Source: Candidatus Spongiisociaceae bacterium (GTDB taxonomy: Bacteria; Actinomycetota; Acidimicrobiia; Spongiisociales; Spongiisociaceae). Taken from it: a stretch of 64,000 bases of DNA. How positions within the stretch are numbered: the first letter of the stretch is position 1; each line of letters begins with the position of its first letter. The stretch covers positions 1,888,001 through 1,952,000 of the forward strand of contig CBDCOH010000002.1 in NCBI GenBank assembly GCA_965219685.1. Reading direction: 5' to 3'. Below are positions 1 to 64,000 of the stretch, piece by piece. Both the position numbers and the translations under genes were made by a program. The notes under the pieces are model-generated. The model was given only the letters and a program-made list of their open reading frames with translations. It was not told the DNA's origin and ran no database searches.

Positions 1-464
1 CTACGCGAACGCGACCTACCCGTCCTACTACACCAAGGACACTCCGCAGGACGCCACAAATCCAAATACGGACACCCCATCTACGTAGACTCCGCCGCCG
101 CCGACTTCCCCGACCTCCGCTTCATCATGGGCCACTCCGCCCGCTACGAAACCTGGGCACACGAAGCAATCTCGGTCGCCATCTACAAAACCAACGTGCA
201 CCTCGACATGAGCCTTTGGCAACACTGGATCTCCCCCGACGAACTCGTACGCAAGATCGTCTGGATGAGAGACCGCATCGGAGCCGACCGGATCCTGTTC
301 GGATCCGACATGGCCGGAATCGAAGTATCCCTCACCCTCGCGCAGTGGGTAGACCAGTTCCGCATGCTCCCAGAATGGGCCAAACAATTGGGCTACCGCA
401 TCCCCCAACACCAGATCGACCAGATACTCGGAGAAAACACCCGCCGCATCTACCGGCTAGACGA
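1..464 (+). repeat. Direct repeat copy A (at least 464 bp), identical by eye to 12499-12962
   Basis: Line-by-line match at offset 12498; ORF-track products 28..411 and 12526..12909 are identical. Confidence 0.95.
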
Positions 465-480
465 CCACCAACCCAACTAG
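1..480 (+). CDS. Amidohydrolase_2-family protein, 3' part (gene runs off the left edge)
   Basis: Frame +1 reads LRERDLPVLLHQGHS...ILFGSDM...RLDDHQPN*; nt 1-464 match 12499-12962 in the complete gene at 12010-12966. Confidence 0.85.
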   Translation, partial: LRERDLPVLLHQGHSAGRHKSKYGHPIYVDSAAADFPDLRFIMGHSARYETWAHEAISVAIYKTNVHLDMSLWQHWISPDELVRKIVWMRDRIGADRILFGSDMAGIEVSLTLAQWVDQFRMLPEWAKQLGYRIPQHQIDQILGENTRRIYRLDDHQPN

Positions 481-570
481 CAGACACTCCTTTGCCTTTT
501 CGCCACCATCTCCGGCGACGGACGCCGTTGTGCCCACGCGTCTTCGGCTTCCGTTCAGGCTACGGGTTGG

Positions 571-762
571 TCACTTCAGCACCGCGATGATGACCCCGGT
601 GGCGGAAGCGATGCCCGCAAGGATCAAGGCCGCAAGCCACATCGTCTGGCGGAACGCGGCCCGCTCCGACCGCTGCACGGCCTCGATCCACAGCGCGTAC
701 GTCTCCGCCTTCATCCGTGCGGTCTGCGCCTCCACGTGACCTTCGGTGACCGGAGCGGTCAT
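571..762 (-). CDS. 63-aa protein with helical N-region and C-terminal transmembrane helix
   Basis: GAGGG RBS upstream of ATG; hydrophobic tail MWLAALILAGIASATGVIIAVLK; AT-rich promoter-like patch at ~795-860. Confidence 0.55.
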   Translation of the reverse strand: MTAPVTEGHVEAQTARMKAETYALWIEAVQRSERAAFRQTMWLAALILAGIASATGVIIAVLK

Positions 763-946
763 CGTCCCTCTCTGTCTCCCTCGCTGACTCGTACCCTAAC
801 CCTAACATATCTATTAGCTAAGGTAACAACCGTTATCACTTGAGTACGATGGCGAACAGCGTAGAATACCAGGACTCGCCCTGCCCAGCGAAGCCCTTGT
901 TCGTGAACAGTCAACATCCCTGGTAGTCGGTGACCGGTGGTGCTAG

Positions 947-1106
947 TCAGAGTGGCGGCGGTCGGCGGTCCCATCACGGGTCCGCCCTCTCGAGTTGGGC
1001 GGAGAGGCGGAACAGGAGTGCTTCGTTGCCGAAGGAGGCCGCGATCTGCACTCCGACCGGAAGACCATCCGGGGTCATGTGCATCGGGAGCCTGACGGCA
1101 AGACAT
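947..1106 (-). pseudogene. Amidase 3'-end remnant
   Basis: Homologous to 9750-9906 ([32 protein letters not shown]); TGG->TGA nonsense change at 974-976; 5' part absent. Confidence 0.85.
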
Positions 1107-1146
1107 GACTGGTGGCAGACGCCAGCCGTGGGATAGGTCGACCGGT

Positions 1147-1413
1147 AGCCTGTGGCAACACTGGATCTCCGCCGACAACCGGACGAAAGATCGTCGGGAT
1201 GCGAGACCGCATCGGAGCGGACCGGATCCTGTTCGGATCCGACATGGCCGGAATCGAGGTGCCCCTCACCCTCAAACAATGGGTAGACCAGTTGCGCATG
1301 CTCCCAGAATGGGCCAAACAACTCGGCAACTGCATCCCCCAGCACCAGATCGACCAAATACTCGGAGAAACACCCGCCGCGTCTACCGACTAGACGACCA
1401 CAACCCCGAGTAG
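1147..1413 (+). pseudogene. Amidohydrolase_2 3'-end remnant (third copy)
   Basis: Homologous to ~12709-12966 (RDRIGADRILFGSDMAGIEV); small frameshifting deletions near 1175-1190 and ~1370. Confidence 0.85.
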
Positions 1414-1527
1414 CGACCGGTGGACGGGTCCAAGCGAACCCGGAACTCGACCGGAGTCTCCCGGGAACCGGACGCCTTCACTCGCGCTCGTTGATCCCTG
1501 CCATCTCACGTACCTAGGTTGCAGCAC

Positions 1528-4500
1528 TTACCCGGGCCTCGTTACGTCCATCACGATCACCGAGATCTTGCGCGCCTCGTCGGTCGTCAACTCCCCTTGC
1601 AGTTGTCGGGCCAGGTCGCCAGGCGTGTCGGGTCGCCGACCGTCGGGGTGCCTCGTGGTGCGGCCGGCTCCGAACCACAGGACCAGGTAGATCCCGTAGC
1701 CCGCCGTCGCCGGATCGGTCGTGTACTGGTTGATGAGTTGGCGGCGCAGCGCACTCCACAGGTCACGATGGGAATTCTTCTTGATCTCGATCGGCACATT
1801 GAACCCGTCGAAGGAAGCCCTAATGTCGGCCCGCTTTTCCGCTGCGTACCGGCCTTCGGGTACCAGATCGACTCCTCGTGGTAAACGCTGGTTGAGGGCT
1901 TCGAGCAGTACATCGCGGCAGGAATCCTCCGGCCTGCCTTCGGTCGGACGACGATTGGAGTCCTCGTTCCAGAATTGCCGCCACGGGTTGGTGTTACCAC
2001 CGCGGACGTGCTCACCGATGTCATGCAGTCGAACACCAAGGAGCGCTGCTAGATCAGCAGCGTTCGCAGGGGCCCGGTTGTCGAGCGCGTCCTGTACCTC
2101 GGTGACGCTCGGATGGCTGTAGGAGGCGTCGCGGTACGCGATCCGTTGCTTTTCCTGAGCCCAGGTCAGCTGTCGATTCCAGGGCCCGAGATGCGGATCG
2201 CCAACCAGTCTGGCCAGTCCTTCGTGGGCATCGGGATAGGTAGCCACACTTAGCTGTCGTATCAGACCTTCAATGAGTTGGGAAGTGCCGATCTCTAGAG
2301 TGAAGAATCCGTCCAGCTTCTGTGGGCTGTAGGAACGTCCCAGCATCTCAACTAGGTTGGCGAGTAGTTGCGAATCGCTACTACCCCAGAGGACTGTTTC
2401 CCAGGTGGTGTGTACCGAAGTGTTGTGGAGAAACTCCGCCAGATGTCGTATCCGTCTCTCACTCGCTCCAACGTAGGTCCGAAACTCGTGTGTAGGTTGT
2501 CCGCCTGATACCAGTGCATTGACGGTCATCCACCTGACCCGGTGAGCGACACTCAGGCTTCTCATGGTCAGCTTCTTCTCGGCTAACGGTTTCAGCAGCG
2601 TGTTGTCCACCTGTCGGAGGGTGCTCCCAAGCAGACTGTCGAATAGCCGCAGTTGTTTGCTCGGGATCCGTGTCGGGAAAGCATCGAGAAGTCTGAGTCG
2701 GGTCTCGAACACGAGTTCCTCGTGTCCTATCATACGATCCAATTCGTAAACACCGGGTAGGACTTCGTCACCGTTGCGTACTGCCGCTCCGGCGCAACGG
2801 AAGAGAACATCCAGTACCAGGTTTGGGTTCTCTTGGAACCACTTGTCGTAGCAAGTTCGCGCGTCGTGATCTCGATAACTAACGTGGCAGTAATAGATAG
2901 CGAGCGCCCGGCGCATCCGGTCGGTGTCCATCTCTCGCACGGGTTCTGCCTCGTGGGTTGATAGGCCCATGCTCGCCAGCACCGGATGCACGACGTATGG
3001 CATCTGTTTCTGGGAATGCAACGAGATAGTCATAGTCACATCGGGAAGATCGTCACGCCAGAGTGCGCAGCGCAGCGCGACCATGACAGAGTTGGCAAGC
3101 TCCGGATCGCCTCCGACCAGATCTTCAATACGGTCTTGGCCTTGTGCGTAGGCACCGCCGGTCCGTTCGCTGAGGTAAACCAACGCCAGGTAATGCAGGT
3201 TTTGGGGCGGGAAGGTGTTAGCTAGTAGCTCGGCTTCCTGTGAGCGCAGATTCAGTATCCAGTCGTCGCGGCGTCTCTGGGTCACCTCAGTTTGCTGCTC
3301 CCTGAGTTCTTCCATCCTCTGCCGATACTCACGGTGAGTGGAAGATACCTGGGAAGGCCGAACATCATGGAGCCTCTCATAGTGCTCCTCCAACACCGCA
3401 AGCCCGGATAATCGACTGTGTATCAACTGGTAATTCAGCCCCCTGCTTATTGTGGGGTCCCTCACCGAGCAGTACGACTCTTTCAGTAGTTTCTTCGAAA
3501 GGCCCTGATCTGTCACAGCGACCAGTATCGCCTGATCGAGGCACCACATCCCAAAGTCGGCCGAGAGTCGACTCCCGTGTAGAACATCGCCGAGATGGCT
3601 CCGATAGATCGTAAAGCAGTCGGGACTGTCGCTTAGCTTTAGCCACCTCAGGAGTACTTCCTTTTGAAGCCGGGGTCGGGCTTCCAACCACTCGCGCACC
3701 CTGTGGACATGGTCGTCACTTGCATGGCCCCAACCGATCGGGGGCACGGTAGCGGTCAGCCATCTGTAGAGACGCGACAGGTCGACACGGTCACCCATCG
3801 TTTGCAGACCCCGGGCTAGGAGCCGTCCTGGTAGGTCTTCGAACCCGGAGTCCTGCAGCATCTGGACGATCTCGGAGGAGTTTTGGTAGAGAGTGTCCAA
3901 AAGATCTGCAATCTGCTCGCCCGATGACTCCGTGAGGAGAGTTCTATCCCAAAACTCCCAGAATTGGCGCATGTCCACATGACTGTTCCGAGGCGCGGCG
4001 TACCGCCACACCTCTGCCGGGGGGAGGTCGTCGGGGTAGAGATGACGCAACAGAGTTCCAGCAATCTGATCGTCAGGATCGGGGAGCGTCCGGTCATGGA
4101 CAGCATCCAAGACGGCTCTCAACGTTAGTGTTCGGGTGTCACCCGGCGGTGACACCCGGATGTACGCTTCGACGGCAGCTTCGCGTGTCTCGGATGGTCG
4201 GGCTGCATCCCACAGGATGGCTTCCAGATCCGGAGCCAGGCACGCCAAGGACTCCAAGTCCGCGTCGCGGGCGTTCGACACCACTCGCAGCACGAACTCA
4301 AGGATCCGCCGGCTGGGTGCTTCGTCATCGTTGTGTTGGAGCAGATGCCTAACAGCCGGCAGCGTCTCCGCGGACACGAGGGAGCGGAAAGCCCATGCGG
4401 GTTCGTCTCCGTACCCCAGGGATCCCTGAGTAGCGAACACGGCCAACGATTCGAGCAGTCGTTTCTTCTCGTGGCCGCTGAAGCCGCTGATGTCACCGTA

Positions 4501-5652
4501 GAGTCCGACACCCACCGGGTCGGCATCGATCAGGAGGCTGCGAGCCTCGTCGGAGTACGCAGCCAGCCAGGCTGATAGTCCCCGGAGTGGGGTTACCACC
4601 CGTCCGTCGCTTGGACCGGTCATCAGCGCTGTCACCCTCCGGGCCGGGAGTCCGTTTCTGACGAGCCTCGCCAGGAAGCGACCGCCGAGGAACTCTGCAA
4701 GCTGGCGATGGACGGGTACGAATCCTGTCTCGTTCTCGGCCGTGAACAGCCTGGTACCGAGCGCCCGCGTCCAGTGGTGTCTGGAGAGGGGGGCAGTGCC
4801 TTGGTCGAGGTCATCCAGACTCGAGAACGAAGGGAGATGTAGCCCCCGCTGCATCACATAGCCTTCAAGGCCTGCAACCAACTGCATGGCACACAGGTAG
4901 CCGGCAGCATCCAGAGTGACTGTGGGCGACTCCGAGCCGCCCGCCTGCAAGTGCTCGGAGTTCTGCTCGGTCACCAACTTCTCGCATGCCATCTCGAACA
5001 TCTCTCGCCGGCTATCCGGCCACCCGCGCCCTTGACTTATCGCTTCCCCCATCAGTTGCAGCGTCAGGGGGTTCTCCAACAGCTGCCAGATCCCCGAGGA
5101 CCGAGCGTTCTCGACGAAGTCCTCCATTCTCAAGTCGGGAAACCTCGCAGCGACCACTTCCCTGATGGCCTCGGTGTTCAGCGGGTCCAACCGCACGACG
5201 GTAACGGTCGAATCGGGCGAGACCACAGCGAGTCTCTGCCGGTCGTTGTTCCCCAACCAGTCCGCCTCACGGCAAGAGATTCGGAATGCCGGTGGTCGGA
5301 GTTCGTCAAGACGGCCGCGGACCTCGTCGAACGGGGTCCGAGAGTCCACCGATCCCGCACGTATCTCGTCGAGTCCGTCGATGAACAGAACACTGTCACG
5401 CCACTCCGGGTACGAATCCACATGGAGGGTGACGAAGTCCCTAGCCTTGCGGTACTCGGCCTTTTGGCCTGACGCCCGGATCGCCTCACATTCCGTTTCA
5501 AACGTGGTCGTCTTCCCAGCACCGGGATCGCCAAGCAGCACGAGGGTGGACACCGATCGGAACTCACCCAACGGTTTGCTCTCACCCGGACGGACCCGGC
5601 CGTCGCCATCGATCTCGATCTCGGTGCAGGTCCGGTCAACTATGAGGCTCAT
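1528..5652 (-). CDS. NACHT/STAND NTPase (~1374 aa) with C-terminal PD-(D/E)xK-like nuclease domain; putative defence protein
   Basis: Walker A LLGDPGAGKTT, Walker B VLFIDGLDE, ISCR and NPL motifs; C-terminal E..CRD / KRADI / VPIEIKK; ATG at 5652 overlaps the upstream TGA (ATGA). Confidence 0.8.
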   Translation of the reverse strand: MSLIVDRTCTEIEIDGDGRVRPGESKPLGEFRSVSTLVLLGDPGAGKTTTFETECEAIRASGQKAEYRKARDFVTLHVDSYPEWRDSVLFIDGLDEIRAGSVDSRTPFDEVRGRLDELRPPAFRISCREADWLGNNDRQRLAVVSPDSTVTVVRLDPLNTEAIREVVAARFPDLRMEDFVENARSSGIWQLLENPLTLQLMGEAISQGRGWPDSRREMFEMACEKLVTEQNSEHLQAGGSESPTVTLDAAGYLCAMQLVAGLEGYVMQRGLHLPSFSSLDDLDQGTAPLSRHHWTRALGTRLFTAENETGFVPVHRQLAEFLGGRFLARLVRNGLPARRVTALMTGPSDGRVVTPLRGLSAWLAAYSDEARSLLIDADPVGVGLYGDISGFSGHEKKRLLESLAVFATQGSLGYGDEPAWAFRSLVSAETLPAVRHLLQHNDDEAPSRRILEFVLRVVSNARDADLESLACLAPDLEAILWDAARPSETREAAVEAYIRVSPPGDTRTLTLRAVLDAVHDRTLPDPDDQIAGTLLRHLYPDDLPPAEVWRYAAPRNSHVDMRQFWEFWDRTLLTESSGEQIADLLDTLYQNSSEIVQMLQDSGFEDLPGRLLARGLQTMGDRVDLSRLYRWLTATVPPIGWGHASDDHVHRVREWLEARPRLQKEVLLRWLKLSDSPDCFTIYRSHLGDVLHGSRLSADFGMWCLDQAILVAVTDQGLSKKLLKESYCSVRDPTISRGLNYQLIHSRLSGLAVLEEHYERLHDVRPSQVSSTHREYRQRMEELREQQTEVTQRRRDDWILNLRSQEAELLANTFPPQNLHYLALVYLSERTGGAYAQGQDRIEDLVGGDPELANSVMVALRCALWRDDLPDVTMTISLHSQKQMPYVVHPVLASMGLSTHEAEPVREMDTDRMRRALAIYYCHVSYRDHDARTCYDKWFQENPNLVLDVLFRCAGAAVRNGDEVLPGVYELDRMIGHEELVFETRLRLLDAFPTRIPSKQLRLFDSLLGSTLRQVDNTLLKPLAEKKLTMRSLSVAHRVRWMTVNALVSGGQPTHEFRTYVGASERRIRHLAEFLHNTSVHTTWETVLWGSSDSQLLANLVEMLGRSYSPQKLDGFFTLEIGTSQLIEGLIRQLSVATYPDAHEGLARLVGDPHLGPWNRQLTWAQEKQRIAYRDASYSHPSVTEVQDALDNRAPANAADLAALLGVRLHDIGEHVRGGNTNPWRQFWNEDSNRRPTEGRPEDSCRDVLLEALNQRLPRGVDLVPEGRYAAEKRADIRASFDGFNVPIEIKKNSHRDLWSALRRQLINQYTTDPATAGYGIYLVLWFGAGRTTRHPDGRRPDTPGDLARQLQGELTTDEARKISVIVMDVTRPG

Positions 5653-6908
5653 GAGGATTCGAACCAGTGGTCGGCGGGTAGCGACAGGAACTCGTGCAAC
5701 GGCTCGCCCCCCGTCCCCACCACCAGAGTCCGGCGAGGCTGGAATCGGCGTTCGAACTCCGCTAGACCCGGTGGTGACACCGGTGCTCTCCCTGTCTTCA
5801 CCTCGATCCCTACCACTCGCGGTCCCCGTTGAAGGACGAAGTCCACTTCGTGATTCCGGTACCTCCAGTACTTGACCTGGGTCCCGGGTAACGCCGTGTT
5901 GAGCAGATGGGCTCCCACCGCGCTCTCGACCAGACGACCCCAGAAACTGCGGTCCGCCCGAGCCTCCTCGAAACCGTATCCGGAAGCGGCAGCCATCAGA
6001 GCGGTGTTGAGCACGTTCAGCTTGGGAGTAGAAGCCTTCGCTGAGATCGGACGCTCCACATGCTTCGACAGACCGGTCAGCAGACCCGCATCCGACAGCA
6101 GCTTGAGGTAGCGGGTGAGGGTCGTCGTGTTCCCGGCGTCGTGAAGCTGGCCCAGCATTTTGTTGTACGACAGCACCTGCCCCGAGTACAGGGCTCCCAT
6201 GTCGAAGAGACGCTTCAAGAGTGACGGCTTGTCGACTCTCGTCATCGACAGCACGTCCCGCTCGATGATGGGCTCGACCAGTGCATCCCTCACATAAGCG
6301 GTCCACCTTGGCTCGTCGCGAACCAAAGAAGCCGCACCCGGGTACCCCCCGAAGTAGACGTACTGGTCCAAGCTGAGGCCGAACGCCTCTGACATCTCGA
6401 GATAGGACCAGTGCGTAAAGCGAATCGGCTCGAAACGCCCCGCCAGGCTCTCGTTCAAGCCGGCCTGCATCAGCAACGGCGCCGAACCTAGAAGGACTAC
6501 ATGCAGCGGGCAGCCACTGGCTCGGTCCGCGTCCCAAAGCCCCTTGACCGAGTCCGACCAGCCATCCATCTTCTGTATCTCATCCAGGATCAGGACGTAC
6601 CCCGGGTCGGAGCGACCCGCCCGGCGGCGACACATCTCCCAGATATCCGCCAACCACCGCTCATCGCGAACCCCGGACATCAGCACAGAATCGCCCCCGC
6701 CGTCCACCGGGAGCCGGCCACTCACGGCCGGCGAGTCAGGCTCGTCCACCGCCACGTACAAGCCCAAGCGGTGGATCGACGAAAGCGCCTGCCGAGCCGC
6801 CACGGTCTTACCGGTCTGGCGCGGACCGAATATCGCGACCAGACGCACGGGCGGCTCGGACAACCGCTCGGCCATAGTCCTAACTTGCCTGCGGCGGAAG
6901 TCCCTCAT
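5649..6908 (-). CDS. AAA_14 ATPase with DUF4143 C-terminal domain
   Basis: GPRQTGKT, LILDEIQK, LLGS, ESLAGR, GGYPG, and C-terminal EVDFV...IEVK. Confidence 0.9.
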   Translation of the reverse strand: MRDFRRRQVRTMAERLSEPPVRLVAIFGPRQTGKTVAARQALSSIHRLGLYVAVDEPDSPAVSGRLPVDGGGDSVLMSGVRDERWLADIWEMCRRRAGRSDPGYVLILDEIQKMDGWSDSVKGLWDADRASGCPLHVVLLGSAPLLMQAGLNESLAGRFEPIRFTHWSYLEMSEAFGLSLDQYVYFGGYPGAASLVRDEPRWTAYVRDALVEPIIERDVLSMTRVDKPSLLKRLFDMGALYSGQVLSYNKMLGQLHDAGNTTTLTRYLKLLSDAGLLTGLSKHVERPISAKASTPKLNVLNTALMAAASGYGFEEARADRSFWGRLVESAVGAHLLNTALPGTQVKYWRYRNHEVDFVLQRGPRVVGIEVKTGRAPVSPPGLAEFERRFQPRRTLVVGTGGEPLHEFLSLPADHWFESS

Positions 6909-6927
6909 ACCAGAATCTTAGCTGTCG

Positions 6928-6963
6928 CTGTACCTCTTGAGTAAATTTACTCAAGAGGTACAG
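6928..6963. promoter_or_regulatory. Perfect 36-bp palindrome (candidate operator) in the ATPase/NACHT promoter
   Basis: CTGTACCTCTTGAGTAAA|TTTACTCAAGAGGTACAG; on the minus strand TAAGAT lies 6 nt before the ATG at 6908 (leaderless-type -10). Confidence 0.7.
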
Positions 6964-7332
6964 TACAGACAGTCATCCCTAGACCTCACCCGTAGCCAGC
7001 GCATTACTTACGCCGGAACATTCTGAACGGAGTGGACCACCCGGCATCACAGGACAAGAATGCCCATCCGACACGGTAGCCCCAGGGTTCGATAACACGC
7101 CGCCACGTGGCCGCTCGTAGCAGTGGCGCTGGGATGAGATCAGAAGCGTCGATCGTCAGTGACGCTGTGCCGGCCCAGATGTTTCTCAGGTTGACCCGGT
7201 CAACACATCCTAGAGGCCCATCAGTTCCAGAGGCGCCTCATCCATCCGGTCCATCAGCCGATGCAGGGGTCTCATCGTCGCTCACACCGCGTGAACTGTG
7301 GAGTTGCCTCGTTCCGCCAACGATGTGGCGAG

Positions 7333-9564
7333 TCAGTCATTCTCGACGGTGGTGATGATTAGTTCACGGAGATCTTCGGGCTCGGGTTGGCTGAGGTCCT
7401 CGCAGACAACGCGGTGAATGTGTCCGGTGAAGGGGAAGGGTGGTTGGTAGTCGTCGCCCACCGGCGTCCCGTAGTCCCGACCGACGAGCAACCGGCCCAG
7501 TCGAAACTGTACGGCAAGACGGTTGTCCGGCAGGTCCGTGGCGCCCACGTCTCGACCATTCAATGCCAAGCTGATGGTGTGGTCGTTCGTATCCGAGTCC
7601 TCGAGGTGCACGAGCCTGAGCTTGTGTCTGCCTGCTGGGATCGGTTCGCCGGCCACGAGCCGTACTGGTGTGCCTCCTAGATTGAAGGTCGCGACTAGGC
7701 GGCCATCCACAAAGTAAAGAGCCCATCCATGGTCGGTGAAGTGGTCCATCAGTCCAAGCCGCTGGGTGCAGATGATCCCGGCGGCATCCCGATCTCCGGG
7801 TATTTCGATATCTGCAACGAGGCGGAAGCTGGACACGAGAGCAGAGGTGAGAATCGGTCCCCCGCCGGGTAGATAGACGTATCGACGCCGACCGACATGC
7901 GCGGGCGGCTCGATGGCCGCGGCATGGTTCGAGTCCCAGAAACCGTCCATGAGCGGTAGGACTTGGTTTCGGCCTGCTTCGTACCACCAGAGCTCAACGA
8001 GGCTACGCAACCGCCCGGGGTGCTTCTCCGCGACATCATTCGCTTCTGAGAAGTCCTCGTGCAGGTTGTACAGCGACCACCGATCAGAGTCGAAGTCGGC
8101 GCTGCCCTCCACGAGTTCACGCTCGGCCGCAAGCATGCTGCCGACATGGTTGGTCGTTGCTTTCCAGCCCTCGTGGTAGATCGCGCGGGACCCCAGCATC
8201 TCGAAGTACTGGGGAGTCCGTTCTATCCGGGCGTCCGCGTCACGGAACGTCAGCAGGAGGCTCTCTCCGTCGAGGGGCTGCTGAGCGACACCGTCGAGCA
8301 CGGCGGGACTGTCGGCTCCGGCCACTTCGAGAACGGTGGCCATCAGGTCGATGGCGTGACAGAACTGTTGGCGCACGTCGCCGTTGTTCTCGGCCGGGAT
8401 GCCTGCCGGCCACCTCACGATGAGGGGAGTTCGGACCCCGCCCAGCCAGCTGTATCGCTTCCATAGCCGGAATGGGGTGTTGCCGGCCCAGGCCCACCCC
8501 CAGGAGTAATCACTCGCTACGCCGATCCCTCCGAGGTCGTCGATATGACTCGCCATGGAGTCGATGTCGTCTTTGCTCGCTCGCTGCCCGTAACGGCGGA
8601 CCATGCCGTGGGGCCCTGCGTCGGCGCTGGCACCGTTGTCGGACAGGAACATCACAAGGGTGTTGTCCGTTACGCCCATTGCCCCGAGAAAGGCCATGAG
8701 GCGCCCTATCTGAGCGTCGGCGTGTGTGACGAAGCCGGCGTACACCTCCATCATGCGTGCGTAGAGTCGACGTTCCTTCAACGGCAGATCCTCCCACGGG
8801 GCCACCCAGGAGGGGCGCCCGGTGTCGGTCGTGCCGGGTGGGATGACGCCCAGCCTCTGCTGCCTCACGAACGTGCGGGAACGGGCAGCCTCCCACCCGT
8901 CGTCGAACCGTCCGCGGTAGGGCTCGATCCAGGTGTCCGACACTTGGTGAGGTGAGTGAGGAGCCGCAGTGGCAAAGTACAGGAAGAAAGGCTTGTCGGG
9001 TGCTGCCTGTTGCTGATCCTGCACCAGCCGGATTGCCTGGGACGCCAGGTCCTCGGTCAGGTGATAGCCCTCTTCGGGGGTCAGCGGCGGTTCGACGTAG
9101 CGGTTGTCGCATACAAGGTGTGGAGTCCACTGATCGGTCAACGCTCCGAGAAAGCCGTAATAGCGCTCGAAGCCGAGACCGAGGGGCCAACGATCGAACG
9201 GGCCTGCTTGATTACGCTCGAAGCGGGGCGTCAGGTGCCACTTACCCACCCCAAGAGTGCTATAGCCCGCGTCGCGCAGCAGCCTGGGAAGCGTTCCCGC
9301 CGACCTCGGTATCCGCCCGGTATAGCCGGCGAGTCCCATCGGGACCTCGGGACCGATCCCCATACCAACCGCATGGTGGTTGCGACCCGTCATGAGCGAG
9401 GCTCTTGTCGGTCCACATAGTGATGTGACGTGAAAACTGTTGTAACGGAGGCCCTCGTCAGCAAGCAGGTCGATGTTGGGAGTGGCGATCTCGGCGCCGT
9501 AACATCCGATCTGAGCGAAACCCAAGTCGTCAAGGACGATCATGACAACGTTCGGAGCATCCAT
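7333..9564 (-). CDS. Arylsulfatase (Cys-type, formylglycine-dependent)
   Basis: VMIVLDDLG, CGPTRASLMTGR (CxPxR), GKWHL, FLSDNG; no signal peptide seen. Confidence 0.92.
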   Translation of the reverse strand: MDAPNVVMIVLDDLGFAQIGCYGAEIATPNIDLLADEGLRYNSFHVTSLCGPTRASLMTGRNHHAVGMGIGPEVPMGLAGYTGRIPRSAGTLPRLLRDAGYSTLGVGKWHLTPRFERNQAGPFDRWPLGLGFERYYGFLGALTDQWTPHLVCDNRYVEPPLTPEEGYHLTEDLASQAIRLVQDQQQAAPDKPFFLYFATAAPHSPHQVSDTWIEPYRGRFDDGWEAARSRTFVRQQRLGVIPPGTTDTGRPSWVAPWEDLPLKERRLYARMMEVYAGFVTHADAQIGRLMAFLGAMGVTDNTLVMFLSDNGASADAGPHGMVRRYGQRASKDDIDSMASHIDDLGGIGVASDYSWGWAWAGNTPFRLWKRYSWLGGVRTPLIVRWPAGIPAENNGDVRQQFCHAIDLMATVLEVAGADSPAVLDGVAQQPLDGESLLLTFRDADARIERTPQYFEMLGSRAIYHEGWKATTNHVGSMLAAERELVEGSADFDSDRWSLYNLHEDFSEANDVAEKHPGRLRSLVELWWYEAGRNQVLPLMDGFWDSNHAAAIEPPAHVGRRRYVYLPGGGPILTSALVSSFRLVADIEIPGDRDAAGIICTQRLGLMDHFTDHGWALYFVDGRLVATFNLGGTPVRLVAGEPIPAGRHKLRLVHLEDSDTNDHTISLALNGRDVGATDLPDNRLAVQFRLGRLLVGRDYGTPVGDDYQPPFPFTGHIHRVVCEDLSQPEPEDLRELIITTVEND

Positions 9565-9749
9565 GGGTTCCCTAACGATCGAAGTCTCCCACGAGACTCT
9601 TACCGCGCTTCGTACGGCGATAACCGGATCTGGTCAAGCTCACCTCCAGGATAGGTCCACGAAGGGCGCCGCCATACGACCGACGACCGACCCTCCGGCG
9701 TGCCGGGGGTGTTGACACGCCGAATCTCAGGTCGAAGCCCTATCTCAAC

Positions 9750-11177
9750 TCAGTCCGGGGGTCGGCGGTCCCACCACGGGTCGGCCTGCTCGAGTTGGGC
9801 GGAAAGGCGGAAAACGAGCGCCTCGTTGCCGAAGGAGGCCGCGATCTGGACCCCTACCGGGAGACCGTCGGGGGTCATGTGCATCGGGAGGCTGGCGGCG
9901 GGACATCCGCTGAGGTTGTAGAGGGGCGTGAAGGCGAGGTGCCCCCACATGCGCTCGATGTAGACCTCGACATCTTCGCCCATCATGTCCAGGGCGCCTA
10001 GCAGGAGCGGCGGGTCGGCCAGGGTCGGGCTGAGGATGATGTCGTAGTCCTCGAAGAAACTCGCCAAGCGTCGTCCGGTGCGGTGGATCATGAGCAGTGT
10101 GTTGACGTAATCCCGCGCCGACAGGCGCCTGCCCTGCTCGGCCACCATGCGGGTGACGTTCTCGAGATCGTCCGCCTGCTGTCGCCTGCCCAATGCGGCC
10201 AGCCGTGAATCGACATGGTTGGCGGTATGGGCCGCCATCACCGTGCGCATGGCGGTCCGGCACTCGGAGCCGGACACCGGCGGAACAGCCGGGACCACGG
10301 TATGCCCCAAATCGGTCATCACCCGCGCAGCCCGCTCGGCGGCCTGAACGCATTCCGGGTCGATCCGTTCGCCGTAGAGGCCCTCGGTCCACAGAGCGAT
10401 GCGGAGGCTTCCGGGGTCTCGACCCACTTCGGCCAGGAATCCGCCGTCCGGCGGGGGCGCTGCGTAGGGATCCCCAGGCTCGGGTCCGTGAGTCACGTCG
10501 AGCAGGACTGCACTGTCGCGTACGGTGCGGGAGAGTACGTGATAGGAGGACAAACCGCTCCAGCCTTCGCCCGCGTCGGGTCCGGCGGGTGTCCTGGCCC
10601 GGGTCGGCTTCAGGCCGTACAGCCCGCACATGGATGCCGGGCTGCGGATGGACCCGCCGCCGTCGGAACCCTGGGCGACCGGGACCATTCCCGCCGCCAC
10701 CGCGGCGGCCGCTCCCCCGCTCGACCCTCCGGCGCTCCGGGAAGCGTCCCACGGGTTGAGGGTCGGTCCGAGCAATACCGGCTCGGTGGTACCGCTGATC
10801 CCGAGTTCCGGGGTGTTGGTCTTGGCGAGAACCACCAGCCCGGCGTGGCGAAAGCGCTCGGTGATCGTGCTGTCATGCCCGGCGACGTTTGTCCGATAGA
10901 GGCGGGAGCCGTTGGTAGTCGGCGCGCCGGCGAACAGGCAATGCAGGTCCTTGAGCATGAACGGAACCCCGGAGACAGGGCCCCCGGGAAGCCCTCGGGC
11001 GATCGATTGCCTCGCCGCATCCTCCATTAGATGTATGACCGCGTTGATCTCCGGGTTCTTCGCGGCAACCCGCGCGAGCGCGGCGTCCAGCAACTCTTCA
11101 GGGGTGACCAGCCGGTCGCGGATCAGTCCGGCCAGACCCAGCGCGTCGTAGTCTTCGTACTCGTCGAACACGGCCAT
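9750..11177 (-). CDS. Amidase-signature family amidase
   Basis: [30 protein letters not shown]; start assigned to [11 protein letters not shown]. Confidence 0.92.
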
Positions 11178-11239
11178 TAGGGTTTCCCCATCGGTTGAGG
11201 ACCGATCCCAGCTTACCGGAGGTAGGGAGAGCGCTCTTG

Positions 11240-12013
11240 GTGGATTCCGGACAGTTCGAGATCCTACGGCCCGATCTCCGGGGCTCCACAGCACTGGTGG
11301 CCGGCGCCAGCCGTGGGATCGGCCGTTCCGCGGCTCTCGGCCTCGCCTCGGCAGGCGCCTCGGTGATCGGGCTTGCCCGCTCGGGCGACGCCCTCGAACA
11401 TCTCGGTAGGGAGATACGCGCATCCGGCGGCGAGTTCCTTCCGCTCGTCGCCGACATCGCCGACCTCACCTCCATGGGGGCGACCGTCGAGCGGGCCTGG
11501 AAGTGGAAGGACGGCTTGGACAACCTGGTTAACTCCGCGGGGGTGACGAACCGCTCTTCCCCCTTGGACATCAGCCCCGAGGAGTGGGATGAGTTGTTCG
11601 CGGTGAACCTCCGCGGTGCCTTCTTCCTCACAAGGGAGGTCGGTCGCCGCATGCTGGACGGCGACGGAGGCTCGATCGTCAGCATCGCTTCGCTGTCGGG
11701 GGTGGTGAGCGACGGCGCCCAGGTCGCCTACAGCGCCAGTAAGGCAGCGCTGATCCACATGAGCGCGGTGCTTGCCGACCAGTGGGCACCAAGAGTGCGT
11801 CTGAACTGCATCAGTCCGGCTTGGGTGGAAACCGACATGACCCGTGGCTTCCTGGCAAATCGTGACAACACATCCGCCATCCTGCAACGCACGCCCATGG
11901 GTCGGCTGGCGCAGCCCGATGAGATGGTCGGAGCCGTGCTGTTCCTTGTGTCGGAGATGAGCTCCTACATGACCGGGCAGAACCTGATTCTCGACGGAGG
12001 ATGGACAGCATGA
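11240..12013 (+). CDS. Short-chain dehydrogenase/reductase
   Basis: GASRGIG, NSAG, YSASK, TGQNLILDGG; start TTG 11237 or GTG 11240 after AGGGAG. Confidence 0.88.
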   Translation: MDSGQFEILRPDLRGSTALVAGASRGIGRSAALGLASAGASVIGLARSGDALEHLGREIRASGGEFLPLVADIADLTSMGATVERAWKWKDGLDNLVNSAGVTNRSSPLDISPEEWDELFAVNLRGAFFLTREVGRRMLDGDGGSIVSIASLSGVVSDGAQVAYSASKAALIHMSAVLADQWAPRVRLNCISPAWVETDMTRGFLANRDNTSAILQRTPMGRLAQPDEMVGAVLFLVSEMSSYMTGQNLILDGGWTA

Positions 12014-12966
12014 CCCGTGCTCTGGTGGTTGATTGCCACATGCACATCCGGGGCGATGACTGGAACCCGGTGAACCTCCGCTCCGGGATGGATGCCTCGT
12101 GGGCCCGGCAGGTGCGGTGGTTCGACCCACCTCGCTCCGATCCCTCCTACCTGCATGCCAGCGTCGCTCAAGCAGCCGACGTGACCGGTGATAAGGCGGT
12201 GGCGCGTATGGACGAGGCCGGGGTGGACGCATCCGTGATGATGCCCATGGACCACGGCGTCGGCCTCGGCGAGGAAGGCGTCATACCCATAGCCGAGAAG
12301 AACCGGCTCTGCGCCCAAGCCACCAAACGACACCCCGGACGGCTCTACACCTTCTGCGGAGTAGACCCCCGACGACCCAACGCCCTCGAAATCCTCACCA
12401 CCGCCGTAGACCAATGGGGCGCCATCGGCCTCAAGCTCTACCCCACCAACGGCTTCTACCCCGACGACGAAAACGTGGTCTACCCCCTATACCGGTTCCT
12501 ACGCGAACGCGACCTACCCGTCCTACTACACCAAGGACACTCCGCAGGACGCCACAAATCCAAATACGGACACCCCATCTACGTAGACTCCGCCGCCGCC
12601 GACTTCCCCGACCTCCGCTTCATCATGGGCCACTCCGCCCGCTACGAAACCTGGGCACACGAAGCAATCTCGGTCGCCATCTACAAAACCAACGTGCACC
12701 TCGACATGAGCCTTTGGCAACACTGGATCTCCCCCGACGAACTCGTACGCAAGATCGTCTGGATGAGAGACCGCATCGGAGCCGACCGGATCCTGTTCGG
12801 ATCCGACATGGCCGGAATCGAAGTATCCCTCACCCTCGCGCAGTGGGTAGACCAGTTCCGCATGCTCCCAGAATGGGCCAAACAATTGGGCTACCGCATC
12901 CCCCAACACCAGATCGACCAGATACTCGGAGAAAACACCCGCCGCATCTACCGGCTAGACGATTAG
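12010..12966 (+). CDS. Amidohydrolase_2-family metallo-hydrolase/decarboxylase
   Basis: VVDCHMH, GLKLYP, VLLHQG, IMGH, LFGSD, ILGEN; ATGA overlap with the SDR. Confidence 0.9.
   Translation: MTRALVVDCHMHIRGDDWNPVNLRSGMDASWARQVRWFDPPRSDPSYLHASVAQAADVTGDKAVARMDEAGVDASVMMPMDHGVGLGEEGVIPIAEKNRLCAQATKRHPGRLYTFCGVDPRRPNALEILTTAVDQWGAIGLKLYPTNGFYPDDENVVYPLYRFLRERDLPVLLHQGHSAGRHKSKYGHPIYVDSAAADFPDLRFIMGHSARYETWAHEAISVAIYKTNVHLDMSLWQHWISPDELVRKIVWMRDRIGADRILFGSDMAGIEVSLTLAQWVDQFRMLPEWAKQLGYRIPQHQIDQILGENTRRIYRLDD
12499..12962 (+). repeat. Direct repeat copy B, identical by eye to 1-464
   Basis: Match ends after ...ctagacga; the tails then differ (DD* versus DDHQPN*). Confidence 0.95.
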
Positions 12967-13156
12967 TTGATAGTTGCTAGCATTAGGTCGAGTGGGTGTC
13001 CGGGGTCTCAGTTGTCCATCGGCAAGGGAGCCGGCCCAGAGGGGGTCACCGCTCGATAGCCCTCTCGCGCAGTGACGCCGGCGGCGTCTCCGGTCGGCGT
13101 TCCGCAACTCTCGTATACTTGCGCGCACACCTAGCGCCGCCCGGCACGGAGGCGTC

Positions 13157-13813
13157 ATGAATGAAGCACGGTTGACCCTTTCCGAAGTCATTCCACCTAA
13201 GGCCGCGACAGCATGGACTGCCGACGCGGGACAGACCATCCGCATCACCGACTTGGAAGGTGGCCAAGTAGGGGACCTGGTCCTGTTCGCCAGGGACGAT
13301 CTTCGCGATCGCGTCTCGATTTCATGGACCCGCACCAGGAATATCCGCACAGCGTCCACATACGAGCCTCCCCTCGGTCTCGCCCCCGGCAACGCCATTT
13401 GGTCCACGGGCTACCGCGTCCTTGCCACCGTCATCGAGGACACCTCACCGGTAAGGGGAGTACATGACCTCTACGGGAGGATGTGCAACCGGGGCATGTA
13501 CGAAATGTACGGTGTGGCCCCCCAGGACGGCTGCTACGAACTGCTTCAGGGTGTCCTGACGCCACATGGGGTGGCTCCATCCGAGATTCCGGACGCGATC
13601 GGGGTGTTCATGAACACCCAACCCGATCCGGAGACCAGGGTCATGCGCATACATCAGCCGGTCACACGACCTAACGACAGCATTTCCATCCGAGTCGAGA
13701 TGGACGTGCTCGCAGCCATGAGCACATGCCCGATGGATGTCCTCGCGCCTACCAACAGCTACAACATCACACCCATGAAGGTCGAAGTGCTCACAGGCGG
13801 CAACAGTTCTTAG
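13157..13813 (+). CDS. DUF1989 / urea carboxylase-associated family protein
   Basis: IRITDLEGGQVGD, HDLYGRMC, GC..LL, VFMN, AMSTCP; GGAGG RBS. Confidence 0.82.
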   Translation: MNEARLTLSEVIPPKAATAWTADAGQTIRITDLEGGQVGDLVLFARDDLRDRVSISWTRTRNIRTASTYEPPLGLAPGNAIWSTGYRVLATVIEDTSPVRGVHDLYGRMCNRGMYEMYGVAPQDGCYELLQGVLTPHGVAPSEIPDAIGVFMNTQPDPETRVMRIHQPVTRPNDSISIRVEMDVLAAMSTCPMDVLAPTNSYNITPMKVEVLTGGNSS

Positions 13814-13877
13814 GGAGGTCGAGCCGACGGAATGACGCTGACAGACCGCCGCGTCAGTTACCAGACTCCCGTGACAG

Positions 13878-14525
13878 TCAGCCCAAGGGCCACGATTCCT
13901 TGGTATAAGCCATGTCCCAGAACATATACTCGTAATTGACGCCGATCCGGAAACTCTCCAACATCTGACCTCGGCGCTCATCGGAGAGACCTTCCGAGTA
14001 TCTGTCCACGAAGTCCCGGTAGTCACGACAGAGCCTGTGATGATCCTCGCTCATGTAGAACTCCCACCAGTCAGCTTGGAAGTCCGTGAGTGGAGCCCCC
14101 TCGAGCTGGTACCCGATAGCGTCGTAACTCAGAGGACAGGGAAGGAACGATCCCAGGTACTCTACCGGATCGCGGGCGAACGCCAGATAGAAAAGATGCC
14201 GTGAATATGCGTGCAAGGTCGGAGCGACGGGGGCACCGAAAGTACCTCCCAGTTTCCTGAGCATGTCCTCCTGGTGGTAGTACTCGTCGAGGATGAGCTT
14301 GGTATTGCGAAGGAAGAAGTCCCTGATCTCGGCGTTCTGTGCCTTGGCGGCGACGATCGAGCGGCATCGCAACACTGCATCTATGTAGTGAACGTTCTGC
14401 TCGAAGTAGAACGCTAACTTGTCATTGCCCAGAGTCCCCGCCTTGAGTTCTTTCAGAAAGGGATGCTCATAGAGTTGGTCGAACAGTTGTGCCGTCTCCT
14501 CCATCATGTGTGCGGTCCAACTCAC
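13878..14525 (-). CDS. tenA: TenA-family protein, paralogue 1 (QN variant)
   Basis: HPFL..L.AGTL, FYFEQN, LPCP, YEYMFWDMAY. Confidence 0.88.
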   Translation of the reverse strand: MSWTAHMMEETAQLFDQLYEHPFLKELKAGTLGNDKLAFYFEQNVHYIDAVLRCRSIVAAKAQNAEIRDFFLRNTKLILDEYYHQEDMLRKLGGTFGAPVAPTLHAYSRHLFYLAFARDPVEYLGSFLPCPLSYDAIGYQLEGAPLTDFQADWWEFYMSEDHHRLCRDYRDFVDRYSEGLSDERRGQMLESFRIGVNYEYMFWDMAYTKESWPLG

Positions 14526-15877
14526 GGCGCCCCCCTCGACAACCTGCCCTCGACCAAGCGTGCGACAGCATCTCGGGCGCGTTGGGCAACTTCCGTCTCG
14601 TCAACGGTCTTGATGACGCGGTCTTCCATCACGATGCGTCCATCCACGATGACCGTGCGAACCATCCTGCCATTCGTGGCGAAGACCAGTCGCGGCAGAA
14701 CGTTGGCTCTGTATGCGGGCAGTCGGGTGTCGTAGAACTCACTTTCGGCATCAACCAGGATGACGTCCGCCTTGCGACCGGGCTCGATCACTCCTGCCTC
14801 GACTCCCAGAGCTCGCGCCCCGTTCACCGTTGCCATTCGCAGGACCTGCTCCGCCGGCATCAACTTCGGGTCAGCGTGGAGGGCTCGCTGTAGGTACGCC
14901 CCGGTGCGCATCACCTCGAAGATGTCCATGGTGTTGTTACCTTCGGTGGCGTCATGGCCGAGTCCGACGTTGACGCCGGCATCGAGAAGCTCACGTGCAG
15001 GTGCGATTCCCTCGCCCAGTTTCGAGTTCGCGGCCGGATTGTGGGATACATGCGTTCCCGTCTCCGCAATCATGCCGATGTCCTCGTCCGTCAGCCACAC
15101 ACAGTGGGCTGCCACTGTCGACGGTCCGAGCAGACCGTGGTCGTGGGCAACCCGGACCGGCCGCGACCCGAACTCCTGCATGCAGGTCTCGACTTCTTGC
15201 TGGGACTCGCTGAGGTGGATGTGCAGGCCGGTGTCCAGATCGGCCGCCATGCTCGCGGCGTCCCGCAGTATGTCTGCCGTCGCCAAGGGGATCCATTCGA
15301 CCCCTACGGCAACCCGGACCCGGTCGTCGGGCTCCCCTGCACACGCATGGAACGCAGCGCGGTTGTCCTCGAGCACGTCCAACCCGTCCTCGGGTCGCGC
15401 TACCAGGCTGCTGAGAGTGGCGCGGATGCCGACTGTCCTCGCGGCCCGGGCCAGGGACTCGACGTGTCTGAACATGTCGTTGACCGAGGTCGTGCCCCCC
15501 CGGAGGGCGCGGACATAGCTGTAAAGGGCGCCAGCGTAGGCGGTGTCCGGGTCGAGGTTCCGCATCATCGGATACCAGTGCCCGAAGAGTGCCTCCTCGA
15601 CCTCGAGGGACTCCGAATAGCCTCCCCGTTCGATGGAGGTGTGGAAGTGGAGGTCCACCAGACCGGGCATGACGAACAAGCCCGAGGCGTCGATCGTGCG
15701 GGCTGCACCCACCTCCGGCGCTGATCCCTCGCCCGTGGATACGATCCGATCTCCGCGGATGACCACATGGCCGCCGTGATATATGTCGGCGTGTTCGTTC
15801 AGGGTCACGACGGTTCCGTTCCGCACCACGATCGTGCTGGGCGGCGTACCGGCAGCCGGGACGGCGTCATCCGTCAT
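14522..15877 (-). CDS. Amidohydrolase, MTA/SAH/triazine deaminase-like
   Basis: MPGLVDLHFH, GGTT, HIHLSE, AAHCV, HNP..N.KL, GHD, GRKAD. Confidence 0.9.
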   Translation of the reverse strand: MTDDAVPAAGTPPSTIVVRNGTVVTLNEHADIYHGGHVVIRGDRIVSTGEGSAPEVGAARTIDASGLFVMPGLVDLHFHTSIERGGYSESLEVEEALFGHWYPMMRNLDPDTAYAGALYSYVRALRGGTTSVNDMFRHVESLARAARTVGIRATLSSLVARPEDGLDVLEDNRAAFHACAGEPDDRVRVAVGVEWIPLATADILRDAASMAADLDTGLHIHLSESQQEVETCMQEFGSRPVRVAHDHGLLGPSTVAAHCVWLTDEDIGMIAETGTHVSHNPAANSKLGEGIAPARELLDAGVNVGLGHDATEGNNTMDIFEVMRTGAYLQRALHADPKLMPAEQVLRMATVNGARALGVEAGVIEPGRKADVILVDAESEFYDTRLPAYRANVLPRLVFATNGRMVRTVIVDGRIVMEDRVIKTVDETEVAQRARDAVARLVEGRLSRGAP

Positions 15878-15880
15878 ATT

Positions 15881-16672
15881 TCATTCCTCTCGCAGATGGA
15901 GTTCGGCCTTGAGGGTGCGCTCGAGGCGAAGGAACTCGTCCGTGATCTCGATCCCCTTCTCACGTGGACGGTCCAGTTCTACGTCGTAGACAGCCTGGAT
16001 CCGCCCTGGACGGGGAGTCATCACGTAGACCCGATCCGACAGGTAGACAGCCTCGGCAACGTCGTGGGTGATGAACAGCACGGTGGTGCGGATCTCCTCC
16101 CAGACGCTCATCAGCCACTGCTGCAGACCCGTCCTCGTGTAGCTGTCCAACGCGCCGAACGGCTCATCGAGCAACATTATCGATCGTTTCTGAACCATCG
16201 TCCGTAGAAACGCCACCCGCTGTCGCATACCCCCTGAGAGTTGGTCCGGGTAGGCGTGGGCGAATTCGGACAGCCCGAAACGCTCGAGGTAGGGCTTGAC
16301 CCCGTCTCGAGCCGATTTCCGGGATAGGCCGTCCATCTCGAGTCCGAGGCTGGCGTTCCCCAGGACGGTCCGCCACGGAAAGAGGAGATCCTTCTGGAAC
16401 ATGTAGGCAATCTCGCCCAGGCGGCTACCGCCCGGAACACCGTCGAGTCGGATCTCGCCCGAGTCGTACCCCTCGAGGCCCGCAACGATGTTGAAGAGGG
16501 TGCTCTTGCCGCAGCCGCTCGGACCGATGAGGGTGACGAACTCGCCCGGCCTGACCACCATATCGACACCGTCGAGAGCCATTACGGGGCCCGATTTCGG
16601 GTGGAAGGTCTTGGTAAGACCCTCTATGACCAGGCCTCCCATTCCGGAGGCAGCCGACCCCGTCAACGTCAC
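15881..16672 (-). CDS. ABC ATP-binding protein (TauB/ThiZ-like)
   Basis: GPSGCGKST, LSGGMRQR, LLDEPFGALD; GTG start overlaps the permease stop. Confidence 0.92.
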   Translation of the reverse strand: MTLTGSAASGMGGLVIEGLTKTFHPKSGPVMALDGVDMVVRPGEFVTLIGPSGCGKSTLFNIVAGLEGYDSGEIRLDGVPGGSRLGEIAYMFQKDLLFPWRTVLGNASLGLEMDGLSRKSARDGVKPYLERFGLSEFAHAYPDQLSGGMRQRVAFLRTMVQKRSIMLLDEPFGALDSYTRTGLQQWLMSVWEEIRTTVLFITHDVAEAVYLSDRVYVMTPRPGRIQAVYDVELDRPREKGIEITDEFLRLERTLKAELHLREE

Positions 16673-17532
16673 CCCGCGTCTCCCTGAGTCTTGGGTCGGT
16701 ACCACGGCATGACCAATCGCTGGAGGATCACAACCCCACCGAACAGGAGAAGGGTCACGGCCGAAGTAACCGTCACGGCCCCGAACACGAGGTCGGTGCG
16801 CAAGGCGTTCTTCATGGTGAGCATGTAGATCCCGAGGCCTTCCACCGCACCGACGAACTGGGCGATCACGGCCGCTATCACCGCGAACGACATCGAGACC
16901 CGTATGCCGGTGAAGAGATGGGTGAGGGCACTCGGAAAGCGAACCTTCAGCAGAAGCCGGACGCGACCGGAGCCCATCGTCCGCAGGAGGTTCATGGCGT
17001 CCTCATCCGTCGAGGCAAGCCCCTGAGCGAGGCTGACAGCCACCGGGAAGAAGGTGTACATGGCGACGACGAACGCATGCGACGAGATTCCGAACCCGAA
17101 CCAGATCACCACGAGGGGCGCGATAGCGACGATCGGAAGGGTCTGGGAAACGACAATCACCGGATAGATACTCCGCCTGACCCAGCCGAAGCTGTCGACC
17201 ACGACACCGATCACGACTGCGAGCACCAGCGCGGACCCGAACCCGAGGAGCACCGTCTGGAGGGTTATCCAGGTGGCTCCCCACAGGTTCGAGCGATCAT
17301 CCCACATCGCATCGAGAACATCGGTGGGCGTCGGGAGCACCGCGGGCGAGATGTCCTGCCACCGGACGAACATCTCCCACGCGATCAGGAGAATCAGGAC
17401 GGTGACCAGAGGAGGCCAGGCCATGCGAGCGAGACCCGGTCCGGACGAGTCGGTCCCGCCCCGCGTCAGGTCCGGCGGGGATCCCCGCTCGCTTCCTAGA
17501 TAATGGGAGTTCTTCCTAGCTGACTTCAGCAC
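16669..17532 (-). CDS. ABC permease (TauC/ThiX-like)
   Basis: Six hydrophobic segments, QTLPIVAIAPL..WFGFG; start uncertain (GTG 17532 or ATG 17424). Confidence 0.85.
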   Translation of the reverse strand: MLKSARKNSHYLGSERGSPPDLTRGGTDSSGPGLARMAWPPLVTVLILLIAWEMFVRWQDISPAVLPTPTDVLDAMWDDRSNLWGATWITLQTVLLGFGSALVLAVVIGVVVDSFGWVRRSIYPVIVVSQTLPIVAIAPLVVIWFGFGISSHAFVVAMYTFFPVAVSLAQGLASTDEDAMNLLRTMGSGRVRLLLKVRFPSALTHLFTGIRVSMSFAVIAAVIAQFVGAVEGLGIYMLTMKNALRTDLVFGAVTVTSAVTLLLFGGVVILQRLVMPWYRPKTQGDAG

Positions 17533-17581
17533 GCTGCGGCCCACGATGGCCGGCTGTCCGACCCGGACCTGGCGGTAGGGA

Positions 17582-18832
17582 TCAGCAGCCGGGGAGGAGT
17601 TCGTTGGTTGCGTACACCGCGAACTCGGGTGCCGTAACCACCTGGCCGTCCTCATCCAACAGGACACCTGACCGTTCCAACAGGCCGCCTATGCCCGCGA
17701 AGTGCGACGGCTGCACGCAGCCCCATGTCCCGGCCTCGTTGAGATACTGAGATGCCCGGTATTGCGCGCTCTCCCGAACCAGTGCCTCGCTCTGCTGGAG
17801 ATCCGTCACCTCGCTGATCAGAATCTCGGCTGCTTGATCGGGATTCTCCGCGGCAAAGGTGTACGCGTCGCCCAAGGCTCTGAGGGCTCTCTCCAGTACA
17901 TCGGGTTGCTGGTCGATCATCTCGGAGCGGGCGATGAAGACCACATCCGGATATACGATCTCCGGTATGAAGTCGACGTAGGGGAAGAGGCGCAGTTCGG
18001 TACCGCGGAGTCGAGCGGCGATCTCGCTCCATCCCTGGAAGACGGCACTGAAATCGACCCGGTCCTCTATCAAAGCCTCGATGGCGCCGCCCTGCAGGAC
18101 GACCTCTTGGAAGTCGCCGGGGGTCGCAGCTCCGGCCGCCATGAGCATCTCGGTCACGAGGGGTCTCTCGTGCGGGGTCCCGTAGCCGCCGTACGACTCG
18201 GCAGCGTCGAGTTCAGCGGCAGTCTGGTAGGGCGAGTCAGCCGGCACGACCAAGGCCACGTTGTTCTCCTGGATGATGGCTGCGACGATCTTCAGCGAAG
18301 AACCAAGTGCCACCTCACGGAGCACGTCCGGCGGATAGGCAATGCCCAGGTCCGCGTCGCCCGCCTCGACCAAGACACCCGTGACGGTGAACGCCCACGG
18401 AACGACCTCCACATCCAGGTTCTCGCGCTCGAACAGGCCCATGGAGCGAGCGATGAAGATGCCCGCATGGTTGGTGTTCGGGATGAAGTCGAGAGCGATC
18501 CTGACTGTTGCCCGTTCCGGAGGAGCCGCGGTCGTATCCGGCGCGGCCGTCGTATCAGGCGCCGCAGTCGTGACAGGAGCAGCCGTCGTATCAGGCGCCG
18601 CAGTCGTGACAGGAGCAGCCGTCGTATCAGGCGCCGCAGTCGTGACAGGAGCAGCCGTCGTATCAGGCGCCGCAGTCGTGGCAGGAGCAGCGGTCGTGGC
18701 AGCGGATGTCGCTGCTCCATCGGACGATGGTTCGGAATCGCCGCACGCAGCCATAATCAACACCAGCGCGGAAAAATAGATCAGCAGTTTCCGGGCGACA
18801 CCCATCCGCCCCTGCGGCGACCTGTACCTCAT
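17582..18832 (-). CDS. ABC substrate-binding lipoprotein, NMT1/THI5 (ThiY-like)
   Basis: Lipobox MAAC; ALDFIPNTNHAG and GLFERENLDVE match the NMT1-type N-terminus; TTAAP linker. Confidence 0.85.
   Translation of the reverse strand: MRYRSPQGRMGVARKLLIYFSALVLIMAACGDSEPSSDGAATSAATTAAPATTAAPDTTAAPVTTAAPDTTAAPVTTAAPDTTAAPVTTAAPDTTAAPDTTAAPPERATVRIALDFIPNTNHAGIFIARSMGLFERENLDVEVVPWAFTVTGVLVEAGDADLGIAYPPDVLREVALGSSLKIVAAIIQENNVALVVPADSPYQTAAELDAAESYGGYGTPHERPLVTEMLMAAGAATPGDFQEVVLQGGAIEALIEDRVDFSAVFQGWSEIAARLRGTELRLFPYVDFIPEIVYPDVVFIARSEMIDQQPDVLERALRALGDAYTFAAENPDQAAEILISEVTDLQQSEALVRESAQYRASQYLNEAGTWGCVQPSHFAGIGGLLERSGVLLDEDGQVVTAPEFAVYATNELLPGC
18524..18700 (-). repeat. Coding tandem repeat, 36-bp unit (~4 copies, 18-bp subunit), encoding TTAAPD/TTAAPV
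   Basis: gccgtcgtatcaggcgccgcagtcgtgacaggagca repeated on the + strand. Confidence 0.9.
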
Positions 18833-19120
18833 CGTCTCTGCCCTCCCATTGAAACAGGCGGGTCCGAGCGGGCCCGCCGCTGAAACCTTGCAAAACACGG
18901 TATCAGAGATAGGTCGGCCAGGCCACCAGATCTTATGTCGAATGTTCGGACTGATCCACCGTTCGGCCAACCTCGAGCAACAACTCGGGCGGCGTTACAC
19001 AGGTACGGCTCGTAAACGCGGGCCAGACTCACATCTGGCAGAACGTCCCACCGAAGCCGGTCGACAATCCCCTGAACGGGATCCACCCGGTCCCGTCCTA
19101 TCTGCTTGCAGATGCTCGCG

Positions 19121-20122
19121 TCACCACCCCAGAACTGCGGCTGCGTGGTCGCCCATGATGCCCTCCAGCTTGTGCTGAGGGATCGGGTCGAGTCCCAGCG
19201 GCTCGGCATGGTCGTTCAGCGTTAGGAGCTTTTGCCGCAGGACCACGGGGTCGTACAGGAATCCCGGATAGTCCGAGCCGAAGAACAGCTTCTCCAGAGG
19301 AACGAAGAACGGTTCCGCCTTGTGCAGGAATGAGAACAGTTCCCTCGGGCTGAGCGCCGCGATCAGGTAGGAGAGTTCGCCGTAGAAGTTGGGATGCTTG
19401 GTGAGCAGGAATAGGGCTTCGTCCTGCCACGGAATACCCATGTGGGCGATGATGACGGTCAGATCCCTGAACTCCCGCCCGACGTCGTCGAGAAGCGCCG
19501 GCCTGCCGAGACCTAGCGAGGCGTCGATCCGGGTGGAACCGGCCTGGTGGAACATCACCGGGATCCCCAGGTCGAGAGCGCACTGGTAGACCGGGAATGC
19601 CAGTTCCCGGTCGTCCGGCGACCAGTGCTGGTACATCGGGTAGAGCTTCACACCCGACAGTCCCAGCTCCTGAACCGCCCTGGTGAGCTCCTCCACTGCC
19701 GCCTTCGGTCCCTGATAGGCGGGGTTGACCGACGCGAAACCGACCAGGGTCTCCGGATCCTGGCGCACCAGACCGGCTATGTAGTCGTTGCACTTCTCAG
19801 GATCGGGTGGGCCTTCGACGCCGCTGATGCCCGTAGGATCGACCGTTCCTATGAGCCGACCATCGAGCCACTGGGGGGAGACCGAGAGCAGGACGATCTT
19901 GTCGAACCCCGGGTGATCTCGTTTGGACTCGGCACCTCCGATAACCGGCCACCCTTTCCGGGAGAACCCGCTGCTCTCCCACTCCTCCTCCGTGGGCGTC
20001 CGGTGCGACGGCACGGAGCCGGCGCTGCGATAGATGCACAGGGACCCTTCCCGCCCGTACCTCACGGTGAAGTCGGGATCGGCCGCCAGTGCAAGCACGT
20101 GGGTGTGCATGTCGATCTGCAT
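19121..20122 (-). CDS. Amidohydrolase_2-family protein
   Basis: IDMHTH, GVKLYP, VMFHQ, IIAHMG, FFGSDYP; GAGGGAGG RBS. Confidence 0.9.
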   Translation of the reverse strand: MQIDMHTHVLALAADPDFTVRYGREGSLCIYRSAGSVPSHRTPTEEEWESSGFSRKGWPVIGGAESKRDHPGFDKIVLLSVSPQWLDGRLIGTVDPTGISGVEGPPDPEKCNDYIAGLVRQDPETLVGFASVNPAYQGPKAAVEELTRAVQELGLSGVKLYPMYQHWSPDDRELAFPVYQCALDLGIPVMFHQAGSTRIDASLGLGRPALLDDVGREFRDLTVIIAHMGIPWQDEALFLLTKHPNFYGELSYLIAALSPRELFSFLHKAEPFFVPLEKLFFGSDYPGFLYDPVVLRQKLLTLNDHAEPLGLDPIPQHKLEGIMGDHAAAVLGW

Positions 20123-20332
20123 TTGGCGCCCTCCCTCGTTACCGACTGCGGCGTCGCGAACCCTACTCGGGCCTGGTTCCCACCCGCCGTATCGAACCAC
20201 CGCTTGCCCGGACACCGCGTCCGGGTCCGAAGTAAGCTCCAAGGGCGGACCGGACCGGCGGGTTCGGGGAGAGAGACATCCTGGACTTCTTTTAGGCCGG
20301 TGCGTATGGGCACGAGCCGAAAGGACGGGCAG

Positions 20333-21931
20333 ATGTCACGATATCTAGTCGTGGGCAATCCGGTGGTCACGCTTGCCGACGAAGCGTTTATCACCGACGG
20401 TGCGCTCATCGTCGAAGGCAAGCAGATCGTCGAGTCCGGACCTCGGGAAGAACTCGAAGCCAAGGGTCCGTTCGACCGCGTCCTCGGCTCACCGGACCAC
20501 TTCGTGATGCCCGGGTTCGTCGCCTCCCACTATCACTCCGAGTCGGCGCTCGGCCCCGGACTCTGGGAGATGCTGTTCGAACGCGCCAATATCTACGTGC
20601 ATCCGGTCTTCAAACCGATGGACGAGGAGATCATGTACAAGGCGATCCTCGTCACCCTCATGACCGCGGTCCGGGGAGGGATCACGACCACCGTCGACGC
20701 CTTCTACGGCCGGCCCGGCCCGAAGAACTTCGGGATGGACAACGCCCTGCAGGCGTACGATGACCTGGGCATGCGTACCGCGCTGGGGATTACTCTGCGC
20801 GATGAGAACCTCTATGTGCACGAGGCGAACGAGGACTTCCTGAACCGGCTCCCCGATCAGCTGGCCGAAGAGGTACGCAACTCTCCGATGGGATACGCCC
20901 TCCCGGCGGACGACGTGATTGCTGCATACGAGAATGCCGCAGGCACCTGGGATGGCCGGGACGACCGGCTGCGGGTGCTGCTGGCCCCGGACTGGACTCC
21001 GGCGGTCTCCGACGACCTCTACCGCCGGTGCCGGGCCGTCGCCACCGAGTACGACACCGGGATCATGACCCACTGCCTCGAGACCCGGGCGGAGATGCAG
21101 TACAACATCAAGCGCTACGGCGTCACCGCCATGCAGCGGCTCCACGACATCGGGCTTCTCGGGCCCGACGTGTCCCTCTCCCACTTCGTCTGGGCCACCG
21201 ACCGCGACATCGAGATCCTGGCCGACAGCGGGGCAGTGGCTGCAAACAACCCCGGCTCGAACCTGAGGCTGAGCACCGGGGTGTGCCGGGTACGCGACAT
21301 CCTCGACGCAGGCGGAGGGCTGGCGTTCGGAACCGACGCCATCTCCTTCTCCGAGCGTGACGACATGCTCCAGGAGGTCCGGCTCGGCCTCTACCTCCAA
21401 CGCCTACCCCGCGGCCCGGAGCCCGAGCACGGCCGTCTGGACTCGGAAGCCGTCCTGAGAGCCGCCGCCACCTACGGAGCACGCGCGGCGCGCGCCGAGG
21501 ACCGCATCGGCAGCCTGGCGGTGGGAAAGGACGCCGACCTCCTCATCCTCGACCGCAAGCGGGTCTTCGACAGACCGGCGCGGTTCTACGTGAGCCCGGT
21601 GCTCGACGTGATACTGGACCGGGCCGACGGGACCGACATCGAGACCGTGCTCATTGCCGGCAAGGTCGTCCTCGACAACGGCGTGATCACCACGCTGAAC
21701 GAGCAGAAGATCCGGGACGAGTACAACGAGGAGATCGAGAGGGGGCTGTTCAATCTCGAGGAGCCTTGGGCCCGATGGGCCGAGTTGGCGTTCGAGGTCG
21801 AGCCCTACCTCTTCGACTTCTACCGTCCCTGGGCGGAGGAACCGATGGTCCCCGGATACGAGTACAACACGACCACCGGTCCTGTCGGCTTCGACGGCGG
21901 CCGACGGATCGGAGGAGGAAACAGCCGATGA
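20333..21931 (+). CDS. Amidohydrolase, heterocycle deaminase-like
   Basis: MPGFVASHYH, HCLET, SHFVW, NPGSNLRL, FGTD, GKDADL. Confidence 0.88.
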   Translation: MSRYLVVGNPVVTLADEAFITDGALIVEGKQIVESGPREELEAKGPFDRVLGSPDHFVMPGFVASHYHSESALGPGLWEMLFERANIYVHPVFKPMDEEIMYKAILVTLMTAVRGGITTTVDAFYGRPGPKNFGMDNALQAYDDLGMRTALGITLRDENLYVHEANEDFLNRLPDQLAEEVRNSPMGYALPADDVIAAYENAAGTWDGRDDRLRVLLAPDWTPAVSDDLYRRCRAVATEYDTGIMTHCLETRAEMQYNIKRYGVTAMQRLHDIGLLGPDVSLSHFVWATDRDIEILADSGAVAANNPGSNLRLSTGVCRVRDILDAGGGLAFGTDAISFSERDDMLQEVRLGLYLQRLPRGPEPEHGRLDSEAVLRAAATYGARAARAEDRIGSLAVGKDADLLILDRKRVFDRPARFYVSPVLDVILDRADGTDIETVLIAGKVVLDNGVITTLNEQKIRDEYNEEIERGLFNLEEPWARWAELAFEVEPYLFDFYRPWAEEPMVPGYEYNTTTGPVGFDGGRRIGGGNSR

Positions 21932-22596
21932 CCAGCGTTTGCGAAACCCTCCGGGACAGTTGCAGGGAGATCTGGCACGAACTCCACCACCATCCATTCG
22001 TCGAGGAACTCGCCGCAGGCACGCTTCCGGAGCGGAAGTTCGCCTTCTACATCGGCCAGAACATCGTGTTCCTCAGGGAACTGGCGAGGGCGATGGCTCT
22101 CGGCGTGGCAAAGGCGGACGACGAGGACACGATGCGTGACTTCGCCGCCATCGTCAGCAACATCGTGGATTTCGAACTGCCCAAGAACCGCCAGTTGCTC
22201 GCCGAGGTCCGCGCGATGGTGCCGGGGGCTACCGAGGAGGTCGTGATGGCGCCCGGAACGTTGTCCTACACCCGTCACCTGCTCACGGTGGCCTACGAGG
22301 GCAGGGCCGCGGACATCATGGCGTCGCTGACCCCCTGCGCCTGGAGTTACGGGGAGATCGGCAGGGAACGGCTTCCAGACGCGCCGGACCACCCGGTCTA
22401 CGGAACCTGGATCGAGTTCTTCGGTGGACAGGAATACTGGGACACGCTCGAGGAGGTGAAGTCGAAGCTGGAAGGCCTGTGCCAAGGTATGAGCGAGTCG
22501 GATCTCGCCAGGATCGAGGACATCTTCCGTACCAGCAGCCGCTTGGAGCAGGTGTTCTGGGACATGGCCTACAACGAGAGCACCTGGCCGGTCTGA
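21928..22596 (+). CDS. tenA: TenA-family protein, paralogue 2 (QN variant)
   Basis: HPFVEELAAGTL, FYIGQN, LTPCAWSY, LEQVFWDMAY; ATGA overlap with the upstream gene. Confidence 0.9.
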   Translation: MTSVCETLRDSCREIWHELHHHPFVEELAAGTLPERKFAFYIGQNIVFLRELARAMALGVAKADDEDTMRDFAAIVSNIVDFELPKNRQLLAEVRAMVPGATEEVVMAPGTLSYTRHLLTVAYEGRAADIMASLTPCAWSYGEIGRERLPDAPDHPVYGTWIEFFGGQEYWDTLEEVKSKLEGLCQGMSESDLARIEDIFRTSSRLEQVFWDMAYNESTWPV

Positions 22597-22606
22597 GTTC
22601 CCACGG

Positions 22607-24640
22607 ATGACATGGACCGTCGCCATCGACATCGGTGGCACGTTCACCGACGTGGTAGCCGACGACGGTACAGGCCGAAGGCTCACGGCCAAGGTGCCTA
22701 CCGTCCCCGCCGATCCCGCCGTCGGCCTTCTGAACGGCCTCGCGGTGCTCGGAAACCGGGGCATGCCGCTCGAGGATGTGAACCTGGTGTTCCACGGGAC
22801 CACCATCGCCACCAACGCGGTCATCAACGACGAACTGGCCCGGGTGGTGCTGCTCACGACCAAGGGCTTTCGCGACATCCTCACCTACCGATCGGGTTCC
22901 CGCCCCGACGCATACGACCTGCGCCAGAGCCGCCCGAGGGAGTTCATTCGACGCGATGACCGTCTAGAGGTCGACGAGCGGATCAGTTCCACCGGCGTCG
23001 TCCTACCCCTCACCGCGCCGGAGATCGACCGGGCTGTAGGTCGAGTCAGGAGCCGGAATCCGGAGGCGGTCGCCATCTCGTTCCTGTTCAGCTACCTGGA
23101 CGACGGCCACGAGCGGGCCATGGCCGATGCGCTCCGGTCGGCATGTCCGGGCATACCCATCTCCAGTTCGTCCGAGGTGGCGAGGGAGTTCCGCGAGTAC
23201 CCCCGCACGGTCACGACCGCCGTCAACGCCGGGCTCCGTCCGGTCGTGAGGGACTACCTGGGAGGGGCCGAGAGAGGTCTCAGGGATCTCGGAGTGCCCG
23301 GAAGCTTCCTCGTGATCCAATCGAACGGGGGAGGTGTTCCTGCCGCTCGAGCCGAGGCCGAGGCGCACAAACTCCTCGTATCCGGACCGGCGGCCGGCGT
23401 CGCCGGAGCGGTGGCTCTGGGGGCCGCCACCGGGCGAACCCACCTCCTCTCACTCGACATCGGTGGAACATCGGCGGATGTCTGCCTCATACGGGACGGG
23501 CGGGCTTCCATGTCGCCGATGCGGCACATCGAGTCCCACCCCATACTGGCTCCCTCCCTCGACATCCATTCGGCCGGAGCGGGGGGTGGGAGCATCGTCG
23601 ATGTGGACCGATCGGGGGCGTTGAAGGTCGGCCCTGCGAGCGCGGGTGCGTATCCGGGGCCGGCCGCGTACGGGCTCGGGGGTGAGAACGCCACCCTCAC
23701 CGATGCGCACCTGGTGGCGGGAACCCTCGGCGTGATGACCGCCCTGGGCGGGAGCCTCACCCTGGACCGCAACGCGGCCCTCGATGCGGTCCGCCGGGTC
23801 GGAACCAAGCTGGCCCTGAACACGCAGGCCACCGCCGAAGGGGTGCTGGCTATCGCCAACGCGCACCTCGAAGCCGCCATCCGGAGGGTCTCCATCGATC
23901 GCGGTGAGGATCCGAGACGCTACACCCTCGTGGCCTACGGTGGAGCCGGCCCACTCCATGCCGGTCAGTTGATCAGGGACCTGTCGATGCCGGAAGCGGT
24001 CATCCCGCGCCACCCCGGGCTGTTCTCCGCGGCGGGGCTGCTCGCGACGGATCTCAGGATCGACGAGTCGGCCACTGTCTTGACCACCATCGATCCCAGT
24101 TCCATCGCTGACATAGCCCGATGGTTCGATGCGACCGCGGGATCTCTTCGCGCCAGGTTGCGGTCGGACGGAATCGGGGAAGATCGAATCCGTGTCGCAC
24201 CTTCCATCGACTGCCGCTACAGGGGCCAGGGCTTCGAGTTGAACGTCCCGGTGGTGTCCAACGGACTCAGCCCCGAGGGGGTTCGGCAGGACTTCCGGCG
24301 CATTCACGACTCGCTGTATGGGCACACATCTGACGAACCTGTGATCGCAGTGACGCTGCGCCTGTCGGCCTTCGGGTCGCTGCCGATCGGAACGACGCGA
24401 CCCGCCGACGAGCCCCGCGGATCTCCGAACCCGGTTTCGAGCCGGACTGTCAAACTCCGGGAGATGTCCCGCCCCGCCGAAGTCCCCGTCTACTCGCGAG
24501 CTGATCTCGGGCGCGGAGCCAAACTTTCGGGACCGTGCATCGTCGAGCAACCCGACGCGACCACCCTCGTGCTCGACCGCCAGTCGGCCCGGGTGGACGA
24601 ATACCACAACCTGACGATCCGCGAGGCGGGCGATGGCTAA
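22607..24640 (+). CDS. Hydantoinase A / oxoprolinase-family subunit
   Basis: IDIGGTFTD, HGTTIATNA, SGPAAG, DIGGTSAD, GAGGGS, GGAGPLH. Confidence 0.93.
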   Translation: MTWTVAIDIGGTFTDVVADDGTGRRLTAKVPTVPADPAVGLLNGLAVLGNRGMPLEDVNLVFHGTTIATNAVINDELARVVLLTTKGFRDILTYRSGSRPDAYDLRQSRPREFIRRDDRLEVDERISSTGVVLPLTAPEIDRAVGRVRSRNPEAVAISFLFSYLDDGHERAMADALRSACPGIPISSSSEVAREFREYPRTVTTAVNAGLRPVVRDYLGGAERGLRDLGVPGSFLVIQSNGGGVPAARAEAEAHKLLVSGPAAGVAGAVALGAATGRTHLLSLDIGGTSADVCLIRDGRASMSPMRHIESHPILAPSLDIHSAGAGGGSIVDVDRSGALKVGPASAGAYPGPAAYGLGGENATLTDAHLVAGTLGVMTALGGSLTLDRNAALDAVRRVGTKLALNTQATAEGVLAIANAHLEAAIRRVSIDRGEDPRRYTLVAYGGAGPLHAGQLIRDLSMPEAVIPRHPGLFSAAGLLATDLRIDESATVLTTIDPSSIADIARWFDATAGSLRARLRSDGIGEDRIRVAPSIDCRYRGQGFELNVPVVSNGLSPEGVRQDFRRIHDSLYGHTSDEPVIAVTLRLSAFGSLPIGTTRPADEPRGSPNPVSSRTVKLREMSRPAEVPVYSRADLGRGAKLSGPCIVEQPDATTLVLDRQSARVDEYHNLTIREAGDG

Positions 24641-26264
24641 GCGGAGACTGGACCCGGTCACGTACGAGTTGATCCACAGCCGACTCCGCCATGCAGCCCG
24701 TGAGATGGCGGTGATCCTGAAGCGTTCCAGCCACAGTCCGATCATCAGGGAGATGGAGGACTTCAGTTGCGCGATCTTCGCACCGGGAGGCGAGTCGGTG
24801 GCTCAGGACGAACGGATTCCCGCCCAACTGGGAGCGATGTCGTTGGCCGTCCAGACCTGCGTGGCGGAGTATCCGGATCCGGAGGACGTGCGGCCCGGAG
24901 ACGCCTTCCTCCTCAACCATCCGTACATGGGTTGCATGCATACACCCGACCTGAACCTCGTCATGCCGGTCTTCTCGGACGGCCTGGTAGTGGGGTGGGC
25001 CGGTTCGACCGCTCACCATGTCGATCTGGGCGGCCCCACCCCCGGCACCCTGGCGCCCCACCACCGCGAGCTGTTCGCGGAGGGTCTCATCTTCCCGCCC
25101 ATCAAGCTCTACCAGGAGGGCGAGGAGAACCGGGATCTCTTCAGGATGATCGCAGCCAATGTGAGAGAACCACGCGGACTCGTAGCCGACTTACGAGCCC
25201 AGCATGCCTCCTGCCTGACGGGGAAGATAGCGCTGCTACGCACGATGGAACGATACGGGCCGGACCACGTGCGCACCGCGTTCGACGAGATCCTCGACCG
25301 GACCGCCCGGCAGACCGCCGCCGCGCTGGCCGACCTGGATGACGGGGAGGCCGTCCGAACCGGTCACCTGGACGATGACGGCCTGGGGAGCGCTCCGGTT
25401 CCCATCCGCGTGCGTCTCTCCAAGTCCGGACAGAGCCTGAACGTGGACTTCACCGGGTCGTCCCCGCAGGTGGACGGAGCGCTGAACGTCCCGTGGGCGA
25501 GCACCCGAGCCTGCGTGGCCTATCTGATCCGCACCATGGTGGGCCTCGACATACCTTCCAACGACGGCTTGCTGGCCCCGGTCACCATCACCTGCCCACC
25601 CGGGACCATCCTCAATCCCCGGTTCCCTGCGGCGGTGTCCGTCAGGCACAACACCTGCCAAGTTGTCGCAGACACCCTGATCCGGGCCGCTTCCGACCTA
25701 TGGCCGGCCCGGGCGGTCGCAAGCAGCAGTGTCACCTTCTTCGGCCTGCAGATCGGGAGTAAGTCCCCCCAGACCGGCGAGACCGCGGTGCTGATGGAGG
25801 TGGTGGGCGGCGGGACGGGCGCGCATGACCACGGAGAGGGCATCGACGGGGTAGACACGTACATGTCCAACGTGGCCCTCCTTCCCGTGGAGGTGGCCGA
25901 GACCGAGTACTCCGTCCGCATACTCAAGAGCGAACTCGTCGAGGCCTCGTCGGGCGAGGGCCGGTTGCCCGGCGGCCTAGGAATCTGCCGTGAGTACCAG
26001 ATCCTCGACGTTCCCCAGATAGCCACGCTCTACTGCGAGCAGGCAGTCGACGAGCACCGGCCTCGGGGAGCGAGCGGGGGTGACGACGCCCGGCCGACCC
26101 GGGTCACCATTCTGGGACCTGACGGACGGGTCGTATCCAATGCCTCCAAGACTTCGACCTCCCTCGCGCCCGGGTCGGTGATCAGGGTGGAGACCAGTGG
26201 GGGTGGCGGCTACGGACCTTCCTCCACAGCGGGCACGACACCGGACATAGCCCGCTCCAGTTGA
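24633..26264 (+). CDS. Hydantoinase B / oxoprolinase-family subunit
   Basis: SPIIRE..DFSCA, NHPY..HTPD, HHVDLGG, EGL, GGGGYG. Confidence 0.93.
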   Translation: MAKRRLDPVTYELIHSRLRHAAREMAVILKRSSHSPIIREMEDFSCAIFAPGGESVAQDERIPAQLGAMSLAVQTCVAEYPDPEDVRPGDAFLLNHPYMGCMHTPDLNLVMPVFSDGLVVGWAGSTAHHVDLGGPTPGTLAPHHRELFAEGLIFPPIKLYQEGEENRDLFRMIAANVREPRGLVADLRAQHASCLTGKIALLRTMERYGPDHVRTAFDEILDRTARQTAAALADLDDGEAVRTGHLDDDGLGSAPVPIRVRLSKSGQSLNVDFTGSSPQVDGALNVPWASTRACVAYLIRTMVGLDIPSNDGLLAPVTITCPPGTILNPRFPAAVSVRHNTCQVVADTLIRAASDLWPARAVASSSVTFFGLQIGSKSPQTGETAVLMEVVGGGTGAHDHGEGIDGVDTYMSNVALLPVEVAETEYSVRILKSELVEASSGEGRLPGGLGICREYQILDVPQIATLYCEQAVDEHRPRGASGGDDARPTRVTILGPDGRVVSNASKTSTSLAPGSVIRVETSGGGGYGPSSTAGTTPDIARSS

Positions 26265-27106
26265 GCGATGTGATCGCCGACCGACTCTATGCCGGGCATG
26301 TAGCTGGTGAAGAACGAGACATCGGTAGCCCCGATGGAGATCATCCGTTGCACGCTGGCAATGATCTGATCGGTGGTCTCCTCCGGTCCCAGGCCCACCG
26401 AGACGTGGAGCCGGAGGGTGTCCGCGGCCCGACCCGACTCGGCAGCGAGGCGCAGGATCTCCTTCCACGAGGCGTCGATCTGCTCAATCGTCTGCACCGG
26501 CCTCGACAGCCACCCCGCCGCGTGTTCCACCACCCGCCGGAACACCGGCGGGGTCGTCCCGCCGAACCACAGGGGTGGGTGGGGCCGGGTCACCGGCTTC
26601 GGTTCCATCCCCATCCCGTCCACCTCGTAGTAGTGCCCGTGGAAGTCGACCCGGTCCTGCGTCCAGAGCAGCTTCATCAACTCGATCCCCTCGTCCATCC
26701 GGCGACCCCGCTCGCTGAACGGAACCTCCAGCGCGTCGTATTCCTCCCGATGCCATCCGATCCCGATCCCCAGCTCGAGGCGCCCTCCGGAGAGGCTGTC
26801 GACGGCGGCGGCTTGCTTCGCCACCACCGCCGGGCCCCGCTGGGGCATGATCACCACCGCTGACCGCAGCGAGATCCGCCTCGTCACGCCTCCCAGGTAA
26901 CCGAGCGCAACCAGGATGTCGTGGTAGGGCGTTCGGGCCGGGTAGTGGGCCCGCGGCGTCCCGCCAGCCGCCGGGTAGGCCAGCAGAACGTGATCGATCA
27001 GGGTCAGGAAGTCGAAGCCGAGGTCTTCGGCGGCCTGCGAGACATCGCGCATGGCGGTGGGGTCGTCGATGAGGAGTGAGTTGACGGCTCCTATACCGTA
27101 TTTCAT
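26210..27106 (-). CDS. LLM-class (probably F420-dependent) oxidoreductase
   Basis: AEDLGFD..DHV, DSLSGGRLELGIGIGW..EY, PKP..HPPLWFGG; AAGGAG RBS. Confidence 0.88.
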   Translation of the reverse strand: MKYGIGAVNSLLIDDPTAMRDVSQAAEDLGFDFLTLIDHVLLAYPAAGGTPRAHYPARTPYHDILVALGYLGGVTRRISLRSAVVIMPQRGPAVVAKQAAAVDSLSGGRLELGIGIGWHREEYDALEVPFSERGRRMDEGIELMKLLWTQDRVDFHGHYYEVDGMGMEPKPVTRPHPPLWFGGTTPPVFRRVVEHAAGWLSRPVQTIEQIDASWKEILRLAAESGRAADTLRLHVSVGLGPEETTDQIIASVQRMISIGATDVSFFTSYMPGIESVGDHIAQLERAMSGVVPAVEEGP

Positions 27107-27169
27107 GTCATGGGCTCCTTCACGATCCGAACATCCCGTACTCTTACCACATAGAGATGGAGGATCAGG

Positions 27170-28273
27170 ATGAGAACGAGAGCGGCGGTACTGCACGAGT
27201 TCAACACCCCGTTGGTCGTCGAGGAGGTCGAACTCGAAGGACCGAGAGCCAACGAAGTCCTAGTCGAGATGGTCTCCAGCGGAGTGTGCCACAGCGACCT
27301 GCACCTGGCGCAGGGCCACATCCCCGTCAACCTGCCGATCATCTGCGGCCACGAAGGCGCCGGTATCGTCGCCGCAGTCGGACCCGGCCCCGCCACCGTA
27401 CAGGTCGGGGATCGTGTAGTGCTCTCCTGGGTGTCGCCGTGCGGCAACTGCAACTACTGCGCCACGGGAAACCCGGCCCTGTGCATGACCGCCATCGGAC
27501 CGTCGTACGAGGGCCAACTCCACGACGGGACCAGCCGCTTCACGGACAGTAACGGCCAGACGATCAGCCATCACCTGATGCTGTCCACCTTCTCGCGCGA
27601 GGTGACCGTGCCCGCTTCGGCGGCGATCCCCGTTCCCGACGATGTTCCACTCGAGCCGCTAGCGGTGATCGGATGCGCCGTCTCGACCGGGATCGGAGCG
27701 GTGGTCAACACGGGCGAGGTGCAACTCGGCGACAGCGTCGCCGTCATCGGCTGCGGGGGCGTCGGGCTCAACGCCATCCAGGGAGCGCGGCTACGGGGCG
27801 CCGGAAAGATCGTCGGAGTCGACATCAGCGAGCACAAGCTCGAAGCCGCCCGACGCTTCGGCGCCACCCATACGGTGAACGCCTCCGAGGAGGAGACCGC
27901 CGAAGCTCTCATCGCTATGACAGGTGGGCTGGGAGTCGATCTCGCGGTGGAGGCGATCGGCCATCCAGAGACCGTGGCCACCGCGGTCCGCTCGCTTCGC
28001 CGGGGAGGCACCGCCGTGCAGGTGGGCATCGCACCGTACGGAACCGAGGTCTCCGTCGACATGGGCCTGCTGCTCGACGAGCGCAAACTCCTGGGTTGCT
28101 ACTACGGCTCCCTGCGGCCCGCCTTCGACATCCCCCGCTACGTGGAGTTGTACCGGGCCGGGAGGCTGCTGGTGGACGAACTGATCACCGCCGAGATCGA
28201 CCAGGAGGACATCAACGGCGCTCTCCACCAGTTCGAACTCGGAGAAGGAATCCGGAGCCTGGTCCGCTACTAG
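27170..28273 (+). CDS. Zn-dependent alcohol dehydrogenase (class III-like), copy 1
   Basis: GVCHSD, GHEGAG, CGNCNYC..C, GCGGVG. Confidence 0.93.
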   Translation: MRTRAAVLHEFNTPLVVEEVELEGPRANEVLVEMVSSGVCHSDLHLAQGHIPVNLPIICGHEGAGIVAAVGPGPATVQVGDRVVLSWVSPCGNCNYCATGNPALCMTAIGPSYEGQLHDGTSRFTDSNGQTISHHLMLSTFSREVTVPASAAIPVPDDVPLEPLAVIGCAVSTGIGAVVNTGEVQLGDSVAVIGCGGVGLNAIQGARLRGAGKIVGVDISEHKLEAARRFGATHTVNASEEETAEALIAMTGGLGVDLAVEAIGHPETVATAVRSLRRGGTAVQVGIAPYGTEVSVDMGLLLDERKLLGCYYGSLRPAFDIPRYVELYRAGRLLVDELITAEIDQEDINGALHQFELGEGIRSLVRY

Positions 28274-28413
28274 CGGGCCGGGTCGGCGAGCAGGACGTGA
28301 TCGATCAGGGTCAGGAAGTCGAAGCCGAGATCTTCCGCGGCCTGGCAGATGTCGCGCATGGCGTTGGAATCATCGATCAGGAGTGAGTTGACGGCTCCTA
28401 TACCGTATCTCAC
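28270..28413 (-). pseudogene. Truncated LLM oxidoreductase 5' fragment (47 codons)
   Basis: Reads VRYGIGAVNSLLIDDSNAMRDICQAAEDLGFDFLTLIDHVLLADPAR*, homologous to the N-terminus of 26210-27106. Confidence 0.85.
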
Positions 28414-28529
28414 TCAGGAATCCTCCCTCGCTATGCGACATCGCCTACGCTTGCGGGAGGCTACCCGGTGGTCCGCATGCAGCGGCGTGACGTGCGCCCC
28501 AGGCATCGCTCCGTGCAAGGAGGATCTGG

Positions 28530-29636
28530 ATGAGGACAAGAGCAGCGGTGCTGCGCGAGTTCAACACTCCGCTGGTCGTCGAAGAGGTCGAACTGGAAGA
28601 ACCCAAGGCCAACGAGGTGCTCGTCCGGATGGTGTCGAGCGGCGTGTGCCACAGCGATCTGCATCTGGTGCAGGGTCACATTCCCGTCAACCTGCCGCTC
28701 ATCTGCGGCCACGAGGGAGCCGGCATCGTGGCCGCCGTCGGACCCGGCGCCTCCACCGTCCAGGTCGGCGACCGGGTGGTCCTCTCCTGGGTTGCGCCGT
28801 GCGGCAGATGCAGGTACTGCGCCACGGGAAGCCCGGCGCTCTGCATGACCGCGATCGGACCCTCCTGGGAGGGGCGGTTGCAGGACTGGACCAGCCGGTT
28901 CACGGACACCAACGGCGAGACGATCAGCCACAGCATGATGTTGTCCACCTACTCCCGGGAGGTGACCGTGCCGGCTTCGGCGGCGATCCCGGTCCCGGAC
29001 GGTGTTCCCCTCGAGCCCCTCGCTGTGATCGGCTGCGCCGTCTCCACGGGGCTGGGGGCGGTCGTCAACACGGGCAACGTGCAACTCGGCGACAGCGTCG
29101 CCGTCATCGGCTGCGGGGGCATCGGACTCAACGCCATCCAGGGAGCGCGGCTGAGGGGCGCCGGGAAGATAATCGGAGTCGACATCGCCGAGCACAAGCT
29201 CGAAGCCGCCCGACGCTTCGGCGCCACCGATACCGTGAATGCCTCCGAGGTGGAGACGGCCGAGACCCTAATCGCCATGACCGGCGGACTCGGGGTGGAC
29301 CTGGCGGTGGAGGCGATCGGCTATCCCGAAACCGTGGCCACTGCCGTCCGTTCGCTTTGCCGGGGAGGCACGGCCGTGCAAGTTGGTGTCGCACCGTACG
29401 GGAGCGAACTCACCGTCGATATGGGCCTGCTGCTCGACGAGCGCAAACTCCTAGGCTGCTACTACGGCTCGCTACGGCCCGCCTTCGACATCCCCCGCTA
29501 TGTCGAGTTGTACAAGGCCGGCAAGCTCCTGCTGGACGAACTGATCACCGCCGAGATCGACCAGGAGGACATCAACGGCGCTCTCCACCAGTTTGAACTC
29601 GGACAAGGAATCCGGAGTCTGGTCCGCTACTCCTAG
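28530..29636 (+). CDS. Zn-dependent alcohol dehydrogenase, copy 2
   Basis: Same motifs as copy 1, colinear and highly similar. Confidence 0.93.
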   Translation: MRTRAAVLREFNTPLVVEEVELEEPKANEVLVRMVSSGVCHSDLHLVQGHIPVNLPLICGHEGAGIVAAVGPGASTVQVGDRVVLSWVAPCGRCRYCATGSPALCMTAIGPSWEGRLQDWTSRFTDTNGETISHSMMLSTYSREVTVPASAAIPVPDGVPLEPLAVIGCAVSTGLGAVVNTGNVQLGDSVAVIGCGGIGLNAIQGARLRGAGKIIGVDIAEHKLEAARRFGATDTVNASEVETAETLIAMTGGLGVDLAVEAIGYPETVATAVRSLCRGGTAVQVGVAPYGSELTVDMGLLLDERKLLGCYYGSLRPAFDIPRYVELYKAGKLLLDELITAEIDQEDINGALHQFELGQGIRSLVRYS

Positions 29637-29713
29637 CCCCGACCCTTCATGTTCCCGGTACACCCGACGCACATGATGCCAAGGCCCCCATGAGGGTTGG
29701 CCGTAGCGACCGG

Positions 29714-32059
29714 ATGGCCTCCCTGATCGGCGCGCCGGTTGTCCGGCGGGAGGACCCTCGGCTGCTCACCGGATCGGGCGAGTACCTGGCCGATGTTCGC
29801 ATCCCGGGGACTCTCGAGGCAGCCTTCGTGAGATCGCCGCTCGCACATGCCGTGGTGCGTGGGCTCGATCCGCAGCGAGCCGTCGGTCTGGACGGTGTTC
29901 GAGCCGTGCTCACGGCGGCGACGCTCCCCGATCACGCTCCGCTGGTGGATGCCGTAGCCATCGAAGGGCTCGCCAAGACCCCTCAGCCGCCCCTTGCCGG
30001 GGAGCGGGTCCGCTACGTCGGAGAGCCGATCGCCCTCGTGGTGGCGGAGGACCGCTACGCCGCCGAGGACGGGGCAGAGTCCGTCTCCGTCGAATTCGAG
30101 GAACTACCCGCCGTCACCGATGCGCGCTCTGCGGCCTGCGCCGGGGCCCCGCAGCTGTACCCCGACCTCGGCTCGAACGTCGTCTTCAGGGAAGTGAAGG
30201 AGTTCGGAGACCCGGCGAAGGCGTTGGCATCGGCCCGCAAGGTGTATCGATCCGAGTTCCATGGAGGACGGGCGACCGCGGTGCCCATGGAGACGCGAGG
30301 CTGCCTGGCCTCCTACGACGCCGGCCGGGGGCGGCTGACCGTTTTCTCCTCGACCCAAGGCCATCACCTGTTGCGCCGCCGCCTGGCCGTCAGCACCGGC
30401 CTCCCCGAGTCGAGGGTGCGGGTGATCGTCCCCGACGTGGGAGGCGGGTTCGGCCAGAAGATCCCGGCTGCACCGGAAGAGGTGGCAGTGGCCCTCGCTT
30501 CGATGGCGCTGGAGAGGCCCGTGAGGTGGATTGAGGACCGGCGTGAGAACCTGGTCGCCGCCCCGCAGGCCAAAGAGCAGATCGTGTCGCTGCAGATGAG
30601 CGTCGACGAGGCAGGCCGATTCCGTGCCATACGGGCCAAGGTCACCGGGGATGCCGGCGCCTACTCTCACAACAGCGCCAGCGCACTCATCGAACCCTAT
30701 CTGTCGGCGCTGCTCCTGCCGAGCCTGTACAGGATCGAGCACTTCGAATGCGAGATATTGGCCGTCCTCACCAACAAGGCGCCCGCCTCCCCGTACCGGG
30801 GGGTGGGATGGACCGCCTCGCACACCGCCCGAGAGCTGCTCATAGACCACATAGCCAGGGAGGAAGCACGGGATCCGGCGGAGCTGCGGCGCCTGAACAT
30901 GATCCGGTCGGATGAGACACCCCACACCAACGTCACGGGCATGGTCTATGACAGTGGATCGTTCCGTGAGTCCTTGGACAAGGCCCTGGAGATGGCCAGC
31001 TACCAGTCGTTCCGCCGCAAGCAGGAAAGCGACACGCACCCGCGCCGCCGCGGGATCGGCATAAGCCCGTACGTGGAACCGAACGGATGGGGAAGCGACG
31101 GCGCGGCCCAGTCCCACTGGGTCTTCGCCTCCCACGATGCCGCCCGCGTCACGATGGACCCCGGCGGACACGTGACCGTGGCGGTCGGAACACCCTCCCA
31201 GGGCCAGGGCCACGAGACGACGCTGGCCCAACTCACGTCTGCCGCCCTCGGCATTGCTCCGGAGGCCGTAGAGATACGAAGCGACGACACCGACGCCACC
31301 CCGGTCAGCATCGCCGGCACACGTGCGTCGCGCACCGCCGTCGTGACGGGCGGAGCGGTGGTCCTCGCATCCGAGGACGTGCGGTCCAAGCTCCTGCGGT
31401 TGGCCGGTCACCTGCTGGAAGCGTCCGAGTGCGATCTCGACATCACCGACGGGATCGTGCACGTGACCGGTGACGAATCCACCCGGATCTCCGTGGCCGA
31501 TGTGGCTGCCGCCGCCCACTTCAACCCTGCCGTGCGCACCGCCGAACCGGAACCGCTGCTCACCTCGCAACGCTTCCACGATCCGGACGCCACCTATTCG
31601 AACGGCTGCGTGGTTGCGACGGTGGAACTCGATCTCGAGACCGGCGCAGTCGTGGTTGTTGACCTTGTGGCGGTCGAGGACTGCGGCCGGATGATCAACC
31701 CGCTGATCGTGGAGGGTCAGCTCCACGGGGCCGCGGCACAGGCCCTGGGATACGCTCTGCTGGAGACAGTGGCCTACAGCACCGACGGGCAGGTCCTGAC
31801 GAGCAGCCTCATGGACTATCTGATCCCCACGTGCGCCGAGGTGCCGACCATCCGGATAGGTCACATCGAGTCGCCCTCGCCCCACACGGTCTTGGGAGTG
31901 AAGGGAATGGGGGAATCAGGAATGATCGCAGTACCGGCGGCCATAGCCAATGCGGTGGCCGACGCCGTTCCCGGCCATCCGATGATCGACCGCCTCCCGA
32001 TCACCCCCGGCCTGGTTTCTCAGCTTGTATCTCTGACGGAAAACGATGGGGAGCCGTAG
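29714..32059 (+). CDS. Xanthine dehydrogenase-family molybdopterin-binding large subunit
   Basis: REDPRLLTG, RSPLAHA, DVGGGFG.K, PYRGVG, QGQGHET, DCG..INP, KGMGE. Confidence 0.92.
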   Translation: MASLIGAPVVRREDPRLLTGSGEYLADVRIPGTLEAAFVRSPLAHAVVRGLDPQRAVGLDGVRAVLTAATLPDHAPLVDAVAIEGLAKTPQPPLAGERVRYVGEPIALVVAEDRYAAEDGAESVSVEFEELPAVTDARSAACAGAPQLYPDLGSNVVFREVKEFGDPAKALASARKVYRSEFHGGRATAVPMETRGCLASYDAGRGRLTVFSSTQGHHLLRRRLAVSTGLPESRVRVIVPDVGGGFGQKIPAAPEEVAVALASMALERPVRWIEDRRENLVAAPQAKEQIVSLQMSVDEAGRFRAIRAKVTGDAGAYSHNSASALIEPYLSALLLPSLYRIEHFECEILAVLTNKAPASPYRGVGWTASHTARELLIDHIAREEARDPAELRRLNMIRSDETPHTNVTGMVYDSGSFRESLDKALEMASYQSFRRKQESDTHPRRRGIGISPYVEPNGWGSDGAAQSHWVFASHDAARVTMDPGGHVTVAVGTPSQGQGHETTLAQLTSAALGIAPEAVEIRSDDTDATPVSIAGTRASRTAVVTGGAVVLASEDVRSKLLRLAGHLLEASECDLDITDGIVHVTGDESTRISVADVAAAAHFNPAVRTAEPEPLLTSQRFHDPDATYSNGCVVATVELDLETGAVVVVDLVAVEDCGRMINPLIVEGQLHGAAAQALGYALLETVAYSTDGQVLTSSLMDYLIPTCAEVPTIRIGHIESPSPHTVLGVKGMGESGMIAVPAAIANAVADAVPGHPMIDRLPITPGLVSQLVSLTENDGEP

Positions 32060-32347
32060 GAGGGTGGCCCAAACGGCGGTTAGCAACGGGCCGCCTCCCT
32101 CTGACCAGGCATTATGTCACCGGTCGACGGCCCGTAGAGGGGTTTGCCGCGGGTACCGGCAGCGGTTGGCCGGTCCGTGTCACACCCCCGTTGCACACTG
32201 GTAGGCAGCTGCAAACACCACCGGTCCGGTTGCGGTACCGATCGGACCAGGGCGGGGATCATGTGGGAGCCGACCCTTGCGGGGGCTAGCAGGACGCGTT
32301 CGTACACTGCGGAGGTGGCGGTTGGGGGTGGGCCCGACGGATGTATC

Positions 32348-32368
32348 CGCCCGGCCGGGGGCGTTTTT
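32348..32368 (+). terminator. Possible intrinsic terminator
   Basis: cgccc-ggccgg-gggcg followed by ttttt, between convergent genes. Confidence 0.35.
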
Positions 32369-32483
32369 CGCGTTCTCGGGTCCCCGGGGGCTAGCTGGCG
32401 CGATGGTCGGTACGTTCCGGGTATCGATTACGAATCCAGTAACCAGGACACAGGGTCGCGGGCGCCGGGGCGGAGCCGGGGCG

Positions 32484-33245
32484 TCACAGTCCCCGGCCGC
32501 CGTCCACGGAGATCAGTTCACCGGTAACCATCCGGGCGTCCTCCGACGCGGCCCAAGCTGCGACGGCGGCCACCTCGTCCGGCTGGACGAGACGACCCAT
32601 GGGTATCGCCTCGGCGATCGCCGCACGGCTCCCCGCCGTGTTCACGCCGCCCATGAACTCCACCAGCATCGGCGTGTCCGACGCCGCAGGGCATAGAGCT
32701 ACGACGCGGATGTTGCGCGGAGCCAACTCGAGGGCCAGGCTCCGGGTGAGGGTTGCCACCGCCCCCTTGCTGGCTGCGTAGGCCGCGTATCCCGGGCGGG
32801 GCCGGATCGAGATGTTCGACGCGATGTTCACTATGACCGCCGCGTGCGACCGCGCCAGGTAAGGCAGCGCTGCCCTGGTCATCAGGAAGACCCCACGGAC
32901 GTTGACAGCGAAGATGTGATCGAACTCGGCGTCGCCGGTCTCTTCGATGGGCTTGGGGCGCTGACCTACCCCGGCGCAGTTCACCAGCACATCGAGTCCG
33001 CCGAGACTATGCACCGCCGCCTCCACAGAACGCTCCGAATCGGCCGCGACGGCCAGATCGGCTCGGATCGGGACGGCATCGGATCCGGTGGCGTGTATCT
33101 CCTCGGCCACGGCAGTAATCCCCTCACCGTTCCGATCAACGAGAGCCACCGAGGCGCCTTCCAGGGCGTAACGCCGGCTGATAGCCGCGCCGATCCCAGA
33201 AGCCGCGCCGGTCACGACCACCCTTCTACCCTGCAGCAGAGCCAC
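32484..33245 (-). CDS. Short-chain dehydrogenase/reductase
   Basis: TGAASGIG, NCAG, YAASK, TGELISVDGG. Confidence 0.92.
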   Translation of the reverse strand: MALLQGRRVVVTGAASGIGAAISRRYALEGASVALVDRNGEGITAVAEEIHATGSDAVPIRADLAVAADSERSVEAAVHSLGGLDVLVNCAGVGQRPKPIEETGDAEFDHIFAVNVRGVFLMTRAALPYLARSHAAVIVNIASNISIRPRPGYAAYAASKGAVATLTRSLALELAPRNIRVVALCPAASDTPMLVEFMGGVNTAGSRAAIAEAIPMGRLVQPDEVAAVAAWAASEDARMVTGELISVDGGRGL

Positions 33246-33326
33246 CCGAGTCCTCCCGTTTCTTCCCGTGGACGCGCAACCTACCAGCTACGATTCACAT
33301 CGCGAGCAAGAGAAGGAGAGCGTCCC

Positions 33327-33989
33327 ATGGGCGAGCAAGTATCGAGCCGGGCTCAGTGGTTCTGGGATAACACAACCGAAGTATGGGAGGCGATCATGGA
33401 GCATCCCTTCCTCGTCGAGCTCGAAGCAGGAACGCTTCCGGACGAGGTTCTCCGCTTCTACTTCGAGCAGAATCTCCAATACGTCGACGCGGTCTACCGG
33501 TGCCGGCTGGTTGCGGCGGCCAAGGCCCCCGACAAGGAGACGTTCGACCTTCTCACCCGCGATTGGAATCTCGAGCCCAGCGACGAGCGGCAGGGAGACC
33601 TGCTCGTGAGTTTCGGAGGCGACCCTGACAACCTGCCGCCCATGGCGCCGGCTTGCAGGGGGTACACGTATCACATGTGGTACAACGCCCTCGACGGGCG
33701 CACGATCGACTGGCTGGCCAGCTTCGTCGCCTGTCCCTGGACGTACGACCTCATAGGCGAGCAGGTATCGGGGAACATCGGCGAGGAGCGCCGGGAGTCC
33801 TGGATGGAGTACTACGGCAGCAAGATCCACCACGACCTGATGGACGACTTCCGCGCCGCCGTTGATCGGCTGACCGTCGGCCTTGAGCAGGATGACCTCG
33901 ATGGGCTCCTCGAGAAGTGGCGCCTCGGCATGCGCTACGAGTGGATGTTCTGGGACGATGCCTATCACATGCGGGGTTGGCCGGTCTAA
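33327..33989 (+). CDS. tenA: TenA-family protein, paralogue 3 (QN variant)
   Basis: HPFLVELEAGTL, FYFEQN, VACPWTY, YEWMFWDDAY; AAGGAG RBS. Confidence 0.87.
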   Translation: MGEQVSSRAQWFWDNTTEVWEAIMEHPFLVELEAGTLPDEVLRFYFEQNLQYVDAVYRCRLVAAAKAPDKETFDLLTRDWNLEPSDERQGDLLVSFGGDPDNLPPMAPACRGYTYHMWYNALDGRTIDWLASFVACPWTYDLIGEQVSGNIGEERRESWMEYYGSKIHHDLMDDFRAAVDRLTVGLEQDDLDGLLEKWRLGMRYEWMFWDDAYHMRGWPV

Positions 33990-34120
33990 TCCATCTAGTG
34001 GCGCTCTCGCGTGACGCGCCTGAGAGCCGATGGGTATGATCCAACAACACGGAAGGTTTCGGCGACCCTGTTCGAACGGCTGAGGCCTGAGCTTCGAATC
34101 GCCCCTAAGAGGGAGGCACA

Positions 34121-35989
34121 ATGACGCGCAAGCGGTTCTATTACCCATTCATACTGATGGTGGTTCTTGCAATCGGGGCTGCCGCGTGCGGTGACGACGA
34201 GCCGGCGACCACGGCCGCACCCGCCACCACGGCCGCACCCACCACCACGGCCGCACCCACCACCACAGCGGCGGATACGACCGCTGAGACCGGCGACACA
34301 GAAACCCCGACGACGGCAGAGGCTACGACCACTACACCACCTACCACCCAGCCGCCTCAGATCGACGAGGGTGATGTGATGCGGGCTCCGGACCGCGTGC
34401 AGGACGCCGAGACGGTGGTGATCGCCTGGACCGGGTACCCCAACAGTCTGGATCCACCCGATAGCCTCCTCAACTTCAACCGCGAGGCTGGCGTCGGCCT
34501 TTACGACCGGCTCCTCACCTACTCGCTCACCGAGCGCGAGGACGGCACGTACGTATGGGACGGCCTCGGCGTGGCACCGGGCCTCGCCGAGAGCTGGGAG
34601 ATCGACGGAGGATCGGTGACGTTCACGATCCGCCAAGGCGTGACGTTCAACAAGACCGGTAACCCCCTGACTGCCCACGACATCTGGTACTCGTTCGTGC
34701 GAGCGATCGAGGTTCCGGGCTTCGGAACGTTCAACTCCAACCTGGCCGGTATCTTCGAGCCTTCTCGCCAGATCACTGTCATAGATGACTACACCATCCG
34801 TTTCGACTACGAGTTGGCCGACGGGACTCCGTTCCTTCTCAAGGCTTCGTTGCCGAGCATGAGGTTCCCGATCTTCGGGATCGTGGACTCGGTCGAGTTA
34901 CAGGCCCGCGCCACGGACGAGGATCCCTGGGGTCACGAGTGGGTCAAGGAGAACCCGGAGGGGTCGGGCCCGTACGTGATCGAGTCGGCGACACCCGGCA
35001 CCGAAATGATCCTGCGCCGTGTCCCAGGCCATTGGACCGAAGGGGACCAGAACCAACTCGGCGAGGCCTACAACGGTTTCGACCGGGTGATCTACCGGAC
35101 GCTCAGCAGCCCGGCGGACATCACGGCACTCATGCTCGGGGGGGAGGTGGACGTGGCCTTCGCTCTGGGTACCAGGGAGCTCAATGCCCTCGGTGAAGCT
35201 GGCTTCACCATCGTCAACGCCGAGATCCCCGATATCTGGCGCATCGACCTCCCGCTGACCACACCGCCGTTCGACAACCTGGCAGTGCGCCAAGCGATCG
35301 CACACGCGGTGCCCTACGACACGATCGTGGAGAACGCGTTCACCAACGCGACCCGCTCCTATTCGATCGTCAATCCGGCATCGCCCTCGTTCGTTCCGGC
35401 GTGGGACTACGACACCGACCTTGACAAGGCCCGCGAGTTGCTGGCGGAGGCCGGTTACCCGGACGGGTTCTCCACCGAGATGTTCTACACCCAAGAGCGG
35501 CAGGAGTGGGAGGACATCGCCCTGTTCCTCCAGGCCAGCCTCTCGCAGGTGGGGATCGACGTCGCTCTCCGGCCACTACCGGCGACTGAGTACCAGGAGC
35601 AGACAACGGCTCGGTACGACGACGACACGTTGATGCCCGGCATCCAGTTGCGCAGCGGGTTGATCTGGCTGGACGACGCCGATCCGAATGTCGGTCTTTG
35701 GCTGGTAACGCGTGGGTTCCCGGGGCCGGTCGGTGTGGGCGGATTCTCGAACGCCAGCCACTACTCGAATATCGAAGTCGACAAGTTGCACTTCGAGAAC
35801 CGGTTCAACCCGGACTTCGAAGCGCGGACCGAGGCCTACCGTGAAGCCCAGAGGATCGCGGCTCGCGACCTCCCGATGATCATGCTTGCCGTGCGCGGAT
35901 TCCCCGGCGCAGTGCATCCGGAGATCACCGGTGTGGCGTTCACTGCCGACCCGCATCTGCGCCAGTACCTGTTGAGGCCGGCTGGGTGA
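34121..35989 (+). CDS. ABC substrate-binding lipoprotein, family 5 (Dpp/Opp-like)
   Basis: Lipobox AAAC, TTAAP linker, PGLAESWE, GSGPY, VRQAIAHA, KARELLAEAGY. Confidence 0.9.
   Translation: MTRKRFYYPFILMVVLAIGAAACGDDEPATTAAPATTAAPTTTAAPTTTAADTTAETGDTETPTTAEATTTTPPTTQPPQIDEGDVMRAPDRVQDAETVVIAWTGYPNSLDPPDSLLNFNREAGVGLYDRLLTYSLTEREDGTYVWDGLGVAPGLAESWEIDGGSVTFTIRQGVTFNKTGNPLTAHDIWYSFVRAIEVPGFGTFNSNLAGIFEPSRQITVIDDYTIRFDYELADGTPFLLKASLPSMRFPIFGIVDSVELQARATDEDPWGHEWVKENPEGSGPYVIESATPGTEMILRRVPGHWTEGDQNQLGEAYNGFDRVIYRTLSSPADITALMLGGEVDVAFALGTRELNALGEAGFTIVNAEIPDIWRIDLPLTTPPFDNLAVRQAIAHAVPYDTIVENAFTNATRSYSIVNPASPSFVPAWDYDTDLDKARELLAEAGYPDGFSTEMFYTQERQEWEDIALFLQASLSQVGIDVALRPLPATEYQEQTTARYDDDTLMPGIQLRSGLIWLDDADPNVGLWLVTRGFPGPVGVGGFSNASHYSNIEVDKLHFENRFNPDFEARTEAYREAQRIAARDLPMIMLAVRGFPGAVHPEITGVAFTADPHLRQYLLRPAG
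34208..34270 (+). repeat. 18-bp coding tandem repeat (TTAAP[A/T])
   Basis: accacggccgcaccc(g/a)cc about 3.5 times. Confidence 0.85.
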
Positions 35990-36009
35990 TCCGAGCGGCT
36001 CTCCGGTCA

Positions 36010-36048
36010 TGTGACCGCGGCGCGTTGACCCATCACGCCGCGGTCACA
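36010..36048 (+). terminator. Hairpin after the binding-protein gene (mRNA stabiliser or attenuator)
   Basis: 13-bp perfect stem tgtgaccgcggcg / cgccgcggtcaca. Confidence 0.6.
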
Positions 36049-36093
36049 ACCTTCAGGCTCTGGCCGGGCGATCCGTTGTAGGACTGATCGGGG

Positions 36094-37110
36094 ATGGACT
36101 CCGGGCTCTCCCGCCAACTGTTCACCCGGCTCCTGCTGGTAGCGCCGGTAGTCTTCGGCGTCGTGACCCTCACCTTCCTGGTGGCGAGGGTGTTCGCGCC
36201 CGATCCGGTAGCGCTGTACATTCCGCCGCAGGCAGACGAGGAACTCCGTCACAAGATCAGAGTCGAGTTGGGCTTGGACAAGTCGATCCCTGAGCAGTAC
36301 GGGGTCTTCCTGGCCGACCTGGCCCAAGGCGACCTAGGTGAATCGACCATCACCGGCCGGCCCGTCACGAGCGACCTGTGGGACCGGCTCCCCGCGACCG
36401 TGGAGCTTGCCCTGGTGTCCCTCACCTTTGCCATCGTGATCGGAGTCCCTTTGGGCGTGCTGGCAGGGGCGAGGCGCGACGGTCCTTTGGACTTCTCGGT
36501 GCGCGGCATCACCCTCATCGGGATGGCGCTTCCGTCGTTCTGGCTCGGTCTGGTGCTCATCCTGATCTTCTTCGTCATCCTCGGCTGGCTGCCCGGGCCT
36601 GTAGGCCGGCTGCCCCTCGGTGCGGAAGCGCCCGAGAAGATCACCGGGCTGTATACGCTCGACAGCCTCTTTCGGGGGGACTTGACGCTCTGGTGGGAGT
36701 CGGTACGCCATCTCATACTCCCCGGCTTGACGCTTGGCGTGGTCATCGTGGCCCCCATCACAAGGGTGGCTCGCGCCTCGATGGTGGATGTGATGCGCTC
36801 CGAGTACATCCGTACGCCCAAGGCGTTGGGCATCCGCAAGCAGGTCATCTACTTCCGTTACGCCCTGAAGAACGCCCTGCTTCCGATCGTCACCATGATC
36901 GGAACGATCGTAGGTTTCGTCTTCACCGGCGCCGTGCTGGTGGAAGCGGTCTTCAACTGGCCCGGAATGGGCAAGTATGGGCTCGATGCCATCCTCAAGT
37001 CGGACTTCACCGCCCTCCAGGGCTTCGTCGTGGTGGCATCGGTCACTTACATCGTGGCGTTCTTCCTGGTCGACATCGTTTACATGCTGATCGACCCGAG
37101 GACGAGATGA
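36094..37110 (+). CDS. ABC permease (DppB-like)
   Basis: LGLDK, GDLG.S, RLPATVEL, PSFWLG, LKNALLP, VEAVFNWPGMG, IDPR. Confidence 0.93.
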   Translation: MDSGLSRQLFTRLLLVAPVVFGVVTLTFLVARVFAPDPVALYIPPQADEELRHKIRVELGLDKSIPEQYGVFLADLAQGDLGESTITGRPVTSDLWDRLPATVELALVSLTFAIVIGVPLGVLAGARRDGPLDFSVRGITLIGMALPSFWLGLVLILIFFVILGWLPGPVGRLPLGAEAPEKITGLYTLDSLFRGDLTLWWESVRHLILPGLTLGVVIVAPITRVARASMVDVMRSEYIRTPKALGIRKQVIYFRYALKNALLPIVTMIGTIVGFVFTGAVLVEAVFNWPGMGKYGLDAILKSDFTALQGFVVVASVTYIVAFFLVDIVYMLIDPRTR

Positions 37111-37120
37111 GGAGGAAGTC

Positions 37121-38026
37121 GTGATCGATATGACAGCCGACCGAGCTCCGGAAGGCGGCTCGCTCGACGTCATCGCTCCGGGACGCACCAGGTGGGGGAA
37201 GATCAGGTACGTGTTCGGCCAGAGCAAGAGCCTGACGGCCGGAACCATCCTTGTGGGAATCTTCATCCTGATTGCGCTTTTCGCCAAGTTCATCACCACC
37301 CACGATCCCAGCGCGGTACTGGTGGGGCCGCCGCTCACGGGGGTCAGCGCCGAGCACTGGTTCGGAACCGACAAGGTGGGCTCGGACGTGTTCTCCAAGA
37401 CGATCGCGGCCACCGCTCTCGATCTGCGGATCACCGCTTCGGCGGTGCTGGCGGCTCTCGTGGCCGGGGTCGTGCTCGGCACGGTCGCCGGCTATTACGC
37501 AGGGGTGGTGGACCTCATCCTGCTCCGGCTCCTGGAAATCCTCCAGTCCATTCCCACGCTGCTGCTGGCGATGATGGTGGTGGTGGCCATCGGGCCCGGG
37601 GAACTCAACGTGGTGGTGGTGATGGCTTTCATCGGGATGCCGTACTACGCGCGCCTCGTGCGCGCCGAGATCCTCACCAAGCGCACGTGGGAGTTCGCCG
37701 AGGCCGCCCGTATGGTCGGCGGATCGGCGATCCGGGTCGCCTTCCGGCATCTGCTGCCCAACAGCCTCTCGCCCGTACTCGCGTACGCCTCGGTCAATGC
37801 AGCGTGGGTGGTTCTGGTGACCGCCGCCCTGGGCTTCCTGGGTATCGGCATCGAACCGGGCACCGCCGAGTGGGGCTCGATGATCGCTCGCGGCCAGACG
37901 GAGATCATCACCGGCGAGTGGTGGGTCTCGGTGTTTCCCGGGCTGTTCGTCCTCATCCTCACCACCGGGTTCTACCTGCTCGGCGACGGCGTCCGGGACG
38001 TGATGGACCCGAGGTCCCGCAAGTGA
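37121..38026 (+). CDS. ABC permease (DppC-like)
   Basis: HWFGTD..G.D, ARLVRA, HLLPN, LGFLGIG, EWG.MI, LGDGVRD..DP. Confidence 0.93.
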   Translation: MIDMTADRAPEGGSLDVIAPGRTRWGKIRYVFGQSKSLTAGTILVGIFILIALFAKFITTHDPSAVLVGPPLTGVSAEHWFGTDKVGSDVFSKTIAATALDLRITASAVLAALVAGVVLGTVAGYYAGVVDLILLRLLEILQSIPTLLLAMMVVVAIGPGELNVVVVMAFIGMPYYARLVRAEILTKRTWEFAEAARMVGGSAIRVAFRHLLPNSLSPVLAYASVNAAWVVLVTAALGFLGIGIEPGTAEWGSMIARGQTEIITGEWWVSVFPGLFVLILTTGFYLLGDGVRDVMDPRSRK

Positions 38027-38042
38027 GAGGTCGAGAGCGCTG

Positions 38043-39071
38043 ATGGCCGCCAACCTCGTGGAGATACAGAACCTCGAAGGCTTCTTCGAGACCATCGGCG
38101 GCGACGTCCGCGCCCTGAACGGAGTCAACGTGGCGATCGAGGAGGGAAAGGTCACTGGTCTGGTGGGCGAGACCGGCTCGGGGAAGACCATGACCGCCCT
38201 CAACGTCCCCCGCCTGATGCCGGAGAACTTCCGCTACGTGTCCGGCCGGGTCATGTTCCGGGGCGAGGACGTCCTCACCTGGCCGGAGGAGAGGATGGAA
38301 CTCTTCCGCGGTGACGGCGTGGGTATCGCCTTCCAGGATCCCAAGGCCGCCCTCAACCCGGTGTTCACGGTCGGTGAGCAACTCGGCCGGGCGCTGCGAA
38401 CCCACACGGAGGCCACCAAGACCGAGGCCAGGCGGGCGGCGCTCGGGATCCTGGCACGGGTCAGGATCGCGGACCCGGGGCGCACCATCCGCCAGTACGC
38501 CCATGAACTGAGCGGCGGCATGGCGCAGCGGGTCATGGTCGCGCTGGCCGTCATCCACCCCCCCAAGCTCCTGATCCTGGACGAGCCGACCACCGGCCTC
38601 GACGTGACCGTGCAGGCCGAGATCATCTCCATGCTGAGAGACCTGGTGGAGGATATGGGCCTCACGGTGCTGCTCATCACCCACGACCTCGGGGTGGTGG
38701 GCGAGCTGAGTGACAACGTTGCGGTCATGTACGCCGGCCGGACGATGGAGTTCGGTGACATCAGCCAGATCTTCGAGCGACCCGCCAACCCCTACACGAG
38801 GGAACTCCTGCGGTCGACGGAGAGCGTCGAGGGCGGAGTGGGCGACCTGTACAGCATCCCCGGCGCTCCTCCCGACCTCCGGAACCTGCCTGACGGGTGC
38901 TTCTTCCAGGATCGGTGCCCGTCGGCGGAGGACATCTGCCGGACCGTTCCTCCGGTGGTCGAGGTCGAGCCGGGCCATATATCGATGTGCCACTTCGCCG
39001 AGCGCTACCACGCCATGCCGGGGCCGCTCCACATCACGCAGGACGGCACGGGTACCGGAGGTCACGGGTGA
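38043..39071 (+). CDS. ABC ATP-binding protein (DppD-like)
   Basis: GETGSGKT, LSGGMAQR, DEPTTGLD, NPYT, GCFF..RC tail. Confidence 0.93.
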   Translation: MAANLVEIQNLEGFFETIGGDVRALNGVNVAIEEGKVTGLVGETGSGKTMTALNVPRLMPENFRYVSGRVMFRGEDVLTWPEERMELFRGDGVGIAFQDPKAALNPVFTVGEQLGRALRTHTEATKTEARRAALGILARVRIADPGRTIRQYAHELSGGMAQRVMVALAVIHPPKLLILDEPTTGLDVTVQAEIISMLRDLVEDMGLTVLLITHDLGVVGELSDNVAVMYAGRTMEFGDISQIFERPANPYTRELLRSTESVEGGVGDLYSIPGAPPDLRNLPDGCFFQDRCPSAEDICRTVPPVVEVEPGHISMCHFAERYHAMPGPLHITQDGTGTGGHG

Positions 39072-39898
39072 CACCCGACCCCGGCGACTCCCTCTTGGCG
39101 GTGCGTGGTCTCACCAAGCACTTCCACCGGGGCGTCTGGCCGCGCCGCCAGACGATCGTCGCCGTCGACAACATCGACCTCCACGTGGCAAGGGGCGAGA
39201 GCGTCGGGCTCGTCGGCGAGAGCGGATCCGGCAAGACGACCACGGCTCGCACGATCCTGCGGCTCGTCGACCCGACGGCCGGTGAGATCAGCTTCGATGG
39301 AATACGCGTCGACCAGACCCCCCGCGCCAAGGTTCGCCGCCTCTACAGGAACATGCAGATGGTGTTCCAGGACCCGAACTCCTCCCTCAACCCGCGGATG
39401 ACAGTGCGGGAGATCGTCACCGAGCCCCTGAAGCTCCACCTCGAGATGTCGAACCATGAGCAGGAGGAGCGAGCGAACGAGATCATGACCATGGTGGGCA
39501 TGCGGGGATTCCACCTAGATCGTTATCCCGGCCAGTTGAGCGGAGGCCAGCGCCAACGGGTAGGAGTCGGTCGGGCCATAGCCACGCATCCCAAGCTGGT
39601 CTTTCTCGATGAACCTACCTCCTCGCTGGACGTGTCGGTCCGGGGCCAGGTGATGCAACTTCTCGTCGACCTGCAGCGGAAGCTGAACATGTCCTACGTG
39701 CTCATCAGCCACGACCTGGGCGTGGTACGGCAGCTCAGCCGGCGCGTACTGGTGATGTTCGAGGGCAAGATCGTCGAGGAAGGCCCCACCCGGCAGGTGT
39801 TCGAGAACCCCAGGGACGACTACACCAAGAGACTGCTGGCGGCCATCCCCTCCATGGACGGCTACCGCCGCCGGAGACGGCAAGGAGGGGCCCGATGA
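39068..39898 (+). CDS. ABC ATP-binding protein (DppF-like)
   Basis: GESGSGKTT, LSGGQRQR, DEPTSSLD; GTG start overlaps the previous stop. Confidence 0.92.
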   Translation: MTPDPGDSLLAVRGLTKHFHRGVWPRRQTIVAVDNIDLHVARGESVGLVGESGSGKTTTARTILRLVDPTAGEISFDGIRVDQTPRAKVRRLYRNMQMVFQDPNSSLNPRMTVREIVTEPLKLHLEMSNHEQEERANEIMTMVGMRGFHLDRYPGQLSGGQRQRVGVGRAIATHPKLVFLDEPTSSLDVSVRGQVMQLLVDLQRKLNMSYVLISHDLGVVRQLSRRVLVMFEGKIVEEGPTRQVFENPRDDYTKRLLAAIPSMDGYRRRRRQGGAR

Positions 39899-40860
39899 GC
39901 CGTGTCGTGGACGCCCACATCCACATCTTCCGGGACCCCTCCTGGAGCCCCGAGTCCCAGAAGGCGATGCCGATCTCCTGGGTGAACCAGGTCCGGTGGT
40001 TCGACATGGACCCCGAGGACGCCGAGCGCCGCTACCGGGAGTCGGTGGACGCCTGCTGGGATCCCGACGGATCCAAGACCATCGCCCGGATGGACGAGGC
40101 GGGCGTGGATGTCTCGGTGACCATGCCGATGGACAGGGGGCTCCTCACGGGCGACGAGGGCGTGGTGCCCTACGAGGAGAAGAACGAGGGCTACTACGAG
40201 CTCACAAGGATGTGGCCGGGACGTATCTACTCCTTCTGCGGGGTCGATCCGCGCCGGCCCCAGGCCGCCAAGTTCCTCGAGAAGGCGATCGCCGACTGGG
40301 GGTTCCTTGGACTGAAGCTCTACCCCACCGCCGGCTTCTACCCGGACGACGAGATCGTCCACCCGCTCTACGAGGTGTGCCGTGAGTACGACGTCCCGGT
40401 CCTGCTGCACCAGGGCCACTCGGGGGGTCGCCTCAAGAGCAAGTACGGCCACCCCATGTACGTGGACTCGGCGGCCGCGGACTTCCCCGAGGTGAGGTTC
40501 ATCCTTGGTCATGGAGCCAGGTTCGAGACGTGGGCGAAGGAGGCCATGAGCGTGGCCATCTACAAGACGAACGTCCACCTCGAGATCAGCCTCTGGCAGC
40601 ACTGGGCCAGCGTCGACGACCTGGTGAGGACCTTCGTCTGGATCCGTGATCGCATCGGCATCGACCGGTTGCTGTTCGGGAGCGACATGACCAACGTCGA
40701 GGTGTCCATGAGCCTCAAGGAGTGGGCAGACGTGATCCGGATGCTGCCCGAGTGGGCCAAGCAACTCGGGTTCCGCCTCAGCCGCGAAGAGATCGCCCTG
40801 GTTCTCGGAGGCAACGCGGAACGCGTGTACCGGATCCCGCCCGTTGAGCAAGACGCTTAG
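39895..40860 (+). CDS. Amidohydrolase_2-family protein, paralogue of 12010-12966
   Basis: VVDAHIH; shared blocks VLLHQGHS, KSKYGHP, VAIYKTNVHL, SLWQHW, RMLPEWAKQLG. Confidence 0.9.
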   Translation: MSRVVDAHIHIFRDPSWSPESQKAMPISWVNQVRWFDMDPEDAERRYRESVDACWDPDGSKTIARMDEAGVDVSVTMPMDRGLLTGDEGVVPYEEKNEGYYELTRMWPGRIYSFCGVDPRRPQAAKFLEKAIADWGFLGLKLYPTAGFYPDDEIVHPLYEVCREYDVPVLLHQGHSGGRLKSKYGHPMYVDSAAADFPEVRFILGHGARFETWAKEAMSVAIYKTNVHLEISLWQHWASVDDLVRTFVWIRDRIGIDRLLFGSDMTNVEVSMSLKEWADVIRMLPEWAKQLGFRLSREEIALVLGGNAERVYRIPPVEQDA

Positions 40861-40897
40861 TGCGCATGCGATCATTCGAAGCGATCAAGGAGACCCG

Positions 40898-41545
40898 ATG
40901 AGTTGGACGCAGCACATGTACGAGCAGGCCAAGGACATGTGGGAGCGGATCTACGAACACCCCTTCCTGCAAGATCTCGCGGCCGGAACCCTGTCCGACG
41001 AGCGCTTGGCCTTCTACTTCGAACAGAACACCCACTACATCAACAACGTGGTCAAGTGCCGGTCCATCGCCACTGCCAAGGCCCACAACAACGAGATACG
41101 GGACTTCTTCCTGAGCCGCACCGCGATGGTGGTGGACGAGATGCACCACCAGGAGGACATGCTGCGGCGGGTCGGCGGCCAGCCCGGTGCCCGCATCGCC
41201 CCCACCTGCCATGCCTACACCCGCCACATCCTCAACCTGGTGTGGACCAAGGACCCGGTCGAGTATCTCGGGTCGTTCATGCCGTGCCCGTGGACCTACG
41301 ACGAGATCGGCATCCAACTCCGCAGCGCCGACCTTCAGGGCGCCTCCGCCGAGTGGTGGGAGTTCTACATGAGCGAGGAGCACAACGAACTGGTGGCGAA
41401 CTACCGGGTGTTCGTGGACAAGTACTCCGAGGGACTGTCGGACGAGCGGCGTCAGCAGATGCTGGACAACTTCATCATCAGCACCAACTACGAGTACCGG
41501 TTCTGGGACATGGCCTACAACCGGGAACAATGGCCCCTCGGCTAG
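40898..41545 (+). CDS. tenA: TenA-family protein, paralogue 4 (QN variant), closest to paralogue 1
   Basis: YEHPFL, FYFEQN, MPCPWTY, YEYRFWDMAY; AAGGAG RBS. Confidence 0.88.
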   Translation: MSWTQHMYEQAKDMWERIYEHPFLQDLAAGTLSDERLAFYFEQNTHYINNVVKCRSIATAKAHNNEIRDFFLSRTAMVVDEMHHQEDMLRRVGGQPGARIAPTCHAYTRHILNLVWTKDPVEYLGSFMPCPWTYDEIGIQLRSADLQGASAEWWEFYMSEEHNELVANYRVFVDKYSEGLSDERRQQMLDNFIISTNYEYRFWDMAYNREQWPLG

Positions 41546-41558
41546 ATGGGCTGAGCCC

Positions 41559-43118
41559 GTGAGCCGCCTGCTCGTCGTCGGGGACCCGGTCGTAGCGCTG
41601 GCCGGCGGCCGCAGCGACATCCTCGACGACGGGGCACTGATCGTCGAGGGCCGGAAGGTCACCGCGCTGGGCCGCCGCGAGGATCTCGAGAAGCGGGGCC
41701 CGTTCGACCGGGTGGTCGGCTCGCGCAGGCACCTCGTGATGCCGGGCTTCATCAACGGGCACTTCCACTCGATGGGGGCGGGCTCCCCCGGCCTCTTCCA
41801 GTACGTCTTCGAGCGGATGAACACCCGCATCTTCCGCCGCGCCATGAGCGACGACGACATCAGGACCATCATCCTCGTGGCGCTGATGCGGGCTGTCAGA
41901 GGCGGGCAGACGGGCGCGGTGGACTTCAACTACGGCAACCCCACGTTGGTCGACTTCGGCAACCCGCCCATCCTGGACGCCTACCGAACCATCGGGATGC
42001 GGGTGGCCCTCGGCATGGTCACCCGGGACGAGAACATCTACATCCATGCCCCCGACGACGTGTTCCTCTCGTCGTTGCCGGCGGAACTGGCCCGCCAGGT
42101 CCGGGAATCGACGATGGGGTATGCCTGGCCCACCGACGACGTGGTCGCCTCATACCGCCGGGTCCACGCCGAATGGGACGGCTACGACGGGCGCCTCCGG
42201 GTGATCCTCGCCCCGGACTGGACACCGGCCTGCTCCGACGACCTCTACCTGCTGAACAGGCGCCTGGCCGACGAGTACGACACCGGCATCACCACCCACC
42301 TCCTCGAGACCCGCTCCGAGATGCTGTTCAACCTCGAGACCTACGGCAAGACCGCGATGCGGCGGCTGGCCGACATCGGTGTGCTTGGACCCGACGTCAG
42401 TTGCGCCCACTTCGTCTGGGCCACCGACGAGGACATCCGCATCCTGGCCGACACCGGCGCGGTGGCGGTCAACAACCCGGGCTCCAACCTGCGTCTGAGC
42501 ACGGGAATCGCCCGGGCCCGCGACATCCTCGACTCGGGAGCCGCGCTGGCGTTCGGAACCGACTCGATCTCCTTCTCGGACATCGAGGACTTCTTCCAGG
42601 AACTTCGCCTCGCCATGTACCTTCAGCGAATCCCCGCCGAGTTGGAGATCGGGCGCTTGGACTCGCTCGAGGTGCTGCGCCGGGCTGCCTCCTCCGGCGC
42701 CCGGGCCATCCGCCAGGAGGCGAAGCTGGGATCCCTCGCCGAGGGTAAGGAGGCGGATCTGCTCGTCCTCAGCAAGGAACGGTTGCTATGGCCGGAACCC
42801 AAATACGCTTCGGTCCCGATCCTCGACGTTCTGCTGGACAGGGCCACAGGTTCCGACCTGGAGACGGTGCTGATTGCAGGACGGATCGTCCTCGACGAAG
42901 GCCGTTTCACCACCGTCGACGAGCAGCAGGTCCTGGCGGACTTCGCCGAGGCCGGCAGGGAACGGCTTTGGGTGTCGTCCGCGCAGGGTCGCCGAGAGGC
43001 GCAATTGGCCGCCCATGTTGAGCCGTACGTCCTCGACTTCTACCGCGAGTGGGCGTTGAGGCCGCTGACCCCTGCGTACACCTACAACGCGCTAGTACCC
43101 CCGCAGGAGGTGAGGTAG
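41559..43118 (+). CDS. Amidohydrolase, heterocycle deaminase-like, paralogue of 20333-21931
   Basis: MPGFINGHFH, LAPDWTPA, HLLET, NPGSNLRLSTG, FGTD. Confidence 0.88.
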   Translation: MSRLLVVGDPVVALAGGRSDILDDGALIVEGRKVTALGRREDLEKRGPFDRVVGSRRHLVMPGFINGHFHSMGAGSPGLFQYVFERMNTRIFRRAMSDDDIRTIILVALMRAVRGGQTGAVDFNYGNPTLVDFGNPPILDAYRTIGMRVALGMVTRDENIYIHAPDDVFLSSLPAELARQVRESTMGYAWPTDDVVASYRRVHAEWDGYDGRLRVILAPDWTPACSDDLYLLNRRLADEYDTGITTHLLETRSEMLFNLETYGKTAMRRLADIGVLGPDVSCAHFVWATDEDIRILADTGAVAVNNPGSNLRLSTGIARARDILDSGAALAFGTDSISFSDIEDFFQELRLAMYLQRIPAELEIGRLDSLEVLRRAASSGARAIRQEAKLGSLAEGKEADLLVLSKERLLWPEPKYASVPILDVLLDRATGSDLETVLIAGRIVLDEGRFTTVDEQQVLADFAEAGRERLWVSSAQGRREAQLAAHVEPYVLDFYREWALRPLTPAYTYNALVPPQEVR

Positions 43119-43120
43119 AG

Positions 43121-43918
43121 ATGCCGTTCACGATCTCACCGTTGGTCATGGCCTATGGACCGCAGCGGGAGAAGTCCCGCTTCACCTTCCTCCACAACTT
43201 CGGGGAGAAGATCGACCTTCCGTACGTCTCCTGGCTCATCCAGGACGCGGAGCGAGGTCTCAACGTGCTGGTCGATGTCGGATGCAGCGCGGAGGAATAC
43301 GCCAACCACATCAAGCCCCCGGACGACACCAAGCTGCGGCACGCAGGCGAGGAATTCGCCGACGTGATCAACATCCGTCCCCTGGACGAGCTACTGGCCG
43401 ACAGGGGACTTGAGACCGATGACATCGACTTCATCGTCCTGACCCACCTCGACTGGGACCACTGCATGAACCTTCCGCTGTTTCCCGATACCAGGGTAAT
43501 CGTCCAGCAGAAGGAGTGGGACGCTCTCCCACCCCATCCGTTCATCGCGTCGGGATTCGCTCCGGACCACCGCTACGAGGAAATGGCCTTGAGAGGGATG
43601 GAACTGACCGAGGGCGATCAGGAACTGGTGCCGGGACTGGACGTGCTGTTCACCCCCGGACACACGCCGGGAGGCCAGTCGATCGCGGTGGAGACGCCGA
43701 AGGGCAGGTACGTCATCGCCGGGCTCTGCACCATCTGGGAGAACTACTTCCCCGACCCCGAGATCCTCAAGACCGCCAAGTACGAAGTGATTCCCCCGGG
43801 AGGTCACACCGACCTGTTCGATGCCTACAACAGCGTGGTACGGATACGTGACGAGGCAGGCACCCAGCTTCTCCCCGCGCACCATCTGGAGGCGTTCGAC
43901 ATGGAGCCCATCGGTTGA
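43121..43918 (+). CDS. Metallo-beta-lactamase-fold hydrolase (AHL-lactonase-like)
   Basis: VLVDVG, LTHLDWDH, TPGHTPG, LPAH. Confidence 0.87.
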   Translation: MPFTISPLVMAYGPQREKSRFTFLHNFGEKIDLPYVSWLIQDAERGLNVLVDVGCSAEEYANHIKPPDDTKLRHAGEEFADVINIRPLDELLADRGLETDDIDFIVLTHLDWDHCMNLPLFPDTRVIVQQKEWDALPPHPFIASGFAPDHRYEEMALRGMELTEGDQELVPGLDVLFTPGHTPGGQSIAVETPKGRYVIAGLCTIWENYFPDPEILKTAKYEVIPPGGHTDLFDAYNSVVRIRDEAGTQLLPAHHLEAFDMEPIG

Positions 43919-44295
43919 ACGCTCCAGATCGGGAGACCGGGAACCAGGTCGTAGTGGCGGCAATGGTCGGCGCCCTCAATGAGGCCGACATCGAGCGGTT
44001 CGTCTCCTACTACACGGACGACGTGGAGGTGGACATTGTCCGCTTCGGACGGCGCCTGAAGGGTGCCCGAGCGGTAGGCGCGTGGATCGAGGACGCCTTC
44101 GACGCCCTCGACGGTTTCTGCAACGATGTCGTCGGCATCTACGGGGATGGCGAAGTCATCGCCCTCGAGGTGATCGCCCGCGGGACGGCTAGGCGGCCGT
44201 TCGCCGGGAGGTCGGTCGGAGAGCCCCTGGATGCTCAGGAGGTTTACATCTACACCTTCCGGGAGGGCAAGATCGCCGACGTCCGCGCCTATTAG
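43915..44295 (+). CDS. SnoaL/NTF2-like protein
   Basis: ALNEAD..YTDD, G..AV, YTFREGKI; overlaps the upstream stop. Confidence 0.8.
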   Translation: MNAPDRETGNQVVVAAMVGALNEADIERFVSYYTDDVEVDIVRFGRRLKGARAVGAWIEDAFDALDGFCNDVVGIYGDGEVIALEVIARGTARRPFAGRSVGEPLDAQEVYIYTFREGKIADVRAY

Positions 44296-44587
44296 CGGTC
44301 TGTCTGCGAACTGATTGCCTGCGTCCCGCATGCCGTCGAGACCGCTCGCTGCGTTCCGTCTCCTCAACGCAACCCGTCTGCCCGGAGTTCCAGCGCATTC
44401 CCGAGAAAGATAACAATATCATTCTCCAATAAACACGAATCTGGCCCTTTCTCGCGAAAGATGGTCTTATCTTGAAGTGTTGCCCGGACCTATCGGACAT
44501 GCCCGGGGAAGCACGAGACCAAGGCCAGGCAGAGATCGGTCGTTTGCGTCCACCTACGATCACGGTAGAAAGCAGCAGGAGGCGTGG

Positions 44588-45172
44588 ATGAGTCTAGGCG
44601 AGCCTGTCCCATCGGATGTCCGTACGCGGCTGATCGAGTTGCGGGCCGAGGTCGTCGGCCACCGTGACCGTGAACCTCATGATGGGTACAGCCGGATCGC
44701 GACCGAACAGGCCATCGAAGGCGGCCTGGAGGGTAACGCGGCGATCGGAGCCCTGATCGTCGACCCGGACGGTGAGGTGATACTGATCGAGCGGAACCGG
44801 ATGTTCGTTCCCCGGTTCCGGAGCGACTTCCACGCCGAGATGGTCCTCCTCACCCGCTACGAGAATCAGCACGGCAACCGGGGCGACCTCAGGGGCCACA
44901 CCCTGGTCACGTCGCTGGAACCGTGCGAGATGTGCATGATCCGCATCATCAACTCGGGTGTGACGAACACATTGTACGTGGCATCCGACCTGGGTAAGGG
45001 GGGCATCACCGGTCCCAACACTCTGGCGCCACACTGGGCACGCCTGGCCGAGCCCCAGAACTTCGCGGCCGCGGACTGCTCTCCCCGGATAGCGGAACTC
45101 GCCCTCGAGGCCTTCCAAGTCACGATCGGCGGGATCGTGGAGAAGATGATGGCCCGCCGACTCCCCAGCTGA
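44588..45172 (+). CDS. Zn-dependent nucleobase/nucleoside deaminase (cytidine deaminase fold)
   Basis: IGALIV, HAE, SLEPCEMC; AGGAGG RBS. Confidence 0.88.
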   Translation: MSLGEPVPSDVRTRLIELRAEVVGHRDREPHDGYSRIATEQAIEGGLEGNAAIGALIVDPDGEVILIERNRMFVPRFRSDFHAEMVLLTRYENQHGNRGDLRGHTLVTSLEPCEMCMIRIINSGVTNTLYVASDLGKGGITGPNTLAPHWARLAEPQNFAAADCSPRIAELALEAFQVTIGGIVEKMMARRLPS

Positions 45173-45443
45173 CGACAAGGCGAGCCGCGGCGGGCCCCCG
45201 GCAGCCAGACGATTAGTTGCTAGTCGGTAGTTGTATAGCGTTGTGTACCAATAGTACAGCGCAGTCGCTTCCGGTCAACCTCTTGGAAATACTCACCTAG
45301 ATTCAGTCTGTTCTAGCCAGAGAGCTTCCACGGCTCGAAGTCTTGATCCTCGGCTCCGGGCTCCAAACGGCACAAAGGCCGCAACCGACGTGGTGACCGG
45401 CATCGAATGCCATCGCTCCGCACACAGCCACCCCGACGCGCTG

Positions 45444-46184
45444 TTACTGGATTCCCACCATCTTGTCATCCGTGAGGTGCCGGACCGCATCGTCCATGTG
45501 AGCCGTGATCGCTCTTGACACCTCATCGCGATCGCCCGCGCGCAAAGCACTGAGGATTCTTCGATGCTCTTCCACCAGATGAGTGCCTTCGGTGTAGGCG
45601 CCTTCCAAACGGCGGAGACAGATGGCGGTCTCGACGAGCAACGTAGCGAACATTCTCGTCAACCTGGGACTACTGGCGGCCTCGACTAGCTTCTCATGGA
45701 AGAAGCGATCCGCCTCCAGGGTCGACCTGAGATCCGATACAGCAGCAGCCTCCTCGAGAGAACTCAGAGCAGACTCGAGGACTTCCCAGTCGACATCATC
45801 GGGTGCCCGGACTATGGCCTCGGCTGCAGCCGTCTCGCACGCGGTACGGGCCAGGTACACGTCCAAGACGTCTTCGCTCGTCAGTTCCCTGATGAAGACG
45901 CCTCGCCTCTTGTTCACTGCGAGGCCCTCCTGGATCAGGCGTTGCAGTGCCTCGCGTACGGGCGCGCGGCTCACACCCAGTTGTTCGGCCAGACGGGTCT
46001 CCACCATCCGGGTGCCCGGAGAGAGGGTTCCATCGAGCATCGCCTCCCTGATCCTGCGGGCGATGAGCAGCGCGGTCGGCGCGCGGGCAATGGGCTCCAA
46101 CTGGTCCAGACCTGTAGCCCGCCCACGACCGATCGCTGATCGACCTGTTGAACGTGTCACTGTCTCGGTCCGGCCCGTCATCAC
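45444..46184 (-). CDS. GntR-family regulator with FCD domain
   Basis: L.PG.R..E..LA..LGVSRAPVREAL..L..EGL; D..FH; EH..IL..H. Confidence 0.93.
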   Translation of the reverse strand: MMTGRTETVTRSTGRSAIGRGRATGLDQLEPIARAPTALLIARRIREAMLDGTLSPGTRMVETRLAEQLGVSRAPVREALQRLIQEGLAVNKRRGVFIRELTSEDVLDVYLARTACETAAAEAIVRAPDDVDWEVLESALSSLEEAAAVSDLRSTLEADRFFHEKLVEAASSPRLTRMFATLLVETAICLRRLEGAYTEGTHLVEEHRRILSALRAGDRDEVSRAITAHMDDAVRHLTDDKMVGIQ

Positions 46185-46229
46185 CCAACACCTCGAGTAT
46201 CCCGCTCCGCGGAACTCTAGCCACTGCTC

Positions 46230-46258
46230 CGCCTATCGTCGATTGTCGACGATAGGCG
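46230..46258. promoter_or_regulatory. Candidate GntR operator 1
   Basis: 13-bp arms cgcctatcgtcga-ttg-tcgacgataggcg between divergent gntR and the dehydrogenase gene. Confidence 0.75.
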
Positions 46259-46298
46259 ATTCTCCTATGATCACGAGAAACCTCTTAGTGAGTGACCC

Positions 46299-47339
46299 GT
46301 GATCGCGCATCCTCCAGAACCGCGACCCTCCCTTGTGGTGGTCGGAGAACTCGATGGACGTGTCCCTCCGGGTATCGAGTCCGTCACAGACCGAGTAATG
46401 GTTCGCAGCGTGCGGACACCGTCCGAACTGGCAGGAGTGCTTCCGGACGCATCGATAGTACTTCTATGGGACTTCAGTTCGACACTCCTACGAAGACACT
46501 TCCATCTGGCCCGGAACCTCAGGTGGGTCCACGTCGCCGGCGCCGGAGTCGACGCGGTGATGACCGCAGACATAGCCGCCGGCGATGTCGTGGTCACCAA
46601 CGCACGCGGGGTGTTCAATCGATCTATCGCAGAAACGGTCGTAGCGATGATGCTCGTGTTCGCCAAGGACATGCTCACGACCATCGCCCTTCAGGCCGGG
46701 CGCACCTGGCTTCACAGGGACACGGAAATGCTCGCGGGCCAGACCGCGCTGATAGTGGGCGCTGGAGAGATAGGCCGCGCCATCGGCAATGCGCTAGGCG
46801 CGCTCGGGGTCGAAGTCACCGGGGTGGCGACGTCGGAACGACACGATCGTGACCTCGGGCGGGTGCGTTCTGTCGAGGAACTCGATGCCTTGCTACCCGA
46901 CGCAGACTTCGTCGTCCTGGTCGTACCGCTGACCAAACTCACCCGGGGAGTGATCGGCGCCGAGCAACTCGCTTCGATGAAGACGACCGCCCGCTTGATC
47001 AATGTGGGCCGCGGGCAGCTGGTCGACGAAGGGGCCTTGATCGCCGCTCTCCAATCCGGATCGATAGGAGGTGCGGCGCTCGACGTGTTCCAGACTGAGC
47101 CCCTCCCGCCGGACAGCCCTCTGTGGGCGATGCCCAACGTCATCGTCTCACCCCACATGTCGGCCGACTTCCACGGATGGCTCGAGGCTCTCGCTGAGCA
47201 GTTCTACGACAACCTCGATCGGTGGTTGGCTGGCCGAACGCTGCTGAACGTGGTTGACAAGAAGCTGGGATACGTTCCCGGAGCCCCCGCACCCGAAGCC
47301 CGACCTCGGCCAAGCGGCCTCACCGACCGTGCTCCCTGA
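46299..47339 (+). CDS. D-2-hydroxyacid dehydrogenase
   Basis: AGVD, TNARG, GAGEIG, INVGRG, ALDVF..EPL, SPHMS. Confidence 0.92.
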   Translation: MIAHPPEPRPSLVVVGELDGRVPPGIESVTDRVMVRSVRTPSELAGVLPDASIVLLWDFSSTLLRRHFHLARNLRWVHVAGAGVDAVMTADIAAGDVVVTNARGVFNRSIAETVVAMMLVFAKDMLTTIALQAGRTWLHRDTEMLAGQTALIVGAGEIGRAIGNALGALGVEVTGVATSERHDRDLGRVRSVEELDALLPDADFVVLVVPLTKLTRGVIGAEQLASMKTTARLINVGRGQLVDEGALIAALQSGSIGGAALDVFQTEPLPPDSPLWAMPNVIVSPHMSADFHGWLEALAEQFYDNLDRWLAGRTLLNVVDKKLGYVPGAPAPEARPRPSGLTDRAP

Positions 47340-47388
47340 TATCAGGATGTGTTCAGATGCGCGCCGGACCCTCCTGTCCGTCAACTCC

Positions 47389-48657
47389 TCATCCGGTGGC
47401 CTCAGCCAGTGCCTCGTCGAAGGCCTCGACCGCCTCCTTGATCTGAGCTTCGGAGACGATCAATGGAGGCAGCCACCGGACTACTTGGCCGAACGCACCG
47501 CAGGGGAGTAGCAGCAACCCGCGGCGTTCGCATTGATGTCGCACCTCGGTGGCGGTATCCCCATCCGGCGTACCGTCGGCACGGGTGAACTCCGTCCCGA
47601 TCATCAGGCCCCTACCCCTTACATCGCCTATGACCTCGTACCGCCGGGCCACATCCTGCAACTGTTCGACCAACCGTTCACCGACCACCGCCGCGTTCTC
47701 GACCAATCGCTCCTCCCTGATCACATCGAGCGTCGCGAGCGCAGCGGCGCAGGCCACGGCATTACCGCCGTAGGTACCCCCTTGAGATCCGGTCCAACCC
47801 TTCCCCATCAACTTGCGGTTCGCTGCCATTGCCGCCAGCGGCATGCCCGAGGCCAACCCCTTGGCTGTGATAACGACATCCGGAGTGACACCTGATCGAT
47901 CATGCCCCCAGAAGCTTCCGGTCCGTCCGAACCCGGTCTGTACTTCGTCGATGATCAAAAGGATTCCATGACGGTCGCACCGGTCCCGGAGCCCCTGCAA
48001 GAATCTGTCCGGAGCCGGCACGAAGCCGCCCTCACCCAGGACGGGCTCCACGACCATGGCAGCGGTCTCGTTGGGCGCGGTCTGGGTGGCAAGCAGGAAA
48101 TCCAGTTCCTTCAAGCAGAAGTCCACGGTCTCCTCCTCGTCCCAGCCATAGCGGTACGCATACGGGAACGGAGCCACGAAGACACCGGCCATCAGGGGCT
48201 GCAGACCATCCCCATAGCCGGTCTTCGAGGTGGTCATCGACAGTGACGCCGTGGTACGACCGTGGAATCCGCCGTGGAAGACGATCAGGTTCGACTTACC
48301 GGTCGCGTTGCGGGCCAGACGAATGGATGCTTCCACCGCTTCGGTCCCGGCGCTCACGTAGAACAGGCTGTCGATCTGCCCAGGAAGCACCCGGGTTAGA
48401 CGGCTGGCGAGTTCCTCGAGACGCGGGTGGAGAACGGTGGTGTACTGCCCATGAATCAACGTTCCGGCCTGCCGTCGAATGGCGTCTACAACCCTCGGAT
48501 GGCAGTGACCCGTGCTGGTGACTCCGATACCGGACGTGAAGTCGAGGTAACGCCTCCCCGCGGGATCGATTATGTACACGCCCTCCCCCCGGGCGGCGTG
48601 TACGGCGGTGGCCCGCTTGAGGAGAGGAGACAGGTGGCGAGGTTCTGCGTGCAGCAT
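47389..48657 (-). CDS. Class III PLP aminotransferase (GabT-like)
   Basis: YLDFTSGIG, FHGRT, EPVLGEGG, DEVQTGFGRTG, AKG, GGTYGGN. Confidence 0.92.
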   Translation of the reverse strand: MLHAEPRHLSPLLKRATAVHAARGEGVYIIDPAGRRYLDFTSGIGVTSTGHCHPRVVDAIRRQAGTLIHGQYTTVLHPRLEELASRLTRVLPGQIDSLFYVSAGTEAVEASIRLARNATGKSNLIVFHGGFHGRTTASLSMTTSKTGYGDGLQPLMAGVFVAPFPYAYRYGWDEEETVDFCLKELDFLLATQTAPNETAAMVVEPVLGEGGFVPAPDRFLQGLRDRCDRHGILLIIDEVQTGFGRTGSFWGHDRSGVTPDVVITAKGLASGMPLAAMAANRKLMGKGWTGSQGGTYGGNAVACAAALATLDVIREERLVENAAVVGERLVEQLQDVARRYEVIGDVRGRGLMIGTEFTRADGTPDGDTATEVRHQCERRGLLLLPCGAFGQVVRWLPPLIVSEAQIKEAVEAFDEALAEATG

Positions 48658-48669
48658 GTCCTACTCCTA

Positions 48670-48685
48670 TGTCGATTGTCGACAA
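48670..48685. promoter_or_regulatory. Candidate GntR operator 2
   Basis: tgtcgattgtcgacaa immediately upstream of the aminotransferase RBS. Confidence 0.7.
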
Positions 48686-48800
48686 GATACAGAGACTCTA
48701 CCCTGCTCGCCCGACGGTTGAGCCTGCTGCCGGATCCGCAGGCAACGAATCTGGCGGAACAACCCACGACCACGGTTCCTCCCGATAGGATTCAGGCGCG

Positions 48801-49649
48801 ATGCGTTTCGCTCTCAACGTCCCGAACTTCGGTGCTCTCTCGGATCCCAACACGCTGATGGACTTGGCCGCCGATGCTGAGCGGTCCGGCTGGGACGGGT
48901 TCTTCCTCTGGGACCACATCCTCCTGTGGGACCGGAACCCGATTGCCGATCCTTGGATAGCGCTGGCCGCGATCGCCGTGGCGACCGAACGGATCCGGAT
49001 CGGGCCGATGGTGACGCCGGTCGCCCGGCGACGGCCCTGGAAGGTGGCTCGGGAAGCGACCTCGCTCGATCACCTGTGCCGGGGGAGGTTGGTGTTCGGT
49101 GCAGGTCTCGGTAACCCGGCGGATGCGGAGTTCGAAGCGTTCGGCGAGAGTCCCGATGCGCGGGTTCGGGCTGCCAAACTGGACGAGGGCCTTGAGATCA
49201 TCGCCGGCATGTGGAGCGGCGAACCGTACGACTTCGAGGGCGAGTACAACCGGATCCAACCGTTCTCGTTCTTGCCGTGTCCCGTCCAGCAGCCCCGGAT
49301 CCCCGTTTGGATCGCCGGAAAGTGGCCCAACCGTGCTCCATTCCGGCGAGCGGCACGTTGGGACGGGGCCTTTCCCATGCGAGTCGGTGACGAGCAGATG
49401 ACACCTGGCGATGTCCGCGAGGTCGTCAGCTACCTGAACAGGTACCGCGACTGCGACATGCCATTCGATGTGTCGATATTCCTGGAAGGCATGGTCGACC
49501 GGAGCGGCGTCGAACCCGGGCTGATCGAGGCGTTCGCCTGCGCCGGGGTGACGTGGTTGCATGACGGCCCTGGCTTTGACGATGCTACCGACGCCGGTGT
49601 CGAGGCCTTCCGCCAGCACATCCGGAGGGGACCGCCAAGCACCTCCTGA
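48801..49649 (+). CDS. LLM-class flavin-dependent oxidoreductase
   Basis: AE..GWDGFFLWDH, DPWIALAA, RRRPWKVARE, P.PVQQPRIPVWIAG. Confidence 0.9.
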   Translation: MRFALNVPNFGALSDPNTLMDLAADAERSGWDGFFLWDHILLWDRNPIADPWIALAAIAVATERIRIGPMVTPVARRRPWKVAREATSLDHLCRGRLVFGAGLGNPADAEFEAFGESPDARVRAAKLDEGLEIIAGMWSGEPYDFEGEYNRIQPFSFLPCPVQQPRIPVWIAGKWPNRAPFRRAARWDGAFPMRVGDEQMTPGDVREVVSYLNRYRDCDMPFDVSIFLEGMVDRSGVEPGLIEAFACAGVTWLHDGPGFDDATDAGVEAFRQHIRRGPPSTS

Positions 49650-49754
49650 CACTGTCGGATGGGCTTCGTCCCTGCCTCGATAGGCTGCTCCCGGGCGAAG
49701 GCCTGATCCGGACAGTTGCGACGCAGGGATGCTGACGGTAAAGTTCCGAACGCG

Positions 49755-49773
49755 TATTGTCGACAATAGACGA
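49755..49773. promoter_or_regulatory. Candidate GntR operator 3
   Basis: tattgtcgacaata palindrome; its reverse complement tcgtctattgtcgacaata closely matches operator 1. Confidence 0.72.
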
Positions 49774-49831
49774 CCGGCGAAGGAGACTCCGCTGGGAGTC
49801 TGTCACTAGTGAGCACGGAGGAGATGGCACT

Positions 49832-51046
49832 GTGACACTGACGCCTGTGAAAGCCCCACCGCCACGCGGCGATTTCGTCCACAGCACGCCAGAGGAGCGG
49901 GAGCGGCGCCTCAGCCTCCTACGGGAGGGAATGGCGCAGCAGGGCCTCGCTGCTCTGGTGGTTTGCGGTCGAGACGACATCCGGTACCGGGGACGGACCT
50001 TCTGGGTTTCAGACGTGTGGCAGCTACTCGCCGACACGCATGTAGTGATCCTCCCGGAGGGGGATCCCATCTTCATCGGAGGTCAGGTGTTCGGTCTCGA
50101 ACAGGCAGAACAGGCTCTCTGGCCGGGTGAATTCAGGGTGAGCGGCCTTTCGGGCACCGAGATCGCCGACGTGCTCAGCTCAAACGGCCTGGGCAGCGCG
50201 GCGGTCGGAATCACCGGTCTCTCGGATGCCTCGTTCGCGTCCTGGCACCTGCAGCAGATCAAGGACGCGCTCCCCGATCTCGAGATCCATGACGCTACCC
50301 AACTCTTCGAGGACGCCCGGCACACCAACAGCGAGGAGGAACTGTATTACCTCCGCGTGACCTCGGAGCTCTACAACGACATCTACGAGGTCCTCGAGCC
50401 GAAGATCCGGCCGGGTATGACCGAGATCGAACTCGCCGCGGAGTCCCACAAAGTGTCCCGAGAGCTCGGCCTGCGCGACCCGATGGTTCTCATGCAGACT
50501 TCGCCTTACGGACCGCTCAGCTTCGGCACCACCAAGGTGATCGAGAAGGAAGACATCGTAACCCTATGGATCGAGTCGGCCGGTCCCACGGGCTACTGGC
50601 TGGAATACCGACGGTGCTACAGCTTCGGTCCCCCGACCCCCGATGCCCAGGAATTCTGGGATCTTTCGGTTGACTCGCTCAACGCCGGGCTCGCAGCCAT
50701 GAAGCCGGGAGCCATGGCGTCGGCGTTCGTGGAGGGGGTCCACAACTATCTCGTGGAGAACTCCGAATACCACTTGGGCTACACCCACGCCTCGAACCCG
50801 CACTCCATGTTCAGCCTGCACGGTATCGACTGCGACGCCATCAAGGGTGTATGGGTTCCGGGGAACGACCGGGTTCTGAAGGACACGGAGGTGGTGAACA
50901 TCCACCCGACGGTCGAGTTCAAGGATCACGCCACATTCGAGAAATACAGTTGGCTCGGGATCACGGACAACGCCCTGGTGACCGAGGACGGCGGGGTCCT
51001 GATGACGCACTCTCCCGACCTCCCCGACGGATTCAAAGAACTATGA
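49832..51046 (+). CDS. M24 (creatinase/prolidase-fold) protein with atypical ligand set
   Basis: Creatinase_N-like start (ERRL..LREGM), RPGMTE.EL, GYWLE, HGI, NIHP; GTG after GGAGG. Confidence 0.78.
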   Translation: MTLTPVKAPPPRGDFVHSTPEERERRLSLLREGMAQQGLAALVVCGRDDIRYRGRTFWVSDVWQLLADTHVVILPEGDPIFIGGQVFGLEQAEQALWPGEFRVSGLSGTEIADVLSSNGLGSAAVGITGLSDASFASWHLQQIKDALPDLEIHDATQLFEDARHTNSEEELYYLRVTSELYNDIYEVLEPKIRPGMTEIELAAESHKVSRELGLRDPMVLMQTSPYGPLSFGTTKVIEKEDIVTLWIESAGPTGYWLEYRRCYSFGPPTPDAQEFWDLSVDSLNAGLAAMKPGAMASAFVEGVHNYLVENSEYHLGYTHASNPHSMFSLHGIDCDAIKGVWVPGNDRVLKDTEVVNIHPTVEFKDHATFEKYSWLGITDNALVTEDGGVLMTHSPDLPDGFKEL

Positions 51047-51084
51047 GATCACCGATCGGACAAGGAAACTAGGAGGCCGCCATC

Positions 51085-51873
51085 ATGCGTTTGGAGAACC
51101 GCACCGCGATCGTCACGGGCGCCGCATCGGGTATCGGGCGCGCCATCGCCCGCCGTTTTGCACGGGAGGGCGCCTCGGTCGTCGTGAGCGACATCCGGGA
51201 GACGCCGATCTGGGCGCCTGAGGGAGATGACCTGCCGACGGTGGACGCCATCCTGGCTGAGGGCGGGAAGGCCGAATACGTCCAGACCGACGTGAGCAGT
51301 TGGGACAGCGTGGACGCTCTGGTCGGCGGCGCGGTCGAGAAGTACGGGCGCCTCGATGTCATGGTGAACAGCGCCGCGGTCTTCGAGTCCACCAACATCC
51401 TGGACACCACCGTGGACAATTGGAACGAGGTGATGGCAGTCAATCTCCGCGGCCAGTTCTTCTGCTGCAAGCGGGCGATCATGCAGATGATCGGTCAGGA
51501 AATGCACGGCGAGGTCAGGGGGCGGATCGTGAACCTGTCGTCCCAGCACGGCATGATCGGACCGCCGGAGTACTTCGCCTACGCAGTCAGCAAGGCGGGA
51601 ATCGCGCAGATGACCCGCCAACTCGCGGTGGACTACGCGAAGCAGGGGATCATGGTCAACGCAGTGGCGCCGGGCCGGATCATCACAGGGACTCACCCCG
51701 GGGAGGCTGATATGACCGACCCCGAACTCCCCTACTCGTACTCGCGTACACCCTTCTCCCGGCTGGGTAAACCAGACGATATCGCCGGAGCCGCACTCTT
51801 CCTCGCCTCCGACGACTGCACGTTCGTTTCGGGACACAACCTTCTCGTCGATGGGGGCTGGATGGCGTACTGA
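51085..51873 (+). CDS. Short-chain dehydrogenase/reductase
   Basis: TGAASGIG, YAVSK, NAVAPG, VDGG. Confidence 0.92.
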   Translation: MRLENRTAIVTGAASGIGRAIARRFAREGASVVVSDIRETPIWAPEGDDLPTVDAILAEGGKAEYVQTDVSSWDSVDALVGGAVEKYGRLDVMVNSAAVFESTNILDTTVDNWNEVMAVNLRGQFFCCKRAIMQMIGQEMHGEVRGRIVNLSSQHGMIGPPEYFAYAVSKAGIAQMTRQLAVDYAKQGIMVNAVAPGRIITGTHPGEADMTDPELPYSYSRTPFSRLGKPDDIAGAALFLASDDCTFVSGHNLLVDGGWMAY

Positions 51874-52009
51874 GTTGGGAGCGCTTTGAACCCGGCACTC
51901 AAACGGAGGAGTCGGAGACCCGTAACTAATCGCTCTGCCCGGTCGTTAGTTGGACAGCGACTCAGGAGATCGAAGCAGGGAACAGACACTTACGAATAGG
52001 AGGTATCCA

Positions 52010-53413
52010 GTGTCAAGATGGTTCAAGAAGTGGCCAACTCTCGCGGCGTTGCTCGTGTTAGCCCTCGTGGCTGCCGGTTGCGGCGACGACGAACCCGCCC
52101 CGACGACCGCCGCCGCGACTACACAGGCTCCGGCAACCACCCAAGCGCCGGCGACGACCGAAGCAGCGCCGATGACAGCCGGCGAAGTGATGGCGATGTG
52201 CGATGTCGCCATACCGGAGGTGAGTGTGAACTTCGGGATGGCGCCGTTCGGTGACCACACGATCTACTCGCACGCCATGGCCGAGGGTTGGTTCGAGGAG
52301 GTGGGGATCAACATCAACGAGAAGTTCGCCACCATTCCGTACGAACAGATCGTGGCCCTGTTGGTCAACGAGGACTACGATTTCACGACCCAGTACGGAC
52401 CCAACCAGCTTCAGAGCATGCTCCGAGCGCCGGATGTGCAGCAGGTAACGTTCAGCGACGCCTACGTCGGCCTGTACTTCCTCGCACCTCCTGACAGCGG
52501 GCTCGATACGGTTCCTGATCTGGTCGCATCGGGTATGAGTTACGAAGATGCCTTCAAGCAGGTCGTCGGCCAGATGGTCGGCACGCGTGTTGCCATCGAT
52601 GACACCGGATCCCACCGCTCCTTCGTCGATGCGGTCTTCGAGGCGGGAGGTGTAACACCTGACGACTTCGCCGAGTTGATAACGGTCGACGATGCTCGCA
52701 TGTTGCTCCTCGGTCGTGGCGGCCAAGCCGACTTCGTCAAGCCTTTGGGCGGCGCTCAGAACGCCGAATTGATGCAGGATGGTTGGTACCCGATCCTGGG
52801 CGCAACCGACCTGATCGCCCTCCTTCCGCCCGGTGACCCCCGGGGAGCAACCGGAATCGGGCACACCGGCTTGGGAGCTCGAGCCAGCCACTACGCGGAG
52901 GACCCCGACACGTTCCTGCGGGTCGTGAGCGTGATGTTCCGCGTGATCGACGCCGTCAAGAGGGACGTAGCCGAGGGTACGGATGACGCCTTGGCCAACA
53001 TCCTTCCCGTGCTCGAGTCGGCTGCCGCGGTAGAGATCGGCATAGACGGCCTGAGGATCATCTACGGCCAGATCGACCCCATGAAGTCCTTCGAGGAGCA
53101 GACCGAATACTGGGACGACGAGAGCAACCCGTTCCACTACAAGAACGTCTACCGGCCCCAGATCGAGGCTGCCCAGGAGGGCGGCATCCTGCCGGACGAC
53201 CAGGAAATCGACCCGTCCCTGGGGTTCGGCCTGGCTGAGGAGATCTACGACGCCCTGGTCGATCTACGAGATCAGTACGACTCGATGGTTTCGCAGGCAG
53301 GAGGCTTGGAGGGGCCGTACGCCGAGATGGCCACCATCGCAGCCACCCACTACGAGAACCGCAACTACCTCGACGCGGCTCGGATTCTCGAGGCCGCGGT
53401 CAAAGGCTGCTGA
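52010..53413 (+). CDS. ABC substrate-binding lipoprotein (NitT/TauT-type system)
   Basis: AGGAGG RBS, lipobox AAGC, TTQAPA linker; precedes a TauB/TauC-like ATPase and permease. Confidence 0.78.
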   Translation: MSRWFKKWPTLAALLVLALVAAGCGDDEPAPTTAAATTQAPATTQAPATTEAAPMTAGEVMAMCDVAIPEVSVNFGMAPFGDHTIYSHAMAEGWFEEVGININEKFATIPYEQIVALLVNEDYDFTTQYGPNQLQSMLRAPDVQQVTFSDAYVGLYFLAPPDSGLDTVPDLVASGMSYEDAFKQVVGQMVGTRVAIDDTGSHRSFVDAVFEAGGVTPDDFAELITVDDARMLLLGRGGQADFVKPLGGAQNAELMQDGWYPILGATDLIALLPPGDPRGATGIGHTGLGARASHYAEDPDTFLRVVSVMFRVIDAVKRDVAEGTDDALANILPVLESAAAVEIGIDGLRIIYGQIDPMKSFEEQTEYWDDESNPFHYKNVYRPQIEAAQEGGILPDDQEIDPSLGFGLAEEIYDALVDLRDQYDSMVSQAGGLEGPYAEMATIAATHYENRNYLDAARILEAAVKGC

Positions 53414-53439
53414 CCCGGTAGGAAACCAGAGCGGAGATT

Positions 53440-53479
53440 GGAGTCCGCAGGGCACCCGAGGCGGTGTCCTGCGGACTCC
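53440..53479 (+). terminator. 17-bp hairpin after the binding-protein gene
   Basis: ggagtccgcagggcacc-cgaggc-ggtgtcctgcggactcc (one G-U pair), followed by gtttccgtt. Confidence 0.65.
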
Positions 53480-53703
53480 GTTTCCGTTCCAGCCGTTCGG
53501 ACGATGTTCCGGGGACAACGACCCCGGGGACTCGGGGATGGTGCAGGAAACGACCGGCGCCCGATTGATAAAGTTCGGCAGGAGAGGCGATCATCGACTC
53601 GAACGTCCGCGTCGCTTATCGGTCAATCGAGTGCTGCTAGGAGACGCCAAGCGGAGTAGATTCCGTGACAGGCTCGATACGGAGCGCATAGAGCCGGAGG
53701 GAG

Positions 53704-54588
53704 GTGACAGGTCACATGCAGGATGTTGACGGCTCTGGAACAGGGTCACAGACCGCGTCCGGCGGGCACGGTTTCCGACCTCGCGCGTCCGATGATCCGC
53801 CGACGACTCCCGTGAACTCCTCGCCGCCTGCGATCGAACTCAAGTCGGTCACCAAGACCTTCGTCCTGGAGTCGGGGGAGGAGCTAACGGCGGTTCGGGA
53901 TGCCTCACTCACGGTGGCCAGGGGGGAGTTCGTTTGCGTGGTCGGCCCGTCCGGACACGGCAAGTCGACCCTACTGAACCTGATTGCAGGATTCATCGAG
54001 CCTTCGAGCGGCGAGATTTTCGTGAACGGAGAGCCCGTGGAGGGACCGGGGCCTGACCGGGGCGTCGTCTTCCAGCGTGACACCCTGTTCCTCTGGCGAA
54101 GGGTGGCCGCCAACATATCGTTCGGGTTGGAAGCCCGTGGCGTACCCAAACAGGAGCGCAAGGCCACGGTCGAACGCTATCTGAAGACGGTCGGCCTCGA
54201 GGACTTCGCCGGTGCATGGCCTCGGCAGCTGTCGGGGGGGATGCGTCGTAGGGTGGCGATCGCGGCCGTCTTCGCGAACGAACCTGACGTCTTCCTGATG
54301 GACGAGCCCTTCGTCGGACTGGACTACCTCCGCCGGGCGCAGCTGCATAAGGTCCTCCTCGACCTCTGGGAGGAAGGCGGCCACCGAGCCGTGTTCATGA
54401 TCACCCACGATGTGGATGAGGCATTGGCGCTCGGGGATCGCATCCTCGTCGTGAAGGAGGGGCGAATCGTCGAGGACGTGGAGGTCGCCCTGCCCAGGCC
54501 TCGCTCCACCTACATGATCACCGGCGACGAAGCATCCATCATCCGCCGAAGCGTCGTGCTCCACTTCGGGGATCTGGAAATAGCATGA
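53704..54588 (+). CDS. ABC ATP-binding protein (TauB-like)
   Basis: GPSGHGKST, LSGGMRRR, LMDEPF, ITHD; start may be ATG 53716. Confidence 0.9.
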   Translation: MTGHMQDVDGSGTGSQTASGGHGFRPRASDDPPTTPVNSSPPAIELKSVTKTFVLESGEELTAVRDASLTVARGEFVCVVGPSGHGKSTLLNLIAGFIEPSSGEIFVNGEPVEGPGPDRGVVFQRDTLFLWRRVAANISFGLEARGVPKQERKATVERYLKTVGLEDFAGAWPRQLSGGMRRRVAIAAVFANEPDVFLMDEPFVGLDYLRRAQLHKVLLDLWEEGGHRAVFMITHDVDEALALGDRILVVKEGRIVEDVEVALPRPRSTYMITGDEASIIRRSVVLHFGDLEIA

Positions 54589-55505
54589 CCAGCCAAGACC
54601 TCGGCGCCGGCTCCGGCCCCGAGGAACCGAGGCGGAGGAGTAGTCGCGGCACACCGCGGGAGGAAGGGACCGCCTCCAGGAGTAAGGAGCGCCGGATACA
54701 CCCGCTCGCCGTCCTGTCGTTCCTGGCGATCATCGCGGCCTGGCAGGCTTCATCGGTGGTTCTGGGCGAGACCGTGGGTTACAAACGCGTCCCCGGCATC
54801 GAGGATGTCGTCCGCTCCTTCATCGAGTACGCCGGTTACTGGCAGGGCGGCCTTGGGGCCGAGTCGACCAGGACGGGGGCCGAGCCTACGAATTGGGGCG
54901 CCACGCTTGGTTTGGGCCACAACACGCTGGTGACGATGCTCAGGACGATCGCCGGCTACACGATCGGCGTGATCACGGGGATCGGGCTGGGCTTCCTGAT
55001 AGCTTGGTCGAAGATAGCGAGGGGCCTGTTGACCTTCCCCGCCCATCTAGCCCGGATGATGCCCCTCCTGGCCATGATCCCGCTCTTCGCCCTCTGGTTC
55101 GGTGATAGCGAACTCGGCGTCCTTACCTTCATTGCCTTCGCAGTGGGTATCCTGCTGTTCGCAATCACCATCAACGCTATCGGCAATGTTCCGCTCCACT
55201 ACTGGCAATACGCCAGAAGCCTTGGCGCCAGCCCCCTGCGTACGTACGCTCGAGTCGTGTTCCCGGCCGCGTTTCCCCAGCTCAGGGGTGGTTTGTTGCT
55301 TGCGGTCGCCTTTTCCTGGAGCGCTGCGCTGGCTGCGGAGTTCCTGGGACAGCAGGTCGGACTCGGCCACGTCCTCCAGAGCGCGCTCTACTACGCGTCG
55401 ACCGATGTCGTGGCGCTCACAGGTCTGGTGGTGATCGTGTTCGCGGCGGTGACCTACCTTGCCGCCAACAAGACCCTCGCCTGGCTGACCCGTTGGGCGG
55501 AATAG
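54585..55505 (+). CDS. ABC permease
   Basis: Multiple TM segments, PLLAMIPLFALWFG, ARSLGAS. Confidence 0.88.
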   Translation: MTSQDLGAGSGPEEPRRRSSRGTPREEGTASRSKERRIHPLAVLSFLAIIAAWQASSVVLGETVGYKRVPGIEDVVRSFIEYAGYWQGGLGAESTRTGAEPTNWGATLGLGHNTLVTMLRTIAGYTIGVITGIGLGFLIAWSKIARGLLTFPAHLARMMPLLAMIPLFALWFGDSELGVLTFIAFAVGILLFAITINAIGNVPLHYWQYARSLGASPLRTYARVVFPAAFPQLRGGLLLAVAFSWSAALAAEFLGQQVGLGHVLQSALYYASTDVVALTGLVVIVFAAVTYLAANKTLAWLTRWAE

Positions 55506-55600
55506 CGCCCTCCGGGTTCGAGCGGGCTGTACCTCCTCTTGCGAGCAGGAAGGGCAACATGAGTACGTTTCCGGTCACATCACGAGGAAAGGGGTCGTAG

Positions 55601-56521
55601 ATGGCCTTCGAGTTCGTCCATACACCCGGGCCACCGAGAGATCTGGTGGGATACGGCAGCCGGTTGCCCAAGGTGCGGTGGCCCGATGACGCTCACGTCG
55701 CAGTGAACATAGTCGTGAACTACGAGGAGGGTTCGGAGTACTCGTTCCCGGCAGGAGACGGGGGGAACGAGCACCATGGCGGGGAGGAGAGCTATCCGTT
55801 TCCGGATGACAAGAGGAACCTCGCCCAGGAGACCATCTACGAGTACGGGAGCCGGGCCGGCATTTGGAGACTGCTGAGGCTCTTCGACGAGTACGACGTC
55901 AAGGCCACCATGTTCGCCTGTGCGGCGGCATTCGAACTGAATCCCGAGGTGGCGACCGTATCCAAGGCAGCCGGACACGACCTCATGTCCCACGGATGGA
56001 GATGGAGCGAGCATTGGCGGCTGAGCCGGGCGGAAGAGGCCGAACATATGCGGCTGGCGATTGAGTCCTTCGAGAGAACCTGGGGGGAGCGCCCGCGTGC
56101 CTGGTATTGCCGCTACGGACCATCAGTGCACACCCGCGATCTGGTAGTGGCAGATGGCGGGTTCGTATACGACTCCGACGCGTACAACGACGATTTCCCG
56201 TACTTCGTGACCGTCCGGGAGCGGCAGCATCTGGTCGTGCCCTACAGCCTCACGTACAACGACCTGCAGGGAACCTTGAGTCCTGTCGACTTCCTCGAAT
56301 ACCTGAAGCGCGGGCTCGACGAGTTGTGGCGGGAAGGCGCGGCGGGCTATCCGAAGATGATGTCGGTGGGTCTGCATCCCCGCATCGTGGGGCAGGCCGG
56401 GCGGACATCGGCACTCAGGGAGTTCATAGAACACGGGCTGGCCTTGGGGAACGTCTGGTTCGCACGGCGCATGGACATCGCCGAGTGGTGGACCGATCAC
56501 CACGAGGAGTTCACGGCCTGA
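55601..56521 (+). CDS. Polysaccharide-deacetylase-fold protein, PuuE-type allantoinase-like
   Basis: VNYEEGSE, YEYGSRAG.WR, SHGWRW, YDSDAYNDD.P, MMSVGLHPR. Confidence 0.88.
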   Translation: MAFEFVHTPGPPRDLVGYGSRLPKVRWPDDAHVAVNIVVNYEEGSEYSFPAGDGGNEHHGGEESYPFPDDKRNLAQETIYEYGSRAGIWRLLRLFDEYDVKATMFACAAAFELNPEVATVSKAAGHDLMSHGWRWSEHWRLSRAEEAEHMRLAIESFERTWGERPRAWYCRYGPSVHTRDLVVADGGFVYDSDAYNDDFPYFVTVRERQHLVVPYSLTYNDLQGTLSPVDFLEYLKRGLDELWREGAAGYPKMMSVGLHPRIVGQAGRTSALREFIEHGLALGNVWFARRMDIAEWWTDHHEEFTA

Positions 56522-56549
56522 GGCCCCCGCTTTGAGGGAGGATTCCGGC

Positions 56550-57698
56550 GTGGCAACGCACCGACGGAGCGCCTCGATCGGGCTCGACACCCTGGCCGAG
56601 CGATGGGACCGGGTAAGGGAAACGCTGAGGGCCGCCGGAGTGGGTCCGGTCATCGTCTACGCGGCCGGGGCGTTGGGGCGGTACGGTTTGGCCCACTACC
56701 TGACCGGAGCGTTTCCGGATCCCAAGGGAACGTATGTCGTGTTCGGGAGCGAAGTCCCACCCGTGATCGTTGCCACGACTCCGGGGGAGCGCCTCAAGTG
56801 GGAACACTACGGCAACGCCCTCGTGGAGATCGCCTACCCGGCCGGACCCTCCCACCTCGCCCGGCTGCAGCGTGTCGCGGAACTGATCGATGCGCGACAG
56901 GAAGGAATTCCTCCCGCTGTAGCTGCCGGAGGAATGCGCGGTCTGCCGTGGAAGGACCATCAGCGCTTGATCCAGCTTCTCGGGACACCCGACCTCCCTG
57001 ACGTGTCGCAACTACTGGACGACGTCAAGAAGTTGAAGACGCCGACCGACCTCGAAGGGATGAGAACCTCGGTAAGGATGGCGGAGGACGCCCTCGATCG
57101 GTTCGTCGCGCGAGCGCACGCCGGAATGACCGAACTGGAGGGGGCGGCCATGATCGAGTCGAAGCTGCGACAGGAAGGAGCGCCCACCTGTCTCGTCGAC
57201 GTGAGTGCCGGACCGTATCTGAGCCAGGCGCCAACCCATCGATCGCTCGACCGGGGTGACCTGGTCACGGTCTTCGTGGAGACCGCCAATGCCGACGGAT
57301 ACTGGGTTGAACTGGGGGCGCTGATCGCATTCGGTCGGGTTGGCGGTGACCGGTGGGCGCTGGCGGAGAAGACCATCGACGCCCTCCGGCCGGCCGAACG
57401 TCACGCTGTCCCGGGTTCAGCGGCTTCAGATCTTGCCTGCCGGATCGACCGGCTGATAGAGAACACCGGCCGCCCCGCTTTCGGATACGGGCATGGCGTG
57501 GGAATCGACGAGGAACGGCCCACCGTTTCTCCCGGCGACCACACGCCCTTGGAGGCGGGGACGACTATCGCCCTCCACCCCTCGATCCTGGCATCCGGTG
57601 GCCGGCACTCACTCGCAGTGGCCAACACGTATTCCTTAGGCGAGCGCGGGGTTGAGCCGCTGTCGGATCATCCATACAGGATCCGCAGCATCGCATGA
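56550..57698 (+). CDS. M24-fold protein with atypical ligand set
   Basis: KT..DL..MR, GMTE.E, GYWVE, GHGVG.D, ALHP; GTG after GGGAGG. Confidence 0.78.
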   Translation: MATHRRSASIGLDTLAERWDRVRETLRAAGVGPVIVYAAGALGRYGLAHYLTGAFPDPKGTYVVFGSEVPPVIVATTPGERLKWEHYGNALVEIAYPAGPSHLARLQRVAELIDARQEGIPPAVAAGGMRGLPWKDHQRLIQLLGTPDLPDVSQLLDDVKKLKTPTDLEGMRTSVRMAEDALDRFVARAHAGMTELEGAAMIESKLRQEGAPTCLVDVSAGPYLSQAPTHRSLDRGDLVTVFVETANADGYWVELGALIAFGRVGGDRWALAEKTIDALRPAERHAVPGSAASDLACRIDRLIENTGRPAFGYGHGVGIDEERPTVSPGDHTPLEAGTTIALHPSILASGGRHSLAVANTYSLGERGVEPLSDHPYRIRSIA

Positions 57699-57751
57699 AG
57701 GTGAGGGGACCGGATGTCTAAGATTTGCCCGGAGGGAGGCGGGGATCCACC

Positions 57752-58579
57752 ATGACGGCGCGATATCGAACCACGGTCGGGATACGACGACGTAACCTGT
57801 CGAGCCGTGTCCGCCAACTCGTCCTGGCCGCGCTCGGGGTAGGTCTGGTGCTGGTCATGTGGACCCTGGCCGCGGCAGCAACCGAGCCGGTGAGAATCCC
57901 CTCCCCCATCCTGGTCTTCGAGGCGATCAGCCAGAATCTCGTCGAGATCCGCGCCCTCGAATTCGCTTCCTTCGGAAGTGGTGGAATCATCCAGAACCTG
58001 ACCTATACGGCTGTCAACGTCCTAATGGGCGTTGCAGCCGGAGCCGTCGCAGGCTTTGCGATCGGGCTTCTGATCGGCCGTGTACGGATAGTACGCAACC
58101 TCCTGGAGCCGCCGCTGCTCTTCGTCGGCACCGTGCCGGTGCTGGTGCTACTTCCGTTCCTCTCCCTGTGGTTCGGCACCGGCCGGCTGGCCTCGAACGG
58201 GATGGTCATCTTCTACACGATGGTCACCGTCGCGGTGGTGACCCAGCAGGCAACCACCAATATCTCCAACTACTACGACAACTACGCGCTGAGCCTGGGC
58301 GCCAGTTCCACCCGGGTGCTCCTCCAGGTCGTCAGGCCGGCTGTGATACCCGAAGTGCTGGGCGCGGTGCGGGTCGCCCTGGCGTTCGGTTGGGGATTCC
58401 AGGCGATCGCCGAAGTCCTGGGTGGCCAGATCGGTGCAGGCAGGGTGATCAGGGTCTACGCGCAGTACGCAGCCACCGCCGAGATTCTCGCCATCGTGTT
58501 TTCGGTCGGCGTTCTCGCAGTCGTTGTGGATGGGATCGTCGCCGGTGTCGGTCGGTGGGTGGTCAGGTGGCAGGAGTAG
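57752..58579 (+). CDS. ABC permease (second permease of the 52010-55505 system)
   Basis: TM segments, PVLVLLPFLSLWFG, ALSLGAS, IAE. Confidence 0.87.
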   Translation: MTARYRTTVGIRRRNLSSRVRQLVLAALGVGLVLVMWTLAAAATEPVRIPSPILVFEAISQNLVEIRALEFASFGSGGIIQNLTYTAVNVLMGVAAGAVAGFAIGLLIGRVRIVRNLLEPPLLFVGTVPVLVLLPFLSLWFGTGRLASNGMVIFYTMVTVAVVTQQATTNISNYYDNYALSLGASSTRVLLQVVRPAVIPEVLGAVRVALAFGWGFQAIAEVLGGQIGAGRVIRVYAQYAATAEILAIVFSVGVLAVVVDGIVAGVGRWVVRWQE

Positions 58580-58749
58580 GGGCTATTGGGTGGTTCGGCA
58601 ACATTCCTCGCGGCTGTTGAAACCGGTATCTCCACCGGGTCGGTGGGATAGTGTGGGCCTATCCGAGAGACTCGGTCCACATTCTTGACCACCGACGATC
58701 GCGTTCTGCCGGGATCCTGGAAGCGGGTGAGACGAAGTAGGGAGGCCTG

Positions 58750-59730
58750 ATGGACCGCGAAGCGATCGCAGCCGCTCGCATGGTGATCAACCGGGTTCTG
58801 GGCATCCGGGATGGCGAGACAGTACTCATCACGAACGACTCACCGAAGACGACGGATCTGTCTTCACTGCTGGCAAGTGCGATCTGGGAGGCGGCGGCGA
58901 CTCCTGTCGAACTCTTCATGACCAAGTTGGCCCGTCCCGGATCACCCATCCCGTCGCTGATCACCCAAGCCGCCCACCATGCCGACGTGTGGATCGAACT
59001 CAACGAGATCTACATCCTGGGGACACCGGCGGATCATGATGCTCGGAGGGCCGGGACACGTCGTTTCTACAGCCTCTCCGGGATGACCGTGGACGACCTC
59101 ATCCTGCTCGAACTCAAGGTCGATCGCCTGGCTCTGGCGGAACTCGGAGAACGCCTGGGAGAACTCACCACCGGGAAGGAGGAACTCCGAATTACTTGCG
59201 ATAGCGGCTCCTCTTTCCGAGCGAGTATTCGAGACTGTGTGGCCAGCCCCGACACAACCACCATGCCGCTCGGGCAGACCCACATCTCCCCGATCGAGGA
59301 GTCCGTTAGTGGACGCCTGGTCTTCGATGGATCTGCCTTCCCACCCGAGTCCCTGACGGTATTGAAGGACACAATCAGCATCGAGTTCTCGGACGGACTG
59401 TCACGAGTGACCGGTGATGGCAGCGAAGCCCAAGTCTTGGCAAGTTGGCGCGAATGGAACGATGATCCGGGAATCCACCGACTCAACCATGTCTCTTACG
59501 GTTATCACCCCAACGTCCCGTTGCCCACCGGCCGTCTCGTGGCAGACGAAAGAGTTTTCGGGTGTTTGTGCGTAGGTTTCGGTCCTCCCCAGCCATACAC
59601 GTGTCACTCGGATCTCACGATCCTGGCACCGACCGTGCATGTCGATGACGAACCCGTACAAATAAGGGGACGATACGTCGACGCCGAGGCTCGAAAGCTG
59701 GCCCGAAGCCTTCAGGCGCCAGGCTACTAA
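58750..59730 (+). CDS. Aminopeptidase-T (M29) fold protein, NicX (2,5-dihydroxypyridine dioxygenase)-like
   Basis: GETVLI..D, P.E.S.SG.LVFDG, HVSYGYHP, E, HSD (His/His/Asp triad). Confidence 0.6.
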   Translation: MDREAIAAARMVINRVLGIRDGETVLITNDSPKTTDLSSLLASAIWEAAATPVELFMTKLARPGSPIPSLITQAAHHADVWIELNEIYILGTPADHDARRAGTRRFYSLSGMTVDDLILLELKVDRLALAELGERLGELTTGKEELRITCDSGSSFRASIRDCVASPDTTTMPLGQTHISPIEESVSGRLVFDGSAFPPESLTVLKDTISIEFSDGLSRVTGDGSEAQVLASWREWNDDPGIHRLNHVSYGYHPNVPLPTGRLVADERVFGCLCVGFGPPQPYTCHSDLTILAPTVHVDDEPVQIRGRYVDAEARKLARSLQAPGY

Positions 59731-59899
59731 CGGAGGAGAAGAATGCGTTTGCCGATCGGGAAGCAGCAATTCCACATGTCGATCAATGGGTCGTGTTGAG
59801 GACGATGGCACGAGACACCAAAGTGAGGCCGAAAGGCTTGGCGCTCGTATCGCTTCCCCGTGAGCCCGCGAACAGTCCATCCGGTGGGGAGAAGGAATA

Positions 59900-60400
59900 G
59901 TGGAGATCGCCACCACCGAAGTCGTATTCCGGCTGATCCCGCTGCTTCTCGTTCTGGGCACGGCGGTGATGGGCCTCATCGTGTGCGTGAACAACATCAC
60001 CGCTCCCGGAGCGAACATGCGGTTCGTGGAGCACATCATGACGATGGACACCACCAGCATGGACCGCGGGACGCAGTGGCGGGAGATCAGGTCCCCGGTG
60101 CTCCACCGGGCGGCGTTCTTCGCCATTCTCCTCTGCGAGCTGGCGGTCACGGTGCTCGGGCTCCTGGGGAGCTACTTCATTGCGGCCAATCTCGGGGCCA
60201 CGGGTGAAGCATGGGAATCCGCCAAGCTGTTCGGCTACCTGACCTTTCTCATGGCGTTGGTGGTGTGGTTCGTGATCATCCAGGTGGTTGGCGCCGAGTG
60301 GTACGTGAGTTGGCAGTCGGAGAAGTGGAACGCCATCCGCGACTCCACCCGCATCAACCTGATCACCGTCGCCGGGATCATCCTCCTGCGGTTGTCGTGA
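59900..60400 (+). CDS. DUF2165-family membrane protein
   Basis: NNIT...N..FV.HIM.MDT, G.EW...WQS..WN, four TM helices. Confidence 0.82.
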   Translation: MEIATTEVVFRLIPLLLVLGTAVMGLIVCVNNITAPGANMRFVEHIMTMDTTSMDRGTQWREIRSPVLHRAAFFAILLCELAVTVLGLLGSYFIAANLGATGEAWESAKLFGYLTFLMALVVWFVIIQVVGAEWYVSWQSEKWNAIRDSTRINLITVAGIILLRLS

Positions 60401-60426
60401 ATGGGGAATGGTGAATGGTGAATGGT
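60399..60426 (+). repeat. Heptamer tandem repeat GAATGG(T/G) x4
   Basis: gaatggg gaatggt gaatggt gaatggt at the DUF2165 stop codon. Confidence 0.8.
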
Positions 60427-60505
60427 GCTTAGCTAATTTTAGCCTTATGTGTTGATGCTTACAGAGGAACAGGAACCTGACAAGTGACAACCGGCAACTC
60501 GCGAC

Positions 60506-61420
60506 TTAGACCGCGAGCACGCGGGCGGGGTTGGTGTGGGTCATGGCGTGGATGGCTTCGTCGCTGACACCTTCGGCGCGGAGCATCGGGAGGAACGTCT
60601 CAATCAGGTACTGGTAGCCGTGACCTCCGTTGGTCTTCAGGCGGGGCCTGGCCGGCATGTCCTGGGCGATGACGAGACGGTCCTGGTGACCCTGGCGGAC
60701 CAGTTCGGCCAGGAACTCGGCCCGCCGCTTGTCCGAGTTGATCCACTCGATGCCGACCAGGTCGAACTCCAGGTAGGCACCGGTGGCGGCCACCCGCTCC
60801 AGCTCCGGCATCTCCAGGACAGCGTCGAGGTGCCCGAGGATCACCCGATCCACTTCCACTCCCTCCTCCTGGAAGATCTCGAGGAACTCCAGCGCCATAT
60901 GGCTGGTTGTGTGGGTGGTCAGCGCCAGACCGGTCGCCACCTGGGCGCGGGCCGCGGCGCGCAGAACCCGCTCCTCCACACCCTGGACCCAAGCCTTGTC
61001 GAGGCCGATCTCCCCGATGATTCCGGGCTTGATGCCGGTGTCCCCCACCCCGTTCTCGATCTCGTCGATCATGTAGTCGGCCAGCCTCTGCGTCGTCCAC
61101 TTGTTGACGAACTCCGGGTAGTAGGGCTCGCGGTAGAAACCGGTCCCCATGACGATGTGGACATCGCTCGCCTCCGAAACTCGACGGAGCTTCTCCGGAT
61201 CGCGCCCGATGTGTTCCAGGGTCGGGTCGACCAGGGTGTCCCCGCCGGCCTCCTTGTACAGCCTTACCTCCTCGGTCATCTGAACCTCGTCGGTGATAGG
61301 GATGGCCAGCCAGCGGTGCCTCGGCCACGAGAGATCAGCGAAGACGTGGTCATGCATCTGGGTATGGCCGAGTTCGCCGGGCGACACCGGGCCCCGGACC
61401 GTCATCACCTGCCTGGACAC
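60506..61420 (-). CDS. Phosphotriesterase-like (PHP/PTE) protein
   Basis: MTVRGP....LG....HDH, GRDP, GTGFY, GIIGEIG, TTHT, LGHLD, QD, NPARVL. Confidence 0.9.
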   Translation of the reverse strand: MSRQVMTVRGPVSPGELGHTQMHDHVFADLSWPRHRWLAIPITDEVQMTEEVRLYKEAGGDTLVDPTLEHIGRDPEKLRRVSEASDVHIVMGTGFYREPYYPEFVNKWTTQRLADYMIDEIENGVGDTGIKPGIIGEIGLDKAWVQGVEERVLRAAARAQVATGLALTTHTTSHMALEFLEIFQEEGVEVDRVILGHLDAVLEMPELERVAATGAYLEFDLVGIEWINSDKRRAEFLAELVRQGHQDRLVIAQDMPARPRLKTNGGHGYQYLIETFLPMLRAEGVSDEAIHAMTHTNPARVLAV

Positions 61421-61445
61421 GACTGACACCTCTCGCCGGCCGGCG

Positions 61446-62324
61446 CTAACCCGAGCGGGCCGCTTCGATCGCCTCGTTCGCAAACGCGACGCCGCGCTCG
61501 AACACTCGCTCGGCGTGCTCCTCGCGGGCATGGTCCTCGAACGCCGCGTACTTCGCGGTCCCGTCCCGCTCCATCTCCATAAGCAGCCCCCGGTAGTTGA
61601 TCCCGTCGTCTCCCACCGCGATCGGGATGAAGGTGCCGGTGTGGGCGTCGGAGAGGGTCTCGTACTGATCCTCCGGGCCGTACAGTTCCTCCGAATAGCG
61701 GGCCATGCCCTTGAGGTGGGCGTAGGCGATGTAATCGCGCAGGATGCGGTAGCCATAGGGCCACGGCTCGATCCCGGCCGCATAGACATTGCCGGCGTCG
61801 AAGTTGACCCGGACATGCGGTGCGTCGAGGGCATCGAGGAACCGGGCCGTGAGTTCCGGCTCCCGGACGACGTCGGTGCGTTCCGGATCCTCGTTGCGGA
61901 GGTCGAAGTGGTTCTCCAGCAGCATGGTGATCCCCTGTTCGGCGGCGAGATCGTGGCAGGGCTCCATACGACGCTTGTATCGCTCCACGATCTCGTCGAA
62001 GCTCCACGCCGGGTTGTGGCCCGGATAGGTGATGACGAATTCGGCGCCCACATCCTTGGCGAGGCTGATGATGTCGCAGATCGCTCTCTGCACCATTCCA
62101 ACGTCGTCGGTGATCATCACCCGGAACTTGGCGGTGGCGTTCACACAGACGATCCGTACCCCGTACCGGTCCAGCGTCTCGGCCGCGTTGTCGAAGCCCT
62201 CGTTCTGCGGGTAGTAGACGAGTTCGAGGGCGTTGACGCCGAGCCGGCGGCAGCGCTCGCCGAGTTGCTCGTAGGTCGGGTGCCAGCGGTTCCAGGACGA
62301 GTCCGCGCATATCGCCAATTCCAT
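61446..62324 (-). CDS. Sugar-phosphate isomerase/epimerase (xylose isomerase-like TIM barrel)
   Basis: LLENH, NFDAGN, HLKG, G.DG.INY, AFE. Confidence 0.85.
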   Translation of the reverse strand: MELAICADSSWNRWHPTYEQLGERCRRLGVNALELVYYPQNEGFDNAAETLDRYGVRIVCVNATAKFRVMITDDVGMVQRAICDIISLAKDVGAEFVITYPGHNPAWSFDEIVERYKRRMEPCHDLAAEQGITMLLENHFDLRNEDPERTDVVREPELTARFLDALDAPHVRVNFDAGNVYAAGIEPWPYGYRILRDYIAYAHLKGMARYSEELYGPEDQYETLSDAHTGTFIPIAVGDDGINYRGLLMEMERDGTAKYAAFEDHAREEHAERVFERGVAFANEAIEAARSG

Positions 62325-62412
62325 CGTTCCGTCCTCTCTTCAGGTGAGGTGGTAGATCGTCTGGAAGACGCGTCCAGGTTAGTGGTGGGGCTGCAAGACT
62401 AGATTCCCGAAC

Positions 62413-63840
62413 ATGCTGAGCACGTCCCGGATCGTCATGCTGATCGGCGGGGTGACCGCATGCCTGGGGATCCTCGCATGCGGGAGCGAGAGTTCCCTCG
62501 TCGACACGACATCCGCGTCCGGAACGTCCGTCACCACCACCCCCGTGAGCACTACCCCCGTGACTACGACACCGGTCACGACAACCCCCGTCACCACATC
62601 ACCGGTCTCGACATCACCGGTCACCACATCACCGGTCTCGACATCACCGGTCACCACATCACCGGTCTCGACATCGGCGCAGTCCACTTCGGGGTCCACA
62701 GATACGAGCATCACCGTGGTTGGGCCACAGGTCCTCACCGTCGAGGTGGTTCTCACGGACCTGGAGAACCCACGCGGAATCGGGATCGATGCGGAGGGCG
62801 CGCTGCTCATCGCCGAAGCGGGATACGGCGAGGACGCCGAGCCGCTGATACTGAGGACGGGCCGCATGACCCGCTTCCTGGACCGCGACGGGGACGGCGA
62901 CTTCGGCGACGCCGGGGAAGCCGAACGGTGGCTGGACAACCTGTTCAGCTTCAACTCGGTGAACAAGTACGAGACGGGTCGTGACGAGGTGAGCGGGGCT
63001 ACCGACGTCTTGGTACACGAGGACGGTCGGGTGTTCCTCTCCCTCGATGGCGGTATCGACGCGACCGGGGGAACGTTCATCCTCTACGAGTTGGACGAGA
63101 ACGGCACCCTGCTGCGCGAGATCGACCAGGTCTCGAACATGACCGGCATCGGCTTCTCCCCCGATCAGGACAGTATCTACGCCACACAGAGCACCCACAA
63201 CTCCCTCGTCGAGATAGACCTGGAGCAAGGTGAACGCAGGGAGATCGTGACGTTCGAGGATCTGTATAGCGGGCAGCAGGCGGTCCCGGCTGGGCTCGGG
63301 GTGGACCCGACCACCGGCGATGTGCTGGTGGCCCTGTTCTCGGGTGTCGCCAAGGCCGAGGGGGAGGCCTGCCGGTTCGTACCCGACGTGATGTGCGACG
63401 GCCGTTACCTGCCTCTGATCCCCACCGACGCCAAGGTGGTAAGGGTCGACCCGGACACCGGAGCCGTCACCGACGAGGTCATCGGCCTGACCGCGGCCTT
63501 GGACGTGGCGGTTGACGGGGAGGGAAACGTCTTCGTGGTGGAGATGGCTGCGGACCACGCTCAACTGTTCCATCCCGGAGTGGACCTGTTCCTGGCAGAC
63601 CTCCCCGCCATCCACGGCGGCTACGTGAGGTTCAGCGGCAAGGTCACCATGTATCCGGCCGGCGGAGGGGACCCCTGGATCCTGGCGGAAGGCCTGGATC
63701 AGCCGACCAACATCACTGTCGCTCCGGATGGGGCCCTCTATGTGTCCACCGGACAGGGAACTCCGGGCCGGCCCATTCCCGGCCCGGAGGGTCGTACTGA
63801 GATAGTTGGAGAGGTTCTCCGGATAACCGGGTACCGGTAG
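62413..63840 (+). CDS. ScyD/ScyE-like beta-propeller lipoprotein
   Basis: Lipobox ILAC, Thr/Ser/Pro linker, LENPRGI, IAEAG, QAVP, PT.I..APDGALYVS. Confidence 0.78.
   Translation: MLSTSRIVMLIGGVTACLGILACGSESSLVDTTSASGTSVTTTPVSTTPVTTTPVTTTPVTTSPVSTSPVTTSPVSTSPVTTSPVSTSAQSTSGSTDTSITVVGPQVLTVEVVLTDLENPRGIGIDAEGALLIAEAGYGEDAEPLILRTGRMTRFLDRDGDGDFGDAGEAERWLDNLFSFNSVNKYETGRDEVSGATDVLVHEDGRVFLSLDGGIDATGGTFILYELDENGTLLREIDQVSNMTGIGFSPDQDSIYATQSTHNSLVEIDLEQGERREIVTFEDLYSGQQAVPAGLGVDPTTGDVLVALFSGVAKAEGEACRFVPDVMCDGRYLPLIPTDAKVVRVDPDTGAVTDEVIGLTAALDVAVDGEGNVFVVEMAADHAQLFHPGVDLFLADLPAIHGGYVRFSGKVTMYPAGGGDPWILAEGLDQPTNITVAPDGALYVSTGQGTPGRPIPGPEGRTEIVGEVLRITGYR
62590..62675 (+). repeat. 30-bp coding tandem repeat (VTTSPVSTSP), about 3 copies
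   Basis: gtcaccacatcaccggtctcgacatcaccg starts at 62590, 62620 and 62650 (last copy partial). Confidence 0.9.
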
Positions 63841-64000
63841 GCTGGTGCTTAGGACCGGTGGCTGTAGCTAACCGCTCGTATACGTGAACGCTGACCACCC
63901 CGAGAAACGCAGGCAGCCACCTCTGCACGCCACGCTTCCGTAACCCTGGAGTTTGTTGTACGATGCATACTGGCTGGAGAGGTTCCAGCATCATTCATCA

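Follow-up and report, generated by a model that had tools for sequence, protein, structure and literature searches.

The window analysed here, a stretch of 64,000 nucleotides from Candidatus Spongiisociaceae bacterium, carries four paralogues of TenA (thiaminase II), an enzyme that usually recovers the pyrimidine moiety of vitamin B1, and no further one is found elsewhere in the 4.42 Mb genome (Table 1). All four pass the Pfam PF03070 cut-off of 22 (59-141 bits), and their translation confirmed the QN motifs which the earlier note had read in them. The NCBI thiaminase II equivalog model TIGR04306 is passed by TenA2 only, the other three of the four copies being below its cut-off.

Three copies adjoin deaminase-type amidohydrolases, as had been noticed earlier, and are operonic with these COG0402-type genes: Deam1 and Deam2 overlap TenA1 and TenA2, respectively, by 4 bases, and a gap of 13 bases separates TenA4 from Deam3. 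Deam1-3 are Amidohydro_1 proteins (133-222 bits), and their top NCBIfam matches are MTA/SAH, 5'-deoxyadenosine and 8-oxoguanine deaminases and TRZ/ATZ hydrolases. Deam1 reached none of the NCBIfam equivalog cut-offs; its closest solved relative is the MTA/SAH deaminase 4f0r (E 5.8e-54). Deam2 and Deam3 are 56% identical from residue 1, and the family of Deam3, with 519 proteins at E<=1e-20, is widely distributed and uncharacterised. Within about 75 kb there are no fewer than five COG0402 genes, and the window is rich in general N-heterocycle genes, among them two for creatinase-like M24 proteins and one for a PuuE-like deacetylase.

The binding protein of the importer beside TenA1 has only two solved relatives, 4nmy (E 3.4e-37) and the FAMP-binding ThiY 3ix1 (E 1.1e-15). 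The solved relatives of AH2_b are weak (3irs, ACMSD and salicylate decarboxylase), the closest one of AH2_c is the uncharacterised 3irs (E 1.4e-10), and isoorotate decarboxylase is absent from those of both at E<=0.01. The first Zn-dependent alcohol dehydrogenase is nearest to NDMA-dependent and class III models, under their cut-offs. The molybdopterin-enzyme large subunit is below every NCBIfam cut-off, and none of the small ORFs flanking it matches a family of Fe-S or FAD subunits, so that it has no adjacent partner of these kinds. The pair at 43049-44295 gives weak NCBIfam matches of lactonase type. GntR/FCD genes also adjoin Asn-type TenA at two other loci (L128 and L019); the likeness of the window gene to that of L128 is confined to the DNA-binding part.

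Table 1. Genes of the window, with positions counted from its first letter
Feature	Position	Strand	Match
Amidase-signature enzyme	9750-11423	-	PF01425, 334.7 bits
SDR_a, short-chain dehydrogenase	11195-12013	+	PF13561/PF00106
AH2_a, Amidohydro_2 protein	12001-12966	+	PF04909, 111 bits
DUF1989 protein, convergent with TenA1	13157-13813	+	PF09347, 126.9 bits
TenA1, Asn-type (QNVHY)	13878-14525	-	TIGR04306, 89.2 bits (cut-off 130)
Deam1, COG0402-type amidohydrolase	14522-15877	-	PF01979, 222 bits
ThiZ/ThiX/ThiY-like ABC importer	15881-18970	-	PF00005, PF00528, PF09084
Importer ATPase	15881-16705	-	
Importer permease	16669-17667	-	
Importer binding protein	17582-18970	-	
AH2_b, Amidohydro_2 protein, divergent from Deam2	19121-20242	-	PF04909, 103.9 bits
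Deam2, COG0402-type amidohydrolase, 532 aa	20333-21931	+	PF01979, 156.7 bits
TenA2, Asn-type (QNIVF)	21928-22596	+	TIGR04306, 163.6 bits (cut-off 130)
Hydantoinase/oxoprolinase A and B	22607-26264 (22607-24640, 24633-26264)	+	PF01968/PF05378, PF02538
F420-dependent luciferase-like oxidoreductase	26210-27196	-	PF00296; TIGR03619, 243.7 bits (above cut-off 166.9)
Zn-dependent alcohol dehydrogenases (two)	27170-28273, 28530-29636	+	PF08240/PF00107
Molybdopterin-enzyme large subunit (xanthine dehydrogenase/aldehyde oxidase/CODH family)	29690-32059	+	PF02738, PF20256, PF01315
SDR_b, short-chain dehydrogenase, divergent from TenA3	32484-33245	-	PF13561/PF00106
TenA3, Asn-type (QNLQY)	33327-33989	+	TIGR04306, 79 bits (cut-off 130)
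DppABCDF-type ABC importer	34121-39898	+	PF00496, PF00528 (two), PF00005 (two)
AH2_c, Amidohydro_2 protein	39895-40860	+	PF04909, 120.3 bits
TenA4, Asn-type (QNTHY)	40898-41545	+	TIGR04306, below cut-off 130
Deam3, COG0402-type amidohydrolase, 519 aa	41559-43118	+	PF01979, 132.6 bits
Metallo-beta-lactamase-fold hydrolase	43049-43918	+	PF00753
SnoaL-like protein	43915-44295	+	PF12680
CMP/dCMP-type zinc deaminase	44477-45172	+	PF00383, 49.3 bits
GntR/FCD regulator	45444-46184	-	PF00392, PF07729

Asparagine at the position of Asp44

In TenA1-4 alike, Asn replaces Asp44 of B. subtilis TenA. The phmmer alignments put it on the 'QD' Asp of the B. subtilis enzyme (1tyh, 1to9, 1yaf, 2qcx), residue 44 when counted along a Bacillus copy (40+4), and likewise on that of H. 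pylori (2rd3, 3ibx) and S. aureus TenA (4fn6). Equivalents of Cys135, Glu205, Tyr112, Tyr139 and Phe208 were found in all four copies, and the earlier statement that the catalytic Cys and the ExxF motif are intact holds. The model of TenA4 (pLDDT 95.8) has B. subtilis TenA 2qcx as its closest structural match (TM 0.94, rmsd 1.6 Å). The four genes represent a branch of the Cys-dependent TenA family that has diverged, the Asn-type.

In a 64-row alignment the only column splitting the two groups is that of Asp/Asn, with Asn in 28 of 28 members from three old clades and Asp in 33 of 33 others; this fixation argues for selection on residue 44. The equivalents of Gln43, Tyr112, Cys135, Tyr139 and Glu205 are invariant in both groups, and that of Phe208 nearly so. 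The contact of this residue with the ligand, given in the earlier note, finds support in PMC5623701, which reports that the equivalent Asp of the P. furiosus homologue binds amino groups of the ligand and that the D44A exchange strongly lowers the activity of B. subtilis TenA.

The Asn-type is rare and grouped in a few old clades. It is a clade trait rather than the outcome of four chance events: of the 150 cluster representatives nearest to the four copies 17 have it, as have 4 of 83 TenA places (80 loci) in a metagenome sample, and in the source family it occurs in 13 of 29 genomes. Purifying selection acts on all four genes, as evident from dN/dS values of 0.03-0.12 (about 0.04-0.07 each for TenA1 and TenA3). 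Of the close-kin Asn-type places, 10 of 22 have a COG0402 gene at a distance of up to 5 kb, as compared to 1 of 92 Asp-type places, a difference that comprises only two phylogenetically independent Asn/Asp contrasts with known context. No deaminase occurs within 8 kb of the Asn-type pair at L019.

Gene order in relatives and in a second lineage

The order ThiY-ThiX-ThiZ-Deam1-TenA1 is kept at two related loci (L117, L122), and at L033 the same order occurs without the binding protein; at all three, the DUF1989 gene remains next to TenA1 (82-87% identity). The Deam2-TenA2 module is also kept in relatives, with the amidase nearby in G312, G311 and G308 and SDR_a syntenic in the first two. Hydantoinase A/B follows TenA2 in three of five contexts (G000, L116 and L121; not L118 and L119). 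The module TenA3-Dpp-AH2-TenA4-Deam3-MBL-SnoaL is kept down to 70% identity (L017): the Dpp importer stands between TenA3 and TenA4 at L008-L015, L017 and L018, SDR_b is syntenic at L008-L018, and the MBL-fold and SnoaL genes lie 3' of Deam3 at L008-L015. At L019 the Asn-type pair is next to a DppA with 44% identity.

Five genomes were inspected of f62, an actinobacterial family unrelated to the source family. All five carry, in this order, genes for a CoA-transferase, M20, F420-LLM, glyoxalase, GntR, Asn-type TenA, Zn-ADH, ALDH and Deam1-like and Deam2-like proteins; an Amidohydro_2 gene was found in this operon in four of them, the AH2_b relative being 66-68% identical. A separate Asp-type TenA adjoins ThiZ/X/Y-like transport genes in 5/5 genomes, and ThiE was found in 4/5. 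The Asp-type loci are labelled as salvage because of the ThiXYZ adjacency and the presence of ThiE; they too show no TPP riboswitch. The route proposed in the earlier note is supported in that TenA, alcohol and aldehyde oxidation, deamination and Amidohydro_2 recur as an operon around the Asn-type TenA of f62; its hydantoinase step is optional, its Mo-hydroxylase is the large subunit described above, and its Amidohydro_2 decarboxylation finds no specific likeness to isoorotate decarboxylase.

Breakdown, salvage and other readings of the cluster

No ThiC, ThiE, ThiN or TPP riboswitch was found in the source genome (2 contigs), the Rfam scan of the window gave no family at gathering score, and ThiE and ThiC are each present in 0 of 29 genomes of the source family. 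HMP has no onward use, the bacterium being unable to reconstitute vitamin B1, and a thiamine pyrophosphokinase is encoded. The earlier argument against simple salvage stands for ThiE and for the riboswitch; for ThiD it is limited by a ThiD-type HMP kinase that passes TIGR00097 elsewhere in the genome. ThiD-type kinases can also serve vitamin B6. Ordinary thiamine-pyrimidine salvage by TenA1-4 is unlikely. The Bacillus TenA/thiaminase II salvage system, of Jenkins 2007, reportedly joins TenA to ThiXYZ and the YlmB deformylase. The fold (solved in 1yaf, 1yak and 2qcx, with TM 0.94 to the last), the active-site residues Cys, Glu, Tyr and Phe and the ThiY-type importer beside TenA1 are common to both, whereas the window differs in the Asn, in a COG0402 deaminase replacing the M20 deformylase, in the low TIGR04306 scores of three copies and in lacking any detected ThiE, ThiC, ThiN or TPP riboswitch to use the product or regulate its use.

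The best explanation, held tentatively, is that TenA1-4 serve the breakdown and not the salvage of C5-substituted-methyl pyrimidines, Asn being suited to a deaminated 4-oxo ring. Substrates, step order and catalytic assignments we infer as follows. Pyrimidines with a leaving group on the C5 methylene, such as amino-HMP, formylamino-HMP or thiamine-like molecules, would be taken up by the ThiXYZ-like and Dpp-like systems, and the operonic deaminase would convert the ring 4-amino to a 4-oxo group. The TenA Cys would then attack C6, the C5-methylene substituent would be expelled and water added, giving 5-hydroxymethyl-4-oxopyrimidine, with the Asn amide replacing Asp as the reader of the ring 4-substituent. 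The 5-carboxylate may be produced by Zn-ADH together with an oxidant of the aldehyde, the Mo enzyme in the window and aldehyde dehydrogenase in f62. The Amidohydro_2 enzyme may remove or hydrolyse it, after which the F420 oxidoreductase, the amidase and, in clusters that have it, hydantoinase would carry out further reduction and hydrolysis.

Partial parallels exist for these steps. Thymidylate synthase has Asn at the position equivalent to Asp179 of T4 dCMP hydroxymethylase, and an N-to-D mutant exists. This Asp179 is reported to read the 4-amino ring and to determine the preference for dCMP over dUMP, the D179N exchange lowering kcat on the amino substrate ~3600-fold (PMC6400193). Addition of Cys at pyrimidine C6 and chemistry at the C5 methylene may be common to TenA and these enzymes, an analogy of mechanism only, since their fold is unrelated and they are folate-dependent and act on nucleotides. 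In the fungal thymine-to-uracil route, thymine 7-hydroxylase and isoorotate decarboxylase, an Amidohydro_2 enzyme, take the C5 hydroxymethyl via formyl to carboxyl and remove it from a 4-oxopyrimidine; the cluster likewise has an Amidohydro_2 gene, its candidate oxidants being ADH with ALDH or the Mo enzyme rather than a 2-oxoglutarate dioxygenase. In s-triazine degradation, AtzA/AtzB/TriA-type amidohydrolases act in series, and several COG0402-type enzymes may similarly strip one N-heterocycle here; Deam1-3, however, reach no TRZ/ATZ cut-off, and no TenA takes part in that pathway. Genes for the production or consumption of PCA are not known. Microbial oxidation of HMP from alcohol to acid yields this 4-amino acid, as reported in PMC11223231; it is also the product expected of an ADH and an ALDH that adjoin TenA, which may link it to the cluster.

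Several observations count against breakdown: TenA2 passes the equivalog cut-off, TenA1 has an importer of the salvage (ThiY) type at its side, a ThiD-type kinase is present, the solved Amidohydro_2 relatives are weak and non-specific, the Mo subunit and the L019 pair lack neighbouring partners and deaminase, respectively, and proteins of the Deam2/3 family have a much wider distribution than Asn-type TenA. Asn can still act as hydrogen-bond acceptor for a 4-amino group, and the enzymes could hence retain classical aminopyrimidine aminohydrolase/thiaminase activity within a catabolic cluster, the deaminases acting later, e.g. on the 5-carboxylate, and Asn tuning catalysis rather than specificity. 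The otherwise canonical active site, the TenA2 score, the superposition of TenA4 on the Bacillus enzyme, the amino group of PCA and the f62 order with deaminases after ADH and ALDH agree with this; the strict Asn/Asp split and the effects of D44A and, by analogy, D179N make it doubtful.

TenA chemistry may instead be reused on N-heterocycles of other kinds, which come from the host or the environment and bear their leaving group on a methylene, such as 5-substituted uracils or cytosines, pyridine or imidazole alkaloids and creatinine-like rings. The low equivalog scores of three copies, the Dpp-type rather than ThiY-type importer flanked by two of them, and the surrounding N-heterocycle genes, including hydantoinase A/B and the CMP-type deaminase, point that way, and four paralogues with two importers seem many for trace vitamin fragments; the retention of all canonical ring-binding residues except Asp44 and the ThiY-like protein beside TenA1 render it unlikely. 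Clearance of damaged or antivitamin (oxythiamine-like) thiamine, a danger to an auxotroph which attaches pyrophosphate to the thiamine it imports, would suit the pyrophosphokinase, the undetected ThiC, ThiE and ThiN and an Asn facing a 4-oxo ring. It is quite improbable, as an adjacent deaminase would make 4-oxo forms rather than remove them, ADH, ALDH and Amidohydro_2 in the same operons point to full degradation, and the copies and importers would exceed housekeeping need. Family membership by Pfam and NCBIfam, the ThiD-type kinase and a TenA-family regulator described in PMC12817078 are all consistent with ordinary salvage enzymes or non-catalytic regulators like LysR2, a reading scarcely credible in view of the missing salvage outlet, the kept catalytic residues, the purifying selection and the operonic enzymes.

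The observation of the earlier note is thus confirmed and its interpretation partly supported. Under the preferred breakdown reading, the Asn-type TenA clusters point to a so far undescribed route of breakdown in place of vitamin B1 recycling.

The four TenA copies and the residue at position 44

The source genome (4.42 Mb, 2 contigs, an estimated 96.7% complete) was searched with the Pfam profile PF03070 (TENA_THI-4, gathering score 22 bits), and the five matched stretches correspond to four genes, all of them in the window. Translations of the ORFs, the PF03070 scores and alignments uphold the claim of the earlier note that these are four TenA paralogues with Asp44 replaced by Asn and the catalytic Cys and ExxF intact. 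Pairwise identity among them is 29-62%. In the alignment to B. subtilis TenA, which that note had called for, and to the solved chains of H. pylori and S. aureus TenA, Asn takes the place of the QD-motif Asp in 4/4 copies, at residue 44 by counting along a Bacillus TenA copy, and the equivalents of Cys135, Glu205, Tyr112, Tyr139 and Phe208 are kept in all four. TenA4, the only copy tested for the all-helical TenA fold, gave a structure model with a pLDDT of 95.8, whose top structural match is B. subtilis TenA (2qcx_B; TM 0.94, rmsd 1.6 Å). Only TenA2 (163.6 bits) exceeds the 130-bit cut-off of the NCBIfam salvage_TenA equivalog TIGR04306, TenA1, TenA3 and TenA4 scoring 89.2, 79 and 125 bits, respectively.

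A HMMER search with TenA4 returned 1605 cluster representatives at E<=0.001, and among the best 150 of these the residue-44 column holds Asp in 130, Asn in 17, Ser in 1, His in 1 and a gap in 1. In a first tree of 145 rows, built after a length filter had removed 9 fragments or fusions, one supported clade of 25 takes in 17 of the 19 Asn rows. Metagenomic loci (80 kept), scanned with a generic C-terminal pattern, display Asn at 4/83 TenA places. A second tree of 64 rows resolves three Asn groupings: clade A, home of TenA1, TenA3 and TenA4, in which 16/18 rows are Asn; clade B (6/6 Asn), which is the operon copy of an unrelated actinobacterial family, f62; and clade C, a grade with TenA2 that is basal to an Asp clade. 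This tree needs at least 6 state changes, 5 of them forced by supported branches.

In the alignment, the Asp/Asn column alone cleanly separates the Asn-type from the Asp-type groups, the other catalytic columns being invariant or almost so in both; Asn-type rows show no change at the equivalents of Cys135, Glu205, Tyr112 and Tyr139 (28/28), and that of Phe208 is kept in 27/28. The clade-restricted Asn, the invariant catalytic columns and dN/dS values of 0.03-0.12 against orthologues, recorded for all four window genes, together point to Asn as a long-established trait of whole clades, kept under selection while the catalytic scaffold stayed intact. The literature search, with subscription journals and supplements outside its scope, found no description of an Asn-type TenA or of a TenA-deaminase-ADH-ALDH operon; Asn variants might already be present in the supplementary TenA alignments of PMC10277260 and PMC12817078, likewise outside it.

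Gene neighbourhoods in the window, its relatives and f62

Features of the window and its left flank (window positions unless the contig is named)
Feature	Position	Strand	Observation
Fourth Deam2/3-family member	G000:C2:1885944-1887485 (source contig; L130:17842-19386)		Just left of the window; 60-61% identical to Deam3
Amidohydro_2 gene	1-480 (part in window)		Follows the fourth Deam2/3-family member
Sulfatase (766 aa), AAA/DUF4143 ATPase	5649-9633	-	Upstream of the cluster
DUF1989 protein	13157-13813		Related to urea-amidolyase-associated proteins and TMAO demethylase domain
TenA1	13878-14525	-	QNVHY; PF03070 84 bits
Deam1	14522-15877	-	PF01979 222 bits
ThiY/X/Z-like importer	15881-18970	-	
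AH2_b	19121-20242	-	PF04909
Deam2	20333-21931	+	PF01979 157 bits
TenA2	21928-22596	+	QNIVF; PF03070 140.6 bits
Mo-enzyme large subunit	29690-32059		
TenA3	33327-33989	+	QNLQY; PF03070 59.2 bits
DppABCDF importer	34121-39898	+	
AH2_c	39895-40860	+	PF04909
TenA4	40898-41545	+	QNTHY; PF03070 103.2 bits
Deam3	41559-43118	+	PF01979 133 bits
Class-III aminotransferase, second luciferase-like oxidoreductase, creatinase/prolidase-like M24 protein, SDR	47389-51873		Aminotransferase and oxidoreductase syntenic with the TenA4 module in a related locus (L008)
487-aa protein	51950-53413		No Pfam or NCBIfam match
Second taurine/nitrate-type ABC system (ATPase, two permeases)	53692-58579		Interleaved PuuE-like polysaccharide-deacetylase-fold protein (302.8 bits, under the 424.6 cut-off) and M24 creatinase/prolidase-like protein
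SMP-30/gluconolactonase-like protein (485 aa)	62383-63840		74.8 against a ScyD/ScyE cut-off of 80

Synteny among relatives delimits three units. Unit 1 consists of ThiY-ThiX-ThiZ-Deam1-TenA1 with the DUF1989 gene convergent, and lies 2.7 Mb from the other units in one related genome (G312). Unit 2 has AH2_b divergent from Deam2-TenA2 and continues with an F420 oxidoreductase, Zn-ADH genes and the Mo-enzyme large subunit. Unit 3, an SDR gene divergent from TenA3-DppABCDF-AH2_c-TenA4-Deam3-MBL-SnoaL, is retained even in a 70%-identical MAG (L017). The DUF1989 gene and TenA1 keep their convergent arrangement in three further contexts.

The three deaminase-type amidohydrolases described earlier as adjoining TenA copies are all COG0402 deaminase-type members of Amidohydro_1, and they overlap TenA by 4 bases (Deam1/TenA1, Deam2/TenA2) or are separated from it by 13 (TenA4/Deam3). 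HxH, HxxE, His and Asp motifs, marks of COG0402-type amidohydrolase deaminases, are visible in their pairwise alignments. None of Deam1-3 reaches an NCBIfam equivalog cut-off among MTA/SAH, 8-oxoguanine and guanine deaminase, TRZ/ATZ and HutF (Deam1, for example, scores 352 against 609). Deam3 is 56% identical to Deam2 and 29% to Deam1, and the Deam2/3 family extends far beyond the distribution of Asn-type TenA. Another 8 kb to the left of the fourth family member is a Deam1-like gene (47%), so that at least five COG0402 genes occur within about 75 kb.

The importer beside TenA1 combines a PF09084 binding protein (132 bits) with a PF00528 permease and a PF00005 ATPase; the binding protein matches ThiY (3ix1, E 1.1e-15) and 4nmy (E 3.4e-37), and the system is a putative pyrimidine importer of the ThiXYZ type. 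Solved relatives of AH2_b and AH2_c are weak and generic and, at E<=0.01 (3irs, ACMSD, LigW, LigJ, salicylate decarboxylase), do not include isoorotate decarboxylase. Hydantoinase/oxoprolinase subunits A and B are both in the window and follow TenA2 in 3/5 contexts (the source genome and loci L116 and L121, not L118 and L119); the hydantoinase would seem optional to the TenA2 module. The Mo-enzyme gene stands alone: none of the small ORFs around its 3' end resembles a known family of Fe-S or FAD subunits, and any electron partners would have to be encoded elsewhere. The F420-dependent LLM passes an F420-dependent oxidoreductase model (243.7, cut-off 166.9); its candidacy as a RutA-like ring-opening monooxygenase was rejected on a RutA score of 52.9 against 498.

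When 400 genomes of the phylum were searched with Deam3, only two others matched, both of f62, in which Deam2-like (55%), Deam1-like (48-50%) and AH2_b-like (66-68%) genes lie within a few kb of a TenA that reads YFTQNVLYL and retains Cys and Glu. The f62 genes form an 11-gene run (L128:7803-19580 in G625:C3; also at related loci L129, L132, L134 and L136) of CoA-transferase III, M20 peptidase, F420-LLM, glyoxalase, GntR and TenA(Asn), followed by Zn-ADH, aldehyde dehydrogenase, Deam1-like and Deam2-like genes (both COG0402) and Amidohydro_2. The run is intact through the Deam2-like gene in 5/5 inspected genomes, and the Amidohydro_2 gene was found in 4/5, sharing the strand of the run in 2 of these and divergent from it in the other 2. 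The M20 peptidase, for which a YlmB-like deformylase role was considered, carries only generic NCBIfam and homologue names (M20, tripeptidase, DapE-like). About 12 kb from the run, in 5/5 genomes, stands an Asp-type TenA (FLEQD) with ThiZ/ThiX/ThiY-like genes, and a sixth f62 genome has this Asp-type locus alone. These TenAs are carried by 13 of 101 sampled f62 genomes, and ThiE by 4/5 of those inspected.

Parts of this gene set recur at other Asn-type loci. At L019, DppA is followed by a pair of TenA genes, and glyoxalase, CoA-transferase, GntR, LLM and Zn-ADH are close by, the surrounding CoA ligases and B12 mutase giving no pyrimidine-specific clue; at L105, TenA is flanked by LLM on one side and CoA-transferase on the other; and at L034, LLM and Zn-ADH are near TenA. 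A COG0402 neighbour at a distance of up to 5 kb is seen at 1/92 Asp-type places, 10/22 close-kin Asn places and 0/4 distant Asn places, two of the last having very short flanks. At least two neighbour families of catabolic type occur within 8 kb at 12/17 Asn as compared to 0/14 Asp places; the phylogenetically independent Asn/Asp contrasts number only 2, so the association has no statistical power and carries no statistical claim. The TPP riboswitch was dropped as a discriminator of the two types, since it occurs in 0/15 loci scanned, Asp-type loci included.

Probable thiamine auxotrophy and the salvage outlet

The earlier note had argued against simple salvage from the lack of thiD, thiE and thiM genes and of a TPP riboswitch. 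Its proposed RF00059 scan found no TPP riboswitch in the source genome, and searches of the same genome gave no match to ThiC, ThiE or ThiN, ThiG-like stretches being weak and partial only. The argument thus holds genome-wide for ThiE and RF00059, but not for ThiD, as a ThiD-type kinase that passes TIGR00097 (249.8 vs 204.95) lies about 1 Mb from the window TenAs. ThiC and ThiE are each found in 0/29 genomes of the GTDB family, several of them single-contig, and the source genome has thiamine pyrophosphokinase besides the ThiD-type kinase; because of this, the family looks thiamine-auxotrophic.

TenA4 homologues are patchily spread, in 13/29 family genomes with 1 to 4 copies: in 8/8 of the window's genus, 5/12 of a second genus and 0/9 of five other genera. 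A class-wide sample of 300 other genomes gave PF03070 matches in 16, all weak (best 47.7 bits). Patchy spread together with the loss of ThiC and ThiE thus makes the TenA genes an accessory island of a lineage auxotrophic for thiamine, in which HMP, the thiamine pyrimidine alcohol, if made by the window TenAs, has no known outlet, with the ThiD-type kinase as a caveat.

A candidate pathway for thiamine pyrimidine breakdown

Thymidylate synthase has Asn where T4 dCMP hydroxymethylase has Asp179, and its N-to-D mutant accepts dCMP. In PMC6400193, the T4 enzyme is described as attacking C6 through Cys, with Asp179 as the determinant of dCMP over dUMP, and its D179N mutant loses kcat about 3600-fold. 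According to PMC5623701, P. furiosus TenA holds the amino groups of HMP-P by hydrogen bonds from its counterpart of Asp44, and B. subtilis TenA loses much of its activity through D44A. By analogy with thymidylate synthase and the T4 enzyme, Asn in TenA would suit a 4-oxo ring, which an operonic aromatic-amine deaminase might supply; the 5-hydroxymethyl group released could be oxidized to the carboxylate by ADH and then ALDH or the Mo enzyme; and an Amidohydro_2 enzyme could decarboxylate the pyrimidine-5-carboxylate, all these steps being inferred. A literature search on pyrithiamine deaminase, oxythiamine and thiamine catabolism found no paper. PCA, the 4-amino counterpart of this carboxylate, is a known product of thiamine in microbes, and PMC11223231 calls its fate unknown.

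The catabolic route of the earlier note stands in part. It is favoured by the lack of a salvage outlet across the whole family and by the f62 split, in which Asp-type TenA has a transport-only and Asn-type an oxidation/deamination context; weak Amidohydro_2 relatives, the Mo subunit with no Fe-S or FAD partner beside it and the wide spread of the Deam2/3 family weigh against it. The window TenAs are placed in a candidate new pathway. That Asn-type TenA marks an undescribed bacterial pathway mineralising the thiamine pyrimidine through 4-oxo intermediates is a tentative reading, and a rather doubtful one; it would begin with an aminopyrimidine deaminase, pass on to TenA(Asn), oxidise the alcohol and then the aldehyde up to the pyrimidine-5-carboxylate, and end in decarboxylation and ring breakdown.

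If true, this reading would assign genes to the onward fate of PCA and other products of thiamine oxidation, as well as to the orphan aminopyrimidine (pyrithiamine-type) deaminase activity, and Asp or Asn at one residue would predict salvage or catabolic TenA function. TenA homologues are labelled wholesale as thiaminase II/salvage, which would be partly wrong if the Asn branch differs in substrate and is catabolic, in which case one alignment column would sort two TenA roles. The operons offer concrete candidate genes for the fate, called unknown in PMC11223231, of the pyrimidine breakdown products of thiamine, and they would show a thiamine auxotroph keeping an elaborate vitamin-fragment system for purposes other than vitamin synthesis.
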